Below are positions 1 to 64,000 of a DNA stretch of 64,000 nt, one piece after another; position 1 is the first letter of the stretch, and the number at the start of each line of letters is the position of its first letter. A model generated the notes under the pieces. The model was not told where the DNA came from. It saw only the letters and a list, made by a program, of their open reading frames with translations, and made no database searches. This stretch comes from a virus. The translations under genes and the position numbers were made by a program. The stretch covers positions 32,001-96,000 of IMG/VR virus record IMGVR_UViG_3300026097_001055; one strand, given 5' to 3'.

Positions 1-2
1 CT

Positions 3-1082
3 CGTGGTGAATATGGAGAAAGATTCTCTGATATTACTACAGGTGCAGGATTCCGTGAGTTCTATAACTATGTAGGAGGTGCAGAAGCACACGTGCATTA
101 TTCAATTTCTTCTCGTGCTGACCTTATGATTAAGGGTGGTATGAATGCAGACGGTACAGTTCCAGTAACTGAAATCTGGAGAAACTTTGATAAAACTGTA
201 GATCCATCCATTAACTCTCTTGAGGACATGGTTAAAGTTATGGGTAAAGACAAAGTAAAGAAAGCTTTTGATAATGGAGATTTATCACGTACTTTCCTTA
301 CTCAAATGGAATCAGCTCATTTAACTAAAATTGCTAAAGATATTGAGACATACCTTATGTGGGGTCATGGTGGACGTGTTCGTCAAGATGGTCCAGATGA
401 TGTTAGATTATCAGTAGGTCTTTGGAAGCAATTGGATAACTCTTTCAAAAGAGTATATAACAAGAACAACTTTACATTAGATTTATTCCGTGGAGAAATT
501 TATAATTTCTTTAATGGTAAAGTTGAGTTTGAAGGTCCAGATCCAAAACGTGAGTTAATTGTACAAACTGGTATGGCCGGTATGCGTATGGTTAATGAAG
601 CTATTGCTAATGAAGCTGTTAACTCTGGTCTTGTTATTCAAGCTGCAGATATCGGTGCAATCACTGGTAAAGGTATGGACTTGAATTTTGGATTCTCTTA
701 CACTTCTTATGTTATTCCTTTCTTAGCTAACGTTAAGTTTGTAGTTAATCCAGCATTTGATAATGTTCATACAAATGATATTGAGAACCCAATCATTGAT
801 GGTTACCCATTATCATCTTATTCTTTCATCATCTTTGATATTACTGATAACACTAATGATAACATATTCTTATTGAAGTTATCTTGGGATAATCAGTTGA
901 AATGGTGGTATCAGAATGGTACTATGGATTACATGGGACGTAGCCAAGGATTCCAGTCTTCTGGACAATTTAATGGATATCGTGTAATGATGTCACAAAC
1001 AATGCCTGCTATTTGGGTTAAGGATCCAACTAAGGTTCTTAAAATAGTAATGAGAAACCCAATTACTGGAGGAAGTTTCTAA
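3..1082 (+). CDS. Major capsid protein, crAss-like (5'-truncated by window edge)
   Basis: Frame is open from position 3 (RGEYGERFSD...), upstream of the ORF-track GTG at 93. The C-terminal region resembles crAss-like MCPs; it is followed by a strong terminator and the crAss gene order. Confidence 0.8.
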   Translation, partial: RGEYGERFSDITTGAGFREFYNYVGGAEAHVHYSISSRADLMIKGGMNADGTVPVTEIWRNFDKTVDPSINSLEDMVKVMGKDKVKKAFDNGDLSRTFLTQMESAHLTKIAKDIETYLMWGHGGRVRQDGPDDVRLSVGLWKQLDNSFKRVYNKNNFTLDLFRGEIYNFFNGKVEFEGPDPKRELIVQTGMAGMRMVNEAIANEAVNSGLVIQAADIGAITGKGMDLNFGFSYTSYVIPFLANVKFVVNPAFDNVHTNDIENPIIDGYPLSSYSFIIFDITDNTNDNIFLLKLSWDNQLKWWYQNGTMDYMGRSQGFQSSGQFNGYRVMMSQTMPAIWVKDPTKVLKIVMRNPITGGSF

Positions 1083-1102
1083 TAATCTCAGAATAACATA
1101 AT

Positions 1103-1130
1103 AGGGGAGGGTAACTCCTCCCCTTTTTTT
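1103..1130 (+). terminator. Rho-independent terminator after MCP
   Basis: AGGGGAGGG-TAA-CTCCTCCCCT hairpin followed by a T7 tract. Confidence 0.85.
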
Positions 1131-1155
1131 AATAAATATAAAAACCAAAAAAAAG

Positions 1156-2169
1156 ATGAGTGAAAATTTCACAATGGTAGAAGTACCAACAGACAAAAAA
1201 ACAAAAATTGCTATCAGACCTTTTGTTGATAAGCAAGTTGAGAACATGGGTCTAGAGACCTACGGACAAGCGTTGTATGATGGTGTAGTACACTATGAAC
1301 AATTAGCATGTTTAGAGAATAACGGTGTAATTAGATATCTTACAGGATTAAATGAATTTGCTCCTGAGATTAAACAATTACCTAAAGAAATGCGTGAAGC
1401 TAGAGTTAAGCATATTCGTGAAGCTATAGCAGATTTAGAAAAAGAATTAGCATCTAATGTAATAGATACAGAAGATACTGAATTTTGGAACAAGGTTCAA
1501 TTATTAAGACCTAATAATACTGAATTTTGGAATAAGATATCAATCCAATGCAGTAATGAACCCACTTATTTAGACATGACCAATCCATATGACCGAATTA
1601 AGCTTTATGCTATTGAGGCTGGAGGATTTGATATAGTTGCTAAAAGTTATGAGGATGCAAAAACAAAAAGCAAACCTCCTAAGTTTTATTTAGACAAAGA
1701 AGAAGAAACAGTATCTACAAGAACTGAGTACAAAAAATTACGTAATAAAGCTCTTTCTGAACTTGAAAAACTTTTTGCTAAAAATACTACTAAGTTATTT
1801 TATATTGCTAAAGTTGTAGATATTAATAGTGTACAGTATAAGAAAGATACTCCTAAAGATATTCTTTATGATAATATGGATAAACATATTCATGGAGAAG
1901 GAGGTGAATCTAATATGGAACGTGCAGCTAAGTCTTTCTTAGATGCTGTAAATTCTAATATGGAAACCCTTAAACTTAGAGCTGTAGTAAAAGATTCAGC
2001 TTATTATAAATTAATTTCTACCAAATCTGATGGGTATTTTTATCATATGAAATCAGGTACTGTGTTAGGTAGAAACGTTTCTGATGTAGTAGAATTTTTA
2101 AAGAATCCTATGAATGATGACATTTTTAAAATTCTAAATACAGAAATTGAAAAATTGTGGAATATTTAA
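1156..2169 (+). CDS. Conserved crAss-like protein downstream of MCP (gene 75-like)
   Basis: 337-aa ORF syntenic directly after MCP; C-terminal LGRNVSDVVEFLKNP motif recalled from this family. Confidence 0.55.
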   Translation: MSENFTMVEVPTDKKTKIAIRPFVDKQVENMGLETYGQALYDGVVHYEQLACLENNGVIRYLTGLNEFAPEIKQLPKEMREARVKHIREAIADLEKELASNVIDTEDTEFWNKVQLLRPNNTEFWNKISIQCSNEPTYLDMTNPYDRIKLYAIEAGGFDIVAKSYEDAKTKSKPPKFYLDKEEETVSTRTEYKKLRNKALSELEKLFAKNTTKLFYIAKVVDINSVQYKKDTPKDILYDNMDKHIHGEGGESNMERAAKSFLDAVNSNMETLKLRAVVKDSAYYKLISTKSDGYFYHMKSGTVLGRNVSDVVEFLKNPMNDDIFKILNTEIEKLWNI

Positions 2170-2181
2170 AATTATATAATA

Positions 2182-2406
2182 ATGCCTATTAGAAAATTAA
2201 GTTTTAAAAAAAGCAAAGAAGAAATTCTTAAAAATAAAAAAGCTCAAAAAACTACCAGTACAAAAAAAGCGGCAGGAACTAAACCTGCTGCTAAATCTGA
2301 ATTAACCCCAGAACAGATTGCTGAGAAAAAAGCTAAAAAGGCTAAAGCTGATAAAAAGTACAGAGCTAAGAAAAAAGCTGAAAAGGAAGCAGCTAAAGAC
2401 AAGTAA
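2182..2406 (+). CDS. Small Lys/Ala-rich basic (histone H1-like) protein
   Basis: 74 aa dominated by K and A (KKAKKAKADKKYRAKKK); A-rich start context. Confidence 0.7.
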   Translation: MPIRKLSFKKSKEEILKNKKAQKTTSTKKAAGTKPAAKSELTPEQIAEKKAKKAKADKKYRAKKKAEKEAAKDK

Positions 2407-2424
2407 CAATTTAAATAATATAAA

Positions 2425-3135
2425 ATGAAAAGTGTTAAAAAAAGAACACCTTTAAAAAAAGCACAAGCTGGTGGGGCTAAAAAGAGAATTGCTAAAAGAA
2501 TTGCTAAAAATGAAGCAAAAAAAGAACTAGCTATTGCAAAAGGTAAAAAAAAGGCTGCTAAAACAAAAGCCAAAGAAGAAAGAAAAACTATTAAAGCTGT
2601 AAATAAAAATACTCGTTCTAAAATAGAAGGTTATAAAAATACAGCAGATAAAAGAAAAACAAGAGCTAAAACAGCACAAAAAACTATTGGAGCAGCTAGA
2701 TCTAGTAAAAGAGATGTTAATGTTAAAGGAGACCGTAGACTTATTGGTAATAATACAAAAGTAACTAAAACTGATAATAGTGTAAAAAATAAAAGTACTA
2801 ATTTAAAAAGTAGTTCATCAGCTAGTCAACAACAACAACAAAAACAAAGTACAGGTTCTGGTAATAAAAGCTCTGATAATAGAAGAGGAGACACAAGAAG
2901 ACCTGGGCCTCAAAAACCTAGACCTCAAAAACCTAGACCTCAAAAACCTAGACCTCAAAAACCTAGACCTACTACTCCTGAAAGTCGTAAGAAATTAGAT
3001 GACCTACTTAAAAGTGGTAGATATAAGACTATGAAAAAAGGAGGTTCTAAACCTAAAGCAAGATACGGAAAAACAGTAAAACCTGCTATGATGAAAAAAG
3101 GTGGTGCTGCTAAAAGAAAAACAACTAAAAAATAA
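2425..3135 (+). CDS. Lys/Arg-rich basic low-complexity protein
   Basis: 236 aa, very basic; PQKPR x4, AQAGG and two MKKGG motifs. Confidence 0.75.
   Translation: MKSVKKRTPLKKAQAGGAKKRIAKRIAKNEAKKELAIAKGKKKAAKTKAKEERKTIKAVNKNTRSKIEGYKNTADKRKTRAKTAQKTIGAARSSKRDVNVKGDRRLIGNNTKVTKTDNSVKNKSTNLKSSSSASQQQQQKQSTGSGNKSSDNRRGDTRRPGPQKPRPQKPRPQKPRPQKPRPTTPESRKKLDDLLKSGRYKTMKKGGSKPKARYGKTVKPAMMKKGGAAKRKTTKK
2908..2970 (+). repeat. 15-bp coding tandem repeat x4 (PQKPR)
   Basis: CCTCAAAAACCTAGA, four perfect copies plus CCT. Confidence 0.95.
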
Positions 3136-3141
3136 ATAATC

Positions 3142-3309
3142 ATGACAGGATCAATGAAGAACCCAAACAACATGGCTACTTTTGAAGTTCAAAAATCTCC
3201 AAAAGGACGTGTAGGTGGAACAAGTGTTTCACCAGCTACTGCTCAAATGAAACCTAAAGGTAGAGTAGGTGGTACATCTAAGGCACCAAATAAAGCAATG
3301 CCTTGTTAA
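3142..3309 (+). CDS. 55-aa basic protein with internal repeat (missed by ORF track)
   Basis: Manual translation MTGSMKNPNNMATFEVQKSPKGRVGGTSVSPATAQMKPKGRVGGTSKAPNKAMPC; fills the gap between genes; PKGRVGGTS x2 with synonymous differences. Confidence 0.75.
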   Translation: MTGSMKNPNNMATFEVQKSPKGRVGGTSVSPATAQMKPKGRVGGTSKAPNKAMPC

Positions 3310-3317
3310 ATTAATGT

Positions 3318-3359
3318 GCTCCTCATGCCTCTTAACAATGCACACTTGAGGAGCCTTTT
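3318..3359 (+). other. Intergenic hairpin (terminator-like or structured RNA element)
   Basis: GCTCCTCA...TGAGGAGC 8-bp stem enclosing TGCCTCTTAACAATGCACACT, then CTTTT. Confidence 0.55.
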
Positions 3360-3369
3360 AATAATTATT

Positions 3370-3546
3370 ATGAGTAAGAGTAAAGTAAATAAAGCTGGTA
3401 ATTATACCAAACCTGGAATGCGTAAAAAGCTTTTTGAAAAAATAAAAGCTGGAAATAAAGGTGGTAGTCCAGGACAGTGGTCAGCTAGAAAAGCTCAGAT
3501 GCTTGCAAAGCAATATAAAGCTAACGGTGGTGGTTATAAAAATTAA
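3370..3546 (+). CDS. Small basic protein, DUF5872-like N-terminal half
   Basis: ATG 3370 (MSKSKVNKAGNYTKPGMRKKLFEKIKAGNKGGSPGQWSARKAQMLAKQYKANGGGYKN); GG.PGQWSARKAQ signature recalled; GTG 3316 lies in the hairpin. Confidence 0.7.
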   Translation: MSKSKVNKAGNYTKPGMRKKLFEKIKAGNKGGSPGQWSARKAQMLAKQYKANGGGYKN

Positions 3547-3572
3547 TTATTAATATAAAAAACAAAAAAATT

Positions 3573-3755
3573 ATGCCAAACAATATGAAAAAAGCAGGAA
3601 TGAAGTACAAAAAAGGCGGCTCTTCAATGAAAAGCGGAGGTACTAAGTTAAAAGAAGCATTAACAAAAGCTGGATATAAGAAAGGTGGAGGAGTAAAGAA
3701 AAAAGCTGCAACTCCTTCTTCTAAAAAAAGAATTTCTGTTAAAAAGAAAAAGTAA
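3573..3755 (+). CDS. 60-aa Lys-rich protein with YKKGG/MKSGG motifs
   Basis: About one third Lys; tightly packed with its neighbours. Confidence 0.7.
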   Translation: MPNNMKKAGMKYKKGGSSMKSGGTKLKEALTKAGYKKGGGVKKKAATPSSKKRISVKKKK

Positions 3756-3760
3756 TAGCA

Positions 3761-4015
3761 ATGGCAAAAAAAGCACCTCAAAAAAGTTTAGATAAATGGA
3801 CTAAACAAAAGTGGAGAACTGCAAGTGGAAAACCTTCTACTCAAGGGAGTAAAGCTACTGGTGAGGTGTATGCACCTGCTAAAACTATTTCTAAACTTAA
3901 AAGTTCAAAAGCTGGTAAAAAAAAATTAGCTAATGCTAATAGTGTAAAAAGAAAAGCTACTAAACAAGGTAAACAACATGCACCACATGGTTTACATAAA
4001 GGTAAAAAAAGATAA
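3761..4015 (+). CDS. Small basic protein, DUF5872-like C-terminal half
   Basis: QKSLDKWTKQKWRT.SGK...GE.Y.P signature. Confidence 0.65.
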   Translation: MAKKAPQKSLDKWTKQKWRTASGKPSTQGSKATGEVYAPAKTISKLKSSKAGKKKLANANSVKRKATKQGKQHAPHGLHKGKKR

Positions 4016-4017
4016 CA

Positions 4018-4305
4018 ATGGCTACTAAAAAAGATTCACGTTTAGCTAAAGTAGGAGTAAGTGGTTATAATAAACCTAAACGTACTCCTAGTCATCCTAC
4101 TAAATCTCATGTAGTTGTAGCTAAAAAAGGTGATAAAATTAAAACTATCAGGTTTGGTCAACAAGGTGTTAAAGGTGCTGGTAAAAACCCTAAATCTGAT
4201 AAAGATAAAGCACGTAAAAAATCTTACTATGCAAGACACAATGCCCAAGATTCTAAACCTGATAAGTTATCTGCTAGATATTGGTCTCATAAAGTTAAAT
4301 GGTAA
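4018..4305 (+). CDS. Small basic viral protein (DUF5754-like)
   Basis: KTIRFGQQG...RKKSYYARH...DKLSARYWS..KW pattern recalled from environmental phage and giant-virus proteins. Confidence 0.6.
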   Translation: MATKKDSRLAKVGVSGYNKPKRTPSHPTKSHVVVAKKGDKIKTIRFGQQGVKGAGKNPKSDKDKARKKSYYARHNAQDSKPDKLSARYWSHKVKW

Positions 4306-4311
4306 TATAAA

Positions 4312-5010
4312 ATGTTAAATCAAACTATCATATTAAAAGTAAAACAAAGGCTCAATAAATTAGATAGCCAAGACTATGATAACATAGAAACTTGGATGAT
4401 TCTTGAAGCTTTTAATAAAGCTCAAGTAGAATGGGCTAGAAGACAGCTTCATGGGATGAATACATTAAGAGAAGGTGATGAGCAAAGTACTAGAAGAAAA
4501 GATGACCTTCAAGTACTGCTCATTACTGAACCTATGGCTGTTACAGAACGTAAATTGTTTTATGAAGGTCCTATACCAGAAGACTATTTACAATGGAAAA
4601 GAGTAGATATAACTGCTGTTTCTGATTGTTGTACTTCTGATAATATGGTAGTTTATTTAGCTGAAGAAGGTAACGTAAGTGAACTACTTAGAGATAAATC
4701 TAAACAACCTAACTTTGATTGGAGAGAAACTTTTGCTACTTTAAAAGATGATAATATTTTAATTTATACAAATGGAGAATTTACTATTGATAATGCTTCT
4801 TTTACTTATTACAGACAACCCGAAAGGATTGAGATAACAGGTATTGTAAACCCTTATACTGGAATAGTCTCCCCTGCAGATATACTAGCAGAATTTAAAG
4901 ATGACATTATAGAATTAATAATAGATGAAACTGTAAGCATTTTAGGTGGCGATATTGAATCACCTAACCAAATGGGTAGAGGAATGCAAACTGCAGAAAG
5001 AAACAATTAA
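4312..5010 (+). CDS. crAss-like ring / head-tail connector protein
   Basis: 232 aa; N-terminal LNKLDSQ..N....I...FNKAQ pattern; position in the capsid module. Confidence 0.55.
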   Translation: MLNQTIILKVKQRLNKLDSQDYDNIETWMILEAFNKAQVEWARRQLHGMNTLREGDEQSTRRKDDLQVLLITEPMAVTERKLFYEGPIPEDYLQWKRVDITAVSDCCTSDNMVVYLAEEGNVSELLRDKSKQPNFDWRETFATLKDDNILIYTNGEFTIDNASFTYYRQPERIEITGIVNPYTGIVSPADILAEFKDDIIELIIDETVSILGGDIESPNQMGRGMQTAERNN

Positions 5011-5014
5011 TACA

Positions 5015-5521
5015 ATGAGTACAAGAATGTTAAAACGTCCAAGTGCAAATGAACCTATTAAAAAATTAAGTAGGCCATCAGCACAAGCTCAGGAAAAACC
5101 TGTAATAAGTAAACCAGCTGATACATCAAATGTAACTAGTAATTTAGATACATCTATGAGTAATTGTATCACAGAATTAATGAATGCTAGAAACGTATTT
5201 CATAAGCTTCATTTAAAAATAATGGGTACTGGTTCTTATGCTGCTCATAAAGCACTTAATAAACTTTATGATAAAATTCCAGATTATGTAGATGTACTTA
5301 CAGAAGGTTATCAAGGAGTAACTGAAAAATTACTATCTTATAAAAACATATCTGAAAGAACTGTAGATGATGTAGCTGATGCATTAGATTACATTAGAGA
5401 ACTTTATGCAATGGTAAATAAATTACAAGGTATGATGCCTTATTCTGAAATAGTAAATAATCTTGATTTAGTAAAAGATTCTTTAAATTCAACTAAATAT
5501 AAACTATTATTTTTAAAATAG
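5015..5521 (+). CDS. Dps/ferritin-like protein (DUF5856-like) with basic N-terminal extension
   Basis: HKLHLKIMGTGSYAAHKALNKLYD....D.L.E.YQG matches the Dps four-helix ferroxidase pattern; ATG 5015 preferred over the overlapping GTG 4946. Confidence 0.75.
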   Translation: MSTRMLKRPSANEPIKKLSRPSAQAQEKPVISKPADTSNVTSNLDTSMSNCITELMNARNVFHKLHLKIMGTGSYAAHKALNKLYDKIPDYVDVLTEGYQGVTEKLLSYKNISERTVDDVADALDYIRELYAMVNKLQGMMPYSEIVNNLDLVKDSLNSTKYKLLFLK

Positions 5522-5552
5522 TTGTTTCTTTAAAATCTTTTACTTATATTAT
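5521..5552 (+). promoter_or_regulatory. Putative Bacteroidota-type promoter
   Basis: GTTG (5521-5524), 20-nt spacer, TATATTAT (5545-5552); same spacing as other sites in the window. Confidence 0.5.
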
Positions 5553-5586
5553 GTATATATATATGTTAAACTAAATAAATAAAAAA

Positions 5587-7272
5587 ATGGCTTATTTTAA
5601 TCATGCTTTTCGCAAGATGTTTTTAGCTACAGGAACACAACAATTAGGTGCACCTGTTGTTGATTTAGCGGGAAACACAATTACAGCAAACACTGCTGGA
5701 TCTTTGTTAGACACAAGTGGTCTTAACACAAATGTTTTAAATCAATTATCTCAAATTCAGAAATCTGGCGGTTCTCCTTTGACTTCTGGATATGTTGGTA
5801 TTTTTGATCCTAAAACTCATGAAAGTTATACAGATAATGATCTTACTGATTGTTGTCCTATTTACATTGCAGGTTCTGCAATACAAGCTAATGACAAAAT
5901 TGGTCCATTCCACGGAGGATATACTGAGACTAACAAGTCTAAGACAATCAATCCAAAGTATGTATCACGTTTGTATTCACAAGAGGCTTGTCCAGCAAGT
6001 TCTGATGTTGTAAATATAGGATCAACTCCTTATAATGCGGGAGGTGCTGTATTAACTGCAAGTGTATCAAATACAGGTTCAGGTTATACACCTGGTACTT
6101 ATAATGTTACAACAACTGGAGGAACAGGAGTAGGTGTAGTTTTTGAAATAGCAGTTGGTCCAGGTGGTGATGTAGTTTCTGTTAATTCTATAGCTGCTAC
6201 TGGTAATAGTTATACTGCTGGAGATATTTTAACTGTTGTAGGAGGTGATAATAATGCAGAAATAGAAATTCTTACAGTTAATCAAGCTGCAGGAGATGAT
6301 TCTTGTTGTGCTACTTTCTTATGTGATGAAACTTATTCATTACGTTTAGATATCAAAGGTTCACCTGCATTACGTTTTTTAAATCGTAATACATACCTTA
6401 CAGTTGATGCTTACACAGGATGTTGTGATGATGATGATATTGATCCAACTCCAGTAGATTCTACTTTAGTGTTTATAGAGTGGGCTAAACAAATTGTTAG
6501 TTCACCATTAATTTCTCCATTTGTTAAATTAGTAGTAATAGCTCAGGATGGTACAATATTATATGATCCAGCAACAAGTGCATCTGATTTAGCACAAACA
6601 GCTTCTGGAATGACTTGGGATGATTATGTATCTCCAGGATATATTGAAGATGCGTGTGGAGGTATAATTCTTGAAGGAGCTTATGTTGATACTAAATTTG
6701 GTGATTGTACTTTCCAATCAACTGATTTCTTTGAAAAAGAACCGGTATTGTTATATGCTTCTTTAATAGATTACAATGGTGATCCTTGTGAATTTGAAGG
6801 ATTGTGTGTAATTAAAGAATGTAATGCTAAACAAGCAGAAGGTTTTGGTGAGCAAGTAATGCGTGATTTAATCATGTCTGAGTCTTACCGTCAAAATTTC
6901 TTCCATAGTGATTTACGTATACGTGAAATTACTCAAGGTAACCAAATGTTATCTGATATAGATCGTAGTGCACAATATGACCGTTTGTATTTGTTACACA
7001 GTGTTCCACGTTTTAACAATCCATCATCTACATTTGATAATGATCAATACTTATTAGAGTTTGTAGCATTAGCTGGATCTGGTTCATTAACACCTTTACA
7101 AACTACATTAGGTACATGGTTAGAAGGCTGTGGTGTTTGTGAAATTGAGGCATTTGAATGCTCAGTTCCATGTGATGTTATTGTTGATATACCTCCTTTT
7201 GTAGAGAACTTAAGAGGAAAAGATCTTTCTGGTAGAATTTCTGCAGCTGCAGCTGGATCTGTTACACCATAA
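5587..7272 (+). CDS. Structural protein, likely auxiliary capsid protein
   Basis: 561 aa, Cys-rich, with its own promoter and terminator (suggests high copy); position as in crAss-like capsid modules; Gly/Thr-rich GSGY insert. Confidence 0.55.
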   Translation: MAYFNHAFRKMFLATGTQQLGAPVVDLAGNTITANTAGSLLDTSGLNTNVLNQLSQIQKSGGSPLTSGYVGIFDPKTHESYTDNDLTDCCPIYIAGSAIQANDKIGPFHGGYTETNKSKTINPKYVSRLYSQEACPASSDVVNIGSTPYNAGGAVLTASVSNTGSGYTPGTYNVTTTGGTGVGVVFEIAVGPGGDVVSVNSIAATGNSYTAGDILTVVGGDNNAEIEILTVNQAAGDDSCCATFLCDETYSLRLDIKGSPALRFLNRNTYLTVDAYTGCCDDDDIDPTPVDSTLVFIEWAKQIVSSPLISPFVKLVVIAQDGTILYDPATSASDLAQTASGMTWDDYVSPGYIEDACGGIILEGAYVDTKFGDCTFQSTDFFEKEPVLLYASLIDYNGDPCEFEGLCVIKECNAKQAEGFGEQVMRDLIMSESYRQNFFHSDLRIREITQGNQMLSDIDRSAQYDRLYLLHSVPRFNNPSSTFDNDQYLLEFVALAGSGSLTPLQTTLGTWLEGCGVCEIEAFECSVPCDVIVDIPPFVENLRGKDLSGRISAAAAGSVTP

Positions 7273-7292
7273 TAAACTATTAACAACTTAAT

Positions 7293-7330
7293 AAAAGGAG
7301 AGCGAGAGGTTATTTCTCCTCTCCTTTTTT
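7293..7330 (+). terminator. Rho-independent terminator
   Basis: AAAAGGAGAG-C-GAGA / TCTC-CTCTCCTTTT hairpin plus T tract. Confidence 0.8.
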
Positions 7331-7342
7331 ATTTTTTATTTT

Positions 7343-7882
7343 ATGACTCACAAGCTAAGTTTAGAAGTTCCAACAGTATTAAATACTTGCATATTAAAAT
7401 TATTTGATACTAGTGTATACAATGACTTGTTACCTGTAACATGTCCTACATTACATATTACACCTCCAGGTTTTAATTACTCTATTGAGTTAGATTTTAC
7501 ACCTGGTGGAAATGCTGTTATTACAGCTTGTGATATTGATTTACAAACGGTTGATTGTGGAGCAGTATTTGATTCTATTCCTGATGGAGTTTATATAATT
7601 AAATACAGTGTATCTCCAAATGAACAAGTATTTGTAGAATATAATCATTTAAGAACTACAATAGCTTTAAAAAGAATTTCTAAAATACTATGTGAATTAG
7701 ATTTAGCAGCATGTGAACCTAGTAATAAAGTATCTAAAAAGCTGGATCAACTTCATAAAATAAGAACTTATTTAGATGCAGCTAAAGCAAAAGTAGAATA
7801 TTGTCATGAGCCTCAAAAAGGTATGACCTTATACAACTATGCTATTAAACTTTTAAATAAGTTAGATTGCATTAATTGTTAA
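7343..7882 (+). CDS. Cys-rich putative structural protein
   Basis: 179 aa; IPDGVYIIKYSV beta motif then a helical C-terminus; located in the structural module. Confidence 0.6.
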   Translation: MTHKLSLEVPTVLNTCILKLFDTSVYNDLLPVTCPTLHITPPGFNYSIELDFTPGGNAVITACDIDLQTVDCGAVFDSIPDGVYIIKYSVSPNEQVFVEYNHLRTTIALKRISKILCELDLAACEPSNKVSKKLDQLHKIRTYLDAAKAKVEYCHEPQKGMTLYNYAIKLLNKLDCINC

Positions 7883-7903
7883 AATCTAATAAAAACCAAA
7901 ATT

Positions 7904-8026
7904 ATGAATAAGTGCACAAACTGTGGAAAAGCATTAAATTGCGGATGTAAAAGAAGAAAAGCATCAGATGGTAAATCATGTTGTACAGCTTGTCTTAATA
8001 AGTATGAAAATAGTATTAAAAAATAA
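7904..8026 (+). CDS. 40-aa Cys-rich metallothionein/zinc-finger-like peptide (missed by ORF track)
   Basis: MNKCTNCGKALNCGCKRRKASDGKSCCTACLNKYENSIKK; 7 Cys; AAAAACCAAAATT-ATG start; stop is 2 nt before the next ATG. Confidence 0.75.
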   Translation: MNKCTNCGKALNCGCKRRKASDGKSCCTACLNKYENSIKK

Positions 8027-8028
8027 TC

Positions 8029-9294
8029 ATGGCTGTTCATCAGATACTTACTCTTGTTAGTTGTTGCAATGATTTAACTCTTCAGTTTAATTATGAGCAA
8101 CCAGATTTATTTTATATTGATGAATCTACTTATTATTATAATGGTAAGTGTTTCACAGCTTATATAACTAATGAGTATCAATTTCCTATACCTATTCTAG
8201 GTCCTCAACCTACTCCTGGAGGATCTGCATTTGGTACTAATGATTATTTAGAAAATGTAGCTTATTTTCTTGAAGGCAGTGATTGTGATGATCCTTTATG
8301 TCCTGATTGTGATGAACCAGAAGCTAATTGTTATTATATAGAAAATTGTTTTGATCCTACTTTAAATTTTATTGCAATTATAAGCAATCCAGGAAGTATA
8401 CAATTAGGTTATAGTTATTCTTTTGATTTATCAAACGTAGATAATTTACCTGCTGACTATAATAATTGTTGGTTTATTGAATCAAGTGAAAATTGTAATG
8501 ATTTAACACCAACAATAGAAATTACAACAAGTTATGAATCTTGTGAAAGTTGTGCAGCTGTAGAAATACCTCCTTGTTTTAAGTTAATTGATTGTAATAC
8601 AGAAGAAGAACTAATATATTCTGGAGATTTATTAGAACAATATATTAACAAAGTTATTCAAGTTAACATAGATGGTATAATAAGATGCTTCACTGTAGAA
8701 ATTACAACATGTACAGAAGAATCATTAGAGTCACTATTTGAGAATATTGTTTTAGATTGTTTTACAGAATGTGAAAAATGTTTACCAGAATGTACATGTA
8801 CTAGAGCTAAAAATTTAGCAGGAGAACCTAGAAAACTAAGCTATATTGATTGTAATGGAGATCAAAAAGAAACAGATGAAGTTATAGGAGCTAACAAATT
8901 AAGTAAAAAATATTGTGTTCAGTACTGGACATCTCAAGATATAGAAGTAATAAATTTTGGTGATTGTGTAGATAACTCTTGTCCAGAAATACCTTTACCA
9001 AAAAGAGTTGTTACTCCAGGTTATAATACTCCTATATGTACACCAACACAATATGAAAGAATTGTCTGTAGATATGCAGAGATAAAGTATAAAGAAGTTC
9101 TTTCTAAAAGATATGGTATAGAAGATTGTTGTGATGATGAAAGTTTAGCTAATGATATAAAACATGAACTTATTCATTTACAAATGTTAGAAGATCCTGA
9201 ATATGTTTGCGTAAAAGACCCAAAAGCTTGTCCAACAAAATGCGGATATATAAGTATGAATATAGTACATGAGTGTTCTCCAGAAATAGAATAA
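8029..9294 (+). CDS. Very Cys-rich putative virion surface protein
   Basis: 421 aa with about 33 Cys in repeated CY/CF..xxC...CxxC modules. Confidence 0.65.
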   Translation: MAVHQILTLVSCCNDLTLQFNYEQPDLFYIDESTYYYNGKCFTAYITNEYQFPIPILGPQPTPGGSAFGTNDYLENVAYFLEGSDCDDPLCPDCDEPEANCYYIENCFDPTLNFIAIISNPGSIQLGYSYSFDLSNVDNLPADYNNCWFIESSENCNDLTPTIEITTSYESCESCAAVEIPPCFKLIDCNTEEELIYSGDLLEQYINKVIQVNIDGIIRCFTVEITTCTEESLESLFENIVLDCFTECEKCLPECTCTRAKNLAGEPRKLSYIDCNGDQKETDEVIGANKLSKKYCVQYWTSQDIEVINFGDCVDNSCPEIPLPKRVVTPGYNTPICTPTQYERIVCRYAEIKYKEVLSKRYGIEDCCDDESLANDIKHELIHLQMLEDPEYVCVKDPKACPTKCGYISMNIVHECSPEIE

Positions 9295-9362
9295 TAAATA
9301 ATTTATATGTATATATTAATACATATATAAGGTAATGTAATTTTAATTTAGTATATTATAAT

Positions 9363-9998
9363 ATGAAGCCTTTAAATTTAGATAAAAGTCCTTGTTCACC
9401 AGTATCTTCAAATTGTGTAATTTGGAATGGTTCTGATATTGAATGCATTGGTTTATGTAAAGGGGATACAGTTACTCAAGTTATATATAAACTTGCAGAA
9501 GAATTATGCAGCCTTATTGACATGTTTAATCTGTCTAATTATGATATTTCTTGTTTAGAATTACCATGCCCTCCTAATTCATTTGAAGAACTTATTAATG
9601 CGTTAATTCAAGCTATATGTGAAGGTGGTATTCAAGGAGAACAAGGAGAACAAGGGATAGAAGGAAAAGAAGGTCCACAAGGTTCACAAGGTATACAAGG
9701 TCCTCAAGGTAATCCTGGTCCTCAAGGTATTCAAGGTGCAACAGGACCTCAAGGAGTTCCTGGACCTGCAGGTGCTACAGGTGCTCAAGGCTTACAAGGT
9801 CCAATCGGACCTCAAGGAAATAATGGAACAAATGGTTTAGCAGGTAGAGGTGTTGCAGTATTTGTACAGAATACTACACCTGAACAAGAAGACTTTGATG
9901 CACAATATGCAGCAGTACCTGGATTTGGAGTCAACGGTATTCCTGGATCTAATACCTTTAAAGCTGGTGATTTATGGATTGAAAATTGTGAAGAATAA
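9363..9998 (+). CDS. Collagen-like fibre protein with Cys-rich N-terminal domain
   Basis: About 24 uninterrupted Gly-X-Y triplets (nt ~9627-9845). Confidence 0.85.
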
Positions 9999-10000
9999 TT

Positions 10001-10759
10001 ATGGCTAAATACCAAATATATAACGGTACCTCATGGGTAGATATTTGTGATTGCAATACAAAAGTATTAGATTCTAATTTGGTATGGAGAGAACTTAATC
10101 CTAGAAATTGTCCTATAAGATACTATGATGGTTCTAATTGGTGTTTAGTTGAATGTGCTGCTTTAAAGTGTGGAGATAGTGTAGAATCAATAGCAGGTAA
10201 TGGTGTCTATTATATTCCTTTTACTATACCTGTTGGTATTATCAGTATAACTTTAACAGTATCAGCTTTTGGTAATCCTGATGGTTTTTCTGTAATTACT
10301 ACAGATAAAACAACTAAATTATCTAGTACAGGTTTAGTAGGCACTGCTGGTTCTTCGGGTTGGAATACTGAAACAGGAGGTTTTCCTATATTAAGTAAAC
10401 CTGTATTCTTATATGATGGTGTTAATTTCATATCTCAAGGAGTTAATGAAACTATTACATTTTATGGAGAAGGTGTAGGGGATCCTGCAGGAAGTACACC
10501 TATGAGTAATACAAACGGTCTTACAATGTATAATCCTGGTGAAACTGGTTTAGCTCCAGGTACACCTGTACCTACAGGATTACCAGAACCTAGTTTATGT
10601 ACATCTATAGATCCCGCAGCACAAAACAAATGTTATGAATTAACTTACACAAGAGTTTCATCTGTAACAGAAGAAGATGTTTTAATACAAATAGTAACAG
10701 GCAACTTTATAAGTTCAGGATGGAATTTATTCAATGTTGAATGCATACAAGAACTATAA
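10001..10759 (+). CDS. Putative fibre/receptor-binding protein
   Basis: N-terminal repeats YQIYNGTSW / RYYDGSNW typical of fibre beta-hairpins; beta-rich C-terminal domain. Confidence 0.5.
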   Translation: MAKYQIYNGTSWVDICDCNTKVLDSNLVWRELNPRNCPIRYYDGSNWCLVECAALKCGDSVESIAGNGVYYIPFTIPVGIISITLTVSAFGNPDGFSVITTDKTTKLSSTGLVGTAGSSGWNTETGGFPILSKPVFLYDGVNFISQGVNETITFYGEGVGDPAGSTPMSNTNGLTMYNPGETGLAPGTPVPTGLPEPSLCTSIDPAAQNKCYELTYTRVSSVTEEDVLIQIVTGNFISSGWNLFNVECIQEL

Positions 10760-10768
10760 TATAAAGAA

Positions 10769-11644
10769 ATGGAAAATAAATGTACACATACAGAACCTAA
10801 TTGTGGTTGCGTTGATGGACCTATGACTACTCCACCAGCATGTCCACCTTTACCTTGTCCTAATCCTCAACCTTGTTCATCTTATACAGATGCACAATGT
10901 GTGATTTACACAGGCGATGATCTAATATGTGACCAGCAAATAGTAGTAGAAAATAATGCAAATTTAAATGATATAATTATTGAATTAGTTTCAAGAATTT
11001 GTGAAGCTGCTGGTAACATTCCTCAAACAGTTGTTGTTGGCGGAAATAATATTGATGTAAGTTCTAATACTGTTGGTTCAACAACAACTTATACAGTATC
11101 TCAACCAAGTAAAATATTTTTTTATGAAGAATTTATAAGCGATATTGATATAGTTGATAATGCTCCAGCTCCGGGTCCAGATAATTACTTTTTTCCAATA
11201 GGTTATGAAATATTAACTTTTCAAAACACTTACCTTGACCCTACTGTTTTTAAAATAAATGTTTCTTATAATACAGACCTTCCAGATATTATAGGTATAC
11301 CAGATAATGCTTTAAATAACTGGGTAGATGGTGCAATTGTAACAACTCTCGGAGGAGTAGATACTATTCAGTATGAAACTTTAAGTCTAACTAATATGGA
11401 AGTATATTTATGGGATACTGTAAATAATTCTGTAATATCAGGATCTACAGTAGATACAGTAAGAACTGAGCCTGGTGATCATGCTGTTGATGTTAGATTT
11501 ACTAATCAAAAAAAACCTATAAATACTTCTTTTTTTAAAGTAGTTACGTTACAACCAGGTGAATTTGTTTCTTTAAAATTTAAAAGTAAATCAGGTTCTA
11601 TAGGTAGATTATTAAAAGCCCAAATTTTAGTAGAAGAATTGTAA
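10769..11644 (+). CDS. Putative fibre protein with Cys-rich N-terminal domain
   Basis: CVIYTGDDLIC module paralogous to that of 9363..9998; VVVGGNNIDVS..VGSTTTYTVS fibre-shaft motif. Confidence 0.55.
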   Translation: MENKCTHTEPNCGCVDGPMTTPPACPPLPCPNPQPCSSYTDAQCVIYTGDDLICDQQIVVENNANLNDIIIELVSRICEAAGNIPQTVVVGGNNIDVSSNTVGSTTTYTVSQPSKIFFYEEFISDIDIVDNAPAPGPDNYFFPIGYEILTFQNTYLDPTVFKINVSYNTDLPDIIGIPDNALNNWVDGAIVTTLGGVDTIQYETLSLTNMEVYLWDTVNNSVISGSTVDTVRTEPGDHAVDVRFTNQKKPINTSFFKVVTLQPGEFVSLKFKSKSGSIGRLLKAQILVEEL

Positions 11645-11650
11645 AAAATA

Positions 11651-11720
11651 GATCGTGGTTTTTTGGTTTTTACAACGATCAGAAACCCAAGACCCTCACT
11701 AAAGTGGGGGTTTTGTTTTT
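11651..11720 (+). ncRNA. Candidate 3'-UTR small RNA: hairpin with GGTTT-rich loop plus terminator
   Basis: GATCGT..ACGATC stem with loop GGTTTTTTGGTTTTTACA, ATCAGAAA linker, terminator hairpin. Confidence 0.4.
11688..11720 (+). terminator. Rho-independent terminator
   Basis: CAAGACCCTCACT-AA-AGTGGGGGTTTTG then T tract. Confidence 0.8.
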
Positions 11721-11732
11721 AAATTTGCATAA

Positions 11733-11764
11733 CTTGCTAATATCATTTATATTTACTATATTAA
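11733..11764 (+). promoter_or_regulatory. Putative promoter for tail operon
   Basis: CTTG, 20-nt spacer, TATATTAA, directly after a terminator and before ATG 11775. Confidence 0.5.
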
Positions 11765-11774
11765 ATATATACAT

Positions 11775-12362
11775 ATGCGTCCAAAATTTAAAATACCAGA
11801 TCTTAATGCTCCTCGTTTTTATCAACGTTCACATAACATTATTACAAAAGAATTTATAGAAAATTTTGTAAAAAAATATCCAAAGTATAAGGGTATAACC
11901 AAAAGTGAAATAAAAAAAATAGTTAAAGTTTTTAATACAAATTCTTGGAAAGAGACTTTAGAACATAGAGATGGTATAAAGTTACCAGAAAGTGTGGGTT
12001 CTTTATTTATAGGAACATGTCCTCCACCTAAAGTTCAATACAATCCAGATTATAATTTATTGCATAAAAAAAATATAGTAGCTTCTAATAAAAATTGGGA
12101 AACTGATGGTAATATAGCTAAAATATTTTTTACTTCATATAGTGAAAAATATAAATATAGATTCAGAGAGCACTGGATGTTTCATCCAGTACGAGTGTTT
12201 AAAAGAACTGTTGCTAAAGAATATCCTAAAAATTGGACTATGTTTCATAAAGTAGATCCAAAGAAAAAGCTTTCTGATCAATTTTTAAAAGCAATTAATA
12301 AAGATAAATTTGAAAGAGCATCTAAGAAAAAATTAGAAAATTATAATGATTTAGAACTATGA
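11775..12362 (+). CDS. crAss-like IHF/HU-fold tail-module protein
   Basis: Helix-helix followed by GIKLPESVGSLFI beta arm; synteny before ring/Ttub/Tstab genes. Confidence 0.5.
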   Translation: MRPKFKIPDLNAPRFYQRSHNIITKEFIENFVKKYPKYKGITKSEIKKIVKVFNTNSWKETLEHRDGIKLPESVGSLFIGTCPPPKVQYNPDYNLLHKKNIVASNKNWETDGNIAKIFFTSYSEKYKYRFREHWMFHPVRVFKRTVAKEYPKNWTMFHKVDPKKKLSDQFLKAINKDKFERASKKKLENYNDLEL

Positions 12363-13030
12363 CTACAATAGGAGAAAGTATAACTAGAGTACGTAATATA
12401 ATTAAAGCTGTAAAAGAAGATGCTTTTGTTACAGACAGACAAATCTATTACAATATTATAAAGTATGGTAGTTCTTTACTTAAGAGAGAAGACAATCAAA
12501 ACAAACTTATGAGAATGAGTAGTCTTATGACTACTTTACCTTATGTAGAATTAATTGATACAGATAAGATTGATGCTGCTTGTTTTGGGGTTTATTCGGG
12601 ATGTTTTTTTAAAAGATCAAAGGAAAAGCTACCAGCTTTTTTTCAAGGCACTTATGGACCCTTAATTAGAACAGTAACATCTATTGATGGTTCACAAAAT
12701 CTTTATCAAACAGAACCTAGTATTTTTGTTAGACTTTCTAAATCTACTAATTTTAAGTATAATAAAAAACTATATTTTTGGTATCTTAATGAATATATTT
12801 ATGTTGCAAATGTAGATTGGGATGCAATTAAAGTAGAGGGATTATTTGAAGGTTCTGTTGCAGATTTTCTCTGTCCTGATGAAAAATCTTGTGATCCTAG
12901 ACAAGATCAATTATTACCTTTTCCAGAATATCTTTTTTCTGAGATAGAACAATATGTATTAAAAGAATTTACCACGACTTTACAGTTACCTACATCAGGT
13001 GCTGATGATAGTCAAAACCCGAATAGATAA
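12359..13030 (+). CDS. crAss-like tail ring protein (gene 73-like)
   Basis: 223 aa, ATGA overlap with upstream gene; synteny. Confidence 0.5.
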   Translation: MTTIGESITRVRNIIKAVKEDAFVTDRQIYYNIIKYGSSLLKREDNQNKLMRMSSLMTTLPYVELIDTDKIDAACFGVYSGCFFKRSKEKLPAFFQGTYGPLIRTVTSIDGSQNLYQTEPSIFVRLSKSTNFKYNKKLYFWYLNEYIYVANVDWDAIKVEGLFEGSVADFLCPDEKSCDPRQDQLLPFPEYLFSEIEQYVLKEFTTTLQLPTSGADDSQNPNR

Positions 13031-13962
13031 TGGATTACAACTATACTCTTAAATACAGAACTTTTGATAATCTTCTTGATGATGTCATGGTTGATTATAA
13101 AAACTATACATTAGAAGATATGATTGAACCTGCTACACTTATTGCTGTAGTTAGGAAAATGAACTATGAGTTAGGTTTGAGAATTCAAAAAACTAATGAA
13201 GTAGTCCTTGAAGTAAGTCATGGTAAAGCAAAGTTACCCAGTAACTTCCATGTATTTAATCATGCATTATTGTGTCATGAAAGAACTGTTAATACAGGTT
13301 ATGATGTGGGTGGTACACATATACAAGAAGTACCCTATGTAGAAGTACCTCCTGTACTTGACACTTGCAATACGGGTTGTGATAATACTATTCCTACAGA
13401 ATATAATGCTGAATTGCCTTATGGTGAAACTTGTAATCCTCCAAGAGTATTTGTAAATTGTAAAGGTCAAAATTATGAGCTTATACAAGTTTTAAGTCCA
13501 TCTGAAACAATAGTATATAAACATCTTACTCCTTTAAAAATGAGACCTAATCCAGATATTGATTGTAACTGTCCTAATCTTTATTATAATAGCACTGACG
13601 AAGCTTGGATTAAACATGGCTTTTTGTATACTAATTTTACTACAGGTAATGTATATCTTAATTACCAAAGTCAAATGGAAGATGAAGAAGGAAATTTGTT
13701 AGTACCTGATCATGAGCTACTTAACGAATATTATGAATATGGTTTAAAAAGAAAGATATTAGAAACCATGTTTATGGAAGATGAAAATGTAGGTAATAAA
13801 TTACAGCTTATAGAACAAAGATATAGAGAAGCTAGAAACAAAGCAATGTCTTTAGTTAATACTCCTAACTTTGCAGAGCTTGAAGCAGTTTGGAAAATAA
13901 ACCGTAAGGCTATGTATGATAGATATTACAACATGTTTAAAAGTCATCATTCAATACATTAA
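13030..13962 (+). CDS. Tail tubular / ring protein (Ttub-like)
   Basis: AWIKHGFLYTNFTTGNVYLNY...DEEGNLLVPD motif; directly before the stabilization protein. Confidence 0.65.
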   Translation: MDYNYTLKYRTFDNLLDDVMVDYKNYTLEDMIEPATLIAVVRKMNYELGLRIQKTNEVVLEVSHGKAKLPSNFHVFNHALLCHERTVNTGYDVGGTHIQEVPYVEVPPVLDTCNTGCDNTIPTEYNAELPYGETCNPPRVFVNCKGQNYELIQVLSPSETIVYKHLTPLKMRPNPDIDCNCPNLYYNSTDEAWIKHGFLYTNFTTGNVYLNYQSQMEDEEGNLLVPDHELLNEYYEYGLKRKILETMFMEDENVGNKLQLIEQRYREARNKAMSLVNTPNFAELEAVWKINRKAMYDRYYNMFKSHHSIH

Positions 13963-13964
13963 CA

Positions 13965-16900
13965 ATGGCTAAAAAAAATAATCAAAATATAACAAGTGCT
14001 AACACAAACACCTTTATTAAAGGTCTTAATAAAGATTCTAATACAACTTTTGTACAAGAAGGTATGTGGGTTCATGCACGTAATGCAGTTAACAATACTA
14101 TTGAAGGAGATTTAGGAACTATATCTAATGAAGCTTCAAATACATTATGTGTTAGTGTATTACAAAATGCACCAGTATCTCCTTCTGCTATAAAAAAAAT
14201 TATTGGTGTTATACATTTGTTTGCAGATAAATGGGTTATTTTTAGTTCAGTAAATGATCAAGTTAATACTTCATTTTCTTTATATTCTGAAATAGGGTTA
14301 TTTGAAGAAGATGAATGTACATATAGAGTAATTGTTGAACAAGATAGATGTTTAGGTTTTAGCATGTATCATTTAATAACAGGTGCTTCTAGATTACAAG
14401 AAGATTGTTCATGGGGTGTTTACTTTTCAGATGGTAATAATCCGGATAGATACATTAACATAGGTGATCCTAAAGATTGGCCGACAGATTCTTATAATGG
14501 AAATAACTATTACGGAGCAGATAATATATTATGGCCAGGTATAGAATGGGAAGAAGATTGTGTTATTAACCAAGATGACTTAGAATGTCCTGACCCTAAT
14601 CAAGGATGTAAAGAATGTACACAACAAAATACATTAGATTGTGATAAAATTAGATTAGCTAGAGTATTTAAAACACCTTGCCTAAAACTTTCTGTTGCTG
14701 AAGAAGGTGGACAGTTAGCTAATGGTACTTATTTTGTTGTAGCTGCTTATAGTATCAAACAACAAAAAGTTACAGACTGGTTTAGTCCAAGTAATATTCA
14801 ACCATTAGCTTATGAAGAACAACCTAATGGAGCACTGAAAATAGAAGTAGATGCTGAACAAGATGCTTTTGATGAGTTTGTTTTAACTTTAGTTTCTGTA
14901 ATTAATCAACAAACTACAGCATATGAAATAGGATATTATAATACTAATACATCAACTATTATAATAGACATATTAGATCCTAGGTTAAAAGCAATACCAC
15001 TTAGAGAGTTACCTTTACAAAATCCGGTTTATGAAAAATCAGATCAAATTCTTGAAGTAAATAACTATTTATTAAGAGTAGGACCTACCTCTAAGTTTGA
15101 TTTTAACTATCAGCCTTTAGCTAATCTTATAGAAGCTAATTGGGTATCTGTAGAATATGATGCTGACTATTATGTTAAGCAAGGATATAAACCTTCTTAC
15201 ATGAGAGATGAAGTGTATTCTTTCTTTATAAGATGGGTATATGATACTGGTGACAAATCATCATCTTATCACATTCCCGGTAGATCTCCTGAAACAATTA
15301 CAATTCCTTGTACAGAAACTACACAATTAGAATGTGAAACTATAGAACCTAATCATAATGTTATAGTAACTGGAGAAAAAGTATTTGAGGTATTTAATAC
15401 AGCTACTATAACAGATCCTACAGTTAGTACATTAGAAGATGGTGGTAAAGTAATTGCTAAAGGTAAAATGGGCTATTGGGAATCTAGTGAAATATATCCT
15501 TCTGATAAAAAAGAAATATGGAATTCAGCTTCTTATTGTTGGACAGGAACAACAGATCCTAAATATAATCTTTGTGGTAAATACATAAGACATCATAAGT
15601 TTCCTGAGCAAGGTACAGGACCGCAAGTACATCATTATTTTAATGATAATAATGATATGAAAATAAGATTGTTAGGAGTACAATTTGATAATATCATCTT
15701 ACCTAAAGATAATGATGGTAATGATATTCCGGGTATTGTGGGTTATGAAATATTAAGAGGTTCTAGAGCTGGTAACAAATCTATTATTGCTAAAGGTATG
15801 CTTAATAATATGAGACCTTACAATAATATACAGTCTTCTAATACAGGAGTAGAACAAAAAAGTTTATATCCTAATTATCCTTTTAATACAATAATTCCTA
15901 AAAATCCTACTAATGGTACAGCTGAAGGAACACTTAATCCTTCAGGGCAAGCTAATGATCCTTATATTATTAATGTAGAACTAGAAAACTCAGGTGGTGT
16001 TTTTAACCCTCTTAAATTAAAAGAAAGAAATGTTGAATTAACAGACATTCCTAAAAACATTGTCAGTTTTCATTCTCCTGATACAAACTTTATAACACCT
16101 AGAATAGCTACAGGAGAATTAAAAACTTATGGTTATTTACTTGGTCAATGCTCTCAGAATTTTGTTGAGCCTGATAAACATCCTAAACATAAGCTTTTAA
16201 ACAACAAAGTATTTTATGCAATGCTTGTAGGGGCTCTTGTTAAAATGATAGTAGATACTAGTGGTAAAGTAACTATTAAAAGACCTAAAGCAGTAGCTGG
16301 AACAGGATTAGGTGGTGACACAGGAAATGCTGCAACGGTAGCAGCTTCTAGTATTTTTACACCTGCATATACAGCAGCTAAAACTGCTTATAATCAAGCA
16401 CAAGAAAACTTTTTAAATAAACTAGCTCCTGGAGACCCGTCAGCCGTTGCAGCTTTAAATAATTTATTGGGTGTAATAAATACAGCATCTCTTTCTGGTG
16501 TTACCACAGCTACTACAAATAATGATGAGATAACTACAGAAGGAGGTTTGAAAAATATATTCCCTGGATTATCTAATATAGCTATTCAAACAGCTGCTGT
16601 TATAAACACCTATACTTTAAGCTGGACTCAAGGTGCTGGTGATGCTATTCAAATACTTAGAACTCTTACACCTTATAGACAATATGCATTACAGATGCAA
16701 GCTCATGGTTTTTATGATGAATTTAAACCTATAGATTGTTCTAAAAGAACAAGATTTACAATTGACTCAGCTTTATATTTAAAAAAGAATTCTAAACAAC
16801 AACTTAAAAAAGATGCTGATGATGTAACATATGTAGTGAATAATTTACTACGTCAAAGAACAGTTGTTATAAATACAAGAAGCACAACTAGTGATGCGGA

Positions 16901-19277
16901 TGGTCCTGATTTTATACATGACTTAAATCCAGCTGATGCAGATAAGTCTTTAATTACAGTAGGTACTAGTGGTGCTGATGTAGACATATGGAAAACATTA
17001 AGTTCAGGTCAACCTTTTGAATTAAACAATACTATATCAAGTCATTATGCTGCAGTAAAGCTTAGAAATAGAAATCAATATGGACAAGTAGAAGGAGTAG
17101 ATCAGGTTCCTGTAACAGAATGTGAAGAAATTATTGACACTACTTTGTTAGATGAAGTAATTGTAGATTGTGATGGTGTAGATAAGATTCAAAAAATAAT
17201 TACATCTAGTAATATATATTTTGGAGGAGATGTTTACATTAACAGATATACTGAAAAAAACAACATGTTATTTTTTAATAACTGGATGTATGATTTACCT
17301 GATGGTACTGAATATAATTATTTCTTATCACAACTAGTCCCTCAAGTTAGATTTTGGGCAAACACTAATCAATATGACGTAGGGGCCTTTACAGAAAATC
17401 TTTCTCCTCTTCCTCTTTCTAACATTATTAACTTTTTTAATCCTACTACGGCCAATAATTTAACAGGTCAGGGAGCATTACCTAGAAGTTTTTATAAATT
17501 AGATACTAAAAAATATGATTATAGTAATGGTGCATTTGGTGCATTTAATCCAGGTGGTTATCCAGGTTTATTTGCTACTAAAGAATCATTCTTTTATTTA
17601 GGAGTATCTTCTATTAGAGATTTCTTTGTAGAGAGTGAAGTAATGGTAGATCATAGAATAGCTAAAGAGCTACCTTATGAAAAACATTACAATCCTTATG
17701 GTTATAATAATCTAGCTGAATTACTAAATATTAATCCTGATTGGATTACTAGAGGTAATAGTTATTTCTATGATTACTCTTTAAGTATTAGTAAGTTGTT
17801 TACTGAATATTTTTCACAAGGTGTAAGTCAAAACAGATTCTATGACCCTAGTATTGCCAGCCAGTGTTACACTTATCTTCCAGACAGAATAGTATATTCC
17901 CTACCTCAAGTTCAAGAATCAGTCAAAGATTCATGGTTTACTTATCTTGCAAATAACTATAAAAGTTTTCAAGATGAAATATCAGGAGTTAAAAACTTTG
18001 CCAAAACTGGTATATTTGTAGCATTTAAAAATGCATCTCCTTTAATCCTTCAAGGTGTAGATGAGTTACAGACAGAGGGTGGTATAAAAATAACTATAGG
18101 TGATGGTGGTTTATTTGCAAGACAACCTCAAAATGTAACTAATGCTGATAGACCTTATGAGTATGGTTCTTGTCAGAATAGATTGTCTATTATATCTACA
18201 CCAGCTGGAATGTTTTATGCTTCTCAAAATCAAGGTAAGTTGTTTACTTATGGGAAAGGTATACAAGAAATATCCAGTAAAGGAATGAAATGGTGGTTTG
18301 CTAGATTTTTACCTTATAAATTATTAGAAGATTTTCCTGATTATCCTCATACTGATAATCCTGTTGCTGGTATAGGTATACATACATCTTACAATAGTTA
18401 TAATACGGTTTTGTATTTTTCTAAAAGAGATTTTAAACTTAGAGATGAATATAAAGGAGAGTTAACTTATAATTCTGATACAGAAACCTTTACTTTAAGA
18501 AGAGGTCAAACAACTCTTACAAATATTATTTTAGGTGATCCTTCTTATTTTGAAGATGCTTCCTGGACTATATCTTATGATCCAAAAAATCAATTCTGGA
18601 TAAGTTTCCATGATTGGCATCCTAATTTATTTTTACCCTCTAGAAACTTTTTCTTTACGTCTAAAGAAGATAGTATATGGAAACATTCTCAAGGATGTGA
18701 CAGTTACTGTAACTTCTATGGTGTAGATTATCCATTTGAAGTAGAGTTACCTATAGCTACAGGACAACAAGTAAATACTATCAGGTCTATGGAATACATA
18801 TTAGAATGTTACAGAAGATCTGAATTAAATTGTATAGATGAATTTCATGTACTAGACTTTAACTTTGATAAAGCTATAGTATACAACACAGAACAAACTT
18901 CAGGTATATTAGAGTTAATACCTTACCCTAAGAATAATCCTTTTGCTGCACAAACTTATCCTCTTCTGGCTACTGGTCCAGACAGATATCAAATACTTTT
19001 TTCTAAAGAAGAAAACAAATATAGATTTAATCAATTCTGGGATATAACTGAAGACAGAGGAGAGTTTACAGCTGCTGAAGAAAACATATGGTTTACACAG
19101 GCTAACGGATATATTAAAGAATTAAATCCTTTAAACTTAGATTATAACAAACCTGTATTAGAAAGAAAACGTTTTAGACATTACATAAATTTCTTACATT
19201 TGTCTAGAGAAGTTTCAGGTGATACAAACATGTTATTAAAAATAGTAAATACTAAAAAAACTTATTCTCCAAGATAA
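13965..19277 (+). CDS. Tail stabilization / muzzle protein (Tstab-like)
   Basis: 1770 aa; NTFIKGLNKD start, YMRDEVYSFFI, FGGDVYINRY and SWTISYDP....WISFHDWHP motifs typical of crAss-like stabilization proteins. Confidence 0.8.
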   Translation: MAKKNNQNITSANTNTFIKGLNKDSNTTFVQEGMWVHARNAVNNTIEGDLGTISNEASNTLCVSVLQNAPVSPSAIKKIIGVIHLFADKWVIFSSVNDQVNTSFSLYSEIGLFEEDECTYRVIVEQDRCLGFSMYHLITGASRLQEDCSWGVYFSDGNNPDRYINIGDPKDWPTDSYNGNNYYGADNILWPGIEWEEDCVINQDDLECPDPNQGCKECTQQNTLDCDKIRLARVFKTPCLKLSVAEEGGQLANGTYFVVAAYSIKQQKVTDWFSPSNIQPLAYEEQPNGALKIEVDAEQDAFDEFVLTLVSVINQQTTAYEIGYYNTNTSTIIIDILDPRLKAIPLRELPLQNPVYEKSDQILEVNNYLLRVGPTSKFDFNYQPLANLIEANWVSVEYDADYYVKQGYKPSYMRDEVYSFFIRWVYDTGDKSSSYHIPGRSPETITIPCTETTQLECETIEPNHNVIVTGEKVFEVFNTATITDPTVSTLEDGGKVIAKGKMGYWESSEIYPSDKKEIWNSASYCWTGTTDPKYNLCGKYIRHHKFPEQGTGPQVHHYFNDNNDMKIRLLGVQFDNIILPKDNDGNDIPGIVGYEILRGSRAGNKSIIAKGMLNNMRPYNNIQSSNTGVEQKSLYPNYPFNTIIPKNPTNGTAEGTLNPSGQANDPYIINVELENSGGVFNPLKLKERNVELTDIPKNIVSFHSPDTNFITPRIATGELKTYGYLLGQCSQNFVEPDKHPKHKLLNNKVFYAMLVGALVKMIVDTSGKVTIKRPKAVAGTGLGGDTGNAATVAASSIFTPAYTAAKTAYNQAQENFLNKLAPGDPSAVAALNNLLGVINTASLSGVTTATTNNDEITTEGGLKNIFPGLSNIAIQTAAVINTYTLSWTQGAGDAIQILRTLTPYRQYALQMQAHGFYDEFKPIDCSKRTRFTIDSALYLKKNSKQQLKKDADDVTYVVNNLLRQRTVVINTRSTTSDADGPDFIHDLNPADADKSLITVGTSGADVDIWKTLSSGQPFELNNTISSHYAAVKLRNRNQYGQVEGVDQVPVTECEEIIDTTLLDEVIVDCDGVDKIQKIITSSNIYFGGDVYINRYTEKNNMLFFNNWMYDLPDGTEYNYFLSQLVPQVRFWANTNQYDVGAFTENLSPLPLSNIINFFNPTTANNLTGQGALPRSFYKLDTKKYDYSNGAFGAFNPGGYPGLFATKESFFYLGVSSIRDFFVESEVMVDHRIAKELPYEKHYNPYGYNNLAELLNINPDWITRGNSYFYDYSLSISKLFTEYFSQGVSQNRFYDPSIASQCYTYLPDRIVYSLPQVQESVKDSWFTYLANNYKSFQDEISGVKNFAKTGIFVAFKNASPLILQGVDELQTEGGIKITIGDGGLFARQPQNVTNADRPYEYGSCQNRLSIISTPAGMFYASQNQGKLFTYGKGIQEISSKGMKWWFARFLPYKLLEDFPDYPHTDNPVAGIGIHTSYNSYNTVLYFSKRDFKLRDEYKGELTYNSDTETFTLRRGQTTLTNIILGDPSYFEDASWTISYDPKNQFWISFHDWHPNLFLPSRNFFFTSKEDSIWKHSQGCDSYCNFYGVDYPFEVELPIATGQQVNTIRSMEYILECYRRSELNCIDEFHVLDFNFDKAIVYNTEQTSGILELIPYPKNNPFAAQTYPLLATGPDRYQILFSKEENKYRFNQFWDITEDRGEFTAAEENIWFTQANGYIKELNPLNLDYNKPVLERKRFRHYINFLHLSREVSGDTNMLLKIVNTKKTYSPR

Positions 19278-22200
19278 TGTATAATAAGAAAGCTATATCA
19301 GATGCATTAGCTAAGCTTAATAAAGCTAAAGCACCAAAACAGGAACCGGATATTATTTATTCTGAAAGAGGTCAGTGGGATCATCCTGGTGAAGTAACTA
19401 GAGTACCAAGTTCTAATATAACTATGCAAGGAGTAGATACTCCACTATTAGGTATAGATAATTTAGGTAATCAACAAATGATGTACCCAGGAGCTGAATA
19501 TAATTTCCCCGGTGCTGATTATGTAGATGAATATCCTATAGCTAAATACGGTGGTCTTGTAACAGGATTAACTAATACAAAGGGTAACCTTCTGATGAAC
19601 AAGAAGGGAAAAAGAATGATGGCTAAATCAGGTAGCTTATCTGCTACTAATGAGTTATTTTTAGGTAACCCTCTTGTTAGTAAAAGAAAAAAATCAGTAT
19701 TTGTTCCTGGTCATGATTTTCAAAAAGGTGGTGATTCACAAAAAATTAATAAATTAAAACAAGAATTTGCTGACAGTCTTTATAATCAATTTAATAACCC
19801 TAGTACAAGAAGTAGAAGATTAAGAAAAAAAGTAACTCCTAAAGATCCTTTATATAAATCTTTATGGAACCTTTCTAATAGGGATGGGTATGAAAGAGAG
19901 GTTATGGAAAATTATCAACCTTCTGAAATATATTATGATCCTCTTAATACAGACTTTACTTTTCCAGTATTTAAAGATAGATATGAAATACCAAAACCTG
20001 TAATTTCAAACAAAGTAGACAGGCTACCTGCTAAAAGTATAGAAACACCTGAAATATCAAAAGAAATAATACCTTCTGAAAGAGCAACCATGGATTTAAA
20101 AACTTATACAGATCCTTGGTCAGGTAAACAAGAAGTAATGAATAGATCTCAACATCTCCAAAGACAAAGAGCTCATTATAAAGGAGAAGAGAAACCTGAA
20201 GTTTTTGAAAGAGGTTTTGAAGATAGAATATCAGGAAGACAAGCTTTACCTGAACAAATTATAAATTATAAACAATCAAGACCTCAAGAATATCCAGAGT
20301 TTAATAAAAACTTGTCTAAAATGATAGGTGTTATAGGTATGCCGAAAAAATCTATTAACTCTAACTTAAGCTTAAATGATTTTCAAGAAGGAGGTGTTAT
20401 AGAATTAGAGCTAACTCCAGAAGAAATAGAACAATATAAAAAAGAAGGTTATGTAGTTGAAGAATATCAAGATGGTGGAAAAATAATTTCAGAACATGGA
20501 TGGGATTATAAAAAAGAAAATGATGAGTATTTTACTAGAAAAACAGGATCTGATAAATGGATTTCTCCTAAAGGAGAAGCTCTTAAAGCTATACAACAAA
20601 AAATATTTAATGATGTAGATTATACAGAGTCAGATAAAAAAAGTGATTATATAAATAATGTGCAACAGCTTATAAGTAATGGTTATACATTAGAAGATTT
20701 AGTTAAACAAAGAGTAGGTACTAAACAAGGATTACTTGAATTGTTTCCACAACTTGCCGATGGTAGCACAACACCTGTAGAAAAATCACCAGTAACTCCA
20801 AAAAAAGACGTTAATGTAGTAAAAGAAAAACCTATTCTTGATACAAGACCTTCAATGCTAAACTTAGGTCTAGCAGATTATAATAGACCTAAAATGTTTA
20901 ATACTAATATTGATGAAATAAAAGCTAGAGCTAAAGCAGATGCTATTGTTAATGTAGAAAAGGAAAATGCTATTTTAAAAAGACCTACAAAAATGCCTTA
21001 TATGCCTTCATGGCAAGATTATGCTGCTAGGATTAATCAAGGTTTAACTAAACCAGAATATACAGAAGCTGAACTTACAGATGAGGAGATAGCAGAACTA
21101 CAAGCTCAAGGTCATATAGTAGAAGAGGTAACTGAACCTGAACCTTGGTTAAACAGTTTACAAAATAATGTAAGTCAACAAAGCATCTATAATACAGATA
21201 ATGTTACTTTAGATCCTTTTGGAAGAAAACCTAAGTATGGACCTACTGAAGAACAAATGTTAAAGCTACAAGAGTTTATGAAGACTCCTGAAGAAAAAGG
21301 TTTAAAATCATGGGAGCCTCAAACTATAAGATTAAAATCTTGGGATGAAACTGAACTAGGCCATGCTACAAATGAATTATCTAAGATTTTTGAAAAAGCA
21401 GAAGAGGTTTTAGCAGGTATCAGTACAGAAGGTTTGGGTAACGTGATAGAACAAATTCAACAGGGAAGTAGTGATCCTGAATCATTAGGAGAGGTGAAAG
21501 TATTAAAAGAAGAAGAACCTGTAAAGGAGACAGAACCTGTGTACAACATACAAGATTTAGATCCTTTTAAATTTGTAGGTGAAAGAAATGGAGAAATTAT
21601 TCAAACGTATACTATACCTTTAATTAACGAACCTAATACATCAGTTATGTATAGAAACAGAGGTGATGAATCAGATATAATGGGTAAAAAACTAGCTTAT
21701 ACTTATGCACCTTTTAAACCTTATAAAGAAACATTAAATAAAAAATATGGAAGTTTAAGTGCTAACGATAACTCTTATGTAATAGCTCTTACAGCTGATG
21801 GGATTAAAGGAGGTAAGCTAAAAGATTTTAAAGATACAGATACTCCGTTATCACCTACTTATGTTACCAAAAATGTAACTGAGCTTGTAATTGAACCTGA
21901 TAATAAATATTTTGACGGAATTAAACAAAAAGGATTAGGTTTAAGAACATCAAAAGATACTGTTAAATATATACCTGTAGGTACTTCAGATAGTCAAAGT
22001 GGAAGTTTCAAAAATTGGAGTGGTGGACATTTATTAGTAGAAAACCCAAAAACTAAAGTTATGGTTGTACTTCATGGTAGATCTGATCAATTAAAAGAAA
22101 TGTTTAATAAGTATTTAGAAACTGAAGGTATTGAATCTGCAAACATTTATGAAACTGATCATAAAGCATATTCTTTAATAACTAATCCAAAAGATGGAAT

Positions 22201-22294
22201 ACATAAAGGAATTAAAAATAGACAACTAGACAATTATAATACAGAAAGATCAGGAGCCGGTAACTTTATTTACTTACAGGAAATCAATGAATAA
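19277..22294 (+). CDS. Putative virion cargo protein
   Basis: 1005 aa, apparently Cys-free; GQWDHPG..T....ITM.GV N-terminal domain; xxGG motifs; two ELT.EEI modules. Confidence 0.65.
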   Translation: MYNKKAISDALAKLNKAKAPKQEPDIIYSERGQWDHPGEVTRVPSSNITMQGVDTPLLGIDNLGNQQMMYPGAEYNFPGADYVDEYPIAKYGGLVTGLTNTKGNLLMNKKGKRMMAKSGSLSATNELFLGNPLVSKRKKSVFVPGHDFQKGGDSQKINKLKQEFADSLYNQFNNPSTRSRRLRKKVTPKDPLYKSLWNLSNRDGYEREVMENYQPSEIYYDPLNTDFTFPVFKDRYEIPKPVISNKVDRLPAKSIETPEISKEIIPSERATMDLKTYTDPWSGKQEVMNRSQHLQRQRAHYKGEEKPEVFERGFEDRISGRQALPEQIINYKQSRPQEYPEFNKNLSKMIGVIGMPKKSINSNLSLNDFQEGGVIELELTPEEIEQYKKEGYVVEEYQDGGKIISEHGWDYKKENDEYFTRKTGSDKWISPKGEALKAIQQKIFNDVDYTESDKKSDYINNVQQLISNGYTLEDLVKQRVGTKQGLLELFPQLADGSTTPVEKSPVTPKKDVNVVKEKPILDTRPSMLNLGLADYNRPKMFNTNIDEIKARAKADAIVNVEKENAILKRPTKMPYMPSWQDYAARINQGLTKPEYTEAELTDEEIAELQAQGHIVEEVTEPEPWLNSLQNNVSQQSIYNTDNVTLDPFGRKPKYGPTEEQMLKLQEFMKTPEEKGLKSWEPQTIRLKSWDETELGHATNELSKIFEKAEEVLAGISTEGLGNVIEQIQQGSSDPESLGEVKVLKEEEPVKETEPVYNIQDLDPFKFVGERNGEIIQTYTIPLINEPNTSVMYRNRGDESDIMGKKLAYTYAPFKPYKETLNKKYGSLSANDNSYVIALTADGIKGGKLKDFKDTDTPLSPTYVTKNVTELVIEPDNKYFDGIKQKGLGLRTSKDTVKYIPVGTSDSQSGSFKNWSGGHLLVENPKTKVMVVLHGRSDQLKEMFNKYLETEGIESANIYETDHKAYSLITNPKDGIHKGIKNRQLDNYNTERSGAGNFIYLQEINE

Positions 22295-22336
22295 ACTTTT
22301 AAAGTTTAATTGTTATAAATAAATTTAGTATATTTA
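22292..22336 (+). promoter_or_regulatory. Promoter with 17-bp palindromic operator (copy 1)
   Basis: TAAACT-TTTAA-AGTTTA, 20-nt spacer, TATATTTA. Confidence 0.6.
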
Positions 22337-22352
22337 ATTAAAGACTATAAGC

Positions 22353-25300
22353 ATGTCACAAAAGAAAAGAGTTAGAATATATAAAGCTGGAGGTCAGCAA
22401 GGAGCTTATATAAATCCAACAGCTAAATGGATGATGCAGATGGGTGGAGCACCTCAAGAAATGATGGATACTCAGATGCAAGAAATTCAATCTATGCAGC
22501 AACCTGGAATGATGGATCCTAATATACAACAACCACAAGACATTGATTCTCAACAGTTAATGCAAGTTGTTATGGATCAAAGGGAACAGGGTGCAGAATT
22601 TAAAGAAATTATAAACATGCTTATAGATACTGTACCTGGAATAGATAATCAATTACTTATGCAAGTTGTTCAGGAGGTACAGATGATGGAACAACAACAA
22701 GGATTAGGTGAACAACCTCCTATTGAAGACCAAGAACTTGATGAAAAAGAATTGTTAAGAAAAGGAGGTTATGTAGCAGAAAAATATAATGAAAGCGGAT
22801 CAATTACTGATCCACCTCCCGGAATTTTAGGAGAAGTTAATTCTGAAGGATACTTTCCTTACAGCCCTCCAGGATATAATTTAAGAAAAGGAGTTTCTTA
22901 TCAAGAAGATCCTGAAAATTGGGAATTTTGGAAAAAAAATAACAAAGTTTATAGAAAAGATTTAAGTTCTGGTAATTATACTAAATTGCGCCCTCCTACA
23001 AAAGATGATTTAAAGTTTTTAGAAGATTTTTCTATATGGGCTAATAGTAAAGAAAGAGATTCTGATAAAGTTCAACAAAGATATGATAAAGAAGTAAGGC
23101 CTCTTCTTAAATCTTTAGATAGACCTATAAAACCTGTTAATAATCCAAAAGATGCAGATATAGAGAAAATGGTTTCTGATGGTACGTTTTGTGATGATTG
23201 TAGTTATCGCTATTCTGCATATGACATGTATGATTTTGAAAAAATGCCTGTGCCAGAAGATTATCCAGAAGATAAAAAATCTAAACCTGGATATAGGTAT
23301 CATCGAGAGTGGAATCCGTTTACTCATCAATATGAAGCTATGAGTCCTACACAGCACAGAATGTTAGAACGAGAAGCTCTTAAAATTCAAAATCAAGGAA
23401 TAACACCCACAGCTGATAATATGCCTGTTATTGAAAACCGAGAGTTGTTAGATGCAGTAACTAGAAAAAATGTAGGAATTAGACCTTGGTCAGGTTCAAT
23501 TGGTTTTGGACGAGAAGAGGAAGATATCATAAATGAAGAAAATAAAAAATCTAGTAAGTTTCAAAATCACCAAGAGTTGTTAAATGAAATAAATAAAGAA
23601 TCTAATAAGCCGTTTGGAAAATTAAAAAAAGGAGGTAATCCTAAGCAACTTCGTAAAAAGTTTGTTAAAGAATATGTTAAAGGAGGTATTGCTCAAAATG
23701 CTAAAGCTTCAGAAGTTGCTAGAGATTCAGCTTTTAGTCTTTTAGATTTTGTTGGTAGAACTAATAAAGAAAGTCTACTTAAAACTAAAGCAGAAAAATT
23801 AGCCGAGTCAATATTTCCTGAGCAAAGCATGCCTGCTATGTATAGAGGTGGCATACGTAAAGCTCAACCAGGGCTTAATGTGCATTCTGATAAAGATGCA
23901 AATGAAGCAGCTGAAGAAACTTATACTAAAGCTCAAATGGAAGCTTATGTTAAAGATCAAATAGAGAATAGTCAAAAAGCATATCAAGAACAATTTCAAA
24001 AACAATTTCAAGGTTATCCTAGAGGGTATGGTTACGGCTATGGTGTTCCTGGTGGGTATGGATATCCTTATGGTCCAGGCATGCCTTCACCTAGCAGCGG
24101 ATTTCATGATGTAGGAGGTAAAGGTTATCCTTTGTTTTATAATGCAGGTCCTGGTATGGGATATGCAGGTGTAAGATATCCTCAACTAGGTAATCTTATG
24201 AACATGTTTTCAAAAGATCCAGATAAAGTAACTTATAGTAGTAACTTATCTGCAGAAGAATTGAAAAATGTTTTAGGTGATGATTTTCAAGGATATGATA
24301 GAGAAGTTCTTGATTATGATAAAAGATTTTTACGGAAACCTTTTGAAAAACATGTTAGATACACAATCAATAGAGGAAAAGGTAAAGCGGATGCAACTAA
24401 AGATGAAAAGTTTTGGGAAGATCATTATATAGATCCTACAACAGGAAAAATAATTAGTCATTCTAGTTACGGAAATGAAGATGCAACTACAAATAATCTA
24501 CAAGATAATACACAAGATGAAAGAAGTGGTTTTATTAGTAATTTGTTTAACCGAGATAATGAAAGCTCAGACAAAAAAAGATTTAACCCTTTTAATAGAG
24601 TTGATAGAATACTAAGAAGAGCTGAAAGACAAGGTAATAATGACCCTATGTTAAATTATACTTCACCTAATAAATCTATAAAGCCTGATTTAAAACCTAA
24701 TGAATCTTCTTCAAGTGGTTCTCAATATGATTCCAGACAAGAACTGACACCTGATGAAGGTAAAGGAACTTGGGAAGGTAAACAACAATTTATGGAAGGT
24801 TTAATAGGAAGTCAATTACAATTACCTAAAACAAGTAATAATAAAAAAGAAAGTAGCACTGACTTACCTGAAGGTTTTCCTATAGATACTCGTGGTCCCC
24901 GTGAAATGGCTTATGGTGGTGTACCTAAATATTATCCAGGTGGTCCAACACCTTTATATACATCTAACCCTTTAGAAGAAGAAAATCAAGCTATATTAAA
25001 TGCTGGAAAAAGAAACAATTATGGTCAAGTAGAGATTCCTGATTATTCTAAGGCTTATACTTTGCTAACTCAAAAAGATTATTTTTCTCCAGAAAAAAGT
25101 ATAGACAGACAAGCTGAATTATTACCTGGTTATGGTACTGTTAAAATAATGTCTGATAAAGGTACTGATAAAGGTACTGATAAAGGTACTGATAAAGGTA
25201 CTGATACTAAAAATCCGTACATAGATGAAAAAACTGAAGAAGGTCAATCTTATATAGATCCTTCAGCTATATATAATTTTGGTGTGCAGGCATTTACTAA

Positions 25301-25565
25301 TATGGATAGATATAATCAGAAAACACAAAACGATATACTATCTCTAGGTCAAAGTACTAATCAACCTATAGATTTTACAAGAAGTCAAAACCCTTATGGT
25401 CCTACAGGACAGTTATTAGATAACAGATTAATAGATAATCAAGGTATTTTGGCTAAACGTGGAGGAGCTATGGGTAAATATAAAGCAGGTGGTACTTACA
25501 TGTTAGAACAAGATGTTATAAATAAAATTAAAGCCGCTGGCGGTATCATTAAATTTTTAGACTAA
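22353..25565 (+). CDS. Putative virion cargo protein, low complexity (M/Q- and G/Y/P-rich)
   Basis: 1070 aa with about 10 xxGG motifs; lies between the muzzle and RNAP genes. Confidence 0.65.
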   Translation: MSQKKRVRIYKAGGQQGAYINPTAKWMMQMGGAPQEMMDTQMQEIQSMQQPGMMDPNIQQPQDIDSQQLMQVVMDQREQGAEFKEIINMLIDTVPGIDNQLLMQVVQEVQMMEQQQGLGEQPPIEDQELDEKELLRKGGYVAEKYNESGSITDPPPGILGEVNSEGYFPYSPPGYNLRKGVSYQEDPENWEFWKKNNKVYRKDLSSGNYTKLRPPTKDDLKFLEDFSIWANSKERDSDKVQQRYDKEVRPLLKSLDRPIKPVNNPKDADIEKMVSDGTFCDDCSYRYSAYDMYDFEKMPVPEDYPEDKKSKPGYRYHREWNPFTHQYEAMSPTQHRMLEREALKIQNQGITPTADNMPVIENRELLDAVTRKNVGIRPWSGSIGFGREEEDIINEENKKSSKFQNHQELLNEINKESNKPFGKLKKGGNPKQLRKKFVKEYVKGGIAQNAKASEVARDSAFSLLDFVGRTNKESLLKTKAEKLAESIFPEQSMPAMYRGGIRKAQPGLNVHSDKDANEAAEETYTKAQMEAYVKDQIENSQKAYQEQFQKQFQGYPRGYGYGYGVPGGYGYPYGPGMPSPSSGFHDVGGKGYPLFYNAGPGMGYAGVRYPQLGNLMNMFSKDPDKVTYSSNLSAEELKNVLGDDFQGYDREVLDYDKRFLRKPFEKHVRYTINRGKGKADATKDEKFWEDHYIDPTTGKIISHSSYGNEDATTNNLQDNTQDERSGFISNLFNRDNESSDKKRFNPFNRVDRILRRAERQGNNDPMLNYTSPNKSIKPDLKPNESSSSGSQYDSRQELTPDEGKGTWEGKQQFMEGLIGSQLQLPKTSNNKKESSTDLPEGFPIDTRGPREMAYGGVPKYYPGGPTPLYTSNPLEEENQAILNAGKRNNYGQVEIPDYSKAYTLLTQKDYFSPEKSIDRQAELLPGYGTVKIMSDKGTDKGTDKGTDKGTDTKNPYIDEKTEEGQSYIDPSAIYNFGVQAFTNMDRYNQKTQNDILSLGQSTNQPIDFTRSQNPYGPTGQLLDNRLIDNQGILAKRGGAMGKYKAGGTYMLEQDVINKIKAAGGIIKFLD
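25153..25206 (+). repeat. 12-bp coding tandem repeat x4.5 (DKGT)
   Basis: CTGATAAAGGTA perfect copies. Confidence 0.95.
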
Positions 25566-28500
25566 TGGCTAAGAGAAAAGTTCAAATAGTAGATTTACCT
25601 AAAGCACAAACAGGTCAACAAGTAGGTTATGGTCTTTATAATAGACTTGCTACTATGGGGGGTTTAAGTAATCAAAGAAGAGGTACTACAACATCTGTTA
25701 ATAAAAGTATGGGTCGTGTAGCTGAAGGAGAAGAACCTAATCTAGAAGCAGAAGGTGGAGAAACTGTAATGGTGCCTGGATTATATGGTGGCGTTCCTAC
25801 ACATTTTAATATCACAGGACCAAGACATGCTCAAGGTGGTGTTGCTATGAATCTTCCTGAAGATAGTTTTATATTTTCTGACTTTGTTCAGATGAGATTA
25901 AAAGATCCAGATGTGTTGAATTATTTTGGTAAAACGGCAAAAAAAAGAGGAAAAGGAAAAGGTTACACTCCTGCAGATATTGCCAAGCAATATGATATAA
26001 ATAAATACATAGAGATACTTAATGACCCTAACTCAGATGATATAGATAAAAAAACTGCTGAGATAATGATTAAAAATTATAATCTTAAGTTGGGTGCTTT
26101 AGGTTTAGTACAAGAATCTCAAAAAGGATTTGAAGATGGTATACCCGAAGTAAGCATGCCTTATATGGATCATATGAGAATTACTGAAAAAGATTTAGGT
26201 GTACAGTCAAAAGAATCTAAAGAACTTACTGTAATCATAGAGCAAATGTTACAAGAAGGTTTGCCTATAGAAGAAATTATAGCTAAGCTTATTACTGAAG
26301 AGATACCACCAGAAGTTATTATAGATGCATTAGTAGGTACAGAAATGAGTGAAGAAGAAGCTATTCAATTAGTAGAAGGTATTATATCTGAATTAATGAA
26401 TGAAACTTCTATGAATCAAGAGCAAATGCCTCAACAACAAATGCAACAAGAAATGCCACAACAAATGATGGATCCTAATATGATGTCTCAAGAACCTATG
26501 TCACCAGAAATGATGTTACATGGGGGTAGAGTACAGCCAAAATTAAGAAAATTAAAAAGAGCACAACAAGGAGGAATGTCTCCAGAAATGATGCAGCAAC
26601 AAGGTCCGCCACAAGGACAAGCACAAGGACAAGATCCTATGGCTGAGGTAATAACAATGATTGAACAGATGTTACAACAAGGTGTTGAACTACCTGCTGT
26701 TATATTTGAATTAATTAATATGCAAGTACCTGAACAAATAGTTGCAGAAGTTTTAATGCAATTAGGTGTACCAGAACAAGAAATTCAACAAGCTTTTGAA
26801 ATAGCTATGTCTCATCCTGAGATGCAACAAAGTCAAGAACCTGTTATGGACCCTGCTATGATGCAAGGTCAAGGGGTGAGTCCTGATATGATGCCTGCTA
26901 TGGATCCATCAATGATGCAAATGGGGGGTATGCAACAAGAACCTACATTAGAGGAAATGATTGCAGAAGCTTTACAACAAGGTGCTGAACCACAAAAAAT
27001 AATAGAGGCTCTGGTAAAACAAGGTTTAGATCCACAACGTGCTCAACAAAGCGTTCAACAAGTTGCTCAAATGATGATGGGTCAACAACCTCAAGCAGTT
27101 ATGCAAAAAGGAGGAAGTCTTAAAAAATATAAAAAAGCTGGACAAGTTCCTAAAAAATACAGAACTGATAAAAGATATAATATAACAGATCCTGACTTTA
27201 CATATGCAGGTTTAAAAAAAGGAGATTATATTAATTTAGGTGATGGTAAATTTCAAAAAATAAATGTTGATATATCTGATGATTTTACATATGATAAAAC
27301 TTTAGAAGGTGGTGTTAGAGATGACATTGAATCAGCCTTATTTCAGCTAGCTTATTTTAAAGAGTTAAGTAAAAATCCTGAGTTAAAAAGAGCTTTTCAT
27401 AAGGCTTACATAGATATCATTAAAGACAAAGAACTGTTTACATCTAAAAAGGGAACTACCTCTAAGTTTTTTGGAGATAAAGAATTAGAAAAAGTTACCC
27501 CTGATGAGCTTATAGATATCTATACTAAACATATAGAAACAAATGCTAATCTTTATTTAACAGGTTTAGATGCTACTGATTTTACTCAAAATGGTAAGTT
27601 AGCAGCAAACGTACCTAAAGAAAAGAAAGAGCTTTATAAAAAGATGGCAGGTGATAAAGACAACCCTACTCTTCAAGATATATATGAAGCAAAAGGTTTA
27701 TCACCTAAAGGTATAGATATAGCTAAATCACAAGCTGGTCAATGGGCTTATCAAAAAATAGCAGCGGAGCCTGAGAAATATATAGAAGATCCTGAACTAG
27801 TAGAGATAGCAAAAGCTACTATTAAGCCAGATCCTTCTATGGGTGCAGAAGATGAAACAGGAACAAAATATGAGCATAAATCAATTTCACCTATTGATGG
27901 TTATTTAGGTAATACAACTATAGGTCATTTAGGTACTACTACTTTACTAGGTGATGCCTTTATTGATGAAGAACTAGAAGAAGAAATAGAAGAAGTAGAA
28001 GAAATAGAAGAAGATGATGATTACATTCCTTATCAAGCTCCTAGACCATGGGTAGATTTAGGTATGAGTAGTGCACATAAAAGACAATATGCGGATGCGT
28101 TAAGTAGAAGAAATTTACCACCATTAGTGTTAGGTCAACCTGATGTAAACATGCGAGCTCCTGATTATGTATTAAAAGACTGGAGAGGTATGCAGTTTGA
28201 CGCAGCTAGTGATTATAAACAAGGTTTTGAATCAATGGCTGCTAATACTGCTAACCCTGCAGTAGCTAGAGCTAACATGGTTGCTGGAATGGGTAAGTTA
28301 GCAGATACAGCAGGTAAATTTAGAAGTGATACTTTAGATTATAATGTTGCTGTACAAAATCAATTCAGTCCAATGATTGAAGATGTATATAATAAGATGA
28401 ATATCCAAAGAGGTACTTTATGGGATAAGAACTTAGGAGACATGAATCAAAGAAGACAAGAACAGTGGTTAGCTAAACAAAAGTCACAAACAGATGCTAT

Positions 28501-28861
28501 TAACGTACTCAATGCTAGTGATCAAGATAAAGCTTATAGAGCAGCTTTAATGTATAATAATCCTCAACAAGCTATAACTCCAGATGGTTTATTGTATTAT
28601 CATAACCCAAAAGCTATTACACCAGATGCTACTCCAGGAAGTGATATAGCAAGTAGTTATAAAAAATACTTTAATCTTACAGGTAAAGAAGATTTAGCTG
28701 TAAAATTAGCAGAACTTGAAAGAGGTAAAGGACACTTTGATAAAAACCGTGCTCAAGATCCAGATGATGCAGATTATATGGAATATTTGGCAAGTAAACA
28801 ATCTAAAAAAGGAGGAGAACATGGAGTACATGCTTCAGACTTATTTCCTTTCTGGTATTAA
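25565..28861 (+). CDS. Virion cargo protein (crAss cargo C1-like)
   Basis: 1098 aa; NLEAEGGETV...GPRHAQGG...FIFSD motif; M/Q/P-rich repeats. Confidence 0.65.
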   Translation: MAKRKVQIVDLPKAQTGQQVGYGLYNRLATMGGLSNQRRGTTTSVNKSMGRVAEGEEPNLEAEGGETVMVPGLYGGVPTHFNITGPRHAQGGVAMNLPEDSFIFSDFVQMRLKDPDVLNYFGKTAKKRGKGKGYTPADIAKQYDINKYIEILNDPNSDDIDKKTAEIMIKNYNLKLGALGLVQESQKGFEDGIPEVSMPYMDHMRITEKDLGVQSKESKELTVIIEQMLQEGLPIEEIIAKLITEEIPPEVIIDALVGTEMSEEEAIQLVEGIISELMNETSMNQEQMPQQQMQQEMPQQMMDPNMMSQEPMSPEMMLHGGRVQPKLRKLKRAQQGGMSPEMMQQQGPPQGQAQGQDPMAEVITMIEQMLQQGVELPAVIFELINMQVPEQIVAEVLMQLGVPEQEIQQAFEIAMSHPEMQQSQEPVMDPAMMQGQGVSPDMMPAMDPSMMQMGGMQQEPTLEEMIAEALQQGAEPQKIIEALVKQGLDPQRAQQSVQQVAQMMMGQQPQAVMQKGGSLKKYKKAGQVPKKYRTDKRYNITDPDFTYAGLKKGDYINLGDGKFQKINVDISDDFTYDKTLEGGVRDDIESALFQLAYFKELSKNPELKRAFHKAYIDIIKDKELFTSKKGTTSKFFGDKELEKVTPDELIDIYTKHIETNANLYLTGLDATDFTQNGKLAANVPKEKKELYKKMAGDKDNPTLQDIYEAKGLSPKGIDIAKSQAGQWAYQKIAAEPEKYIEDPELVEIAKATIKPDPSMGAEDETGTKYEHKSISPIDGYLGNTTIGHLGTTTLLGDAFIDEELEEEIEEVEEIEEDDDYIPYQAPRPWVDLGMSSAHKRQYADALSRRNLPPLVLGQPDVNMRAPDYVLKDWRGMQFDAASDYKQGFESMAANTANPAVARANMVAGMGKLADTAGKFRSDTLDYNVAVQNQFSPMIEDVYNKMNIQRGTLWDKNLGDMNQRRQEQWLAKQKSQTDAINVLNASDQDKAYRAALMYNNPQQAITPDGLLYYHNPKAITPDATPGSDIASSYKKYFNLTGKEDLAVKLAELERGKGHFDKNRAQDPDDADYMEYLASKQSKKGGEHGVHASDLFPFWY

Positions 28862-28906
28862 TAAACTTTAATAGTTTAGTAAACTTAAAATATTTGCATA
28901 CATTTA
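28862..28906 (+). promoter_or_regulatory. Promoter with 17-bp palindromic operator (copy 2)
   Basis: TAAACT-TTAAT-AGTTTA, 20-nt spacer, TACATTTA; extra TAAACTT half-site in the spacer. Confidence 0.6.
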
Positions 28907-28928
28907 CAGTATAAAATAAAAAATAAAC

Positions 28929-31900
28929 ATGGCAACGTACATACAAGGTCTAACTCAATATTTACCTCAGATACAGCCTTTTCAAAGGGACTTTAATTTT
29001 TTTGCAAATGTAATGCAAAAAAAACAAACTGAATATGATTCGGGTCATCAAGCTATGAATAAGCTTTATGGCTCCATTTTTTATTCTGATGTAAGTAGAG
29101 CAGACAACCAAGAAAAGAAAGAAGAGATTTTAAAGTCTATAGATTATAATTTAAGAAAAGTATCAGGCTTGGACTTATCTTTAGATGAAAACGTTAGACA
29201 AGCTAAACAAGTTTTTAAACCTTTCTATGAAGATCAAAACTTAATGAAAGATATATCTTATACTAAAACTTATCAAAATGCTGTACAAAAAGGTCTTTCA
29301 GCTAAAGACTGTGTAGGTAAAGATTGTCCAGATGTTTATTGGGATGGTGGTCTTAGACTACTTAATCATCAAATGAAAAACTTTAAAAATGCTTCTGCTG
29401 ATAGAGCTATGCAAATGCGTAATCCTACTTATGTTAATAAATTTAATATGATGAAGGAAGCAGCTAAAGCAGCTAAAGAAAATAATTTTGAAATAGTTTT
29501 TGAAGGTCCTAAGAATGGTTATATGGTTAAGGAAAAAAATGGTCCTAATGCTATAGCTCCATTATCTGATTTTCTATACCAAATGTTTGGAGATGACGCT
29601 AGAGCCATAGATTACTATGGTGCTAAAGCACAGCTTAATTTTTATGAAAATCCTGAAGAAACTATTAATCAGTATGAGCTTCAAAAAATGAGAAGCCGTG
29701 CTAAGGACGCAGAGGATTACAAGAATATGATTGAGGAAAAAAGTAAAAGACAAACTTTTGAAAAAAATAAAAGAGTAATCACCACTGCTGAAAATAATAC
29801 TCGTTCAGAATTACATGAAGTAAAAGATAGAAGAAAAACTTTTCAAGATTATGCTACTGAAATGGGTGAGGCTTTTAAAGCATCTCCTGCTAAACAAGCA
29901 TATGATGAAACATTACAAGAGGAAAATGTTAAACAAAGAACTTACGAAAATATAAAAGGTCTTAGTGACAATGTTAGGAATATAAATTATTTTGATGAAG
30001 AAGGTAACCCTGTTGCTGAAGATGTTATTGTTGGAGTAGTTGCTCAAGGAATGATGATAGATGACATTAGTAATTCAGCTAAAGTAATTGCTAATAACAC
30101 CTATGAGCAAACAGTTAAAGGTCCTGATCCATATGCTATGGCTAGATATAAGAATCAACTTCAAGTAGGTTTAGCTAATTACAAAAATGAATTAAAAAAA
30201 GATTATGCTAGATTTGAAGCAAATAATGAACTTGTAAATGATTTAATAGGAGGTAAAGGTAAAAGCAAAAAAGAAGGTAAAAAAACTACAGATCCAGTAG
30301 AGTTAACTAAACAAGAAGAAGCTAAAATAAGAAAAGAAGCTAGTGATAAACTAAAAGAAGAACAAGGAAATGTTGCAGATGAAGACTTAAAAATAGCAGA
30401 GGATAATGCTGTAGAACAAGCAAGAGCTGACAAAAAAAATAAAAGTAAATTAGAAAAAGCTCAAGAATTTAAAGATAAAGAAAAAGAAATTATAGAAGCT
30501 TTTGAATCAGGTGATCTTACAAAAGAACAAGCTAATAAATTGAATGAAGTTATGCAAGAGACTTTTGAGGATATAGGTGAAGATGAGGAAGGTAACTTAA
30601 TACTATTAGCTCCTACAACTATAGACAAAAAAGATGCAATAAACACTTATGAAAAAAAAGATATACCTAAAAATATTACAAATATAAGTGCTTTAGAAGC
30701 TATGTCTTCTGATGAAGACGAAATAAGTTATACAGATGAAGAGGGTACTTTGCAAAATATTGAGTTAACTTTTTCTGATATGAAAAATGCTATTGATAAT
30801 CAAAGTATACAAAATGCAGGAATCATATTAAAATTTAATAAAAATCTAAATGAAAATACAAATTATATAGGTTCTGTTATAGGAAAAACTGTATATGACT
30901 CTTTAAAATCCGAAGATCCTTCTGTTGTAGCTGCTGCTAATCAAGTATTAAGAGGTGTAGGTGTTGACCCAAATGCTTATACAAATAATGCTGATGATTT
31001 AGAAGATGCTATTGTTGATGTTATTAATAATAATCCTGAAAAGTTTAATGATTATTTTTTAGGAAATGTTGTTATTTCAGACAGGGCTGAAGAAATGTTT
31101 AATAAATATAGAGATGAAACTCCAACGGATATAATAAATAAATATATAAATAAAACCTCAACGGAGGTAATAAAAACTAATACTTACAAAGGGGTAACTT
31201 TACCAAAAAATCATAACCCATTTACTTTATTAACAGTAGGTAAAAAATTAGGAATATCTAATGAGACAGTTACTAGATTAAAAATTCAAGAAGATTTAAA
31301 ACAAAAAGTTTCAACTCTTTATGAAAATTACGATAATAAAATAAATGATGCTCTTGAATACGGAGCCTTATCAAGGCACAATAAAAATACTAATGAAGCA
31401 AAAAATACTTATGATGCTTTAGATGAAAGTCCAAATACTTATTTAATGGATAATTATCCTACGATGACTCAGTATATAAAAGCTGGTGAAAAACTAGTAA
31501 AACAAACTGTACCTAGTACTTTCAAAAGTCAATTTAGTAGATTTCTTAGAGATGAAAGTAAAAACAATTATGAAAATTTAAAAAAATATCATGAAGATAA
31601 TCCCGATGTTTTATCTGGAGTTTCGTCTACAAGTGTAAATATTCAATATTTTGAAAAGATAAGTGATTTTAAAGAAACATATAAAGAATCTTTTAATGAA
31701 GACTTTAATTTTAGTTTTGCAGAAATTATACGTTTAGATAAAGCTGGTTTATTGTCAGCAGGAATACCATCTTGGATTGGTCCAGCTGGAGCACCTCGAG
31801 AAAAAGAACCAAGACCTATATTTAAAAAAAATAAAGAAACTGATGACTATGAACTTACACCTGAAGCTATAGCTGGAGGAATTAAATTTGATAATGAAAC

Positions 31901-32915
31901 AAAAAAATTAGATTTGTCTAATATATTTATATCGGCATCTTTAAAAAATATAATACCTTCTTTAGAACAAAACAAAAAAAGACAAATTAATATAGTTGAA
32001 GATCTTCAAGAAGTAAAAGGTTTTACATCTAAAGGTATGTATTCAGGAACAGATGCCGATAGTGATTTTGGATTTCATTCTTTTGGTATGACAGCTACTA
32101 CTAATTTATCTAATTATAATATAGATGAAATAGATAATTTACGTGATGCTTTAAATTTAGGAAAAAAACTTTTTAATCAAAAGTCAAATGGAATTCCTAT
32201 TATTCCAGATTTAAATGATGATAAAAAAATAGGAAATACAAGAGCTGTAGTACAAGTCAAAGATGAAGATGTTTATAGAAATGGCACAAAAGAAGAACAG
32301 GAGACTTATTTAGATCTTTATGAAGACTTAACTTCATTAGAGTTTTCTGAAACTATGGATAAATTAGATACAAATGCTCCTAAAATTAAACAAACATTAA
32401 TAACAGAATCAGGTGCATATGGATATGGATTTTTAGAAATTGAGTTAGATGATAAAGGAGACTCTTATAAAAAGTATAAAGTAATTTCTGAAGACTTGTA
32501 TAAAAGTTTATCTAAAGATAAAAAGAAAAAAATAAAAGACGATGGAATAAAAATTTTACCAAAAATACGTATACACATACCTCAAAATGAATATCAACCT
32601 TTTATCAAAGCAAATAAAAGTATTGCTTTTAATACATTTAAAGCTAATGATAAAATAGGAGATTTAGATACTTTTGATGCTGAAATAAAAATAGAAAACA
32701 TAAATTCTGAAAAAATTACTTACTCTACTTTATATAATAAATACTATAGAGATTCTAATACAGATGAAATAAAATTAAAAGTTGTAGAAATAGAAGGTAG
32801 CGAATATCCTGCTAATGCTGAAGAAGATTATATGAGTATAATAACTAAATTAATTTTAACAGGTCAGGCTTTAAGTAAACAAAGTTTAAAAGAAGTTAAT
32901 AGTGATGATCAATAA
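28929..32915 (+). CDS. Large helical virion cargo/ejection protein
   Basis: 1328 aa, coiled-coil rich; KGPDPYAMARY motif; in the cargo operon. Confidence 0.65.
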   Translation: MATYIQGLTQYLPQIQPFQRDFNFFANVMQKKQTEYDSGHQAMNKLYGSIFYSDVSRADNQEKKEEILKSIDYNLRKVSGLDLSLDENVRQAKQVFKPFYEDQNLMKDISYTKTYQNAVQKGLSAKDCVGKDCPDVYWDGGLRLLNHQMKNFKNASADRAMQMRNPTYVNKFNMMKEAAKAAKENNFEIVFEGPKNGYMVKEKNGPNAIAPLSDFLYQMFGDDARAIDYYGAKAQLNFYENPEETINQYELQKMRSRAKDAEDYKNMIEEKSKRQTFEKNKRVITTAENNTRSELHEVKDRRKTFQDYATEMGEAFKASPAKQAYDETLQEENVKQRTYENIKGLSDNVRNINYFDEEGNPVAEDVIVGVVAQGMMIDDISNSAKVIANNTYEQTVKGPDPYAMARYKNQLQVGLANYKNELKKDYARFEANNELVNDLIGGKGKSKKEGKKTTDPVELTKQEEAKIRKEASDKLKEEQGNVADEDLKIAEDNAVEQARADKKNKSKLEKAQEFKDKEKEIIEAFESGDLTKEQANKLNEVMQETFEDIGEDEEGNLILLAPTTIDKKDAINTYEKKDIPKNITNISALEAMSSDEDEISYTDEEGTLQNIELTFSDMKNAIDNQSIQNAGIILKFNKNLNENTNYIGSVIGKTVYDSLKSEDPSVVAAANQVLRGVGVDPNAYTNNADDLEDAIVDVINNNPEKFNDYFLGNVVISDRAEEMFNKYRDETPTDIINKYINKTSTEVIKTNTYKGVTLPKNHNPFTLLTVGKKLGISNETVTRLKIQEDLKQKVSTLYENYDNKINDALEYGALSRHNKNTNEAKNTYDALDESPNTYLMDNYPTMTQYIKAGEKLVKQTVPSTFKSQFSRFLRDESKNNYENLKKYHEDNPDVLSGVSSTSVNIQYFEKISDFKETYKESFNEDFNFSFAEIIRLDKAGLLSAGIPSWIGPAGAPREKEPRPIFKKNKETDDYELTPEAIAGGIKFDNETKKLDLSNIFISASLKNIIPSLEQNKKRQINIVEDLQEVKGFTSKGMYSGTDADSDFGFHSFGMTATTNLSNYNIDEIDNLRDALNLGKKLFNQKSNGIPIIPDLNDDKKIGNTRAVVQVKDEDVYRNGTKEEQETYLDLYEDLTSLEFSETMDKLDTNAPKIKQTLITESGAYGYGFLEIELDDKGDSYKKYKVISEDLYKSLSKDKKKKIKDDGIKILPKIRIHIPQNEYQPFIKANKSIAFNTFKANDKIGDLDTFDAEIKIENINSEKITYSTLYNKYYRDSNTDEIKLKVVEIEGSEYPANAEEDYMSIITKLILTGQALSKQSLKEVNSDDQ

Positions 32916-32937
32916 TGATATTATTATTTAAAAAATA

Positions 32938-35900
32938 ATGGAAGAAAATCAAAATATTAATCCAGAACAGATAACTAATCCTGAACTCATTAATGATGAA
33001 TTAACAGCTGATGAATTAACAGTTGACGAATTAACAACTGATCAATCAACAACTGATGAATCAACAATAAGTTCAGAACCCGTAATATCTCCGAAATACA
33101 CTCAGCAAGAAGCTTTTTTAAGAGCTGCAGCAAATCGTGAAAGTATTGAAATTGATAAAAATATATTATCTAATGTAGCTAATGAAGCAAATAAAAACGT
33201 TAATCAGTATGCAGCAATGGCTAAGCATGGTGTTAACTATGGAAGTGCTAACAGAGGAGGTTTAAATTTACAAAGATATTATAACAGAGATGAGTTTCAA
33301 AAATTAGGATTTAACCCATTTATAGATAATGAATCTTATTATCAAGCTAATACTACAGCATGGGATGATTTTAGAGCAGCTTATCAACAAAGTTGGAACT
33401 TAGCTAAGCAAGGATTTTTTAGTTATTATAGTGGGCAAACTGAATATGAGAAAGCAGATGCTTATGAAAAATATGCAAACATAGGAACCTCCCAAAGAGA
33501 AGGTGCTAGTAGGATATTCAATAATGTAGTATTAAATGCGGGATACACAGTAGGGTTGTTATCAAGTATTATAGTTGAAGAAGTAGCTATAGGTCTTTTA
33601 ACAGGTGGTATAGGTAATATAGGTAAACTAGGTGTAACTGCAGCTAAAGTAGGAACAGGTGTTAAAAAAGCAAATGCTTTAAAAAGAACTGTAAATGCTG
33701 TAAAAGAATTAAAAAATTTATCTAATGTAGATAAAGCAAGAAGTTTATGGCAGGGTACTAAAAACTTAGGAACAGCCACAGTAAAAGCTTCTACTAACTT
33801 TATTCCAGGTGCAAAAACAGCTGAGTTAATTTATAATTGGAAACATTTAGGAAAACTAGGTAAAAGTGCAGGTCAAGCATCTTTTGCTTCTTTTGGTGCA
33901 AAAGCTGCTCATACATTTGGTACCTTTTACAGAGAAGGAAGAGAAGTTTTGTTAGCATATGATGAGGCACAATTAGAATCAGGAATGATTTATAATTCAA
34001 TTATGGATGAGCTAACTATGCAATATAAACAAGACAATAATGGTAATTTACCTTCTAAAGAAGATTTAAATGCTTTTCATGATATTGCATATGATAGATC
34101 TATGAAAGGATTTACTAAAAATATGGCTATCATATATGGAACTAACAAGATTTCATTTGGAAATATGTTTAATAAGTTAGCACCTTCTTTAGCAAGAAAA
34201 ACTGCTAAAGGTTTTCAAAATTCTGGTGGTAAGATCGTAAAAGGTTTTGATGGTAGATCTGCTAGAGCTGTATATAATAAAGGTATTTTAAACATTAAAG
34301 GTTCTGCGGCTGAAGCGTGGAAAGGGGTTAAGAATTATAAATCTACATTAAAAGCCATTCCTGGTTTTATTGGTAAGAATGCATGGACTTACACAAGAGC
34401 AAATGTAGGAGAGGGTATTCAAGAATATTTTCAAGAGGTAATACAACATGCTGAGCAAACATCAGCTAAAGATCTTTATGCTAAATATAAAAGCGGAGTA
34501 AGAGGTGTTGCTTTAAATCAAGCTATGGAAGACATGTCTTTTGCTGAAAATTATGGAAAAGCTGCATCACATTTTTGGAGTGGTGAAGGGTTAGAAATAT
34601 TTGGAACAGGTGCTATGATGGGGTTCATAGCAGGTCCTTATTCTAAATTTGTTGGTAAAGTAGGTCAAGCTAGATCAGAACTTTGGCAATACAGAAATAA
34701 AAAAACAAGAGATGCCCGCAAAGCTCATATGCAAAAAGAATATGATATCTTAGATAAAAAAGTTGAAAATTTTAATAAATTATCACTAGATGAAAAAAAG
34801 AACTTATATAAGTATGTTGAGTTAATGGGTAATCAAGCTCAGTATGATGAAGAAATGAAGGATGCTGTTGACCAAAATGATGATAAGAAATTTTATGATG
34901 TTCAAGATGAAGCTTTAAGTGAATACCTTTTAAGTGCTTTACAATTAGGAATGCTTGATAATTTTGAATCAGGTTTAAAAGACATGCTTAATTTGTCAGA
35001 ACAAGAATTTACAGAAGCTTTTGCTGATCAACTAGGATTAGATCCAGAACAAAGCTTGAACCTTAAAAAAAGAGCAACTGATATTTTAGGTTCAGTAACA
35101 AATATAAAAGAAGGATACGAAACACTTAATAACATTTTTCCTGAAATATATGATTTTACAAATGAAAATCCTGAACTTTTTGATGGGGTAAGTATAGATA
35201 CTCTTAATGATATGCGTAATAAATACATATCAACACTTATACTTAATCAAAGACAACTTAATAGAAATTTAGATAGATATCAAAAATTACAACAATCATT
35301 AATAGGTGTTGATAATCCTTTTAGGGATGTAGGTGCTGTATCTTTAAGTTCTTTAAGTAATCTTGTATCTAATACTACTTTAGCTAAAGAATTAAAACTA
35401 CTTGAAACAGAAATAAACACTATTAAACAAGGTAGGGAGTCTGCTCAACAAATGGTTGGTACTCAGAAACAAGTAAATGAAGCTACTAAAGAATTAAAGA
35501 AAAAAGAAAGACTTTATAAGAAATTGAGTGAGATTTATGAAGTAATGCAAAAATTTGAAACTCAATCAAAAAAGTATTCACAAATTACAGGAGTACAGAA
35601 TATAGAACAATCAGGAAGAGTTAATTTACTTAAAGGCACATACCTTAATTATTTAGTTAATAAGTCTAAATCAGTTTCTGCAAAAGTTACCGGTGTAAAA
35701 AAAGTAGAAGGTAAGCCAGCTTTACTAACTATAGAATACACAGAAGGAGAAGGTAAAGATAAAACTAAAGTAACTAAAGAAATAGAATTTGTAAAAGACA
35801 ATATTTTAGAATTACAGATTGATGCTGGTACAGAAAGTATGACTATTTCTAAATCAGCACAAGCTAAAATAAAATCTTATCTTAAAGAAATAGCTAAAGA

Positions 35901-37875
35901 AGCTAACACAACTGTAGATGAGTCTAAATTTGAATCATTCATTAGAAAGTTTTTAGATGCTAGACTTTTAAAAATTGAAGAGATTGATATAGCTAATGTA
36001 ATTGAACAATTACTTTTACCAGAGGTATACAGTGAATATATAGCTAAACAGTTAGCTAGAGCTAAAGATCTGAATAAATACTTTGATGCTATATTAAAAT
36101 ATGATTTAGAAACATTTACTGAAGCTGCTATTACTAATCAATTTTTAGCTCAATTGGTTAATGACCATAATATATTCCTTACAGCTGATGATGTTGTAGA
36201 ATTACTTACAGGACAGATTCCAGCAGATTTAAGATTGTTTGATATTAAGACATTAGAACAAGTAAACCCTGGAACAGAAAGATATATAAAAGCATTAGCT
36301 GATATTAAAGAACATGTAGAGTCAACTGATGAATTTAAAAAAGAAAGAAAAGCTAAAGAAGAAGCTGAGAAGGCCGCTAAAGCTAAAACAGAAGAAGAAG
36401 TAGTAGCAGAAGAAGAAGAGGAAGCACCAGCATCTACTGAAGAGATTACTGTAAAAATGATTACAGATGATGTACCTAATAACTTAAATAATATACCAAA
36501 AGAATTAAAAGATCTTATTCTTAAAAGAATTACAGAGTTTAATGAAGAACTTACAAAAAGTATTGATCAAATTACAGAACCTGAACTGAAAAAACTTTTA
36601 GCAGCTCAAAAACTTACAATAGATACATTGTCTAAAGATAATGAACAAATGTTAAGAGATGCAATAGATGAATACAACAATAAAGCATCAGAAAAAACAG
36701 CTCAATCCACAGAAGAGAAAAAAGAAGAGTCTGCTGCAAAACCAAAAGCTTCTGAATCAACAGCTACTAAACCATCTCAAGTAAGCATTGCTGATTTTAC
36801 TGGAGAAGGTTATGAACAGGCTCATGAGTATTTAAAAAGATTACTTGACGGAGGTTATGCATTGTTTAAAATTAAATCTACAAATGATTTAATGAAAATT
36901 ATTGGTAATCAATTATTTCATTTAGCTACAGTGCAAGTAGATGGATCTTCAGCAAGTAGAACAAAAATTTTACTTACACAGGAACAACTTGCTAAGTTTA
37001 TACCTAATATATTAAAAGCAGAAAGTCAGAATACTTCTTTTGCTATTACATTTGATAATGTTAATACTATTTTAGATTCTACAATTACTACAACAACTCA
37101 GGGAAGTGTAATAGATGACTTTAAGTTTTATATGTACCCTACTGAAAAGTCAGGTATTTATCAATATCCTATAATAGTAGATGATAAAACTTATTATGTA
37201 GAATCAGAAGAGATTGCTGATTTCTGGTCAAAAGATAGTAAAACAGCTCTTTATTCATTAGATGTTACTAACTTAACTGAGTTTAATAAAACAGAAGCTA
37301 CTGATACTAAAGCTTTAGATGAATTAGAAAACGAATTAATTACTTTACTAAATAATCTTACTATAGATAATTATTATGATACTGTAAAGGCAACTCAAAA
37401 ACTTATAATTGATTATAACTTGAACTCAAAAAATAAAGAAAAAGTTAAAGAAACAGATGCTTTAGAAGCGTTAGATCTAAAGTTAGAACAATTAAAGAAA
37501 ACAATAACTATAGATAACTTTAAAGTCTCTAAAGATAAAGTTTATCAAAAAACTGGTATTTCTAAAACTTATACCGTAAAATCTATTAATAAAAAAGATA
37601 AAAAAGTTACCTTTGAATCTATAGGAGATGGTAAATTTATGACTTTAGCCGAAGAAAATTTATATCAAATGAGAGAAGTTAAAATTGATGAAGAGGGTAC
37701 AACAGCTGATGATGTTGTAGAAACACCTATGTCAGAAGAAGCAAATGAAAAATTTGAAGGTACTAAGAATACAACAGATACTTTAACAGCTGACCAAATA
37801 AAGGAGGCGGTTGATTCAGTAACTGGAGAAGAAAACCTTGAAGATTTAATGGATGGTCTAGAAGAAATATGTTAA
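32938..37875 (+). CDS. Large cargo/ejection protein with putative membrane-inserting segments
   Basis: 1645 aa; Gly/Ala hydrophobic stretches (AGYTVGLLSSIIVEEVAIGLLTGGIG; GLEIFGTGAMMGFIAG); EGIQEYFQ motif; only Cys is the last residue. Confidence 0.7.
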   Translation: MEENQNINPEQITNPELINDELTADELTVDELTTDQSTTDESTISSEPVISPKYTQQEAFLRAAANRESIEIDKNILSNVANEANKNVNQYAAMAKHGVNYGSANRGGLNLQRYYNRDEFQKLGFNPFIDNESYYQANTTAWDDFRAAYQQSWNLAKQGFFSYYSGQTEYEKADAYEKYANIGTSQREGASRIFNNVVLNAGYTVGLLSSIIVEEVAIGLLTGGIGNIGKLGVTAAKVGTGVKKANALKRTVNAVKELKNLSNVDKARSLWQGTKNLGTATVKASTNFIPGAKTAELIYNWKHLGKLGKSAGQASFASFGAKAAHTFGTFYREGREVLLAYDEAQLESGMIYNSIMDELTMQYKQDNNGNLPSKEDLNAFHDIAYDRSMKGFTKNMAIIYGTNKISFGNMFNKLAPSLARKTAKGFQNSGGKIVKGFDGRSARAVYNKGILNIKGSAAEAWKGVKNYKSTLKAIPGFIGKNAWTYTRANVGEGIQEYFQEVIQHAEQTSAKDLYAKYKSGVRGVALNQAMEDMSFAENYGKAASHFWSGEGLEIFGTGAMMGFIAGPYSKFVGKVGQARSELWQYRNKKTRDARKAHMQKEYDILDKKVENFNKLSLDEKKNLYKYVELMGNQAQYDEEMKDAVDQNDDKKFYDVQDEALSEYLLSALQLGMLDNFESGLKDMLNLSEQEFTEAFADQLGLDPEQSLNLKKRATDILGSVTNIKEGYETLNNIFPEIYDFTNENPELFDGVSIDTLNDMRNKYISTLILNQRQLNRNLDRYQKLQQSLIGVDNPFRDVGAVSLSSLSNLVSNTTLAKELKLLETEINTIKQGRESAQQMVGTQKQVNEATKELKKKERLYKKLSEIYEVMQKFETQSKKYSQITGVQNIEQSGRVNLLKGTYLNYLVNKSKSVSAKVTGVKKVEGKPALLTIEYTEGEGKDKTKVTKEIEFVKDNILELQIDAGTESMTISKSAQAKIKSYLKEIAKEANTTVDESKFESFIRKFLDARLLKIEEIDIANVIEQLLLPEVYSEYIAKQLARAKDLNKYFDAILKYDLETFTEAAITNQFLAQLVNDHNIFLTADDVVELLTGQIPADLRLFDIKTLEQVNPGTERYIKALADIKEHVESTDEFKKERKAKEEAEKAAKAKTEEEVVAEEEEEAPASTEEITVKMITDDVPNNLNNIPKELKDLILKRITEFNEELTKSIDQITEPELKKLLAAQKLTIDTLSKDNEQMLRDAIDEYNNKASEKTAQSTEEKKEESAAKPKASESTATKPSQVSIADFTGEGYEQAHEYLKRLLDGGYALFKIKSTNDLMKIIGNQLFHLATVQVDGSSASRTKILLTQEQLAKFIPNILKAESQNTSFAITFDNVNTILDSTITTTTQGSVIDDFKFYMYPTEKSGIYQYPIIVDDKTYYVESEEIADFWSKDSKTALYSLDVTNLTEFNKTEATDTKALDELENELITLLNNLTIDNYYDTVKATQKLIIDYNLNSKNKEKVKETDALEALDLKLEQLKKTITIDNFKVSKDKVYQKTGISKTYTVKSINKKDKKVTFESIGDGKFMTLAEENLYQMREVKIDEEGTTADDVVETPMSEEANEKFEGTKNTTDTLTADQIKEAVDSVTGEENLEDLMDGLEEIC
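32995..33069 (+). repeat. Imperfect 15-bp tandem repeat x5 (DELTx/DxSTx)
   Basis: GATGAATTAACAGCT and variants. Confidence 0.85.
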
Positions 37876-37878
37876 GAT

Positions 37879-40800
37879 ATGAAATGTAGTTTAAATGTAG
37901 AAGCACAGTTAGGATTTACTAAGATTTTTTCTAGTGGTTTATTAAATATAGCAAAAGATCCTGCTAAATTAGAAGACTTTAGTTTAGAAACTTATGTTAA
38001 TTATTTAGTCAATGCCTTAGAATCTAAAGGCAAAGATCGTGAAGTAATACTTAATTATGTAAGCATTATACCATCTATAGTTGGTCAGCTTATTCCATTG
38101 ACACAATTTAAACCTTTAAGACCAGGTTTAAGAGCTACAGAGTCCGCAGAATTATTAGATCTTATTTCAGATGCTCAAGGTATAGAAGAGTTAAATGAAA
38201 TTTTTTTTGAGAAGCCTTCTAAAGACCAACTTAAAAAAGATTTAAAAACTAACAGAGATAACAAAAGAGTAGATCAAGCTAATGCTGATGAGGAAGTTAA
38301 CGAAAATCCTCCATCAGATCCTGAGTCAGAAAAAGAAATGGCTGCAGAAATAACTCTTAATGCTGTACCTGATTCTGTTTTAGCATCTACTCAACAAGTA
38401 ATTGATGAAGATGGAAACATAAAACCTGAATATGTTTTTTATAATACTTTTCTAGCTGATTTATCTGATATGCTTGCCGGTGATACTAGTGCAGAAACAT
38501 TGGCTAAAATGAGTTTTACTGATACTGAAGGTAAAACAGTTAAAGGTATTACTGTTAGAATGGCTTTCTTATCACAAGTAGTTACTAACATTAATAAAAG
38601 AAAACAAAACGGGATTGATACAAATCCTGAAACAAGTAGGGTAATGCCTGTGGTTATATTCACAAACAAAAAAGGTGAACCTATTTATTTTAAGAAAGAA
38701 GACAACGGTATGTATACAGTTTATACTGAAGAGGAAGCTCGTGAAGAAAATGATGCATTACCTGTATATTTTGCTGTTAGAGCTATAGAAAAGAAAAAGG
38801 GTAGATGGGTTTCTAAAACTAAAATACAAACACCTTTAGATATATTACAAACAAGTAAAGGTGGTAAAAGAGCTTTAGAAAAATATAAAGAGGAAGACCC
38901 TGATGGTTACAATGCAGATCTAGAAAGAATAGATATGCAACAACAACAGGAATTTCTTATGTTACATTTAGCAAAAGAAAAACTAAAATCTACAAAACTC
39001 AGTAAAGTTAGAAACTTATTAAATAACCATTTTAAAGGAGGTACATACTTTTTACAAGGTACTCTTACTAAAAGAGGTACAGGTAAATCTAGAAATTTTA
39101 ATGTTACTGATGCTAAAGCTGCACCGGAATTAAAAGCAGATGACGTTAAAAACATGAAAGTTTTCATAAATGATAATTTACAAGAAATCATAGATGAACA
39201 GAAGCTAGCAGGATTTAAAGTAATGGAACGTAAAGGTGTTTACATTACTCAGATGAAAAAAAAACCTAAACTCAAAACTAAAGATGGTTCTGAGTTTAAT
39301 GATGTTTATGAAATACAATTAAAGTTTAAAAAAACAGTTAATGGTAAAATAAAGTATACTACAAAAACAATAGGTGTTTTACAAGCTACAGAATTTAATA
39401 CAGCTAATACTTCTTCTATAGAATTTGCTGGAATAAGTAAAGGTTACATAGCTGTAGAAAGAACAGCAGAAACTAGAACTTCATCAATTAAATGGGAGTC
39501 ATCAGATGTTCCATTTAATCCAGCATTAGGAGGAGCAAAGGTTAGATCTACAGGTATTAATCCTGGTGAAATATATATCCCAGCCGGAAATACAAATATT
39601 CCATTACAAATGGATTCTATATCTAATGAAGATATAAATACTATTAACTCTTTACTTTTTGATAAGGATTTAAAAACACAAGCTAGTGTTAAGAGTAGAG
39701 TTAAAGAACTAAGTAATGAAGATAGATTTAAAGCTTTAGCTACAATTTTAACATTAGGTGATAGAAATGAAGAAGGTGCACAAAGTCATATTTCCGGAAT
39801 ACAATATTATCCAAAAACAGGAAAGGTTATTGTAGATGGAGTTACTATAAAACTTGATGATCCTGCATCTGTAAAAAGAGGTAAAGAATTAGTAAAAAGT
39901 TTACTTACTGAAACAGTAACTACTAAAGCAGGTAAAGACTCAGGATACACTAGAATTAAATATAAAATATCAAATACAGTTTTAAAAACGGGTGGTAATA
40001 TAGAAACCTATAGTATTGAAAACGGGATTCTTAAAAGAGTTAATGTTAATGTTTTAGATTTCATAAAAGACAATTCTATAATCAGAGTAGTGCCTTTAAA
40101 TAATGAAATTAAATATGTTAATGGTTATGTTAGATTTAGTCTTAGTGAAACAGCAGTTGCTGAGAAAGAAGGTATGCCTACTGAGGCTGAAGAAGAAGTA
40201 ATAGAAAAAGTTACTCCTAAAAAACCTGTAGCTAGAAGAAAAACTACACCTGTTAAGAAAGATATTAAAGTAACACCTCCTAAGTTTTCAGAAACTAAGC
40301 CTGTTGATTTAACTGATAGAGGAAATGTAGGTGAACAAAGAACATTAGATGATGATTTACCAACCATAGATGACCTGTTAAATAAAGCTAAGAATAGCCC
40401 AGAGTTATTAGATTCAGATCCTGTGTCTGATGCACAAGCTAAGGCATGGTTAGAAGGCCCTGGAAAAGCTTTATTCAATAATACTGGAATATCTTTTAAC
40501 AGAGCTTTTGATGTGGTTAATTCAAACGCTTTTGGTACATTCAGAGATGGTGTAATTTCATTATGGAAAGGTTCTGATTATACAGTAGCTTATCACGAAG
40601 CATGGCATGCTTTTTCACAACACTTTGTAACAGTTGGTGATAAAATAAAACTATATAATTATGTAGCTAAAACAGATTCAGGTAAAAAAGCATTAGCTGA
40701 ATATGCTAAAGAAAAACAAATTGATGTAGACTCTTTAACTGATATTCAAAAATACTTTGCTGTAGAAGAACTTATTGCTGAAGACTTCAGAATTTATATG

Positions 40801-43800
40801 ATGTCTGGAGGTAGTAAAATAATCAAAGGTGCTCCTGAAAGAAATACAATATTTAGAAGAATCTTAAATTTCCTAAAGAATTTATTTGTAGGTAAAGATG
40901 GAAATCAGATGCTTACTGAGATGTATAATAACTTAAGAAAAGGAGAGCTTAATACTTATTTACCAAGTCAGTCTAATAGAATATTCGGAAAGACATTAAA
41001 TAAGTTTAAGCCTGTTCCTGGTAATACTCATGAATTTACACCACAAGATTTAATACATGCTAATGAGACAATTGGTGGATATCTTTCAGAAGTTATTTCA
41101 GACAAAACTATAGAAAAGGGAGCTTCTATATTTAGCTTATTGGTTCTTGACCCTAGTACAAACTTACCTAAAATTTATAAAAATGTACAACAAAAATTAG
41201 AAGCTAAACTTTTAGAATTACAAGCAGAAGAAGAACTTACTTCCAATGAAGAAAATGCTATAAAGCTTATTTCAGCTATACTTGATAACTGGGGTAATTC
41301 TAAAATAGGTATGGTAGCTAATCATTTAGAATCTATCAAATATTTAGATATTACTAAAGTTGATTTTGATGAAGATGCTTTTAGAATTACTGAAGAAGAT
41401 CAAGAAACTATGCGCTTTGATGCTGCAGGTAATGACTTATCTTCTGTAGATGTAGCATCTAAAGGAGTCAAGTTAATGTTGTCTTTAATCCCTAACAGAG
41501 ATAATGAAGGAGATGTATTTAGAAATGAGTTAGGAGCTGTTGAATTAGTTCCTTTTGCTAGAGTCTGGTCTGTTGTTAAAGACAAAGTTATTGGTAAAAA
41601 CTCTCCTGAAGAAATGATAGATGCTTTAAAAGAATTAAGATTTAGTTTTCCTTGGGTTATAGATATTATAAACACATTACAACCGGTTGAAAATATTAAT
41701 AATTCTTCTAACTTACAGCAATTACTTTACTTAAGAAATAGTTTTTTCCATAGCTTTAATTTAGCTGAAAGAGACCTACACCAGGTAAACATAAATGAAG
41801 AAAAGACTATAGTAATTGATGAAGAAGGTGGTAAAACTGTAAATAAAAGTCACACAATAAGAACTGGTGTAGTAAGTGGTGTAAGTAAATATGCTATTAC
41901 TGAATTTAGAAGTATGTTTGCTTCAGCAGGACCTAGTGAATTTATATTATCTACAACAGAAGGTAACGCTTTAAATGTAACAGCAGTATTAGATAGATGG
42001 ACTAAAGCTCCTAACACACCTGAAGAAAAGTTAGCCTTTTTAAGACATTTAGGTTTAGTAATGGTTGATGTACCTGCGGTCAGAGAAGCTATTAAGAATA
42101 TTGAAGTAGGCTTTTTATGGAGTAGTTTAGATGAGTATAATAAAAATTATGTAATAGGTGGAGAAGCTAATGCTAATTTTATTATGGATCCTCTTACCTT
42201 ATTAACTTTAGGTAAAAAAGAAATATATAAGATACAAGGTTCTACTAAAACAATGCCTAAAGTTACCGTAACTAGTCAAAGTAGTACCATCAATGCTTTA
42301 GCTGAAATGCATGTAAAGTATTCAGGTAATTATGCTAACGTTGCTCTTACAACAGCTGATGGAAAGCAAAAGTATAACACAACACTTATGTCTTCATTAG
42401 ATGTAATGGTTAAGGAATTAAATAATGTTGAGTCATATGCTGAGTTAGTTAACCTTCCTCATATGAGCCATTTAAAAATGGACAAGTTCTTTATGGCAAG
42501 TGCTAATCCTATTCTAAAATCTTTATTTGAATATGATGAGATTGCTGGTACTTTTGGTAAAAGAAGAAAAGGAATAGTATTTACAGTTGATGACCTTACA
42601 GGAGTACAAACAGTAGTAAATGAATTATATGCAGACTTTTCTAGAAGTGTGGTAACTGCTAAAATGGATAGATTTACTAGAATACAATCTGACATATATA
42701 GTGGGTTAATGCAAGGTAAGTTTAGTACTACTACTCACTCCGATAAGAGTACAGCCTTAACCTATTATCTAAATAGCATAGAAGGTTCTTCACCTAAAGC
42801 TAAACACTTGTATGTTAATCCAACAGGATTTAGAATAAATGATAATACAGCAGGTATTGAAGAAGCTTTTGCTTTGTTAGAACCTTATATTAATGGAGAG
42901 CTTGAAAGAATAAATAAAGTAAAAGCTTTCACTAATGGTGAAATAGAATTAGATAGAATTCCTGGAGTTACTATTCCTAATAGTAAAGGTAAAATGACTG
43001 GAGATAAGTTTAAATTTATCTCTGGTATATTTACTAATTCTACACTAGAAGATCTTTCTCAATACAATGATATGAGTGAGGTACCTGATGAATTAGCTCA
43101 GACAATGATAGAAGAATATTCTATGTATGTAGACACTAAAGTTGATGAAATAAAGGATATGTTAGATGGAACTTTATTTGTTGATGCTAATATGATAGAT
43201 CTTCTTAATTCTATGGGTGAAGGTCTTGAAGGAGTTAACCCTAAACAAAAAAGAGAAGCTGCAGAACATGCTGTGTTATACGGATATGTTACAAATTATT
43301 TCTTTCATCAAGCTGCTACAGTATCCTTACTTTATGGTGATCTTACTGAATACAATATGGCTAAACATGATTTTAATAAACGTAATGCAGCAGTAGCAGC
43401 TACTGGAATACGTATGTTTAGAACAGACAGTGAAGCACTTACTTGGGTAAATGCTGAATACAAATCAACCTCTGATAAATTATCATACGCTCAAAAACAA
43501 GGAGTAGCTGATTATAGAATAGGGGAAGTGTTAAGAACAGCTGTTATTAAAGATCTTTTAAAAGATTCTGTTTCTATGGGTAGTCCTGAAATGAAAAAAC
43601 AGTTAATAGCTAAATATAAAGAAAGAGGCCTTAACCAAACGCAAGCTATAGAAGCAGCAGATAAGCTTATAAACTATTATAAAGGTATGGAGGTTGCTGA
43701 TGCTCAAGGTTATATAAGCTTTGATCATTATAGAAAATTAAGAATGCTTAGTGATAGATGGTCTCCTTCATTAGATGCTATCTATTATAAAACAATAAAT

Positions 43801-46800
43801 GCTCCAGAAACTGTTACTGAGGAAGAAATGTTACAAGCGTTTCCTCCATTAAAATACCAGTATGATGGGCCATTAGCTACTAAATCTTACAATGCTCATG
43901 CTTTCCATAAGTATTCATTAGTCCCTTTAATTCCTACAGTGATAGAAGGAACTGATCTAGAAGTTTTACATAATACAATGATTGAACAAGGACTTACTTA
44001 TACTACACATAAGACAGGTTCTAAGATTAGTGATGTTGTAGGTGAAACAAATGAGTTAGATGATTGGCATGGTTATTTAAGTACACCTGTGGATGATAGA
44101 CCAGCTAGTTTTAATTTTACACCTAATGGTGTTTATCTAAAATATCTAAAAAATCAGTTAGATATCAACACTGTTAAAAAAGGCAAGGTTATATTTTCTA
44201 CTCAGATGCGTAAGCTTATCATAGACGGTATGTATAATATAGGTGAACCTATAAATGAACTAAGCCGTGAAAAAGTAGACAACTATGAAAAATCTTTAGA
44301 GTTGTTTATGGGCATGCGTTTACTAGATCTTCAACTAGAATTAGGAATGGATCCGGAAAATCCTAATTCTAAACCTGATAATGAAAAGCTTTTAAAATTA
44401 ATTATTGATGAACTTGATGCTCAAGATATTGCTGAGCACAATCTAGATTACATTAAGCTGGACAGTCAAGGTAACTTTACTTATGACTTTTCTATAGGTT
44501 TGAATTCTTTACAGATAGAGCATTCTTTACTAGCTATTGTAAACAATAGATTAGTTAGACAAAAAGTATTAGGGGAGCCTCTAGTACAGATGTCAAATGC
44601 AATGATGAGTAAAAGAAAAGCTACAGCAGATGAGTTGGAAACTTATGGTGATAGTGATTTAAAATTTTATCAACCTAATTATTTTGAAGATGGTAGAACT
44701 TTAGGAGCTGAATCTAAGATATCTATAGGTCAAGGAAACTTCAAGCAGTTGTTTAACTTAATTGACTATAGAGATGGTCAAAAAGTAGGAGTTGTAGAAA
44801 AAGTAGAAAAGGATCTTGAAACAGGTAAGGAAAGAGTAATATACAATGAGAAAAAATCTTTAGAAAGACTTAATGATTTAATACAAGATGAGACTTGGAG
44901 AAAACAAGAAGGTAATATAGAATTAATATCTTTAGCTGGTGTACGTATTCCTGTACAAGGTCATAACTCAATGGTTAATTTTATTGTAAAAGAATTTTTA
45001 CCAACCTCTGCCGGTTCTATTATTATACCACCTTTTGAAATTGTTGCTCAATCAGGATCGGATTTTGATATTGATAAGTTGTCTATACTTATGCCTCATA
45101 TTACTAGGCAAGGTAACTCTGTAAAAGCTCTTAGAGCTGACCTATCTATAACAAAAGCATCTGATATTATAGCTAAAAGAGCTGCAATTAAGACGAAATT
45201 AGTAACAGCTAAGAAATCTTTACAGGAAAAAAGAAGTGCCTTTGATATAGCTGCAAAAAAAGCATTCAAAGCTAAGTTAACGGCTGAACAATTTCAAGAA
45301 TTAAACTTAATTAAAAACGAGTATAGAGATTTAATAAAAGAGCAAACAGATTTATTAAAAGATGCTACAGAAGAAACTATAGAATTAATAGAAGAAAAGA
45401 TTCTAGAATTAAATACGGCCCAATCTGAAGCAATAAAAGCTTTTGGTAGAAGTATCAATGAAGCCAGAGTAGTAGAGTTTGAAACTAACTCTAATGAAGC
45501 TAAAGAAGTAAATAAAGTATTAGAAACAATCAACTCATATAAATATGATTTAGCTACTCTTAATACTAAAGCTTTTGAAAATGAAATGTTATTTAGTATA
45601 ACAGACATACTAGCATTACCTCAAACATTTTTGTCTTTAATTACACCTAACAGTACTGATATGTTTACAGGTCCTGGTAGTCTAGTGGAAGAACTAAAAA
45701 AGTTTAGAGATTATAAATCAGAAAAAACCGTTCATGAAAAAGACCCGTATAATGATTTACAAAAAACTACCCCTGCTACTAATATTTTAGAGCCTGCCTA
45801 CAACATGTCTATTCATGAGCAAAATTCTGTAGGTAAGGATGTATTAGGTACTGCAGCTGTAGCAAACACTTTTAACACTTTATTTGCTAGAATGGGCTTT
45901 ACTATACCTAAGTCATATGAAGTGTTTACACCAAAAGGGTCTTACACTAGAGAAGTAGAAATATTTTTAAAAGCAAATGAAGTAACTATAGAAGGTGAAG
46001 AACGTATATCTTTAGCAAGTTTATATAATCAAAAAGGAGTTAAAATAGCAGACATTATAAATCAAATTATAAATGGATATGTTGACGTTGCTAAAGATGC
46101 TTGGATTTTTGATGTTCAAGGAAATAAACAATTAGCACCTGTTTTATTATTTCTTGTTCAATCAGGGGTACCTGTTGAGCAAGCTGTTTATTTCTTATCT
46201 AACCCTGCTGTAAAAGAATACGCCCGATTAGTAAAAAAATACAGTTCTCCATTTACTCAAATTAAATCAGAAGATGATACTACTGCTAACGAAAGAGCTA
46301 AAACAGAAATACTCAAGGAATTTGGAGTAAAGAAAACAGCAAATGCTGCAATTTTCGGCTTAGCTAAAAAGAAAAGAAATGAACTTAAAGAAAGAGGTAT
46401 CACAGAGTTTAAAGAAACCTATTTAAAAAAATTAACATCTACTGAAGTATATGATAGACAAAATTTTAACATCTTTCTACACTTTTTAGAATTACAAGAT
46501 CATAGTAAGCATGTAACAAGTATAGTAACTAACTTTAATAATGATACTACTAGACAAACTGAATTGTATGGTCTGCAGCAAAAAGAAACAGAACAAAGAG
46601 CTGTACTATCTGAAAATCCATTCTTTTCTGAAACAGAATATGCCAAGCTACTTCAATCCCCTATAGGTAGTTTTTTTCAGGTTAATAATTTCCAGAATCA
46701 GTTATGGTCAGATTTATTTAATTTTTCAGCAGATACTGATATTAATGATATAATAAGTGATTTTTTAGCAGACTATGAACAAAGACAAACTGCTATAAGC

Positions 46801-48516
46801 ATGTTTGGTGATATTGAAAGATTTGCACCTGCTTTTAAGAAAGACTTTCTTACAGCTATGTTTATAGGTGAATTAAAGCAACTTGACTTTTTACAGAAGA
46901 AAGAGTATAAAGGGATACCTATATCAAATACAGATACTGTTGATTTAGTAGCTGTAAGTAAAGATGAAAACGGAAATGTTAGTATAAACATTAATGAAGA
47001 AAATCTAAAAACTATATTTAATAAAAAACTTTACACCTATCAAAAAAGTAATACTAGTGAGTTAGCAGGTTTAACTTTTCAAAAACAAAAATTGGCTACA
47101 TTACATGCTAATACTTTTTCAGCAAAATTTGGATCAAGCTTTGAAGAGTTTGTAAAGTTTAACATAGAACGTGAGTTAATTAAATTAAATACACCTGTTA
47201 AAGAGTATGCAAAAACTGAAAATTACAAAATTAGAAATGCTAAAATAAGAAGCAAAAGAGCTAAAAGAACAGGAGAATCAAATGCAGCTTATAACACACG
47301 TTTACAAGTAATTACATATAGAGAATATTTAAGAGACACGGCTCTTAACAATATACATAACTTATATGCTATGTTTGGAAGTAAAAGTACAGCTGTGTCT
47401 ACAAGACTTTATAATCTTCAGCAAAAATACCCTAGTTTAGCAAAATCATTTAATTTGTTTGGTGATCTAATACCTGATGTAAGTAAGCCATCAAGAGCTA
47501 CTAGAAATCCTCAGAATTATTATAACATTAAACTTAAAGATAACCGTGTAGAAAAAACTATGTTCTCAGTATATGCTGCTAACATCTTAGACTTAATGAA
47601 CCCTGAAACAATTCCTACTATAAAAGGTGAGTTAACAACAGCTGAACAAAAACAAGAAATAGCTGACTTCTTTAAAGACATTGCTACAATAGCTGTATTA
47701 CAATCAGGATATGATACTAGTAATCCACTATCTTTAATAAAAGCTGTTCCTGAAGAAGCCATTATAAAATTAGTTCAACAAGGTTTAAATAAGCATTTTA
47801 ATACTTTAAATCTGAATAACTTTTTAAATGATTTTATTCAGCAAAACTCTAAAGATGCTAGAAATTCTAGAAGAAGAATGAAAGCATACATACCTTTAGA
47901 TGTAGCAACAGAAAAATCTACAAAGACAAAAAGCTTAACAGAAACTTTAAAAGCTGCAATAAATAAAATTTACCCTGGTTGGATAAATAATAAAAATAAT
48001 GAACTTTCTTTAGTTTCTGAATTTAAAGCGCTTCAGCTATTATCTCAAGAGGAATCCTCAATGAAAGATAGAATTAGTTCTGGAAAAGAAGCTAAAAAAT
48101 TAATTAGTGAAATTAAAAAAGGTAAAAATCCTTTTACAAAAGATACTAATGCTAAAGAAGTCCTGCCTAATTTATTTTACAATTACATTTCAGGAGAGTT
48201 AGCTAAAGATGGCATATCTGAAAAAGATATGTTTTTGAATTTATTTAATACTACACGAACACCTACTCAATCATCTACTAGTGTTAAAAAAGGAATTCCA
48301 TTAAATTATGAGGGTGTTATTGAGGAAGAAGAATTAGATACTCCAGGTGAAACTATTAAAGATCCTATAACAGAGCTTAAAGAAATATTTAGTAATTTAG
48401 ATGCCGCTACTAAAAAGAAATTAGGAGGGGTTACTAAAATAGTTAAGAACTATAAAGCTTTACCATTTGAGATGACTCCACAAGATTATATAGAACAAGA
48501 AATTAATAAGTGTTAA
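37879..48516 (+). CDS. Virion-packaged DNA-dependent RNA polymerase (crAss-like two-barrel RNAP) with zincin domain
   Basis: 3545 aa; RIPVQGHNSM and GSDFDIDK catalytic loop (DFDID at 45061-45075) as in phi14:2 gp66-type enzymes; ADAQGY; HEAWH at 40594-40608 with downstream EELIAE. Confidence 0.92.
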   Translation: MKCSLNVEAQLGFTKIFSSGLLNIAKDPAKLEDFSLETYVNYLVNALESKGKDREVILNYVSIIPSIVGQLIPLTQFKPLRPGLRATESAELLDLISDAQGIEELNEIFFEKPSKDQLKKDLKTNRDNKRVDQANADEEVNENPPSDPESEKEMAAEITLNAVPDSVLASTQQVIDEDGNIKPEYVFYNTFLADLSDMLAGDTSAETLAKMSFTDTEGKTVKGITVRMAFLSQVVTNINKRKQNGIDTNPETSRVMPVVIFTNKKGEPIYFKKEDNGMYTVYTEEEAREENDALPVYFAVRAIEKKKGRWVSKTKIQTPLDILQTSKGGKRALEKYKEEDPDGYNADLERIDMQQQQEFLMLHLAKEKLKSTKLSKVRNLLNNHFKGGTYFLQGTLTKRGTGKSRNFNVTDAKAAPELKADDVKNMKVFINDNLQEIIDEQKLAGFKVMERKGVYITQMKKKPKLKTKDGSEFNDVYEIQLKFKKTVNGKIKYTTKTIGVLQATEFNTANTSSIEFAGISKGYIAVERTAETRTSSIKWESSDVPFNPALGGAKVRSTGINPGEIYIPAGNTNIPLQMDSISNEDINTINSLLFDKDLKTQASVKSRVKELSNEDRFKALATILTLGDRNEEGAQSHISGIQYYPKTGKVIVDGVTIKLDDPASVKRGKELVKSLLTETVTTKAGKDSGYTRIKYKISNTVLKTGGNIETYSIENGILKRVNVNVLDFIKDNSIIRVVPLNNEIKYVNGYVRFSLSETAVAEKEGMPTEAEEEVIEKVTPKKPVARRKTTPVKKDIKVTPPKFSETKPVDLTDRGNVGEQRTLDDDLPTIDDLLNKAKNSPELLDSDPVSDAQAKAWLEGPGKALFNNTGISFNRAFDVVNSNAFGTFRDGVISLWKGSDYTVAYHEAWHAFSQHFVTVGDKIKLYNYVAKTDSGKKALAEYAKEKQIDVDSLTDIQKYFAVEELIAEDFRIYMMSGGSKIIKGAPERNTIFRRILNFLKNLFVGKDGNQMLTEMYNNLRKGELNTYLPSQSNRIFGKTLNKFKPVPGNTHEFTPQDLIHANETIGGYLSEVISDKTIEKGASIFSLLVLDPSTNLPKIYKNVQQKLEAKLLELQAEEELTSNEENAIKLISAILDNWGNSKIGMVANHLESIKYLDITKVDFDEDAFRITEEDQETMRFDAAGNDLSSVDVASKGVKLMLSLIPNRDNEGDVFRNELGAVELVPFARVWSVVKDKVIGKNSPEEMIDALKELRFSFPWVIDIINTLQPVENINNSSNLQQLLYLRNSFFHSFNLAERDLHQVNINEEKTIVIDEEGGKTVNKSHTIRTGVVSGVSKYAITEFRSMFASAGPSEFILSTTEGNALNVTAVLDRWTKAPNTPEEKLAFLRHLGLVMVDVPAVREAIKNIEVGFLWSSLDEYNKNYVIGGEANANFIMDPLTLLTLGKKEIYKIQGSTKTMPKVTVTSQSSTINALAEMHVKYSGNYANVALTTADGKQKYNTTLMSSLDVMVKELNNVESYAELVNLPHMSHLKMDKFFMASANPILKSLFEYDEIAGTFGKRRKGIVFTVDDLTGVQTVVNELYADFSRSVVTAKMDRFTRIQSDIYSGLMQGKFSTTTHSDKSTALTYYLNSIEGSSPKAKHLYVNPTGFRINDNTAGIEEAFALLEPYINGELERINKVKAFTNGEIELDRIPGVTIPNSKGKMTGDKFKFISGIFTNSTLEDLSQYNDMSEVPDELAQTMIEEYSMYVDTKVDEIKDMLDGTLFVDANMIDLLNSMGEGLEGVNPKQKREAAEHAVLYGYVTNYFFHQAATVSLLYGDLTEYNMAKHDFNKRNAAVAATGIRMFRTDSEALTWVNAEYKSTSDKLSYAQKQGVADYRIGEVLRTAVIKDLLKDSVSMGSPEMKKQLIAKYKERGLNQTQAIEAADKLINYYKGMEVADAQGYISFDHYRKLRMLSDRWSPSLDAIYYKTINAPETVTEEEMLQAFPPLKYQYDGPLATKSYNAHAFHKYSLVPLIPTVIEGTDLEVLHNTMIEQGLTYTTHKTGSKISDVVGETNELDDWHGYLSTPVDDRPASFNFTPNGVYLKYLKNQLDINTVKKGKVIFSTQMRKLIIDGMYNIGEPINELSREKVDNYEKSLELFMGMRLLDLQLELGMDPENPNSKPDNEKLLKLIIDELDAQDIAEHNLDYIKLDSQGNFTYDFSIGLNSLQIEHSLLAIVNNRLVRQKVLGEPLVQMSNAMMSKRKATADELETYGDSDLKFYQPNYFEDGRTLGAESKISIGQGNFKQLFNLIDYRDGQKVGVVEKVEKDLETGKERVIYNEKKSLERLNDLIQDETWRKQEGNIELISLAGVRIPVQGHNSMVNFIVKEFLPTSAGSIIIPPFEIVAQSGSDFDIDKLSILMPHITRQGNSVKALRADLSITKASDIIAKRAAIKTKLVTAKKSLQEKRSAFDIAAKKAFKAKLTAEQFQELNLIKNEYRDLIKEQTDLLKDATEETIELIEEKILELNTAQSEAIKAFGRSINEARVVEFETNSNEAKEVNKVLETINSYKYDLATLNTKAFENEMLFSITDILALPQTFLSLITPNSTDMFTGPGSLVEELKKFRDYKSEKTVHEKDPYNDLQKTTPATNILEPAYNMSIHEQNSVGKDVLGTAAVANTFNTLFARMGFTIPKSYEVFTPKGSYTREVEIFLKANEVTIEGEERISLASLYNQKGVKIADIINQIINGYVDVAKDAWIFDVQGNKQLAPVLLFLVQSGVPVEQAVYFLSNPAVKEYARLVKKYSSPFTQIKSEDDTTANERAKTEILKEFGVKKTANAAIFGLAKKKRNELKERGITEFKETYLKKLTSTEVYDRQNFNIFLHFLELQDHSKHVTSIVTNFNNDTTRQTELYGLQQKETEQRAVLSENPFFSETEYAKLLQSPIGSFFQVNNFQNQLWSDLFNFSADTDINDIISDFLADYEQRQTAISMFGDIERFAPAFKKDFLTAMFIGELKQLDFLQKKEYKGIPISNTDTVDLVAVSKDENGNVSININEENLKTIFNKKLYTYQKSNTSELAGLTFQKQKLATLHANTFSAKFGSSFEEFVKFNIERELIKLNTPVKEYAKTENYKIRNAKIRSKRAKRTGESNAAYNTRLQVITYREYLRDTALNNIHNLYAMFGSKSTAVSTRLYNLQQKYPSLAKSFNLFGDLIPDVSKPSRATRNPQNYYNIKLKDNRVEKTMFSVYAANILDLMNPETIPTIKGELTTAEQKQEIADFFKDIATIAVLQSGYDTSNPLSLIKAVPEEAIIKLVQQGLNKHFNTLNLNNFLNDFIQQNSKDARNSRRRMKAYIPLDVATEKSTKTKSLTETLKAAINKIYPGWINNKNNELSLVSEFKALQLLSQEESSMKDRISSGKEAKKLISEIKKGKNPFTKDTNAKEVLPNLFYNYISGELAKDGISEKDMFLNLFNTTRTPTQSSTSVKKGIPLNYEGVIEEEELDTPGETIKDPITELKEIFSNLDAATKKKLGGVTKIVKNYKALPFEMTPQDYIEQEINKC

Positions 48517-48518
48517 TT

Positions 48519-51500
48519 ATGAGTGAACGTTGTATTTTAAAAAGTAATCCTCAGTACCAAAATATAGTAAAGATTTTTGGTGATAATGTAGCTTCAACTT
48601 TAGTAATTGAGTTTAATAAAAATATTGCAAGTACAGAAATGTTTTATCCAAAAGTAAAAACATTAACTAATTGGATATCAAAAAACAAAACTGAACAAAT
48701 AGCTAGAGTTAAAGATTTGCTTATAGCTGAACCAGGCATGACTGAAAAGGCTATATTTAATTTACTTTCAGGAGTTATAACTAAATTTGAAAATAGTTAT
48801 ATGGTTACTAGAGGTAACCTTTTTGGAGGAGGTCTTGTCAACAAAGCTTATAATGAAAAATATACTTATGGTGCTAACATAAGATTAATGAGAAAACTTG
48901 CTGAAGAATTCCCTCAGCATTTTGAAATTATAGATGGTGCTAAAAATAGCTTTACACATATTGTAAAGATTAATCCTATAAAACCAGATGTAAGTGGTGT
49001 CTCACAGCAATCAATTGGACCAGATGGGCAAACTAAATTGTTTGATTATAACGTAGATCCTACAACAAAAGGAGCTCAAACAAAAACTAGTCAAAGACTA
49101 CAAAATTTATTTGAAAACAAACCAAAAGTTGCCGCAGTTGATATTGTAGACAAAATAAAAAAAAATAATCCAGAACTAAGACATCTTATAAATAAACTAG
49201 AAGGTTTAATTCCTGCTGGAACAGAAATAATACTAGAGGATTCAACAGGTTACACTACTCCTTTTGGTACAGCTAATGCTAAATATAATAAAGTAACTCA
49301 AGAGATATCTATTGCTAAAAATGCTTTGTTTGCTCAAAGCCCTGAAGCTGTAATACTTCATGAACTTATTCATAGAATAACTTCTGAGCAATTAATATTG
49401 GATACTAAAGCAACTCTAAAGTTTGATGAGCTATTAACTCAAGTAAGAGAAAAGATAGGAACAAATAGATTTGATTATGCTCTACAGAACAAAGATGAGT
49501 TTCTAGTAGCCGTATTAATGGATAAAGAATTTGGTGCAGCATTGTCTAAGTTAGAAGGTGTAGATAAAAAAATAAGCTTATTTGAAGAAATTATAAACTT
49601 TATACTCAGGGTCATAAACATTGAAAAAACAGATAATGCTTATGACCAAGCTGTAAGTTTAGTAAATAGTATCCTAGAAACCATTAATCCTGTTGTGTCT
49701 AATCAACCTGTAAGTGGTATAAAACAAGGAGTGTCAGAACTATTTGAATCTAATCCTGAATTAGCTAATGAAGTATATTCAGCTTTAGGGTTTGATAGTG
49801 TTACTATTCCAAAATATAATATTAATAAAAAATTAAGCAATAAAGATGGAACTAAAAGACTAGCGCAAACTAACGGACTAAACATTACACTTAATCCTGT
49901 TACATCTATACAAGAATTTTTTGATTATTTTACAGGAAAAGAAGGTGGAATATCTTCTCAACAAAAAAATAAAGTATTAGATGTTTTAAAAACAAAAGGA
50001 TATTCTTTAGATAAAATAAAAAAGATACTTGACACAAAACTAAAAATAAATACTTTTTTAGTTTTGCACGAACAAGACCACATTGTTAATAATGATAAAG
50101 ATGTATATTGGAAATCAGGTAAAGATTTATTAACTTCTGATAAAATTAATATAGAAGCTAGAGCTACAATAAATGCTTTAAAGCAACTAGAAACTCAAAT
50201 AACCCCACAACAAAAACAAAAAGCTCAACAACTATACTCTCAATATCTTGATACTATATTTCCTGATAGTAAAGTAAAGGATATTGTTTATCATGGTACA
50301 GGTTCTTCAGAAACTATTGAAAACTTTAACAGAAGAACTTATTTTAGTATTTTAGAAACAGCTTCGGAATATGCTTCTTGGGATGCTAAAAATAGATTAG
50401 AGTATGCTGCTTCTCAAGATCCTAGTTTAACAAAAGATTGGAAATTTAAAGCTAACGTTATCCCAGCTATAATCAATCTTAAGGATCCTAAAATGTTAAA
50501 CAAGAGACCTTATAAAGAAACAGAAAAAAATTATCCTGGACATGATGGAATATACTCAGAAAATACTGTAAATCCTTTACAGGGTTCAGAATTACAAATA
50601 GTTGTTTTTGACCCTAAGAATACTTATATTTTAGGTTCTAAACAAGATATACAAGGATTTAAAGAGTTTGTTGGTACTGAAACTACACCGTCTTTAACAG
50701 AAGAAATAATAGATAATCCTGAAACTATATTTGTAGTAGAAGCTGATCAAGCAGGTAATGTATATACTGAAGAAACAGGGGTTACTAAACTAGAAGCTTA
50801 TCCTAATGTGGTAACTATTATAACAGCTAAGAATTTTAATAGTACAGAAAGTTTAACGGCTGCAGAACAAGACAGTTTAAAAGAAGATTTAGAAAACTCC
50901 TTAGACCTTTTAGAGCAAATAGTTACTGATGATACTGATGTAAAATTTGTAAGCAAGAATATGGGCCAAGGATTAGATGCTATAAACAGCAACTTCAAAG
51001 ATTACCTTAAAGCCCGTCTAGAAAATGAACATGGTGTTAAGTCTAAAGAATCTTCTGTAGATCAAGTTAATCAAATAGAAGAAGAAGATACTATAATTGC
51101 AGATCCTAAAGAAACCGAAAATAAACAAGAGACATTAGAAGAAAAACTTAATCCTAAAAAACAAGAAACTAGAAGATCTACAGCTTTTCTAATGGATGCT
51201 GTAAAAATGTTAATGGATAACTTAGGAATGCCTGAAAGCAGCGTACAGTTCATATCAGCAAATGAGGCAATGTCTATTACCAGAAATGCTAAAAACTCTT
51301 ATAATGGACAACCTGCGTTCTTCTACAATGGTGTTGTATACTTTGTAGATGGTCAGATTGATTTTAAAACAGCATTGCACGAGGTTTCTCACCCTTTTGT
51401 AAAAAGTATACGTTATCAAAATGAAACATTGTTTAACGAGCTTTATGACACTGTAGCAACATCTGAGTTAGGTAAACAAGTTATTGCTCAAGCTTTAGCT

Positions 51501-54500
51501 GACTATAATGCAAACTTAAATACAGCAGCTGATAGAAAAGAAGAAATTAATGATGATGTTAGAGAAGAAGTTATAGTAAGATTCTTAACAGAAGCTCTGG
51601 AACAAATTGTTTCAGAAGAAGGTTTGCAAACAACAGGTTCAGTAAAAGAACAAACACTTATTCAAAAGATCATTCAGAAAATAATGTTTGCTCTTAAAAA
51701 AATGTTTAGACAGGTGTTTGGTAGAACTTTAAAAATAGAAAAGCTTAAACCTACAACCAGTATAGAAGAACTTGCTAATTTATTAGTGTCTGAAAAGTTT
51801 CAAGTAAACATGGATATAGTTTCACAAACAGATGTAGTAGATTATATAAACAATGTAAATAAGATTAATGAGCAATTAAGAGATACAATAATCAACACTA
51901 AAGATAAAGGTAAGATTGCATTACTTACAGCTATAGGAGATACTGCTCAAATGTATAAAAGTTTATTAAATACTCTAAAAGAAAATGATGATATTGAAGG
52001 GTTAAAAATGGTATTAGAGGAAAATTATGATGGACAAACACGTATCACAGATTTACAAAAAGCAGCTAGAGAAATTAATGTAGATAAATTAACTGTATTA
52101 ACTAAACTAGCTGAGGAAGAAAATGCAATAACTGAAGTTACAAGAGTTGGTCAAAATATAGTAACTATACTAGCCGGTCAAGAAATTGCTTTAGATAACA
52201 TCAAAGTAAGATTAAATTATCTAAAAAATCAAAAAATAACTGATGATAAAAAATTAATCACGGAACTTAATACTTATAGAAATCATGTAAAACATGTACA
52301 AGAATTTGTAGATAATTTTGTTAAAATTGCTGATGAAATAGGCATAGAAGAAAATGATGAGATCCGAATAGAAATGGGTACTCTTTTCCTAAAAACTAAA
52401 AATAGATTAAAGGATATTAATAACATACATGAAGACATTGTACTTCCTGTTTTAAAAGATACTTGGGATATGTTTATGGGAGGTACCATAGCTGAACTTA
52501 AAGAGCAAAAGAAAAAGCTTGAAAAACTTCTTAAAACAGATGGTGCTTATAAAGCAGGAGTAGAAAGAAGCTTAAAAAATGTTAATGCTAGATTGGAAAA
52601 AACTGATATTGGTTTAGATGCTTTTAAAGAATATGCTTATGGTAAACGAGGTGATATAAATCCTATTTCATCATGGATGGAAAGTTATATAGCTCAACAA
52701 GATCCTACAATATCTAGTTTTGCTGCATATGTAAAAATGGAATTGTCAGAAGCTCAAAATGCTGAGTATGCTAGATTTAATACCTTACGTAACAAACTAG
52801 ATAAATTAGAAAAACAATTAGGTTTAAATCCATCTGATATAAATGCATATGCTAATGAATTTTTAACTGAAGATACTGTTAAAGTAAAAAATGATCAAGA
52901 TGAACTTGTAGACTTTGAAGTATATGCTATTCTTAATCCTTTTAAGAATACGGAAAATACTATGAGAGCAATGTATTCACGTATTCAAGACATAAGAGAT
53001 GCTGCTGAAAACCAAACACCCGGTGCTTTAAAAGAATTAGAAGAGCTAGAAGCTAAACTAAAATTACATAAAGCTCTTTTCTGGAATAATGAAATGGTAG
53101 ATGAGTATTATTTTACAGACATGCTTTTGTTAAATGCAGAAGGTGTGAATGGAGCTGCCTTATTAGAGCTTATATCAGAAAAACAAAAAGAAATTAGACA
53201 TTTACATTCTCAAAGAAATTTTGCAGAAGATGAACTTGAGGTTAAAAAACTTTATGATGAAATCAAGCAGAAAAGATATGAAATTAGAGAATTCTATTCT
53301 GATTACAATAATGGTGTAAAAAAAGATGAGCAAGGTTTAAAAGATGCTAAAGCTTTAAGAGAATGGAGAGAATCTAAAAATAAATACTATGAGCTCAAAC
53401 TTAAAAAAAATGATTTTGAAAAAGCCTTATTTGGATTTGAGCAAATTACTATAGCTAAGCTACAAGCTGAAGGTTATACTCAAGATGAAATTACTGACGA
53501 GCTTGCTGATGCTAGAGAACAATGGATAAAAGAAAACACCAGAGTAGTAATTAATCAAGATTTTTATGATACTAAATCAAATATCCTTACTGAGCTTAAT
53601 GCAGTTAATGAAGAAATAGAAGAGTTCTTACAGAAAGATAAAACCTTATCAGATGTAGCATCATCTACAGTATTATATAATGGTAAGCTATATCAAGTTA
53701 CTTATTCAGAAGGTGTGTACACACTATCTAAAGAAAATGAACAAGATATAGAAATAGAAGCAGAAGCTGATACATTATTATCAGTACTAAACATGAAGAT
53801 ACCTACAAAAAAAGCTTTTGATACTCAACGTGAATATATATTCCAATCTTTAATGGGTAAAAAAGATGAAAATGGAGAGTACAGAGTCACTGAATTATCT
53901 GAAGAGCACATAGCTCTTATTAAAAAGATGCAAGAAGAGATTGAAGCAAATAAAAATCTTTTAGTTAATAACTCAGGTCTTAGCCAGAGTGAATCAAGAG
54001 AGCTACAAGATTTTTTTGAAAAAAGAAAATTAGCTCAAAAACTTACTACAAAAGAAAATAATAGATTCAAAAGTCTCTTAGCTAAAAAGAATGACTTTAA
54101 AATACCAACAACTCTAAAAAATAAGCTTAGCATTTACACTAAAATGTTAGCTGAATTGCAGTCTAAAGAAGCTACTAGTTATTATTTAGATACTGTAAAT
54201 GACACATTTTATGACTTGCTTAACTTACATGATTTGTTAGATGGTCAAGACTTTGACTTAACTGTAGCTGAAACAATACTTTCTATACCTGTTGCTGAAG
54301 CTCTTATGGAATCAGATCCTAAGTTTAAAGAATGGTTTGAAAAAAATCATTTTATAGCAGAAGTATACATAGATGAAGAAACCGGTTATGAACAAAGATA
54401 TCAACGTATAGAACCTTGGAATAAGATTGTTCCTAATGATCCGTCATACTATGAAAGTTTTGAACTAACTAATCCAGATGGTAGTACACAAACTATACAA

Positions 54501-56774
54501 GGATTACCTTCTATAGATTTCTATAATAGAGAGTTAAAAAATGAGTATAAATTAGGTTATGATCCAAAAACTGGAAAAGTTGATAATTCAGAATTTAAAG
54601 ACCAAAGTGGTAATTATAAACCTAAAGATAAAACTCAGATGGAAAAAATGCGCTCTAAATATGGAGAGTATTTTCAACAATCTGAACAAGCTTGGGATCA
54701 TTATCTTAATCTAGATTACTATAAAGTAATGGAAGAAGCAGGTCCTAAAGCTGAAATTCTTAAAACTCTTATAGAATATCATGAAGGTTCTCAAGAAGGT
54801 TTAGATCCTAATCAAATGATAGGAATGTATTTACCTAGATTTAGAGCAGATTTGTACCAAAACTTAACAGCAGATGATAAAGCAAACTTTACTGATAGAA
54901 TGGCTCAGATCTGGGAAAATACTCGTTCTCAGTTTAGACCACGTGTAGAAGACTACGAAGAGGGTTTTAACTTTGTAGAGTCTGTATATGCAGCTGATAA
55001 AATTGTGTATAGAACAGATAGTGAAAAAATACCTATTCAAGGTAAATATCTTTTAGATAAAGGACAAGTAAGTAGAGACATATTTGCATCTTTAGGAGCT
55101 TATGCATTATCTGCCGCTGAAAATAAAAAACTAAAAAAATCTAATCACATGGGTAGATTTTTACAAGATATTGCAAAAGCTAATACTCCAGCTACTATAA
55201 CTAAAACTTTAAAAAAATCATCAATAACTGGTCAACTAGCACAAAATGCAGCTAATAAACTGAAAAGTAGTAAAGTTATTTTATCAGGTTCTGAAAACTT
55301 TAGAAGTGATACTATTGATGCAATGATAGAAACTAACTTTGAGGGTAGACAAATGAATACTGATTCTCCAATATGGCAACAAATAGTTAAGTTTACAAAA
55401 CCTTTAACATCTATAGGTTCTTTTAGTTTCTTTGCTTTTGACTTACAATCAGCTGCTAAAAACTACTTAGGAGCACATGCTATGGTAGGATTAGAATCCA
55501 TTAATTCTAGATACTTTAGTTATAGATCTCACGTTCAAGCATTACCTTGGGCTCATTCAGCTATGGCCAATTTAGGAATGGAAATTTATGAAACAGAAGC
55601 TAACAGTTTAAAAGTACAAATGCTAATGGCATTTGATGCTTTTCAAGGGAGGTTTGAACAAAAGTTTGCTACTAACCCTGGTAGAAAGCTGACTAGAGAT
55701 TTAGTAAACATGAATTGGACTAGTAACACTAGACAATACTTAGAGATAACCACAAATGTTGAAACTCTTGCTTCTATGTTACATCATGTAAAAGTGGAGC
55801 AGACTTTAGATAATGGAGAAGTAAAAACTATTAAATACGTAAATGCATTTGAACTAGATGAAACAACTAAAACATTAAAATTAAAAAAAGGTATAGATCC
55901 TAAATATGATGTTAATGGTGAAGAGTTTAATAAAGTAAAACTTGCAGCACAAGAACATAACAATTTTGCTCAAGGGGTTTATGCTAAGTTTGATAAAACC
56001 AGGTTAGAGAGAACCGTAATGGGTGCAATGAGTGTTAGAATGAAAAAGTTCTTTGTAAAAATGGCTATTAATAGATTTGCCTTAGAAGAAAGAACCAACC
56101 TTGCTACAGGAAGAGTAGAATCAGGATTTTATATAAAAACTGCTAAAACAATTAAACGTTTAGCGCAATCAGGATTAAGAGATTTAGCTTATTTAGAAGC
56201 TGATGAAAAAAAAGCTTTAATACAAACTCTTGTAGACTTATTTAAAGGGTATGTTCTTTATGAGTTAATATTGTTAGGTTTATTTTTAGGATTTGATTTT
56301 GATGATAAAGATAAATATAACAAAATGAAAGAACGTTCAGGGGCTTTACCTACACCCTTTACATCAGAAGAAGATTCTGAAGAATTCAAAGCAGGAGGTT
56401 GGATTTTAAACAATTTAACTTTACTTTTATTAAATACACATGAAGAGATAACTTTTTTCAATCCTATGGATTCTCCAATGTATGCTACACTATCTAATTG
56501 GGGACCTGTAACAGAAAGTTCTGCAGTAGTAAATGGACTTAGTATTATTAAAGATATAAAAGATTTAGCTACTTTTCAAGGACTGGACGTTTACCAAAAA
56601 GATGTAGGTGCATTAAATGTACAGAAAAAAAATGAATACAAAATTTGGATGAAATTGTATAAACTAATAGGTCTTAAAGGTAAAATGATTGATCCTGTAA
56701 CTTCTGCTAGAAATAAAATGAGCATGAGAAGACTCAGTAGAAGTGGTAAAAAAGAAGAAGAAGAAGAATTATAA
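48519..56774 (+). CDS. Giant polyvalent cargo protein (three HExxH zincin-like motifs, ART-like domain)
   Basis: ATG 48519 (MSERC) preferred; HELIH 49359, HEQDH 50067, HEVSH 51378; YHGT 50289; long helical C-terminus with a hydrophobic segment. Confidence 0.75.
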   Translation: MSERCILKSNPQYQNIVKIFGDNVASTLVIEFNKNIASTEMFYPKVKTLTNWISKNKTEQIARVKDLLIAEPGMTEKAIFNLLSGVITKFENSYMVTRGNLFGGGLVNKAYNEKYTYGANIRLMRKLAEEFPQHFEIIDGAKNSFTHIVKINPIKPDVSGVSQQSIGPDGQTKLFDYNVDPTTKGAQTKTSQRLQNLFENKPKVAAVDIVDKIKKNNPELRHLINKLEGLIPAGTEIILEDSTGYTTPFGTANAKYNKVTQEISIAKNALFAQSPEAVILHELIHRITSEQLILDTKATLKFDELLTQVREKIGTNRFDYALQNKDEFLVAVLMDKEFGAALSKLEGVDKKISLFEEIINFILRVINIEKTDNAYDQAVSLVNSILETINPVVSNQPVSGIKQGVSELFESNPELANEVYSALGFDSVTIPKYNINKKLSNKDGTKRLAQTNGLNITLNPVTSIQEFFDYFTGKEGGISSQQKNKVLDVLKTKGYSLDKIKKILDTKLKINTFLVLHEQDHIVNNDKDVYWKSGKDLLTSDKINIEARATINALKQLETQITPQQKQKAQQLYSQYLDTIFPDSKVKDIVYHGTGSSETIENFNRRTYFSILETASEYASWDAKNRLEYAASQDPSLTKDWKFKANVIPAIINLKDPKMLNKRPYKETEKNYPGHDGIYSENTVNPLQGSELQIVVFDPKNTYILGSKQDIQGFKEFVGTETTPSLTEEIIDNPETIFVVEADQAGNVYTEETGVTKLEAYPNVVTIITAKNFNSTESLTAAEQDSLKEDLENSLDLLEQIVTDDTDVKFVSKNMGQGLDAINSNFKDYLKARLENEHGVKSKESSVDQVNQIEEEDTIIADPKETENKQETLEEKLNPKKQETRRSTAFLMDAVKMLMDNLGMPESSVQFISANEAMSITRNAKNSYNGQPAFFYNGVVYFVDGQIDFKTALHEVSHPFVKSIRYQNETLFNELYDTVATSELGKQVIAQALADYNANLNTAADRKEEINDDVREEVIVRFLTEALEQIVSEEGLQTTGSVKEQTLIQKIIQKIMFALKKMFRQVFGRTLKIEKLKPTTSIEELANLLVSEKFQVNMDIVSQTDVVDYINNVNKINEQLRDTIINTKDKGKIALLTAIGDTAQMYKSLLNTLKENDDIEGLKMVLEENYDGQTRITDLQKAAREINVDKLTVLTKLAEEENAITEVTRVGQNIVTILAGQEIALDNIKVRLNYLKNQKITDDKKLITELNTYRNHVKHVQEFVDNFVKIADEIGIEENDEIRIEMGTLFLKTKNRLKDINNIHEDIVLPVLKDTWDMFMGGTIAELKEQKKKLEKLLKTDGAYKAGVERSLKNVNARLEKTDIGLDAFKEYAYGKRGDINPISSWMESYIAQQDPTISSFAAYVKMELSEAQNAEYARFNTLRNKLDKLEKQLGLNPSDINAYANEFLTEDTVKVKNDQDELVDFEVYAILNPFKNTENTMRAMYSRIQDIRDAAENQTPGALKELEELEAKLKLHKALFWNNEMVDEYYFTDMLLLNAEGVNGAALLELISEKQKEIRHLHSQRNFAEDELEVKKLYDEIKQKRYEIREFYSDYNNGVKKDEQGLKDAKALREWRESKNKYYELKLKKNDFEKALFGFEQITIAKLQAEGYTQDEITDELADAREQWIKENTRVVINQDFYDTKSNILTELNAVNEEIEEFLQKDKTLSDVASSTVLYNGKLYQVTYSEGVYTLSKENEQDIEIEAEADTLLSVLNMKIPTKKAFDTQREYIFQSLMGKKDENGEYRVTELSEEHIALIKKMQEEIEANKNLLVNNSGLSQSESRELQDFFEKRKLAQKLTTKENNRFKSLLAKKNDFKIPTTLKNKLSIYTKMLAELQSKEATSYYLDTVNDTFYDLLNLHDLLDGQDFDLTVAETILSIPVAEALMESDPKFKEWFEKNHFIAEVYIDEETGYEQRYQRIEPWNKIVPNDPSYYESFELTNPDGSTQTIQGLPSIDFYNRELKNEYKLGYDPKTGKVDNSEFKDQSGNYKPKDKTQMEKMRSKYGEYFQQSEQAWDHYLNLDYYKVMEEAGPKAEILKTLIEYHEGSQEGLDPNQMIGMYLPRFRADLYQNLTADDKANFTDRMAQIWENTRSQFRPRVEDYEEGFNFVESVYAADKIVYRTDSEKIPIQGKYLLDKGQVSRDIFASLGAYALSAAENKKLKKSNHMGRFLQDIAKANTPATITKTLKKSSITGQLAQNAANKLKSSKVILSGSENFRSDTIDAMIETNFEGRQMNTDSPIWQQIVKFTKPLTSIGSFSFFAFDLQSAAKNYLGAHAMVGLESINSRYFSYRSHVQALPWAHSAMANLGMEIYETEANSLKVQMLMAFDAFQGRFEQKFATNPGRKLTRDLVNMNWTSNTRQYLEITTNVETLASMLHHVKVEQTLDNGEVKTIKYVNAFELDETTKTLKLKKGIDPKYDVNGEEFNKVKLAAQEHNNFAQGVYAKFDKTRLERTVMGAMSVRMKKFFVKMAINRFALEERTNLATGRVESGFYIKTAKTIKRLAQSGLRDLAYLEADEKKALIQTLVDLFKGYVLYELILLGLFLGFDFDDKDKYNKMKERSGALPTPFTSEEDSEEFKAGGWILNNLTLLLLNTHEEITFFNPMDSPMYATLSNWGPVTESSAVVNGLSIIKDIKDLATFQGLDVYQKDVGALNVQKKNEYKIWMKLYKLIGLKGKMIDPVTSARNKMSMRRLSRSGKKEEEEEL

Positions 56775-56800
56775 GACTTTTTCAAAGAATAATTCATAAG

Positions 56801-56838
56801 AAAAAAAAAGGGGAAGCAAATTAATGCCTCCCCTTTTC
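56801..56838. terminator. Bidirectional terminator between convergent virion and replication modules
   Basis: A9-GGGGAAGCA-AATTAA-TGCCTCCCC-TTTT. Confidence 0.88.
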
Positions 56839-56873
56839 TGATAATCAACTAAACCTTAAACCTATGACAATTT
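56801..56873 (-). ncRNA. Candidate 3'-UTR small RNA: GGTTT-rich loop plus ATCAGAAA plus terminator
   Basis: Minus strand reads ATTGTCATAGGTTTAAGGTTTAGTTGATTATCAGAAA then the terminator; same layout as 11651..11720. Confidence 0.35.
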
Positions 56874-56880
56874 AAGCTCT

Positions 56881-57252
56881 TTATAAAAACTGACCTATGT
56901 CAGGTTTTCTGTAATCAGGACCTTTCATAATTTTACCATCTTCTCTATAGATAGGTTTACCATCAGATCCTAATTTACTCATATTACTTTCATGTACTTC
57001 TGTAAATACTTTTTCAATTATATCTTGCATACCATGAGCAACAATTGTTCCACATAATATATATAATTGATCTGCTAATGCATCTGCTGTTTCTACTAAA
57101 TCACCTTGTTCTACAGCATCAAAATATTCTGTATTTTCTTCAGCCATTAGCTCATATCTAAGCTTATGATTAACAGATAATGTAGGTTTTTTAGATACAG
57201 GATGTGAAAAAGCATCATGAAATTCTTCTAATTTATTTAATTGTTCTTTCAT
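56881..57252 (-). CDS. MazG-like NTP pyrophosphohydrolase (DR2231/dUTPase-like)
   Basis: EENTEY...ETADALADQLY...VHESNMSK.G.DGKPIYREDGKIMKG signature. Confidence 0.88.
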   Translation of the reverse strand: MKEQLNKLEEFHDAFSHPVSKKPTLSVNHKLRYELMAEENTEYFDAVEQGDLVETADALADQLYILCGTIVAHGMQDIIEKVFTEVHESNMSKLGSDGKPIYREDGKIMKGPDYRKPDIGQFL

Positions 57253-57263
57253 ATTGTAAATTT

Positions 57264-57291
57264 AAGAAAAGTGGGGAAATAAATCCCCACT
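57264..57291 (-). terminator. Rho-independent terminator
   Basis: Minus strand GTGGGGA-TTTATT-TCCCCAC followed by TTTTCTT. Confidence 0.75.
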
Positions 57292-57294
57292 ATA

Positions 57295-58491
57295 TTATAA
57301 AAAATCTAGTTCTTCATCATCATCTTCATCATCTTCTTCAACTGAAGCTAGTGATAAATCATTTTCTATGACTTTTTCAGTTGTTGAAACTTCCTCCTCC
57401 TCTTCAGGATTTTCATCATGTTTCTCTTCTTCTTCTTCATCTATATCCAAAGAAAAATTAGTCTCTACATCTTTGCTATTAACATCAGATAATTCTTGAG
57501 AAACTTCATCTTCAGTAGTTTCATCTAATAAATGATTTTCTAATTCTGTTTTTTCTTCAACTTTTTTTATATATTCTTCATCTTCAGCAGCTTGTTGAGC
57601 CATTAATTCTAAATCTTCATCATCAATATTCTGATTAATAAATTCTTCTTTAGAGTTTTCTATTTCAGCAATACTATCTTCAAGATCTATTTGCATGGGA
57701 TCTTTTTCAGTTTCTGCTTGATCTTCTTCCTCTTTAGTGTCTATAACTAAAGGTTTGGATACAGTAATTGGAGCAAGTAAATTAAATTCATTAGTAATTA
57801 TATAATGACACATTCTTTGTTCTTCTAACCATGTTTTAGGATGATTATTTTGAATAGAAAAAATTAAATGATTATAAAATGCCCATAAAGTATCAGCTCC
57901 TCCATTATAAAAGAAACCTGGTTTAATCATTTGACCTTTTACTATATTAGCCGTAGTTGATTCTAAAATACTATAATCAGCATAAAGTATACCTAAAAGT
58001 TCAGCTTGTTTTCTTTTAGACAACTCTATTTCTTTCATTTTATTTTTATCATCTAAAAGCTGAGTATAATAAATAGAAGCATTCTTAATTTGATTAATTA
58101 TCTGTTCTTTAGCTTCAATATCTGCAGTACCTGTATGCTTTCTACTCCACGAACCTTGATCACCTAATATCATAAATGATTCATTAACGTTGGAGATAGC
58201 ACCTATTACAGCTTTAAATTTAACCATTTTATTATAACTGTTGGTCCAACCAAAAGCCATTGATAATTCAGGGTCTTCTTTATGTGTTAATTTGTATATA
58301 CCTGTTGCAATTGCACCATCATGTGTTGATCTATAAGATTCTTCTTCAATAAAAAACCCATGATTATTTAATTCTTCTTTTACAGTATCAATCACAAATT
58401 TGTGACTGATAACTGTATAAGTACTTCCGTGTTGAGGTAAAGCAACACCTTCTAAATAGCTTTTAGCTACTAAACCAATTTTTGCTGGCAT
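57295..58491 (-). CDS. DUF932-like protein with long acidic C-terminal tail
   Basis: YTVISH...GWTNSYN...RKHTG...TLWAFYN pattern; last ~150 aa D/E-rich. Confidence 0.55.
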   Translation of the reverse strand: MPAKIGLVAKSYLEGVALPQHGSTYTVISHKFVIDTVKEELNNHGFFIEEESYRSTHDGAIATGIYKLTHKEDPELSMAFGWTNSYNKMVKFKAVIGAISNVNESFMILGDQGSWSRKHTGTADIEAKEQIINQIKNASIYYTQLLDDKNKMKEIELSKRKQAELLGILYADYSILESTTANIVKGQMIKPGFFYNGGADTLWAFYNHLIFSIQNNHPKTWLEEQRMCHYIITNEFNLLAPITVSKPLVIDTKEEEDQAETEKDPMQIDLEDSIAEIENSKEEFINQNIDDEDLELMAQQAAEDEEYIKKVEEKTELENHLLDETTEDEVSQELSDVNSKDVETNFSLDIDEEEEEKHDENPEEEEEVSTTEKVIENDLSLASVEEDDEDDDEELDFL

Positions 58492-58495
58492 ATTT

Positions 58496-61400
58496 TTAAA
58501 AATTTAATGATTGTTGTTTTATTCTTGGAGATAATTTATCTATCTCTTTATTTATCTTATTTATATAAAACTGAAAATTAACGTCATATTGATCAAATGG
58601 TTTTTCTACATGTTTAATATGTATTGATTGTAACCAAGATCCTGCTTCTACTTGTGATTTTCTATCATCTGAGTAATTATGTTTAATTAATTTTACTCCT
58701 TTTTTACTAACATAATACCTGATAGTTTTTTGCAAAGGATCTTGAACTAATTCAGAACCTTTGATATATTCAGCACGATATGACCAATTTCCGTTAATCT
58801 TTTTTCCCGCACAATAATCAAATATATTGACATTAGTTTTTAAATATGTGGCTGGCTCTATGCCATGTACAAAGTAATTATAAATAGCTTCAGGTATTAC
58901 TTTAAAACTCTTGTTTTTATGAAGAGGTAAATCATAATAATCAAAACTACCTTTACATTTTGTTGCACCATAATAGTACTTACCACTTTCCTCTTTATAT
59001 AGGTAATGCGGATTTTCAGTTTTTATCTCATCATATACTTCTTTATCTACTTCTTTATAATTATGAACTGCAATATAGTTATTAACATCACGCAGGATAA
59101 TTTTAGAATAAGTATCATGTTCTAATTGTAAATTGGTTAATTGTTCCCATTCTTTACATATTTCATAATATGATTCTTCATATTCCCTTGGTATTTTTGT
59201 TTCTAAACCATCTGTGTTCTGCATTATAGGTATAGCACCAGGAATTCTTTCCATAATCATTTCATATAACAGTGCTAGTGATAGCTGACCGTTAATTGTG
59301 CATTTAATCCCCAAAATTTCTAAAGGGGGCGGATCATATCTTCTTGATATTTAAAATTTTTATTACCTGTGTGTTTACGCAAACCTTTACATACTTTTGC
59401 AATAGCTGATTCATCTAGCTTATAATAAGCTGCGGCTTCTTTTATTTAATTATACAATTGCTTATCATTTACACACACTACAGGAGAAATATGATTATTG
59501 ATATAAATTGGAAATTCACCATCCTTTTTACATAATATCCATTTTTTCGCTGATTTTCTAATACCCATTACACAACTGTTTATTAATTGTTTAGAACAAC
59601 CAATGCTTTTTGCAGCGTGTTCCTGAGTAAGAAAATAACGTATTTCATTTGTATTCAAATTCTTTCCTTTTAGTCTATGTTTACTCTTAATTAATTTTTC
59701 AAAATTCTTATCAAAAGACATGAGCCACTTACTTAAAATAAGTGATCCATATAAAGCTGAAGGAGTTACTTGTAAATATACTGCTGCTGAACTAATTGAA
59801 GTAAACTCAATAATTTCTGAAGTAAATATATTATACAAATAACATCTTTTAACATGAGCTGTTGTTGGTAATAGTATATGATTTGTTAAATCATTATATT
59901 TAGCAATTAACATCTCTTCTTTTGATAATGCATTTTCTAAATCATTATAAGAATCTACAATAGTCATTATTATTTGATTACCTGCTTTCAATTCTTTATT
60001 TATCCAATTACTTTTATGGGTATTGTTAAAATAAGATTTTGACGTGTGGTGAGATAATCTTCTTAAAGGATCTGAAGTAATACCTACATAACGCACTTGT
60101 TTATCTTCCGTTGAAGAAAGTGTGTATACGTATATTTTATTTATCAAGCACGGTGTTTCCCAGACTATATATTTATTTAAGTCAAGTACTCTCTTGCGAG
60201 ATGATCTCTGAACTCTTCCCTGTTCGGGATTCAGCTGCTGATTGTCCATTTTGTGTTATTTATTATAAATTTACAATAAACATTACACTCATACAAACAT
60301 TTTTTAAGCATTCAAGCTTAGTCATATTTCATACTTACTTTGTAGCATGTTTGTCTTTAGGATATTCCAGCAATTAACCGTGTTTATTGAGAACCACTTT
60401 TATTTAATCCTCATTGTGAACTCTGGATCATATAAAAAACAGTTCTTATCATTACTCAAACCATAAGTACTGTTTAATATAATCTTGTATACGTAGTTTC
60501 TTATATCTTTTTTGCTGATCTTTTTTCTTTCATCAAAAAACCATTCATATAGTGTGCAAAATTCTTTATTAGGTAAATGAGCAGGAGACCATCTGTTTCT
60601 AATAGCAAGATTAGGATAAAAACTAGTTACATCACTAGACATTATTATCATCTTATCATCAGATTTGTAGATACCTCTTTCATTAGCTCCATGAATACCA
60701 CCTAAACCAAAATCAGTTTTTGCACCTTTGTATCTCAATGAATACTTAAATCCATCTTTTGTTCTTTCAGGGTCAATGATGACCTCAGAAAACTTTCTTT
60801 TAAGTTTTTGAAACGTTGCTGTTTCAAAATTTAGATATTCTAAAAGAATGTTTTTTACAACAATTTCTTGTCTAAATGTTCTTAATTGTTTGAGCTCATA
60901 CTTAGATGTTCCCAACTCTTTACTTAGAAAATGTAAGAATAACTCTTTAGAAATTTTGGGCTCAGATGCACTGTATAAATCAATATTATACTCTTTACTT
61001 AATGTATTTCTTAAAGATATTTGTTTCTTACTAAGCTTCATTATAGCTTTAGTAGATTCAACATCATTTACACAATATGTAATAATCATATCTATTTCTT
61101 CAATAGTATTGATGTCTTTACTGTGGGGAATAGGCATATCTAATATATTATGCCAATCCATAGAATATTGAATCCATTTTAACGAACTTCTCTTAGCAGG
61201 ATTATCCCAATGGTTTAGTTTAAATACATCCACTTGTTTTATCTGAAGATCCCTAGGACTGTATTGTAACCATTCACCACTATCCTGTCTACTTATTACA
61301 TCTTGAGCTACTTTATAAATTTGATTAGCAGCTTCTTCACCACTCATAAAAGTTAATTCAGTAGCATTTCTAAGTATAAATTCAGTAATTTGAGAATCAA

Positions 61401-61593
61401 AACCTAAACCATTATAAGATACATGCCATTCACGCATTAACACGTTTTGTTGCAAAAAGGCTATCAATTCTTGCACATTATTGCGTAATTTGTGAATAAC
61501 AAATATCTCTTTATGATCAGATCGGGCATCTATAAATACAGCTACAAAACAATTTTTTAATGTTTCATAATCATGTACCCAATCTCTTCTCAT
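58496..61593 (-). CDS. polB: Family B DNA polymerase, spliced: join(61593..60407, 59300..58496), 663 aa
   Basis: Exonuclease motifs DYET, YNGLGFD, YCVNDV; motif A SDVTSFYPN and motif B KIILNSTYG in exon 1; NTDG in exon 2; splicing restores FTMRITINGQL. Confidence 0.92.
59446..60249 (-). CDS. Intron-encoded GIY-YIG homing endonuclease with NUMOD1-like repeats (C-terminally truncated)
   Basis: YVY-x10-YVGIT...RR..HH; NUMOD1/HTH-like repeats; the same frame continues past TAA to TAG at 59320. Confidence 0.85.
   Translation of the reverse strand: MDNQQLNPEQGRVQRSSRKRVLDLNKYIVWETPCLINKIYVYTLSSTEDKQVRYVGITSDPLRRLSHHTSKSYFNNTHKSNWINKELKAGNQIIMTIVDSYNDLENALSKEEMLIAKYNDLTNHILLPTTAHVKRCYLYNIFTSEIIEFTSISSAAVYLQVTPSALYGSLILSKWLMSFDKNFEKLIKSKHRLKGKNLNTNEIRYFLTQEHAAKSIGCSKQLINSCVMGIRKSAKKWILCKKDGEFPIYINNHISPVVCVNDKQLYN
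60266..60297 (-). promoter_or_regulatory. Putative intron-internal promoter for the homing endonuclease
   Basis: TTTG (60297-60294), 20-nt spacer, TAAATTTA (60273-60266), 16 nt before ATG 60249. Confidence 0.55.
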
Positions 61594-61979
61594 TACTTAC
61601 TCTCTTCTTTTGGTAAATCTTCTAAGTATTCTTTCCAATCAAAAGATGGATTAATACATAAAGAACTAATTAAAAGCTCTACGTCTTCTATATTCTCCAC
61701 ATAATATTCCATAAATACTTCTAATTGTCTACGCTCTTGCTTCATTTTACCAGCATTAGCTCCTTTAGATATTTGTACAGGAGCTCCTGCTTCATCTAAT
61801 GTAGGTAGCATATGCAACGCTGTCTTAGTGTCCTTAGAAATTACTACTAGAACTTTAGAGCTCCTATCAAAGATACACTCAATAAAAGGTGCCTCTTTTG
61901 TTATAGGTATTAACCTAAAAGTTTTGTGATCACTCCAAGTGGTGTGAATAAGCATCATAGAATTTTCTGATGTTTTCAT
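61593..61979 (-). CDS. Hypothetical protein, translationally coupled to polB
   Basis: 128-aa ORF; TAATG overlap with polB. Confidence 0.7.
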   Translation of the reverse strand: MKTSENSMMLIHTTWSDHKTFRLIPITKEAPFIECIFDRSSKVLVVISKDTKTALHMLPTLDEAGAPVQISKGANAGKMKQERRQLEVFMEYYVENIEDVELLISSLCINPSFDWKEYLEDLPKEESK

Positions 61980-62005
61980 AATGTTTTGATTTTTAATATT
62001 TGTAA

Positions 62006-62038
62006 CAAAGTTAATGTATTATTTTTTTCTTTTGCAAA
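62006..62038 (-). promoter_or_regulatory. Bacteroidota housekeeping-sigma promoter
   Basis: TTTG (62038-62035), 21-nt spacer, TAACTTTG (62013-62006): consensus TTTG/TAnnTTTG. Confidence 0.6.
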
Positions 62039-62565
62039 ACATTTAACTGTATTGTTTCTTTTTCAATGTCAGGTTTATTACAGAGTTCACCTACATCCAT
62101 TAATAGTTCTTTATCTACACCTAATAACTTAGCATAGAGGCTAAAATATTTCCCAGGATACAGGTAACTTTCCATGTACACGTAATTACTACTATACTTA
62201 TCAAAAAAGTTTAAAATTTTGCGCTTTGTCTCACTATCCATTTTACTATAAGTACCGTTCATAAAATGGATAAAATCATGTTTATAATCAGAAAAGTCAA
62301 ATATATATATTAGTTCATCAGTCATTTCTATTTTTTCAATCAGTCTGTTATGTTTCACTAACATATTTTTTTCAAAAAGAATAAATTCTTTTTCTTCTTT
62401 TTTTTTATAAAAACATATAAATTTTGTATCCTCAGAAGTATACTTACCTTCCCATTGCACATAAGTGTCAATAGGAACAGCAAGAGCACCTCTTCTTATC
62501 TCCAGGAGCGGATACAAAAACATCCTGGATTTTTGAAAATAATCTGTATAAAGCGCATCTATCAT
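62011..62565 (-). CDS. Hypothetical replication-module protein
   Basis: 184-aa ORF in a tightly packed operon. Confidence 0.7.
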   Translation of the reverse strand: MIDALYTDYFQKSRMFLYPLLEIRRGALAVPIDTYVQWEGKYTSEDTKFICFYKKKEEKEFILFEKNMLVKHNRLIEKIEMTDELIYIFDFSDYKHDFIHFMNGTYSKMDSETKRKILNFFDKYSSNYVYMESYLYPGKYFSLYAKLLGVDKELLMDVGELCNKPDIEKETIQLNVLQKKKIIH

Positions 62566-62574
62566 AATAAAAAT

Positions 62575-63576
62575 TTACAAGGTTAAACTATAACTTGCAA
62601 GCTCATAAGGTAAACCATATTGTTTATTATCATAATGAAATCGTGCTGCTGTAAGTGCATTTGAAAGGTTGCGTAACCAATCTTTCATAGTACTTTGGCT
62701 AACTTGATAAGGATAAATTAAATTAAACGAATCAATTACTATAAAAGTAAACACAACTTTAAAATTGTTTAGTTCAGGAAACTGTTCTTTGACATAATGC
62801 CTAGCTAAAGTATAATAGATTGCAGCTTGCAAATCATATCTATAAAACTCTAAAGTATCCTTAAACTTTAATAATGGTTTACTTGTTGTCTTTAAATCAT
62901 TTACAAAGATAGTTTTAGATTCTTTATCTATCACAATGTTATCCACTATACCTTTTAAACCAAAAGAGACACCCTGCATATCCATTTTAAGTTTTAGCTC
63001 ATTATAAGTATTTGGACTATTCAGACACATCAAATTCATAACCTGTTCATCAGCTTTAAGGTATTCAATAGACTCTTCTGCTTTAATTTTAGTAGCTGAA
63101 TCTATGATAGCCCGACTACCTTTAGCTTTTAAAAAATCAAAATAGTCTTTATTTTCTTGAGTAAGTACTTTCTTTAATCTTTGTTCATCAGTTTTTAAAG
63201 ACTGATGAAGATTTATAGAAACTAAGATACTAAGAATTTCTTGACTAAAATCAGATAAGTTTAAAGTTTCATCATCTTGTTCAGAATAAACTTGAAAAGT
63301 TTTAAGTACTATATCTAAGTTATTACCTTTAGGTAATTTACTAGGAGACATTATAAACTTTTCATCGTATTTTTCAGGTTCTAGTAAAAGGCAGTGTAAT
63401 AAACTACCTTCTACTAAGTGTGCATCTGTTTTCTCTTCTCTATCATCTAAGATATAATGCTTATAAAAAGCTTTAGGTGAAAACAAAAGTTTATTTAATC
63501 CAGAATAACTAAAATAAAATTTTTTATCATAAAAATCTCTCATTTCCTGAGAATTAGAGTCTATTACTTCAATCAT
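62575..63576 (-). CDS. PD-(D/E)XK exonuclease (RecB/Cas4/DUF3799-like)
   Basis: SYSGL, GSLLHCLLLE, KGIVD, NDLKTT, YDLQAAIY motifs; ATG 63576 overlaps the upstream TGA. Confidence 0.85.
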   Translation of the reverse strand: MIEVIDSNSQEMRDFYDKKFYFSYSGLNKLLFSPKAFYKHYILDDREEKTDAHLVEGSLLHCLLLEPEKYDEKFIMSPSKLPKGNNLDIVLKTFQVYSEQDDETLNLSDFSQEILSILVSINLHQSLKTDEQRLKKVLTQENKDYFDFLKAKGSRAIIDSATKIKAEESIEYLKADEQVMNLMCLNSPNTYNELKLKMDMQGVSFGLKGIVDNIVIDKESKTIFVNDLKTTSKPLLKFKDTLEFYRYDLQAAIYYTLARHYVKEQFPELNNFKVVFTFIVIDSFNLIYPYQVSQSTMKDWLRNLSNALTAARFHYDNKQYGLPYELASYSLTL

Positions 63577-64000
63577 TACTTTCAATATTTATAATGTATA
63601 CATCTCCATAAGCTTTTATAAAATCAGGACTATCCATTACTAAAACTTTAGGTCTAATAATATCACGATTATCGTTTCTATATATACTAGTTGTTGTTTC
63701 AGGTTTAATAATATTTTCTGCTAATATGTCCATGTTTTCTTTTGTAAGTACTTTTTTATTAGCCAATTCATTAATTATTTTATTAAAGGGCATATTTATA
63801 TATCTTGGAAGCATATCAAAATAATTTAATAAACCTTTAAAGTTTACATGATTTTTCTTAGGAGATTGTTCAAATATATATCTATATTTATAAAATAAAA
63901 TAAGTAAATAAGCTGCACTTTTATTATAGGCACTATTAGCCATTAATTCCATAGCTAAAACTAAATTATCTTCATCACTACTATTAATCATTCCTTCTAA
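63569..64000 (-). CDS. Hypothetical protein (5'-truncated by window edge)
   Basis: Frame stays open from 63991 to the window end (LEG-MINSSDEDN..LAMELMAN). Confidence 0.65.
   Translation of the reverse strand, partial: LEGMINSSDEDNLVLAMELMANSAYNKSAAYLLILFYKYRYIFEQSPKKNHVNFKGLLNYFDMLPRYINMPFNKIINELANKKVLTKENMDILAENIIKPETTTSIYRNDNRDIIRPKVLVMDSPDFIKAYGDVYIINIESND

Follow-up and report, generated by a model that had tools for sequence, protein, structure and literature searches.

Enterobacterial sRNAs derived from 3' untranslated regions, of the CpxQ, SroC, DapZ and MicL type, need Hfq or ProQ together with RNase E processing and belong to Proteobacteria. In plant RNA viruses, the loops of 3' cap-independent translation enhancers kiss loops in the 5'UTR, and the 3' and 5' partners co-vary. 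Among phages, the c4 antisense RNA of P1 and P7 binds with its loops the ribosome-binding region of an mRNA of the same phage and blocks its translation (PMC12197685). Cluster K mycobacteriophages carry SAS, a 13-bp motif with the consensus GGGATAGGAGCCC that includes a Shine-Dalgarno (SD) core, lies 3–7 bp before starts and marks, in one orientation, a subset of non-structural genes (PMC3203893). Four of these phages each have exactly one SAS in the opposite orientation, which is not at a gene start, and the authors leave open whether the partner is an RNA or a protein of the host or of the phage (PMC3203893).

The element described here occupies positions 11651–11720 of the + strand of a 64,000-nucleotide stretch (the window), which covers positions 32001–96000 of a 114,890-bp virus record. 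It belongs to none of the compared families by sequence or model. An Rfam cmscan of 11000–12500 with E up to 10 returned sub-threshold terminator-like matches only, the best being Phe_leader, whose 27.7 bits fall short of the gathering score of 55, and the C4 model had no match in the same search. Literature searches returned no description of small or antisense RNAs in crAss-like phages or Crassvirales. By analogy, the proposed working principle is closest to that of c4 RNA and close also to that of the enterobacterial 3'UTR-derived sRNAs. As in P1 and P7, a phage-encoded structured RNA has loops complementary to ribosome-binding regions, here known from sequence, and differences among related phages would give specificity. 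The c4 RNA differs in that it comes from the immunity operon that also holds, further downstream, its one target, an antirepressor. The present element instead is found in the virion module of lytic crAss-like phages, as a hairpin in a 3'UTR, and matches four dispersed SD-less leaders. It resembles the CpxQ type in standing right after a stop codon, in using the parental terminator and in its conserved seed against several mRNA initiation regions, but the seed lies in a hairpin loop and the targets bear a dedicated, often tandem, conserved tag. The leader tag follows the same position rule before starts as SAS and likewise has one inverted copy per genome; unlike SAS, it consists of A and C only, lacks an SD core and is unrelated in sequence, and SAS have no described hairpin-displayed antisense copy or covariation. 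By the same analogy, the inverted SAS copy of Cluster K phages may hide a comparable antisense element. The plant-virus interaction shares with our locus a 3'UTR hairpin loop that is complementary to, and co-varies with, a 5' leader of the same virus, but it is eukaryotic, positive and in cis on one genomic RNA, whereas the locus here belongs to a bacterial system with several target genes.

Phage and genomic setting

The virus record has a G+C content of about 30%, and the + strand holds every gene from window position 1 to 56.8 kb, the last of which are giant ORFs of 3545 and 2754 aa. The terminase, portal and capsid proteins matched crAss-type families distantly (PHROG portal and terminase families, and weakly Pfam Crass_capsid), which identifies the virus as an uncultured, environmental crAss-like phage. 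Its capsid protein is 23–30% identical to those of human-gut crAss-like phages and of Leptolyngbya phage Lbo-JY46, and these were the only cultured phages that the capsid protein and gene (a), described below, reached by blastn and tblastn (23–30% identity); the two genes neighbouring the element had no match among cultured phages in such searches. A-rich, SD-less leaders precede start codons in this genome, which also contains TAnnTTTG motifs, the -7 element of Bacteroidota promoters. A Bacteroidota-type bacterium is the probable host, and Hfq is generally absent from this group. Phage-encoded ribosomal protein bS21 was considered as a partner of the leader motif and rejected, as this genome has no S21 gene; the paper on bS21 phages does not mention the leader motif. 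As a separate observation, the large terminase gene (genome 23961–27236, outside the window; 1091 aa) encodes a LAGLIDADG / Hom_end homing-endonuclease domain at residues ~377–451, which suggests that it probably contains an intein.

The hairpin and its conservation

The element forms the 3'UTR of a 291-aa gene of the variable tail module (10769–11644, + strand, from the ORF list; stop TAA at 11642–11644) and uses the same intrinsic terminator. Hairpin 1 (11651–11680) starts seven bases past the stop codon and pairs GATCGT (11651–11656) with ACGATC (11675–11680), to which a G11658–C11673 pair is added; an earlier note on this DNA had recognized this stem before the terminator, and only its 3' arm had to be moved one base to the left of the implied 11676–11681. 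The loop and proposed seed, UUUUUUGGUUUUUA, read as TTTTTTGGTTTTTA, spans 11659–11672, where relatives have the core UUUGUUGGUUU, and it was unpaired in nearly all full-length folds. A single-stranded, A-rich spacer of 12 nt (11681–11692), similar in length and composition in relatives, leads to the terminator (about 11688–11720), which has a CCCTCAC/GTGGGGG stem at 11693–11710 with a TAAA loop and a T-run at 11711–11720 and is the strongest within the first 20 kb of the window. In RNAfold, hairpin 1 belonged to the MFE structure and was absent from the centroid, so it is weak in this genome. A terminator does not account for the whole element: hairpin 1 forms a helix of its own, whose arms covary and whose loop is invariant, and it is the second hairpin that is the terminator.

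The region between the terminator and the next gene (11720–11765; ATG at 11775) resembles a promoter, with TAAATTTG at 11720–11727 and TATATTAAA at 11757–11765. The former is of the Bacteroidota -7 type TAnnTTTG, and by analogy with Bacteroidota promoters the region would serve as the promoter of that gene. Both sequences are kept downstream of the element in relatives, and TATATTAAA was found ahead of gene (c) orthologs too. Several virion genes share another conserved intergenic motif, (T)AGTATATTAA(A) / TTGTATATTAAA, located 10–25 nt ahead of their ATG, with sites at window positions 11757–11765, ~9345–9355 and ~22325–22335 and upstream of gene (c) in loci L468–L547; the genes behind it are the 195-aa gene downstream of the element, gene (c) and those at 9363 and 22353. 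This motif may be a late-promoter element of the phage, separate from the host-type TAnnTTTG.

Homologs of the downstream 195-aa gene (43–51% identity) were found on 180 IMG/VR contigs, 80 of which were retrieved. Upstream of these homologs, a module consisting of the hairpin, the spacer, the terminator, TATATTTGCTAAAG and TAGTATATTAA, and the ATG was kept, while the coding gene before it differed: the 291-aa gene has a single IMG/VR relative (66% aa), and other phages carry an unrelated gene in its place yet keep the element downstream. The stop codon lies 6–10 nt ahead of the hairpin in relatives, with no conserved promoter upstream, and in one divergent subgroup the copy of the element is one gene further upstream. 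A covariance model built from 29 sequences found exactly one copy in each of the whole genomes G000, G001, G002 and G004 and matched 47 of 49 relative loci at E ≤ 0.001, with a weak match at a 48th (L069, E 0.019). The earlier note had called for such a search across related phages; among 47 relatives the stem covaries and the loop core is invariant.

The covariation was assessed by pair counts. In a 48-row alignment, whose fitting to the covariance model favours structure, standard pairs filled 93.9% of cells versus 72.7% in shuffles, 13 of 14 pairs showed changes on both sides, and the covariation score was 0.70 versus 0.30 in shuffles, a value that 0 of 500 shuffles reached. When the partner was slid by one to three columns, every covariation measure collapsed, and the compensatory changes can also be recognized by simple inspection of the sequences. 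Compensatory changes were present in six of the seven pairs of the hairpin 1 stem (92% of cells paired, 47 relatives), and double changes in all seven pairs of the terminator helix in relatives. About 20 versions of the stem exist, such as GTTACAG/CTGTGAC, GTCGCAG/CTGTGGC, GTGATGG/CTATCAC and GTAGAG/CTCTGC, with a median hairpin dG of -7.3 kcal/mol in relatives. Many of the pairs are G.U, which would be A.C on the other strand, indicating that the selected structure is plus-strand RNA and not duplex DNA or a cruciform. Stems, terminator and upstream gene thus vary around a loop core, TTTGTTGGTTT, that is invariant in 47 of 47 relatives, TTTTTTGGTTT being found in this window only.

The only cultured carrier found was phage Lbo-JY46 (PP438436.1), in which the element scored 31.5 bits and comprises an AU-rich stem, the loop TTGTTGGTT and a terminator followed by TACCTTTG, 260 nt past the previous CDS. 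The recorded host of this phage is cyanobacterial, yet its sequence (L349 33400–33840) has SD-less A-rich leaders, the Bacteroidota-type -7 motif TACCTTTG and 31% G+C, and the stated host may be worth a second look. In bacterial genomes, a 15-mer scan gave matches at chance level only and the best covariance-model hit reached 28 bits, nothing convincing, and thus nothing points to a copy encoded by a host. Elsewhere in the window, the last minus-strand gene is followed, on the - strand at 56795–56885, by a small hairpin (CUUAAAUU/AGGUUUAAG) and then a very strong terminator (z -4.9). The stretch 56801–56873 was rejected as a second copy of the element: its fold differs, it gave no match to the covariance model, and the GGUUU repeats that it contains are part of the stem instead of being displayed in a loop.

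Leader tags complementary to the loop

Exact complements of the loop precede the start codons of four genes. Target site (a), TAAAAACCAAAAAA, matches over 14 nt at 1139–1152 (+ strand), three nucleotides before ATG 1156, and so includes and extends the 13-nt complement reported previously at 1140–1152. Directly upstream of this leader is the strong terminator behind the capsid gene (1103–1124, + strand); gene (a) itself (1156–2169, 337 aa) adjoins the capsid gene and its terminator on the downstream side. Its product had no Pfam, PHROG or PDB sequence match, and its AlphaFold model was poor (pLDDT 62.5), with no Foldseek match at E ≤ 0.001. Site (b), TAAAAACCAAAA, is likewise longer than the 11 nt first noticed at 7891–7901: the exact complement covers 12 nt at 7890–7901 (+ strand), two nucleotides before ATG 7904, and occupies a 21-nt intercistronic gap. 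Gene (b) (7904–8026) is a 40-aa zinc-ribbon-like CxxC ORF with a weak match to Pfam zf-dskA_traR (E 0.007). The statement that its operon begins after a terminator is not supported: gene (b) is the second gene, 570 nt past the terminator at 7304–7323. The other two sites are outside the window. Site (c) (genome 30120–30133) lies before ATG 30138 of a 431-aa gene between the portal and capsid genes, whose product had no family or PDB match, and the fourth (genome 12219–12231) abuts ATG 12232 of a 57-aa ORF. The distance from motif to ATG is 0–9 nt at the four genes, and on the + strand of the window sites (a) and (b) are the sole matches to the loop complement of at least 11 nt, the next best being a 10-nt match inside a coding region. 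An additional G.U pairing of the adjacent CGU with the AUG, suggested previously, is not supported: it is out of register, it would require the stem to open, and the arm is not conserved in relatives.

The matches are rich in A/T, and a chance origin had been raised as a caveat. As a control, we took each of the 55 ways in which nine A and two C can be arranged and counted its occurrences in the called start regions. The loop complement and its 1-nt shifts occurred in three called start regions, while no other arrangement occurred in more than one and their mean was 0.26; the gene caller missed the start behind the fourth leader in this control. The caveat was thereby removed, as this composition-matched comparison indicates that A/T richness does not explain the match. 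In G001 and G002, the complement of the respective loop or its 1-nt shifts were also among the top arrangements in start regions, while in G004 the loop complement tied with others at a single start region. Duplex energies at phage starts, which had been proposed as a further check, gave a mixed answer. By nearest-neighbour energy the true leaders ranked high (z -2.4 to -3.0) but were not unique, since A-U and G.U pairs come easily in this genome; the loop-leader duplex is short and A-U rich, and other start regions scored equally by energy alone. Energy is therefore not discriminating, and the case rests on position and conservation.

Further investigation showed that the tag is conserved at the same genes in other phages. 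The complement of the relatives' loop, AACCAACAA, or its 10-mer AACCAACAAA, stands in sense orientation just ahead of start codons and is often tandem. Gene (a) leaders carried one or two copies of ACCAAnA in 58 of 59 distinct orthologs, mostly 3–5 nt before the ATG, and the order of terminator, motif and ATG was the same in all relatives. The motif was present in the leaders of all 52 distinct gene (c) orthologs, mostly 3 nt before the ATG, and in 27 of them a second copy of AACCAACAAA lies within the first 24 coding nucleotides, so that in about half of the orthologs, with this copy at codons 3–6, the tag brackets the start codon. This second copy was observed in L468–L547 and is lacking in gene (c) of the present genome. 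Leaders of the zinc-ribbon ORF (b) contain AACCAACAA in G001 and G002, in tandem in G001. The distance from motif to ATG is constant, whereas TAnnTTTG elements are 12 to 35 nt away; this fixed distance to the ATG rather than to a promoter, together with the position in a 21-nt intercistronic gap, suggests that the motif is a translation-level signal of the mRNA initiation region. In an 85–96-aa gene after a TATATTTG promoter (G001 ~58240, G004 ~9314, G006 L142), the motif can also be read as codons (M-Q-N-Q-Q-Q-E...) after an upstream in-frame ATG, and it may there be either leader or coding sequence.

The loop and the leaders of this genome have changed together. The loop reads UUUUUUGG (UUUUUUGGUUUUU) and the leaders read CCAAAAAA (CCAAAAA) at four of four sites, while in G006 and G007, the phages most closely related to it (gene (a) 76–78% identical), the loop is UUUGUUGGUUUUU and genes (a) and (c) have CCAACAA leaders. 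A G to U change in the loop is thus matched by C to A in all four leaders, in one lineage and at five sites, and AAACCAACAAA has zero copies anywhere in this genome. Predicted cognate duplexes range from -11.5 to -13.5 kcal/mol, and non-cognate duplexes from -6.7 to -8.3 kcal/mol in seven of eight combinations; the eighth is an exception in which the junction of a tandem leader recreates the window-type motif. As judged from sequence and these predicted energies, the joint change is a natural compensatory change worth ~5 kcal/mol. Some leaders in G004, G008 and G009 are CCAAAAA beside an unchanged loop, suggesting that a single A.G mismatch is tolerated. Among the matches listed, no second genome had the variant loop: a 14-mer scan gave at least 118 low-complexity matches, and of the 80 loci listed not one was recognized by the covariance model.

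Proposed loop-leader pairing and its possible outcome

Exact complementarity, display of the sequence in a loop, the unstructured nature of the leaders where ribosomes land and the joint change are most simply explained if loop and leader pair, and we consider it reasonably likely that they do. The transcript in question would be the tail-module mRNA, whose 3' end (11651–11720) would consist of a hairpin showing a 12–14-nt U-rich loop, an A-rich spacer and the terminator. The element would act within this mRNA or after trimming to an RNA of ~70 nt, and its loop would base-pair with the SD-less leader motif (AAAAACCAAAA here, AAACCAACAAA in relatives) of two genes flanking the major capsid gene, the tiny zinc-ribbon ORF and the 57-aa ORF. 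Bacteroidota-type ribosomes load on unstructured A-rich leaders, and a duplex there would most likely lower initiation, in which case a build-up of the tail-operon transcript would dampen head-module genes. We tentatively favour, at slightly less than even chances, a model in which the hairpin is a 3'UTR antisense RNA of the tail-module transcript that occludes the leaders and lowers initiation. The proposal in the earlier note of a 3'UTR-derived sRNA acting on SD-less starts agrees with this as far as the 3'UTR site, the shared terminator, the conserved hairpin and the antisense match of the loop to a conserved AAACC-type motif are concerned, while its remaining elements, namely pairing in vivo, repression and accumulation of a discrete RNA, are all three what we infer from the sequence. 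Its suggestion that host mRNAs are targets as well is unsupported.

Pairing could also have a positive or structural outcome, such as translation activation, protection from RNase or a 5'-3' contact in a long late transcript. All the pairing evidence fits this equally, the targets belong to virion modules, for which stronger late expression would be expected of a phage, tandem copies of the motif look like enhancer repeats, and leaders and hairpin are on the same strand within 4–13 kb, separated only by possibly leaky terminators. Two strong terminators do stand between leader (a) and the hairpin, however, and antisense pairing over -2 to -20 normally occludes ribosome loading, while A-rich leaders hold no structure that needs opening; we regard a positive outcome as possible but unlikely. 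The joint change would also be expected without any pairing if the motif were a double-stranded DNA site, a late-promoter element or operator, because a shared reader protein would shift all copies together. Leader (a) is too short for a host-type promoter between terminator and ATG, and the SAS of Cluster K mycobacteriophages, too, are accompanied by one inverted copy (PMC3203893). Yet a DNA site would not explain why the inverted copy is always in a hairpin loop whose covarying, G.U-using arms are meaningless for duplex DNA or a cruciform, why the forward copies track the ATG at 0–9 nt regardless of the distance to TAnnTTTG, or why the motif is found in a 21-nt intercistronic gap and even just past an ATG, and we therefore give this explanation little credence.

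If instead the hairpin were a mere 3'-end stabilizer, a termination helper or a site for an RNA-binding protein, the complementarity to leaders would be functionless. Its position directly ahead of the terminator, the A/U-rich matches and the similar duplex energies at other start regions agree with this, but such a role needs a stem and not an invariant 11-nt loop, and it accounts neither for the loop complement being the single most enriched arrangement at start codons nor for the joint change of loop and leaders, which makes it improbable. Least probable of all, with hardly any weight in our judgement, is that the leader motif is a translational enhancer pairing with host 16S rRNA and that the hairpin loop is a competitor mimicking the rRNA. 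The motif does occupy the SD position, and the 16S rRNA of one member of the Flavobacteriaceae shares an identical 10-nt run with the loop. However, this run, near position 242, lies in a paired helix; across three Flavobacteriales 16S rRNAs, the best identical runs were 6, 7 and 10 nt at differing places, and none of the three matched the variant loop of the window.

A broader version of the antisense model would be a co-evolving RNA address code, in which the loop at the end of the tail operon recognizes tags on the messages of a few head genes and forms an Hfq-independent, virus-encoded translational switch coupling head translation to tail transcription; on the sequence evidence this may be entertained as a long shot. 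Post-transcriptional control in crAss-like phages is almost unexplored, as are RNA regulators in the SD-less translation of Bacteroidota-type bacteria. Environmental phage contigs carry the element in their hundreds, as does at least one cultured phage, and the definition of both the element and its target tag is sharp enough for a direct test, for which the natural double mutant of loop and four tags supplies ready cognate and non-cognate pairs. If the effect were positive or worked through 5'-3' contact, the element would be a bacterial-virus counterpart of the kissing between 3' enhancers and 5' leaders in plant RNA viruses, to our knowledge the first. If the antisense model is confirmed, the hairpin would represent a new RNA family by which a phage balances head and tail genes without Shine-Dalgarno sequences or Hfq.

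Follow-up and report, generated by a model that had tools for sequence, protein, structure and literature searches.

A conserved pairing of terminal cysteines in the RNA-polymerase module of crAss-like phages, read as a possible head-to-tail disulfide chain

Crassviruses are the most abundant human gut phages, and it is an open question how their polymerase proteins of ~700-900 kDa pass through a narrow tail and what sets the order of their exit. The RNA-polymerase (RNAP) modules of cultured crassviruses comprise gp67-gp66-gp65 in phi14:2 (gp66 is PDB 6VR4) and gp47/gp49/gp50 in crAss001, and all three homologous proteins have been detected in virions by mass spectrometry, both in phi14:2, where gp65 was described with a zincin-like protease domain (bioRxiv 10.1101/2020.03.07.982082), and in crAss001 (PMC10172136). 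The terminal cysteines of these proteins go unmentioned in the literature that we examined on phi14:2 (the preprint) and crAss001, and a literature search found no description of a terminal-Cys rule for Crassvirales. Strong Cys suppression has been published for the Schitoviridae ejection operon (N4 gp50 vRNAP, gp51 and gp52; DEV gp71-73) (PMC11445570), in line with the Cys avoidance that an earlier sequence-only reading of the present locus had named for N4-like injected proteins, and a 2026 N4 paper still described how the three RNAP-associated proteins relate to one another as unresolved. For the pre-ejectosome of cyanopodophage A4, cryo-EM showed a disulfide between gp27 Cys1715 and gp26 Cys5 (PMC12002296).

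The RNA-polymerase module of the window and its four cysteines

We analyzed a window of 64,000 nucleotides (positions 32,001 to 96,000 of IMG/VR virus record IMGVR_UViG_3300026097_001055) from a 114.9-kb phage genome, in which three giant proteins, here P1, RNAP and P3, are encoded one after the other:

32938..37875, + strand: P1, first member of the putative chain, 1645 aa, 184.9 kDa (ORF translation)
37870..37872, + strand: TGT codon of P1 Cys1645
37879..48516, + strand: RNAP, giant virion-type RNA polymerase protein, middle member of the putative chain, 3545 aa, 399.4 kDa
37885..37887, + strand: TGT codon of RNAP Cys3
40591..40608, + strand: YHEAWH, zincin-type HExxH motif, RNAP residues 905-910 (alignments A1 and A2)
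45061..45075, + strand: DFDID, catalytic Asp motif of two-barrel RNA polymerases, RNAP residues 2395-2399 (alignments A1 and A2)
48511..48513, + strand: TGT codon of RNAP Cys3545, the last residue
48519..56774, + strand: P3, last member of the putative chain, 2751 aa, 314.2 kDa
48531..48533, + strand: TGT codon of P3 Cys5
51378..51392, + strand: HEVSH, second zincin-type HExxH motif, P3 residues 954-958 (alignment A3)

These genes are the RNAP module of a crAss-like phage. Neither P1 nor the RNAP protein matched a Pfam or PHROG family, and P3 yielded only a sub-threshold PB1 match against them, which we disregarded. A profile of RNAP and 11 homologues matched phi14:2 gp66 (PDB 6VR4) with E=2e-23, tblastn with RNAP matched crass RNAPs, and D2395, D2397 and D2399 were invariant in alignment A1, as were all five DFDID residues in A2, indicating a DFDxD two-barrel polymerase homologous to gp66. 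With the cultured crassviruses the window has in common this polymerase, two flanking giant proteins (P1 upstream, P3 downstream) and a putative zincin in the module: Y905, H906, E907 and H910 of YHEAWH were invariant in A1 and A2, with A908 and W909 nearly so in A2, and H954, E955 and H958 of P3 were invariant in alignment A3. The window RNAP differs from gp66 in length (3545 versus 2180 aa), with ~24% identity over the catalytic core, and its YHEAWH block lies within the RNAP protein, whereas in Kehishuvirus it forms the C-terminal end of the separate, preceding 2310-aa protein; direct BLAST links between the window and Kehishuvirus proteins were weak. P3 occupies the position of phi14:2 gp65, and P1 that of gp67, a virion protein adjoining the RNAP gene. 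The label of channel former previously given to P1 found no support; P1 matched no family and sits in the place of gp67. By homology, the window proteins would be virion components that enter the host cell.

Translation placed just four Cys in the 7,941 residues of P1, RNAP and P3, namely the last residue of P1, residues 3 and 3545 of RNAP (both invariant in A2) and residue 5 of P3, all at ends that face the adjoining protein in gene order. This is exactly the count that had been made by eye, with no internal Cys overlooked. The two outer ends, the N-terminus of P1 and the acidic C-terminal tail of P3, carry none. We took the ATG as the P3 start and rejected a GTG at 48510, because homologues begin at the same M-S-x-x-C. 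The remaining ORFs of the genome contain 1.32% Cys, a rate at which ~105 would be predicted for the three proteins, and four randomly placed Cys would all fall in the four junction-facing ends with a probability of only 4e-11 to 4e-10. In an AF2 model of the first 600 residues of RNAP, which was usable (pLDDT 72), Cys3 belongs to a free tail that directly precedes a confidently predicted all-alpha domain (residues 7-110); the corresponding model of P3 was poor (pLDDT 56).

Two other groups of proteins in the window bear on its Cys content:

5587..11644, + strand: six Cys-rich proteins, 3.0-7.8% Cys (ORF translation)
19277..32915, + strand: four large, nearly Cys-free proteins (1005, 1070, 1098 and 1328 aa; 4,501 aa)

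The first group, with PHROG baseplate matches for 5587-7272 that were weak, probably consists of tail proteins and bears out the earlier remark that external virion proteins of this genome are Cys-rich. The second had been overlooked: two of its proteins lack Cys, one contains C280/C283 and one C128/C133, and none has a terminal Cys; the latter pair (C128/C133-134) was also present in relatives L005, L031 and L074.

Cysteine pairs at gene breaks across Crassvirales

The Cys pattern is a conserved rule and not a product of chance, as the conservation check proposed with the first reading established in homologues of all three proteins and across 79 viral contigs. Of 110 RNAP homologues (23-95% identity; 2,300-6,000 aa), nearly all contained only 1-3 Cys, located at residues 3-6 and/or within the last 0-6 residues. 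In 11 of 11 P1 homologues the sole Cys lay 0-2 residues from the C-terminal end, and the ~20 P3 homologues (P0123-P0142) had one at residues 2-8, except for P0133 and P0137 with zero; C5 of P3 was the sole invariant column of alignment A4. The window pattern recurs identically in phi14:2, where the sole Cys of gp67 is the terminal Cys1797, gp66 has Cys3 and Cys2179 of 2180, and the sole Cys of gp65 is Cys3, as well as in the crAss001-like Kehishuvirus tikkala, despite one inverted gene. The rule holds in cr1_1 and cr11_1 too. When we surveyed 176 junctions between large same-strand ORFs in the 79 contigs, both facing ends carried Cys at 128 and neither at 47, with a single discordant or borderline junction, where the upstream Cys lay 18 residues from the end (Fisher p=3e-42 for co-variation, phylogeny not being taken into account). 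At each cut of the module into genes, the upstream protein ends in Cys (0-9 residues from the end, rarely more than 4) and the downstream one begins M-x(1-4)-C, never with the Cys past residue 6. These positions suit a linear join, as does that of RNAP Cys3 in its free tail.

The pairs follow the cutting of the module into genes. Fusions containing RNAP and P3-like segments had no Cys at all (P0093, 5990 aa; P0105, 5545 aa, in which a P1-like segment was additionally detected; and P0085, 4368 aa, with which a scan of the viral contigs gave no match). Where RNAP and P3 are fused and P1 is separate (cr11_1), only the first pair was kept, and where P1 and RNAP are fused and P3 is separate (cr1_1; L044, L055, L068, L071, L072 and L078-L080), only the second. 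In L024, L037 and L046, an extra intercalated protein (506-655 aa) carried Cys at both ends, the one in L037 matching the C-terminal part of RNAP in relatives. When single residues were compared, the break between the separate proteins of L078, ...ETPFCNR followed by MATSCNF..., aligned with the continuous, Cys-free 'NEFFQTNTSLYNL' of fused P0093. L002, which had seemed to be a closely related fused form, was rejected: it shares only a 106-aa domain (55% identity) with the window, so that a junction alignment with it is meaningless. The RNAP tree required at least four fusion/split changes and at least three independent origins of an extra member. Overall, a module of n separate proteins has n-1 Cys pairs, tracking gene fission and fusion, and the module behaves like a single polyprotein whose cutting sites differ between lineages.

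Could the pattern arise at the DNA level, by chance, from miscalled start codons or from a translational-coupling signal of the form TGT-TAA-ATG? Both window junctions do read TGT TAA, 2-3 nt, ATG: after the P1 TGT come TAA, one codon (GAT) and the RNAP ATG in the same frame, and after the RNAP TGT come TAA, 2 nt and the P3 ATG in a different frame. Yet the pairs survive gene inversion, since Kehishuvirus and IAS virus keep them with one gene on the other strand, and gaps of up to 1.8 kb, the genes at 10 junctions being 354-1837 nt apart; the effect is thus not one at the DNA level. TGT and TGC are both in use, the distance of the Cys from the end ranges from 0 to 9 residues, and chance has a probability of <1e-9 from the window alone. 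We regard such an origin as refuted by these results, its probability being close to negligible. In-frame read-through of the TAA between P1 and RNAP was likewise rejected as a general mechanism, since RNAP and P3 are read in different frames, and in many relatives the genes overlap or lie apart.

The comparison of relatives also bears on which ends would meet. RNAP could instead close on itself (Cys3-Cys3545) while P1 bonds to P3, and this would equally predict the same numbers of N-terminal and C-terminal Cys, or like ends could dimerize, which would not require those numbers to be equal. However, the RNAP of cr11_1 has an N-terminal Cys and no C-terminal one, and cr1_1 and nine other loci show the reverse, so that the facing end of the neighbor is the sole available partner; furthermore, it is exactly the two facing Cys that vanish in fusions. 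A pairing other than head to tail is therefore very improbable.

A disulfide chain and the alternatives to it

The reading that we favor, and consider rather probable, is that P1, RNAP and P3 are joined head to tail by disulfides, as the sequence-only reading had proposed, and would thereby amount to a redox-cleavable polyprotein. In its favor, the pairs come and go exactly with gene fission and fusion, and the same signature is a disulfide in cyanophage A4 (PMC12002296). The pairing part of the proposal was thus strengthened, while for the disulfides in crassviruses themselves, the single-file ejection and the reductive release, we infer rather than observe. In the proposed mechanism, each Cys pair would form an inter-protein disulfide once the particle reaches an oxidizing environment, and the three proteins would become a single thread, in essence linear, with 7,941 residues and ~900 kDa. 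With no other Cys, this thread would have neither loops nor branches and could go single file through the tail channel, chaining would fix a 1:1:1 stoichiometry and the order of entry, and the reducing host cytoplasm would cut the thread into three proteins with no need of a protease. A search of the phage genome detected neither an Erv-type sulfhydryl oxidase, a weak negative since the oxidase model also missed every control genome, nor a thioredoxin; with the phage encoding neither, oxidation would necessarily be spontaneous. In crAss001, disulfides in the tail and portal vertex were seen in purified virions, and reduced and non-reduced virions were run on SDS-PAGE for mass spectrometry, where no giant species was reported and none was sought (PMC10172136).

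The depletion of Cys is incomplete: internal ones do occur, 3-10 in the module proteins of IAS virus and cr11_1 and one, unpaired, in each of 24 viral-contig proteins, which weakens the case for threading being blocked by every further Cys. Two further roles for the terminal Cys were rejected. Split inteins have a Cys that starts an N-intein of ~100 aa and a +1 Cys that follows a C-intein of ~35 aa; with Cys at residues 3-6 or at most 9 from the C-terminal end, there is no room for intein halves. Lipobox or prenylation signals were dismissed, as there is no signal peptide and prenylation is eukaryotic chemistry.

The terminal Cys might instead mark a specific end-to-end contact of another kind, either a metal ion shared with other ligands or a non-covalent docking motif. 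Co-variation reveals a pairwise relation and says nothing about its chemistry, and gut crassviruses inhabit anoxic habitats, which disfavor disulfides. Moreover, the residues flanking the Cys form a conserved motif that differs between the classes of terminus (C-[AS]-L-[ST]-x-x-Q at the RNAP N-terminus, C-P-[IN] at the P3 N-terminus and L-G-C-K at the P1 C-terminus), as a docking interface would have. We nevertheless hold such a contact to be unlikely: the Cys is the sole invariant position at the paired termini, which is more in keeping with covalent chemistry than with packing, a pair of thiols by itself would be a poor site for a metal and has no conserved His or Cys partner nearby, and the identical signature in cyanophage A4 is a disulfide.

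A somewhat more serious contender, although still an improbable one, accepts the disulfides and has them serve assembly, through co-packaging or stability of the internal core, with no single-file train. The A4 bond was described as stabilizing a pentameric pre-ejectosome ring. A stabilizing cross-link could, however, sit anywhere on the surface, whereas these Cys always lie a few residues from the chain ends, and compared to the fused forms the Cys pair stands in for the peptide bond, residue for residue. The Cys-poverty of the remaining sequence resembles that of other injected proteins, and the host cytoplasm is reducing during assembly, with the phage supplying no oxidase.

Returning to the head-to-tail chain, we suggest, as a proposition that we weigh evenly for and against, that crassviruses use a megadalton redox-cleavable polyprotein, linked end to end by terminal disulfides, threaded as one chain and cut by the reducing cytoplasm, with the n-1 rule as a general design principle. 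The Cys rule offers a concrete hypothesis, cheaply testable on cultured phi14:2 and crAss001.

Relation to the A4 and N4 ejection proteins

The precedent for such a bond is the A4 (A-4L) pre-ejectosome. As in the window, consecutive large proteins have their sole Cys at facing ends, first C-terminal and then N-terminal: A-4L gp27 (1717 aa) has only Cys1715 and gp26 (1114 aa) only Cys5. A4 differs in being T7-like, in lacking a virion RNA polymerase and in having one Cys pair only, and its authors read the bond as stabilizing the pentameric ring, not as a chain, a general rule or a polyprotein equivalent (PMC12002296). The window proteins had no BLASTP match to A4 gp26/gp27 at E<=0.01, and Foldseek of the N-terminal RNAP and P3 models against the PDB, A4 gp26 included, returned nothing at E<=0.001 (the P3 model having a pLDDT of only 56); with no sequence or fold link, the A4 precedent is an analogy and not a shown homology. 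If the chain is real, its principle may reach other podophages such as A4, and terminal Cys would provide a sequence-only marker for co-injected proteins and their order of entry, uncultured phages included. It would also account for the varying architecture of the module, a single polyprotein in some lineages but divided into two to four genes elsewhere.

N4, like crassviruses with their module, injects a giant virion RNA polymerase into its host. The N4-like proteins are essentially Cys-free, termini included, whereas the window proteins keep their conserved terminal Cys, and the N4 polymerase is a single polypeptide of unrelated (T7-like) fold, whereas the crass module is split, with a Cys pair for each break. 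Should the head-to-tail chain be borne out, the three crass proteins together would correspond to the one vRNAP chain of N4.

Cysteines at the ends of three giant proteins

In the window (GC ~30%), bases 32001-96000 of a virus record of 114,890 bp that is 96% complete, ORF translation yielded three consecutive giant proteins:

32938-37875: P1, 1645 aa, whose sole Cys is its last residue
37879-48516: the RNAP protein, 3545 aa, with Cys3 and Cys3545 only
48519-56774: P3, 2751 aa, with Cys5 only

These counts and positions agree exactly with the sequence-only reading. At the Cys frequency of phage ORFs outside the cargo block (1.32%), ~105 cysteines would be expected in the three proteins versus the 4 observed, and the probability that all 4 fall in the four facing ends if placed randomly is 4e-11 to 4e-10; the pattern is far beyond chance. 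Both junctions are alike (TGT TAA, 2-3 nt, ATG), and the outer ends of the series never carry Cys. The P1 and RNAP genes share a reading frame (37870-37881), with just TAA and a single GAT codon between them, such that read-through would yield a 5,192-residue fusion; the RNAP/P3 junction is out of frame. P3 terminates in an acidic tail (KKEEEEEL, 56700-56774), and D/E runs also occur at the C-termini of its close homologues, while distant ones end basic.

Homology searches place the middle protein, as a distant member, among the virion RNA polymerases of crAss-like phages: residues 1800-2800 match phi14:2 gp66 and crAss001-type RNAPs (tblastn), the DFDID motif (2395-2399) is conserved, all three of its Asp being invariant in 23 homologues, and a profile of RNAP and 11 homologues matched PDB 6VR4 at E=2e-23. 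Residues 906-910 form a conserved HEAWH zincin motif. The module holds two zincin-type HExxH motifs, YHEAWH in RNAP (40591-40608) and HEVSH in P3 (51378-51392, residues 954-958), and phi14:2 gp65, which like P3 has HExxH, has been described as zincin-like. P1 occupies the position of phi14:2 gp67 and had no family match in Pfam and PHROG searches; we found no support for its earlier designation as a channel former. Varied enzyme domains are inserted in RNAP and P3 homologues (P0004, P0012, P0013, P0015, P0028, P0046-P0057, P0126, P0140-P0149), including AlkB-like PF13532, YbiA-like PF08719, RecD/UvrD-type helicase PF13604 and PF13245, kinase PF13671, zeta-toxin-like PF06414, RNase H PF00075, LysM PF01476, and PF18760.

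Conservation and co-variation with gene breaks

The sequence-only reading had proposed conservation of the terminal cysteines as a check, and they are indeed conserved in homologues of all three proteins, with the same pattern in phi14:2 and Kehishuvirus. Nearly all of 110 RNAP homologues (23-95% identity, 2,300-6,000 aa) have 1-3 Cys, with one at residues 3-6 and/or one in the last 0-6 residues; P1 homologues have exactly one, in the last 0-2 residues (11/11); and P3 homologues P0123-P0142 have a single Cys at residues 2-8 (n=19), except P0133 and P0137, which have none. In phi14:2, the cysteines are Cys1797 alone in gp67, where it is the last residue, Cys3 and Cys2179 in gp66 (2180 aa), and Cys3 alone in gp65. 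In Kehishuvirus (crAss001-like), a 2310-aa protein encoded on the opposite strand has Cys2309 only, the 2412-aa RNAP has Cys5, Cys1334, and Cys2404, and a 1349-aa protein has Cys5 only.

Scanning IMG/VR gave 79 loci and, after de-duplication, 176 junctions between same-strand ORFs of at least 400 aa, which we scored for Cys within the last 10 residues upstream and the first 8 downstream. Both cysteines were present at 128 junctions and neither at 47, with a single discordant case, whose upstream Cys is 18 residues short of the C-terminus (Fisher p=3e-42, with related loci treated as independent). The internal Cys frequency was 0.010% (256 proteins, 547,817 residues). The window is one example of a rule general to crassviruses rather than an oddity of its phage.

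The number of Cys pairs tracks the number of proteins. Fusions of RNAP with a P3-like part contain zero Cys (P0093, 5990 aa; P0105, 5545 aa; P0085, 4368 aa); in P0105 we also identified a P1-like segment, and P0093 aligns colinearly with the fused P1-RNAP protein of locus L078. Where P1 precedes an RNAP-P3 fusion, as in cr11_1 (Intestiviridae), only the P1 C-terminal Cys and RNAP Cys3 occur; where a P1-RNAP fusion precedes P3, as in cr1_1 (Suoliviridae) and loci L044, L055, L068, L071, L072, and L078-L080, only the RNAP C-terminal and P3 N-terminal Cys occur, and upstream neighbours, where the locus includes them, lack a terminal Cys. As both two-protein forms exist, each with only its own junction's pair, the pairing is junction-specific. 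Closure of RNAP upon itself is excluded, since each two-protein form keeps only the pair at its single junction. L024, L037, and L046 encode an additional 506-655-aa protein with Cys at each end, which in L037 corresponds to the C-terminal part of relatives' RNAP, terminal motif included. The split in L078 between '...ETPFCNR' and 'MATSCNF...' aligns with the continuous 'NEFFQTNTSLYNL' of fused P0093.

On an RNAP-core tree (FastTree), fused and split states must have interchanged at least 4 times and the extra member arisen 3 times; as this tally scored 'fused' by a missing N-terminal Cys, the independent check is BLAST colinearity with separate P1 proteins, which confirmed the fusion in five of the P1-RNAP loci. 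The zincin block of the window's RNAP (884-1022) sits in Kehishuvirus at the C-terminus of the protein before RNAP, and in cr11_1 too the YHEAWH block is part of that preceding protein, indicating that break points shifted along a colinear domain order. In IAS virus (9147-18129), whose proteins have 7-10 internal Cys, the annotated 2159-aa RNAP follows an 837-aa protein that bears Cys5 and another Cys 3 residues before its end. This RNAP lacks an N-terminal Cys, contains an X, and has an annotated start that overlaps the 837-aa gene, which could reflect a miscalled start or a sequence error.

A DNA-level effect is ruled out, as the pattern is kept despite inversion of one gene, both cysteines persist at ten junctions with 354-1837-nt gaps, TGT and TGC are both used, and Cys position varies: 3, 4, 5, or 6 at the N-terminus (53, 42, 23, and 13 cases) and 0-9 residues before the C-terminus, mostly 0-4. 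The long gaps (L014, L031, L042, L046, L053-L055, L058, L064, L075) leave room for small inserted genes.

Other cysteines in the window

ORFs at 5587-11644 have 3-8% Cys: six small proteins in a row (3.0-7.8%), several with Cys near their ends, one of which (8029-9294) has 33 Cys in 421 aa. Their only match was a weak one to a baseplate PHROG; they are probably disulfide-held tail proteins, as in the crAss001 tail. Upstream of P1, at 19277-32915, lie four more large proteins nearly without Cys, whose sole cysteines are the close pairs C280/C283 (22353-25565) and C128/C133 (28929-32915). The pair 128/133-134 recurs in relatives (L005, L031, L074), P3 homologues (L056, L068, L072) have pairs spaced by 5-13 residues, and gp28 of cyanopodophage A-4L has a similar pair, 1036/1039. 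Cysteines this close together would allow no more than a tiny loop or a small metal site.

A proposed disulfide chain and known systems

On the best-supported reading, each facing pair would form a disulfide once the particle is released, making P1, RNAP, and P3 a single, almost linear chain (7,941 residues, 898.5 kDa), the covalent equivalent of the polyprotein of other lineages, in which inserted enzyme domains would travel as parts of one thread. Cysteines at the very termini would leave stubs of only a few residues, and the lack of any others would avoid loops, suiting single-file passage; we infer that reduction in the cytoplasm would let the proteins come apart. In an AF2 model, RNAP Cys3 lies in a free tail ahead of a confident helical domain (7-110). 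Counting against the chain are the anoxic habitats, the 3-10 internal Cys tolerated in some gut lineages, and our finding no oxidase encoded in the phage genome. In about half of the proteins with at least 2 internal Cys, these are spaced by 5-13 residues, so that only tiny loops are possible.

Cys suppression in N4-like ejection proteins, also asserted in the sequence-only reading, is published (PMC11445570); there it is total, whereas the window proteins retain terminal cysteines. The crAss001 structural atlas showed disulfides in the tail and portal vertex, left ejection order open, and never mentions cysteine in cargo proteins (PMC10172136), nor does the phi14:2 preprint mention Cys; a 2026 N4 paper still calls crassvirus ejection proteins unresolved. 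Further literature searches turned up no work on terminal Cys in the ejection proteins of phages. In A-4L, gp27 (1717 aa) has Cys1715 only and gp26 (1114 aa) Cys5 only, and cryo-EM of the A4 pre-ejectosome showed a Cys1715-Cys5 disulfide (PMC12002296). The sequence-only interpretation is supported in part: head-to-tail disulfide pairing gains from its junction specificity and from this same signature being a disulfide in A4, and the channel-former label is lost. The A4 proteins showed no similarity to the window proteins by sequence or fold. As far as could be found, the terminal-Cys rule is undescribed for Crassvirales, the nearest known cases being ejection proteins free of Cys and the one disulfide of A4; the A4 precedent shows, by analogy, what such a Cys signature can be, not common descent.
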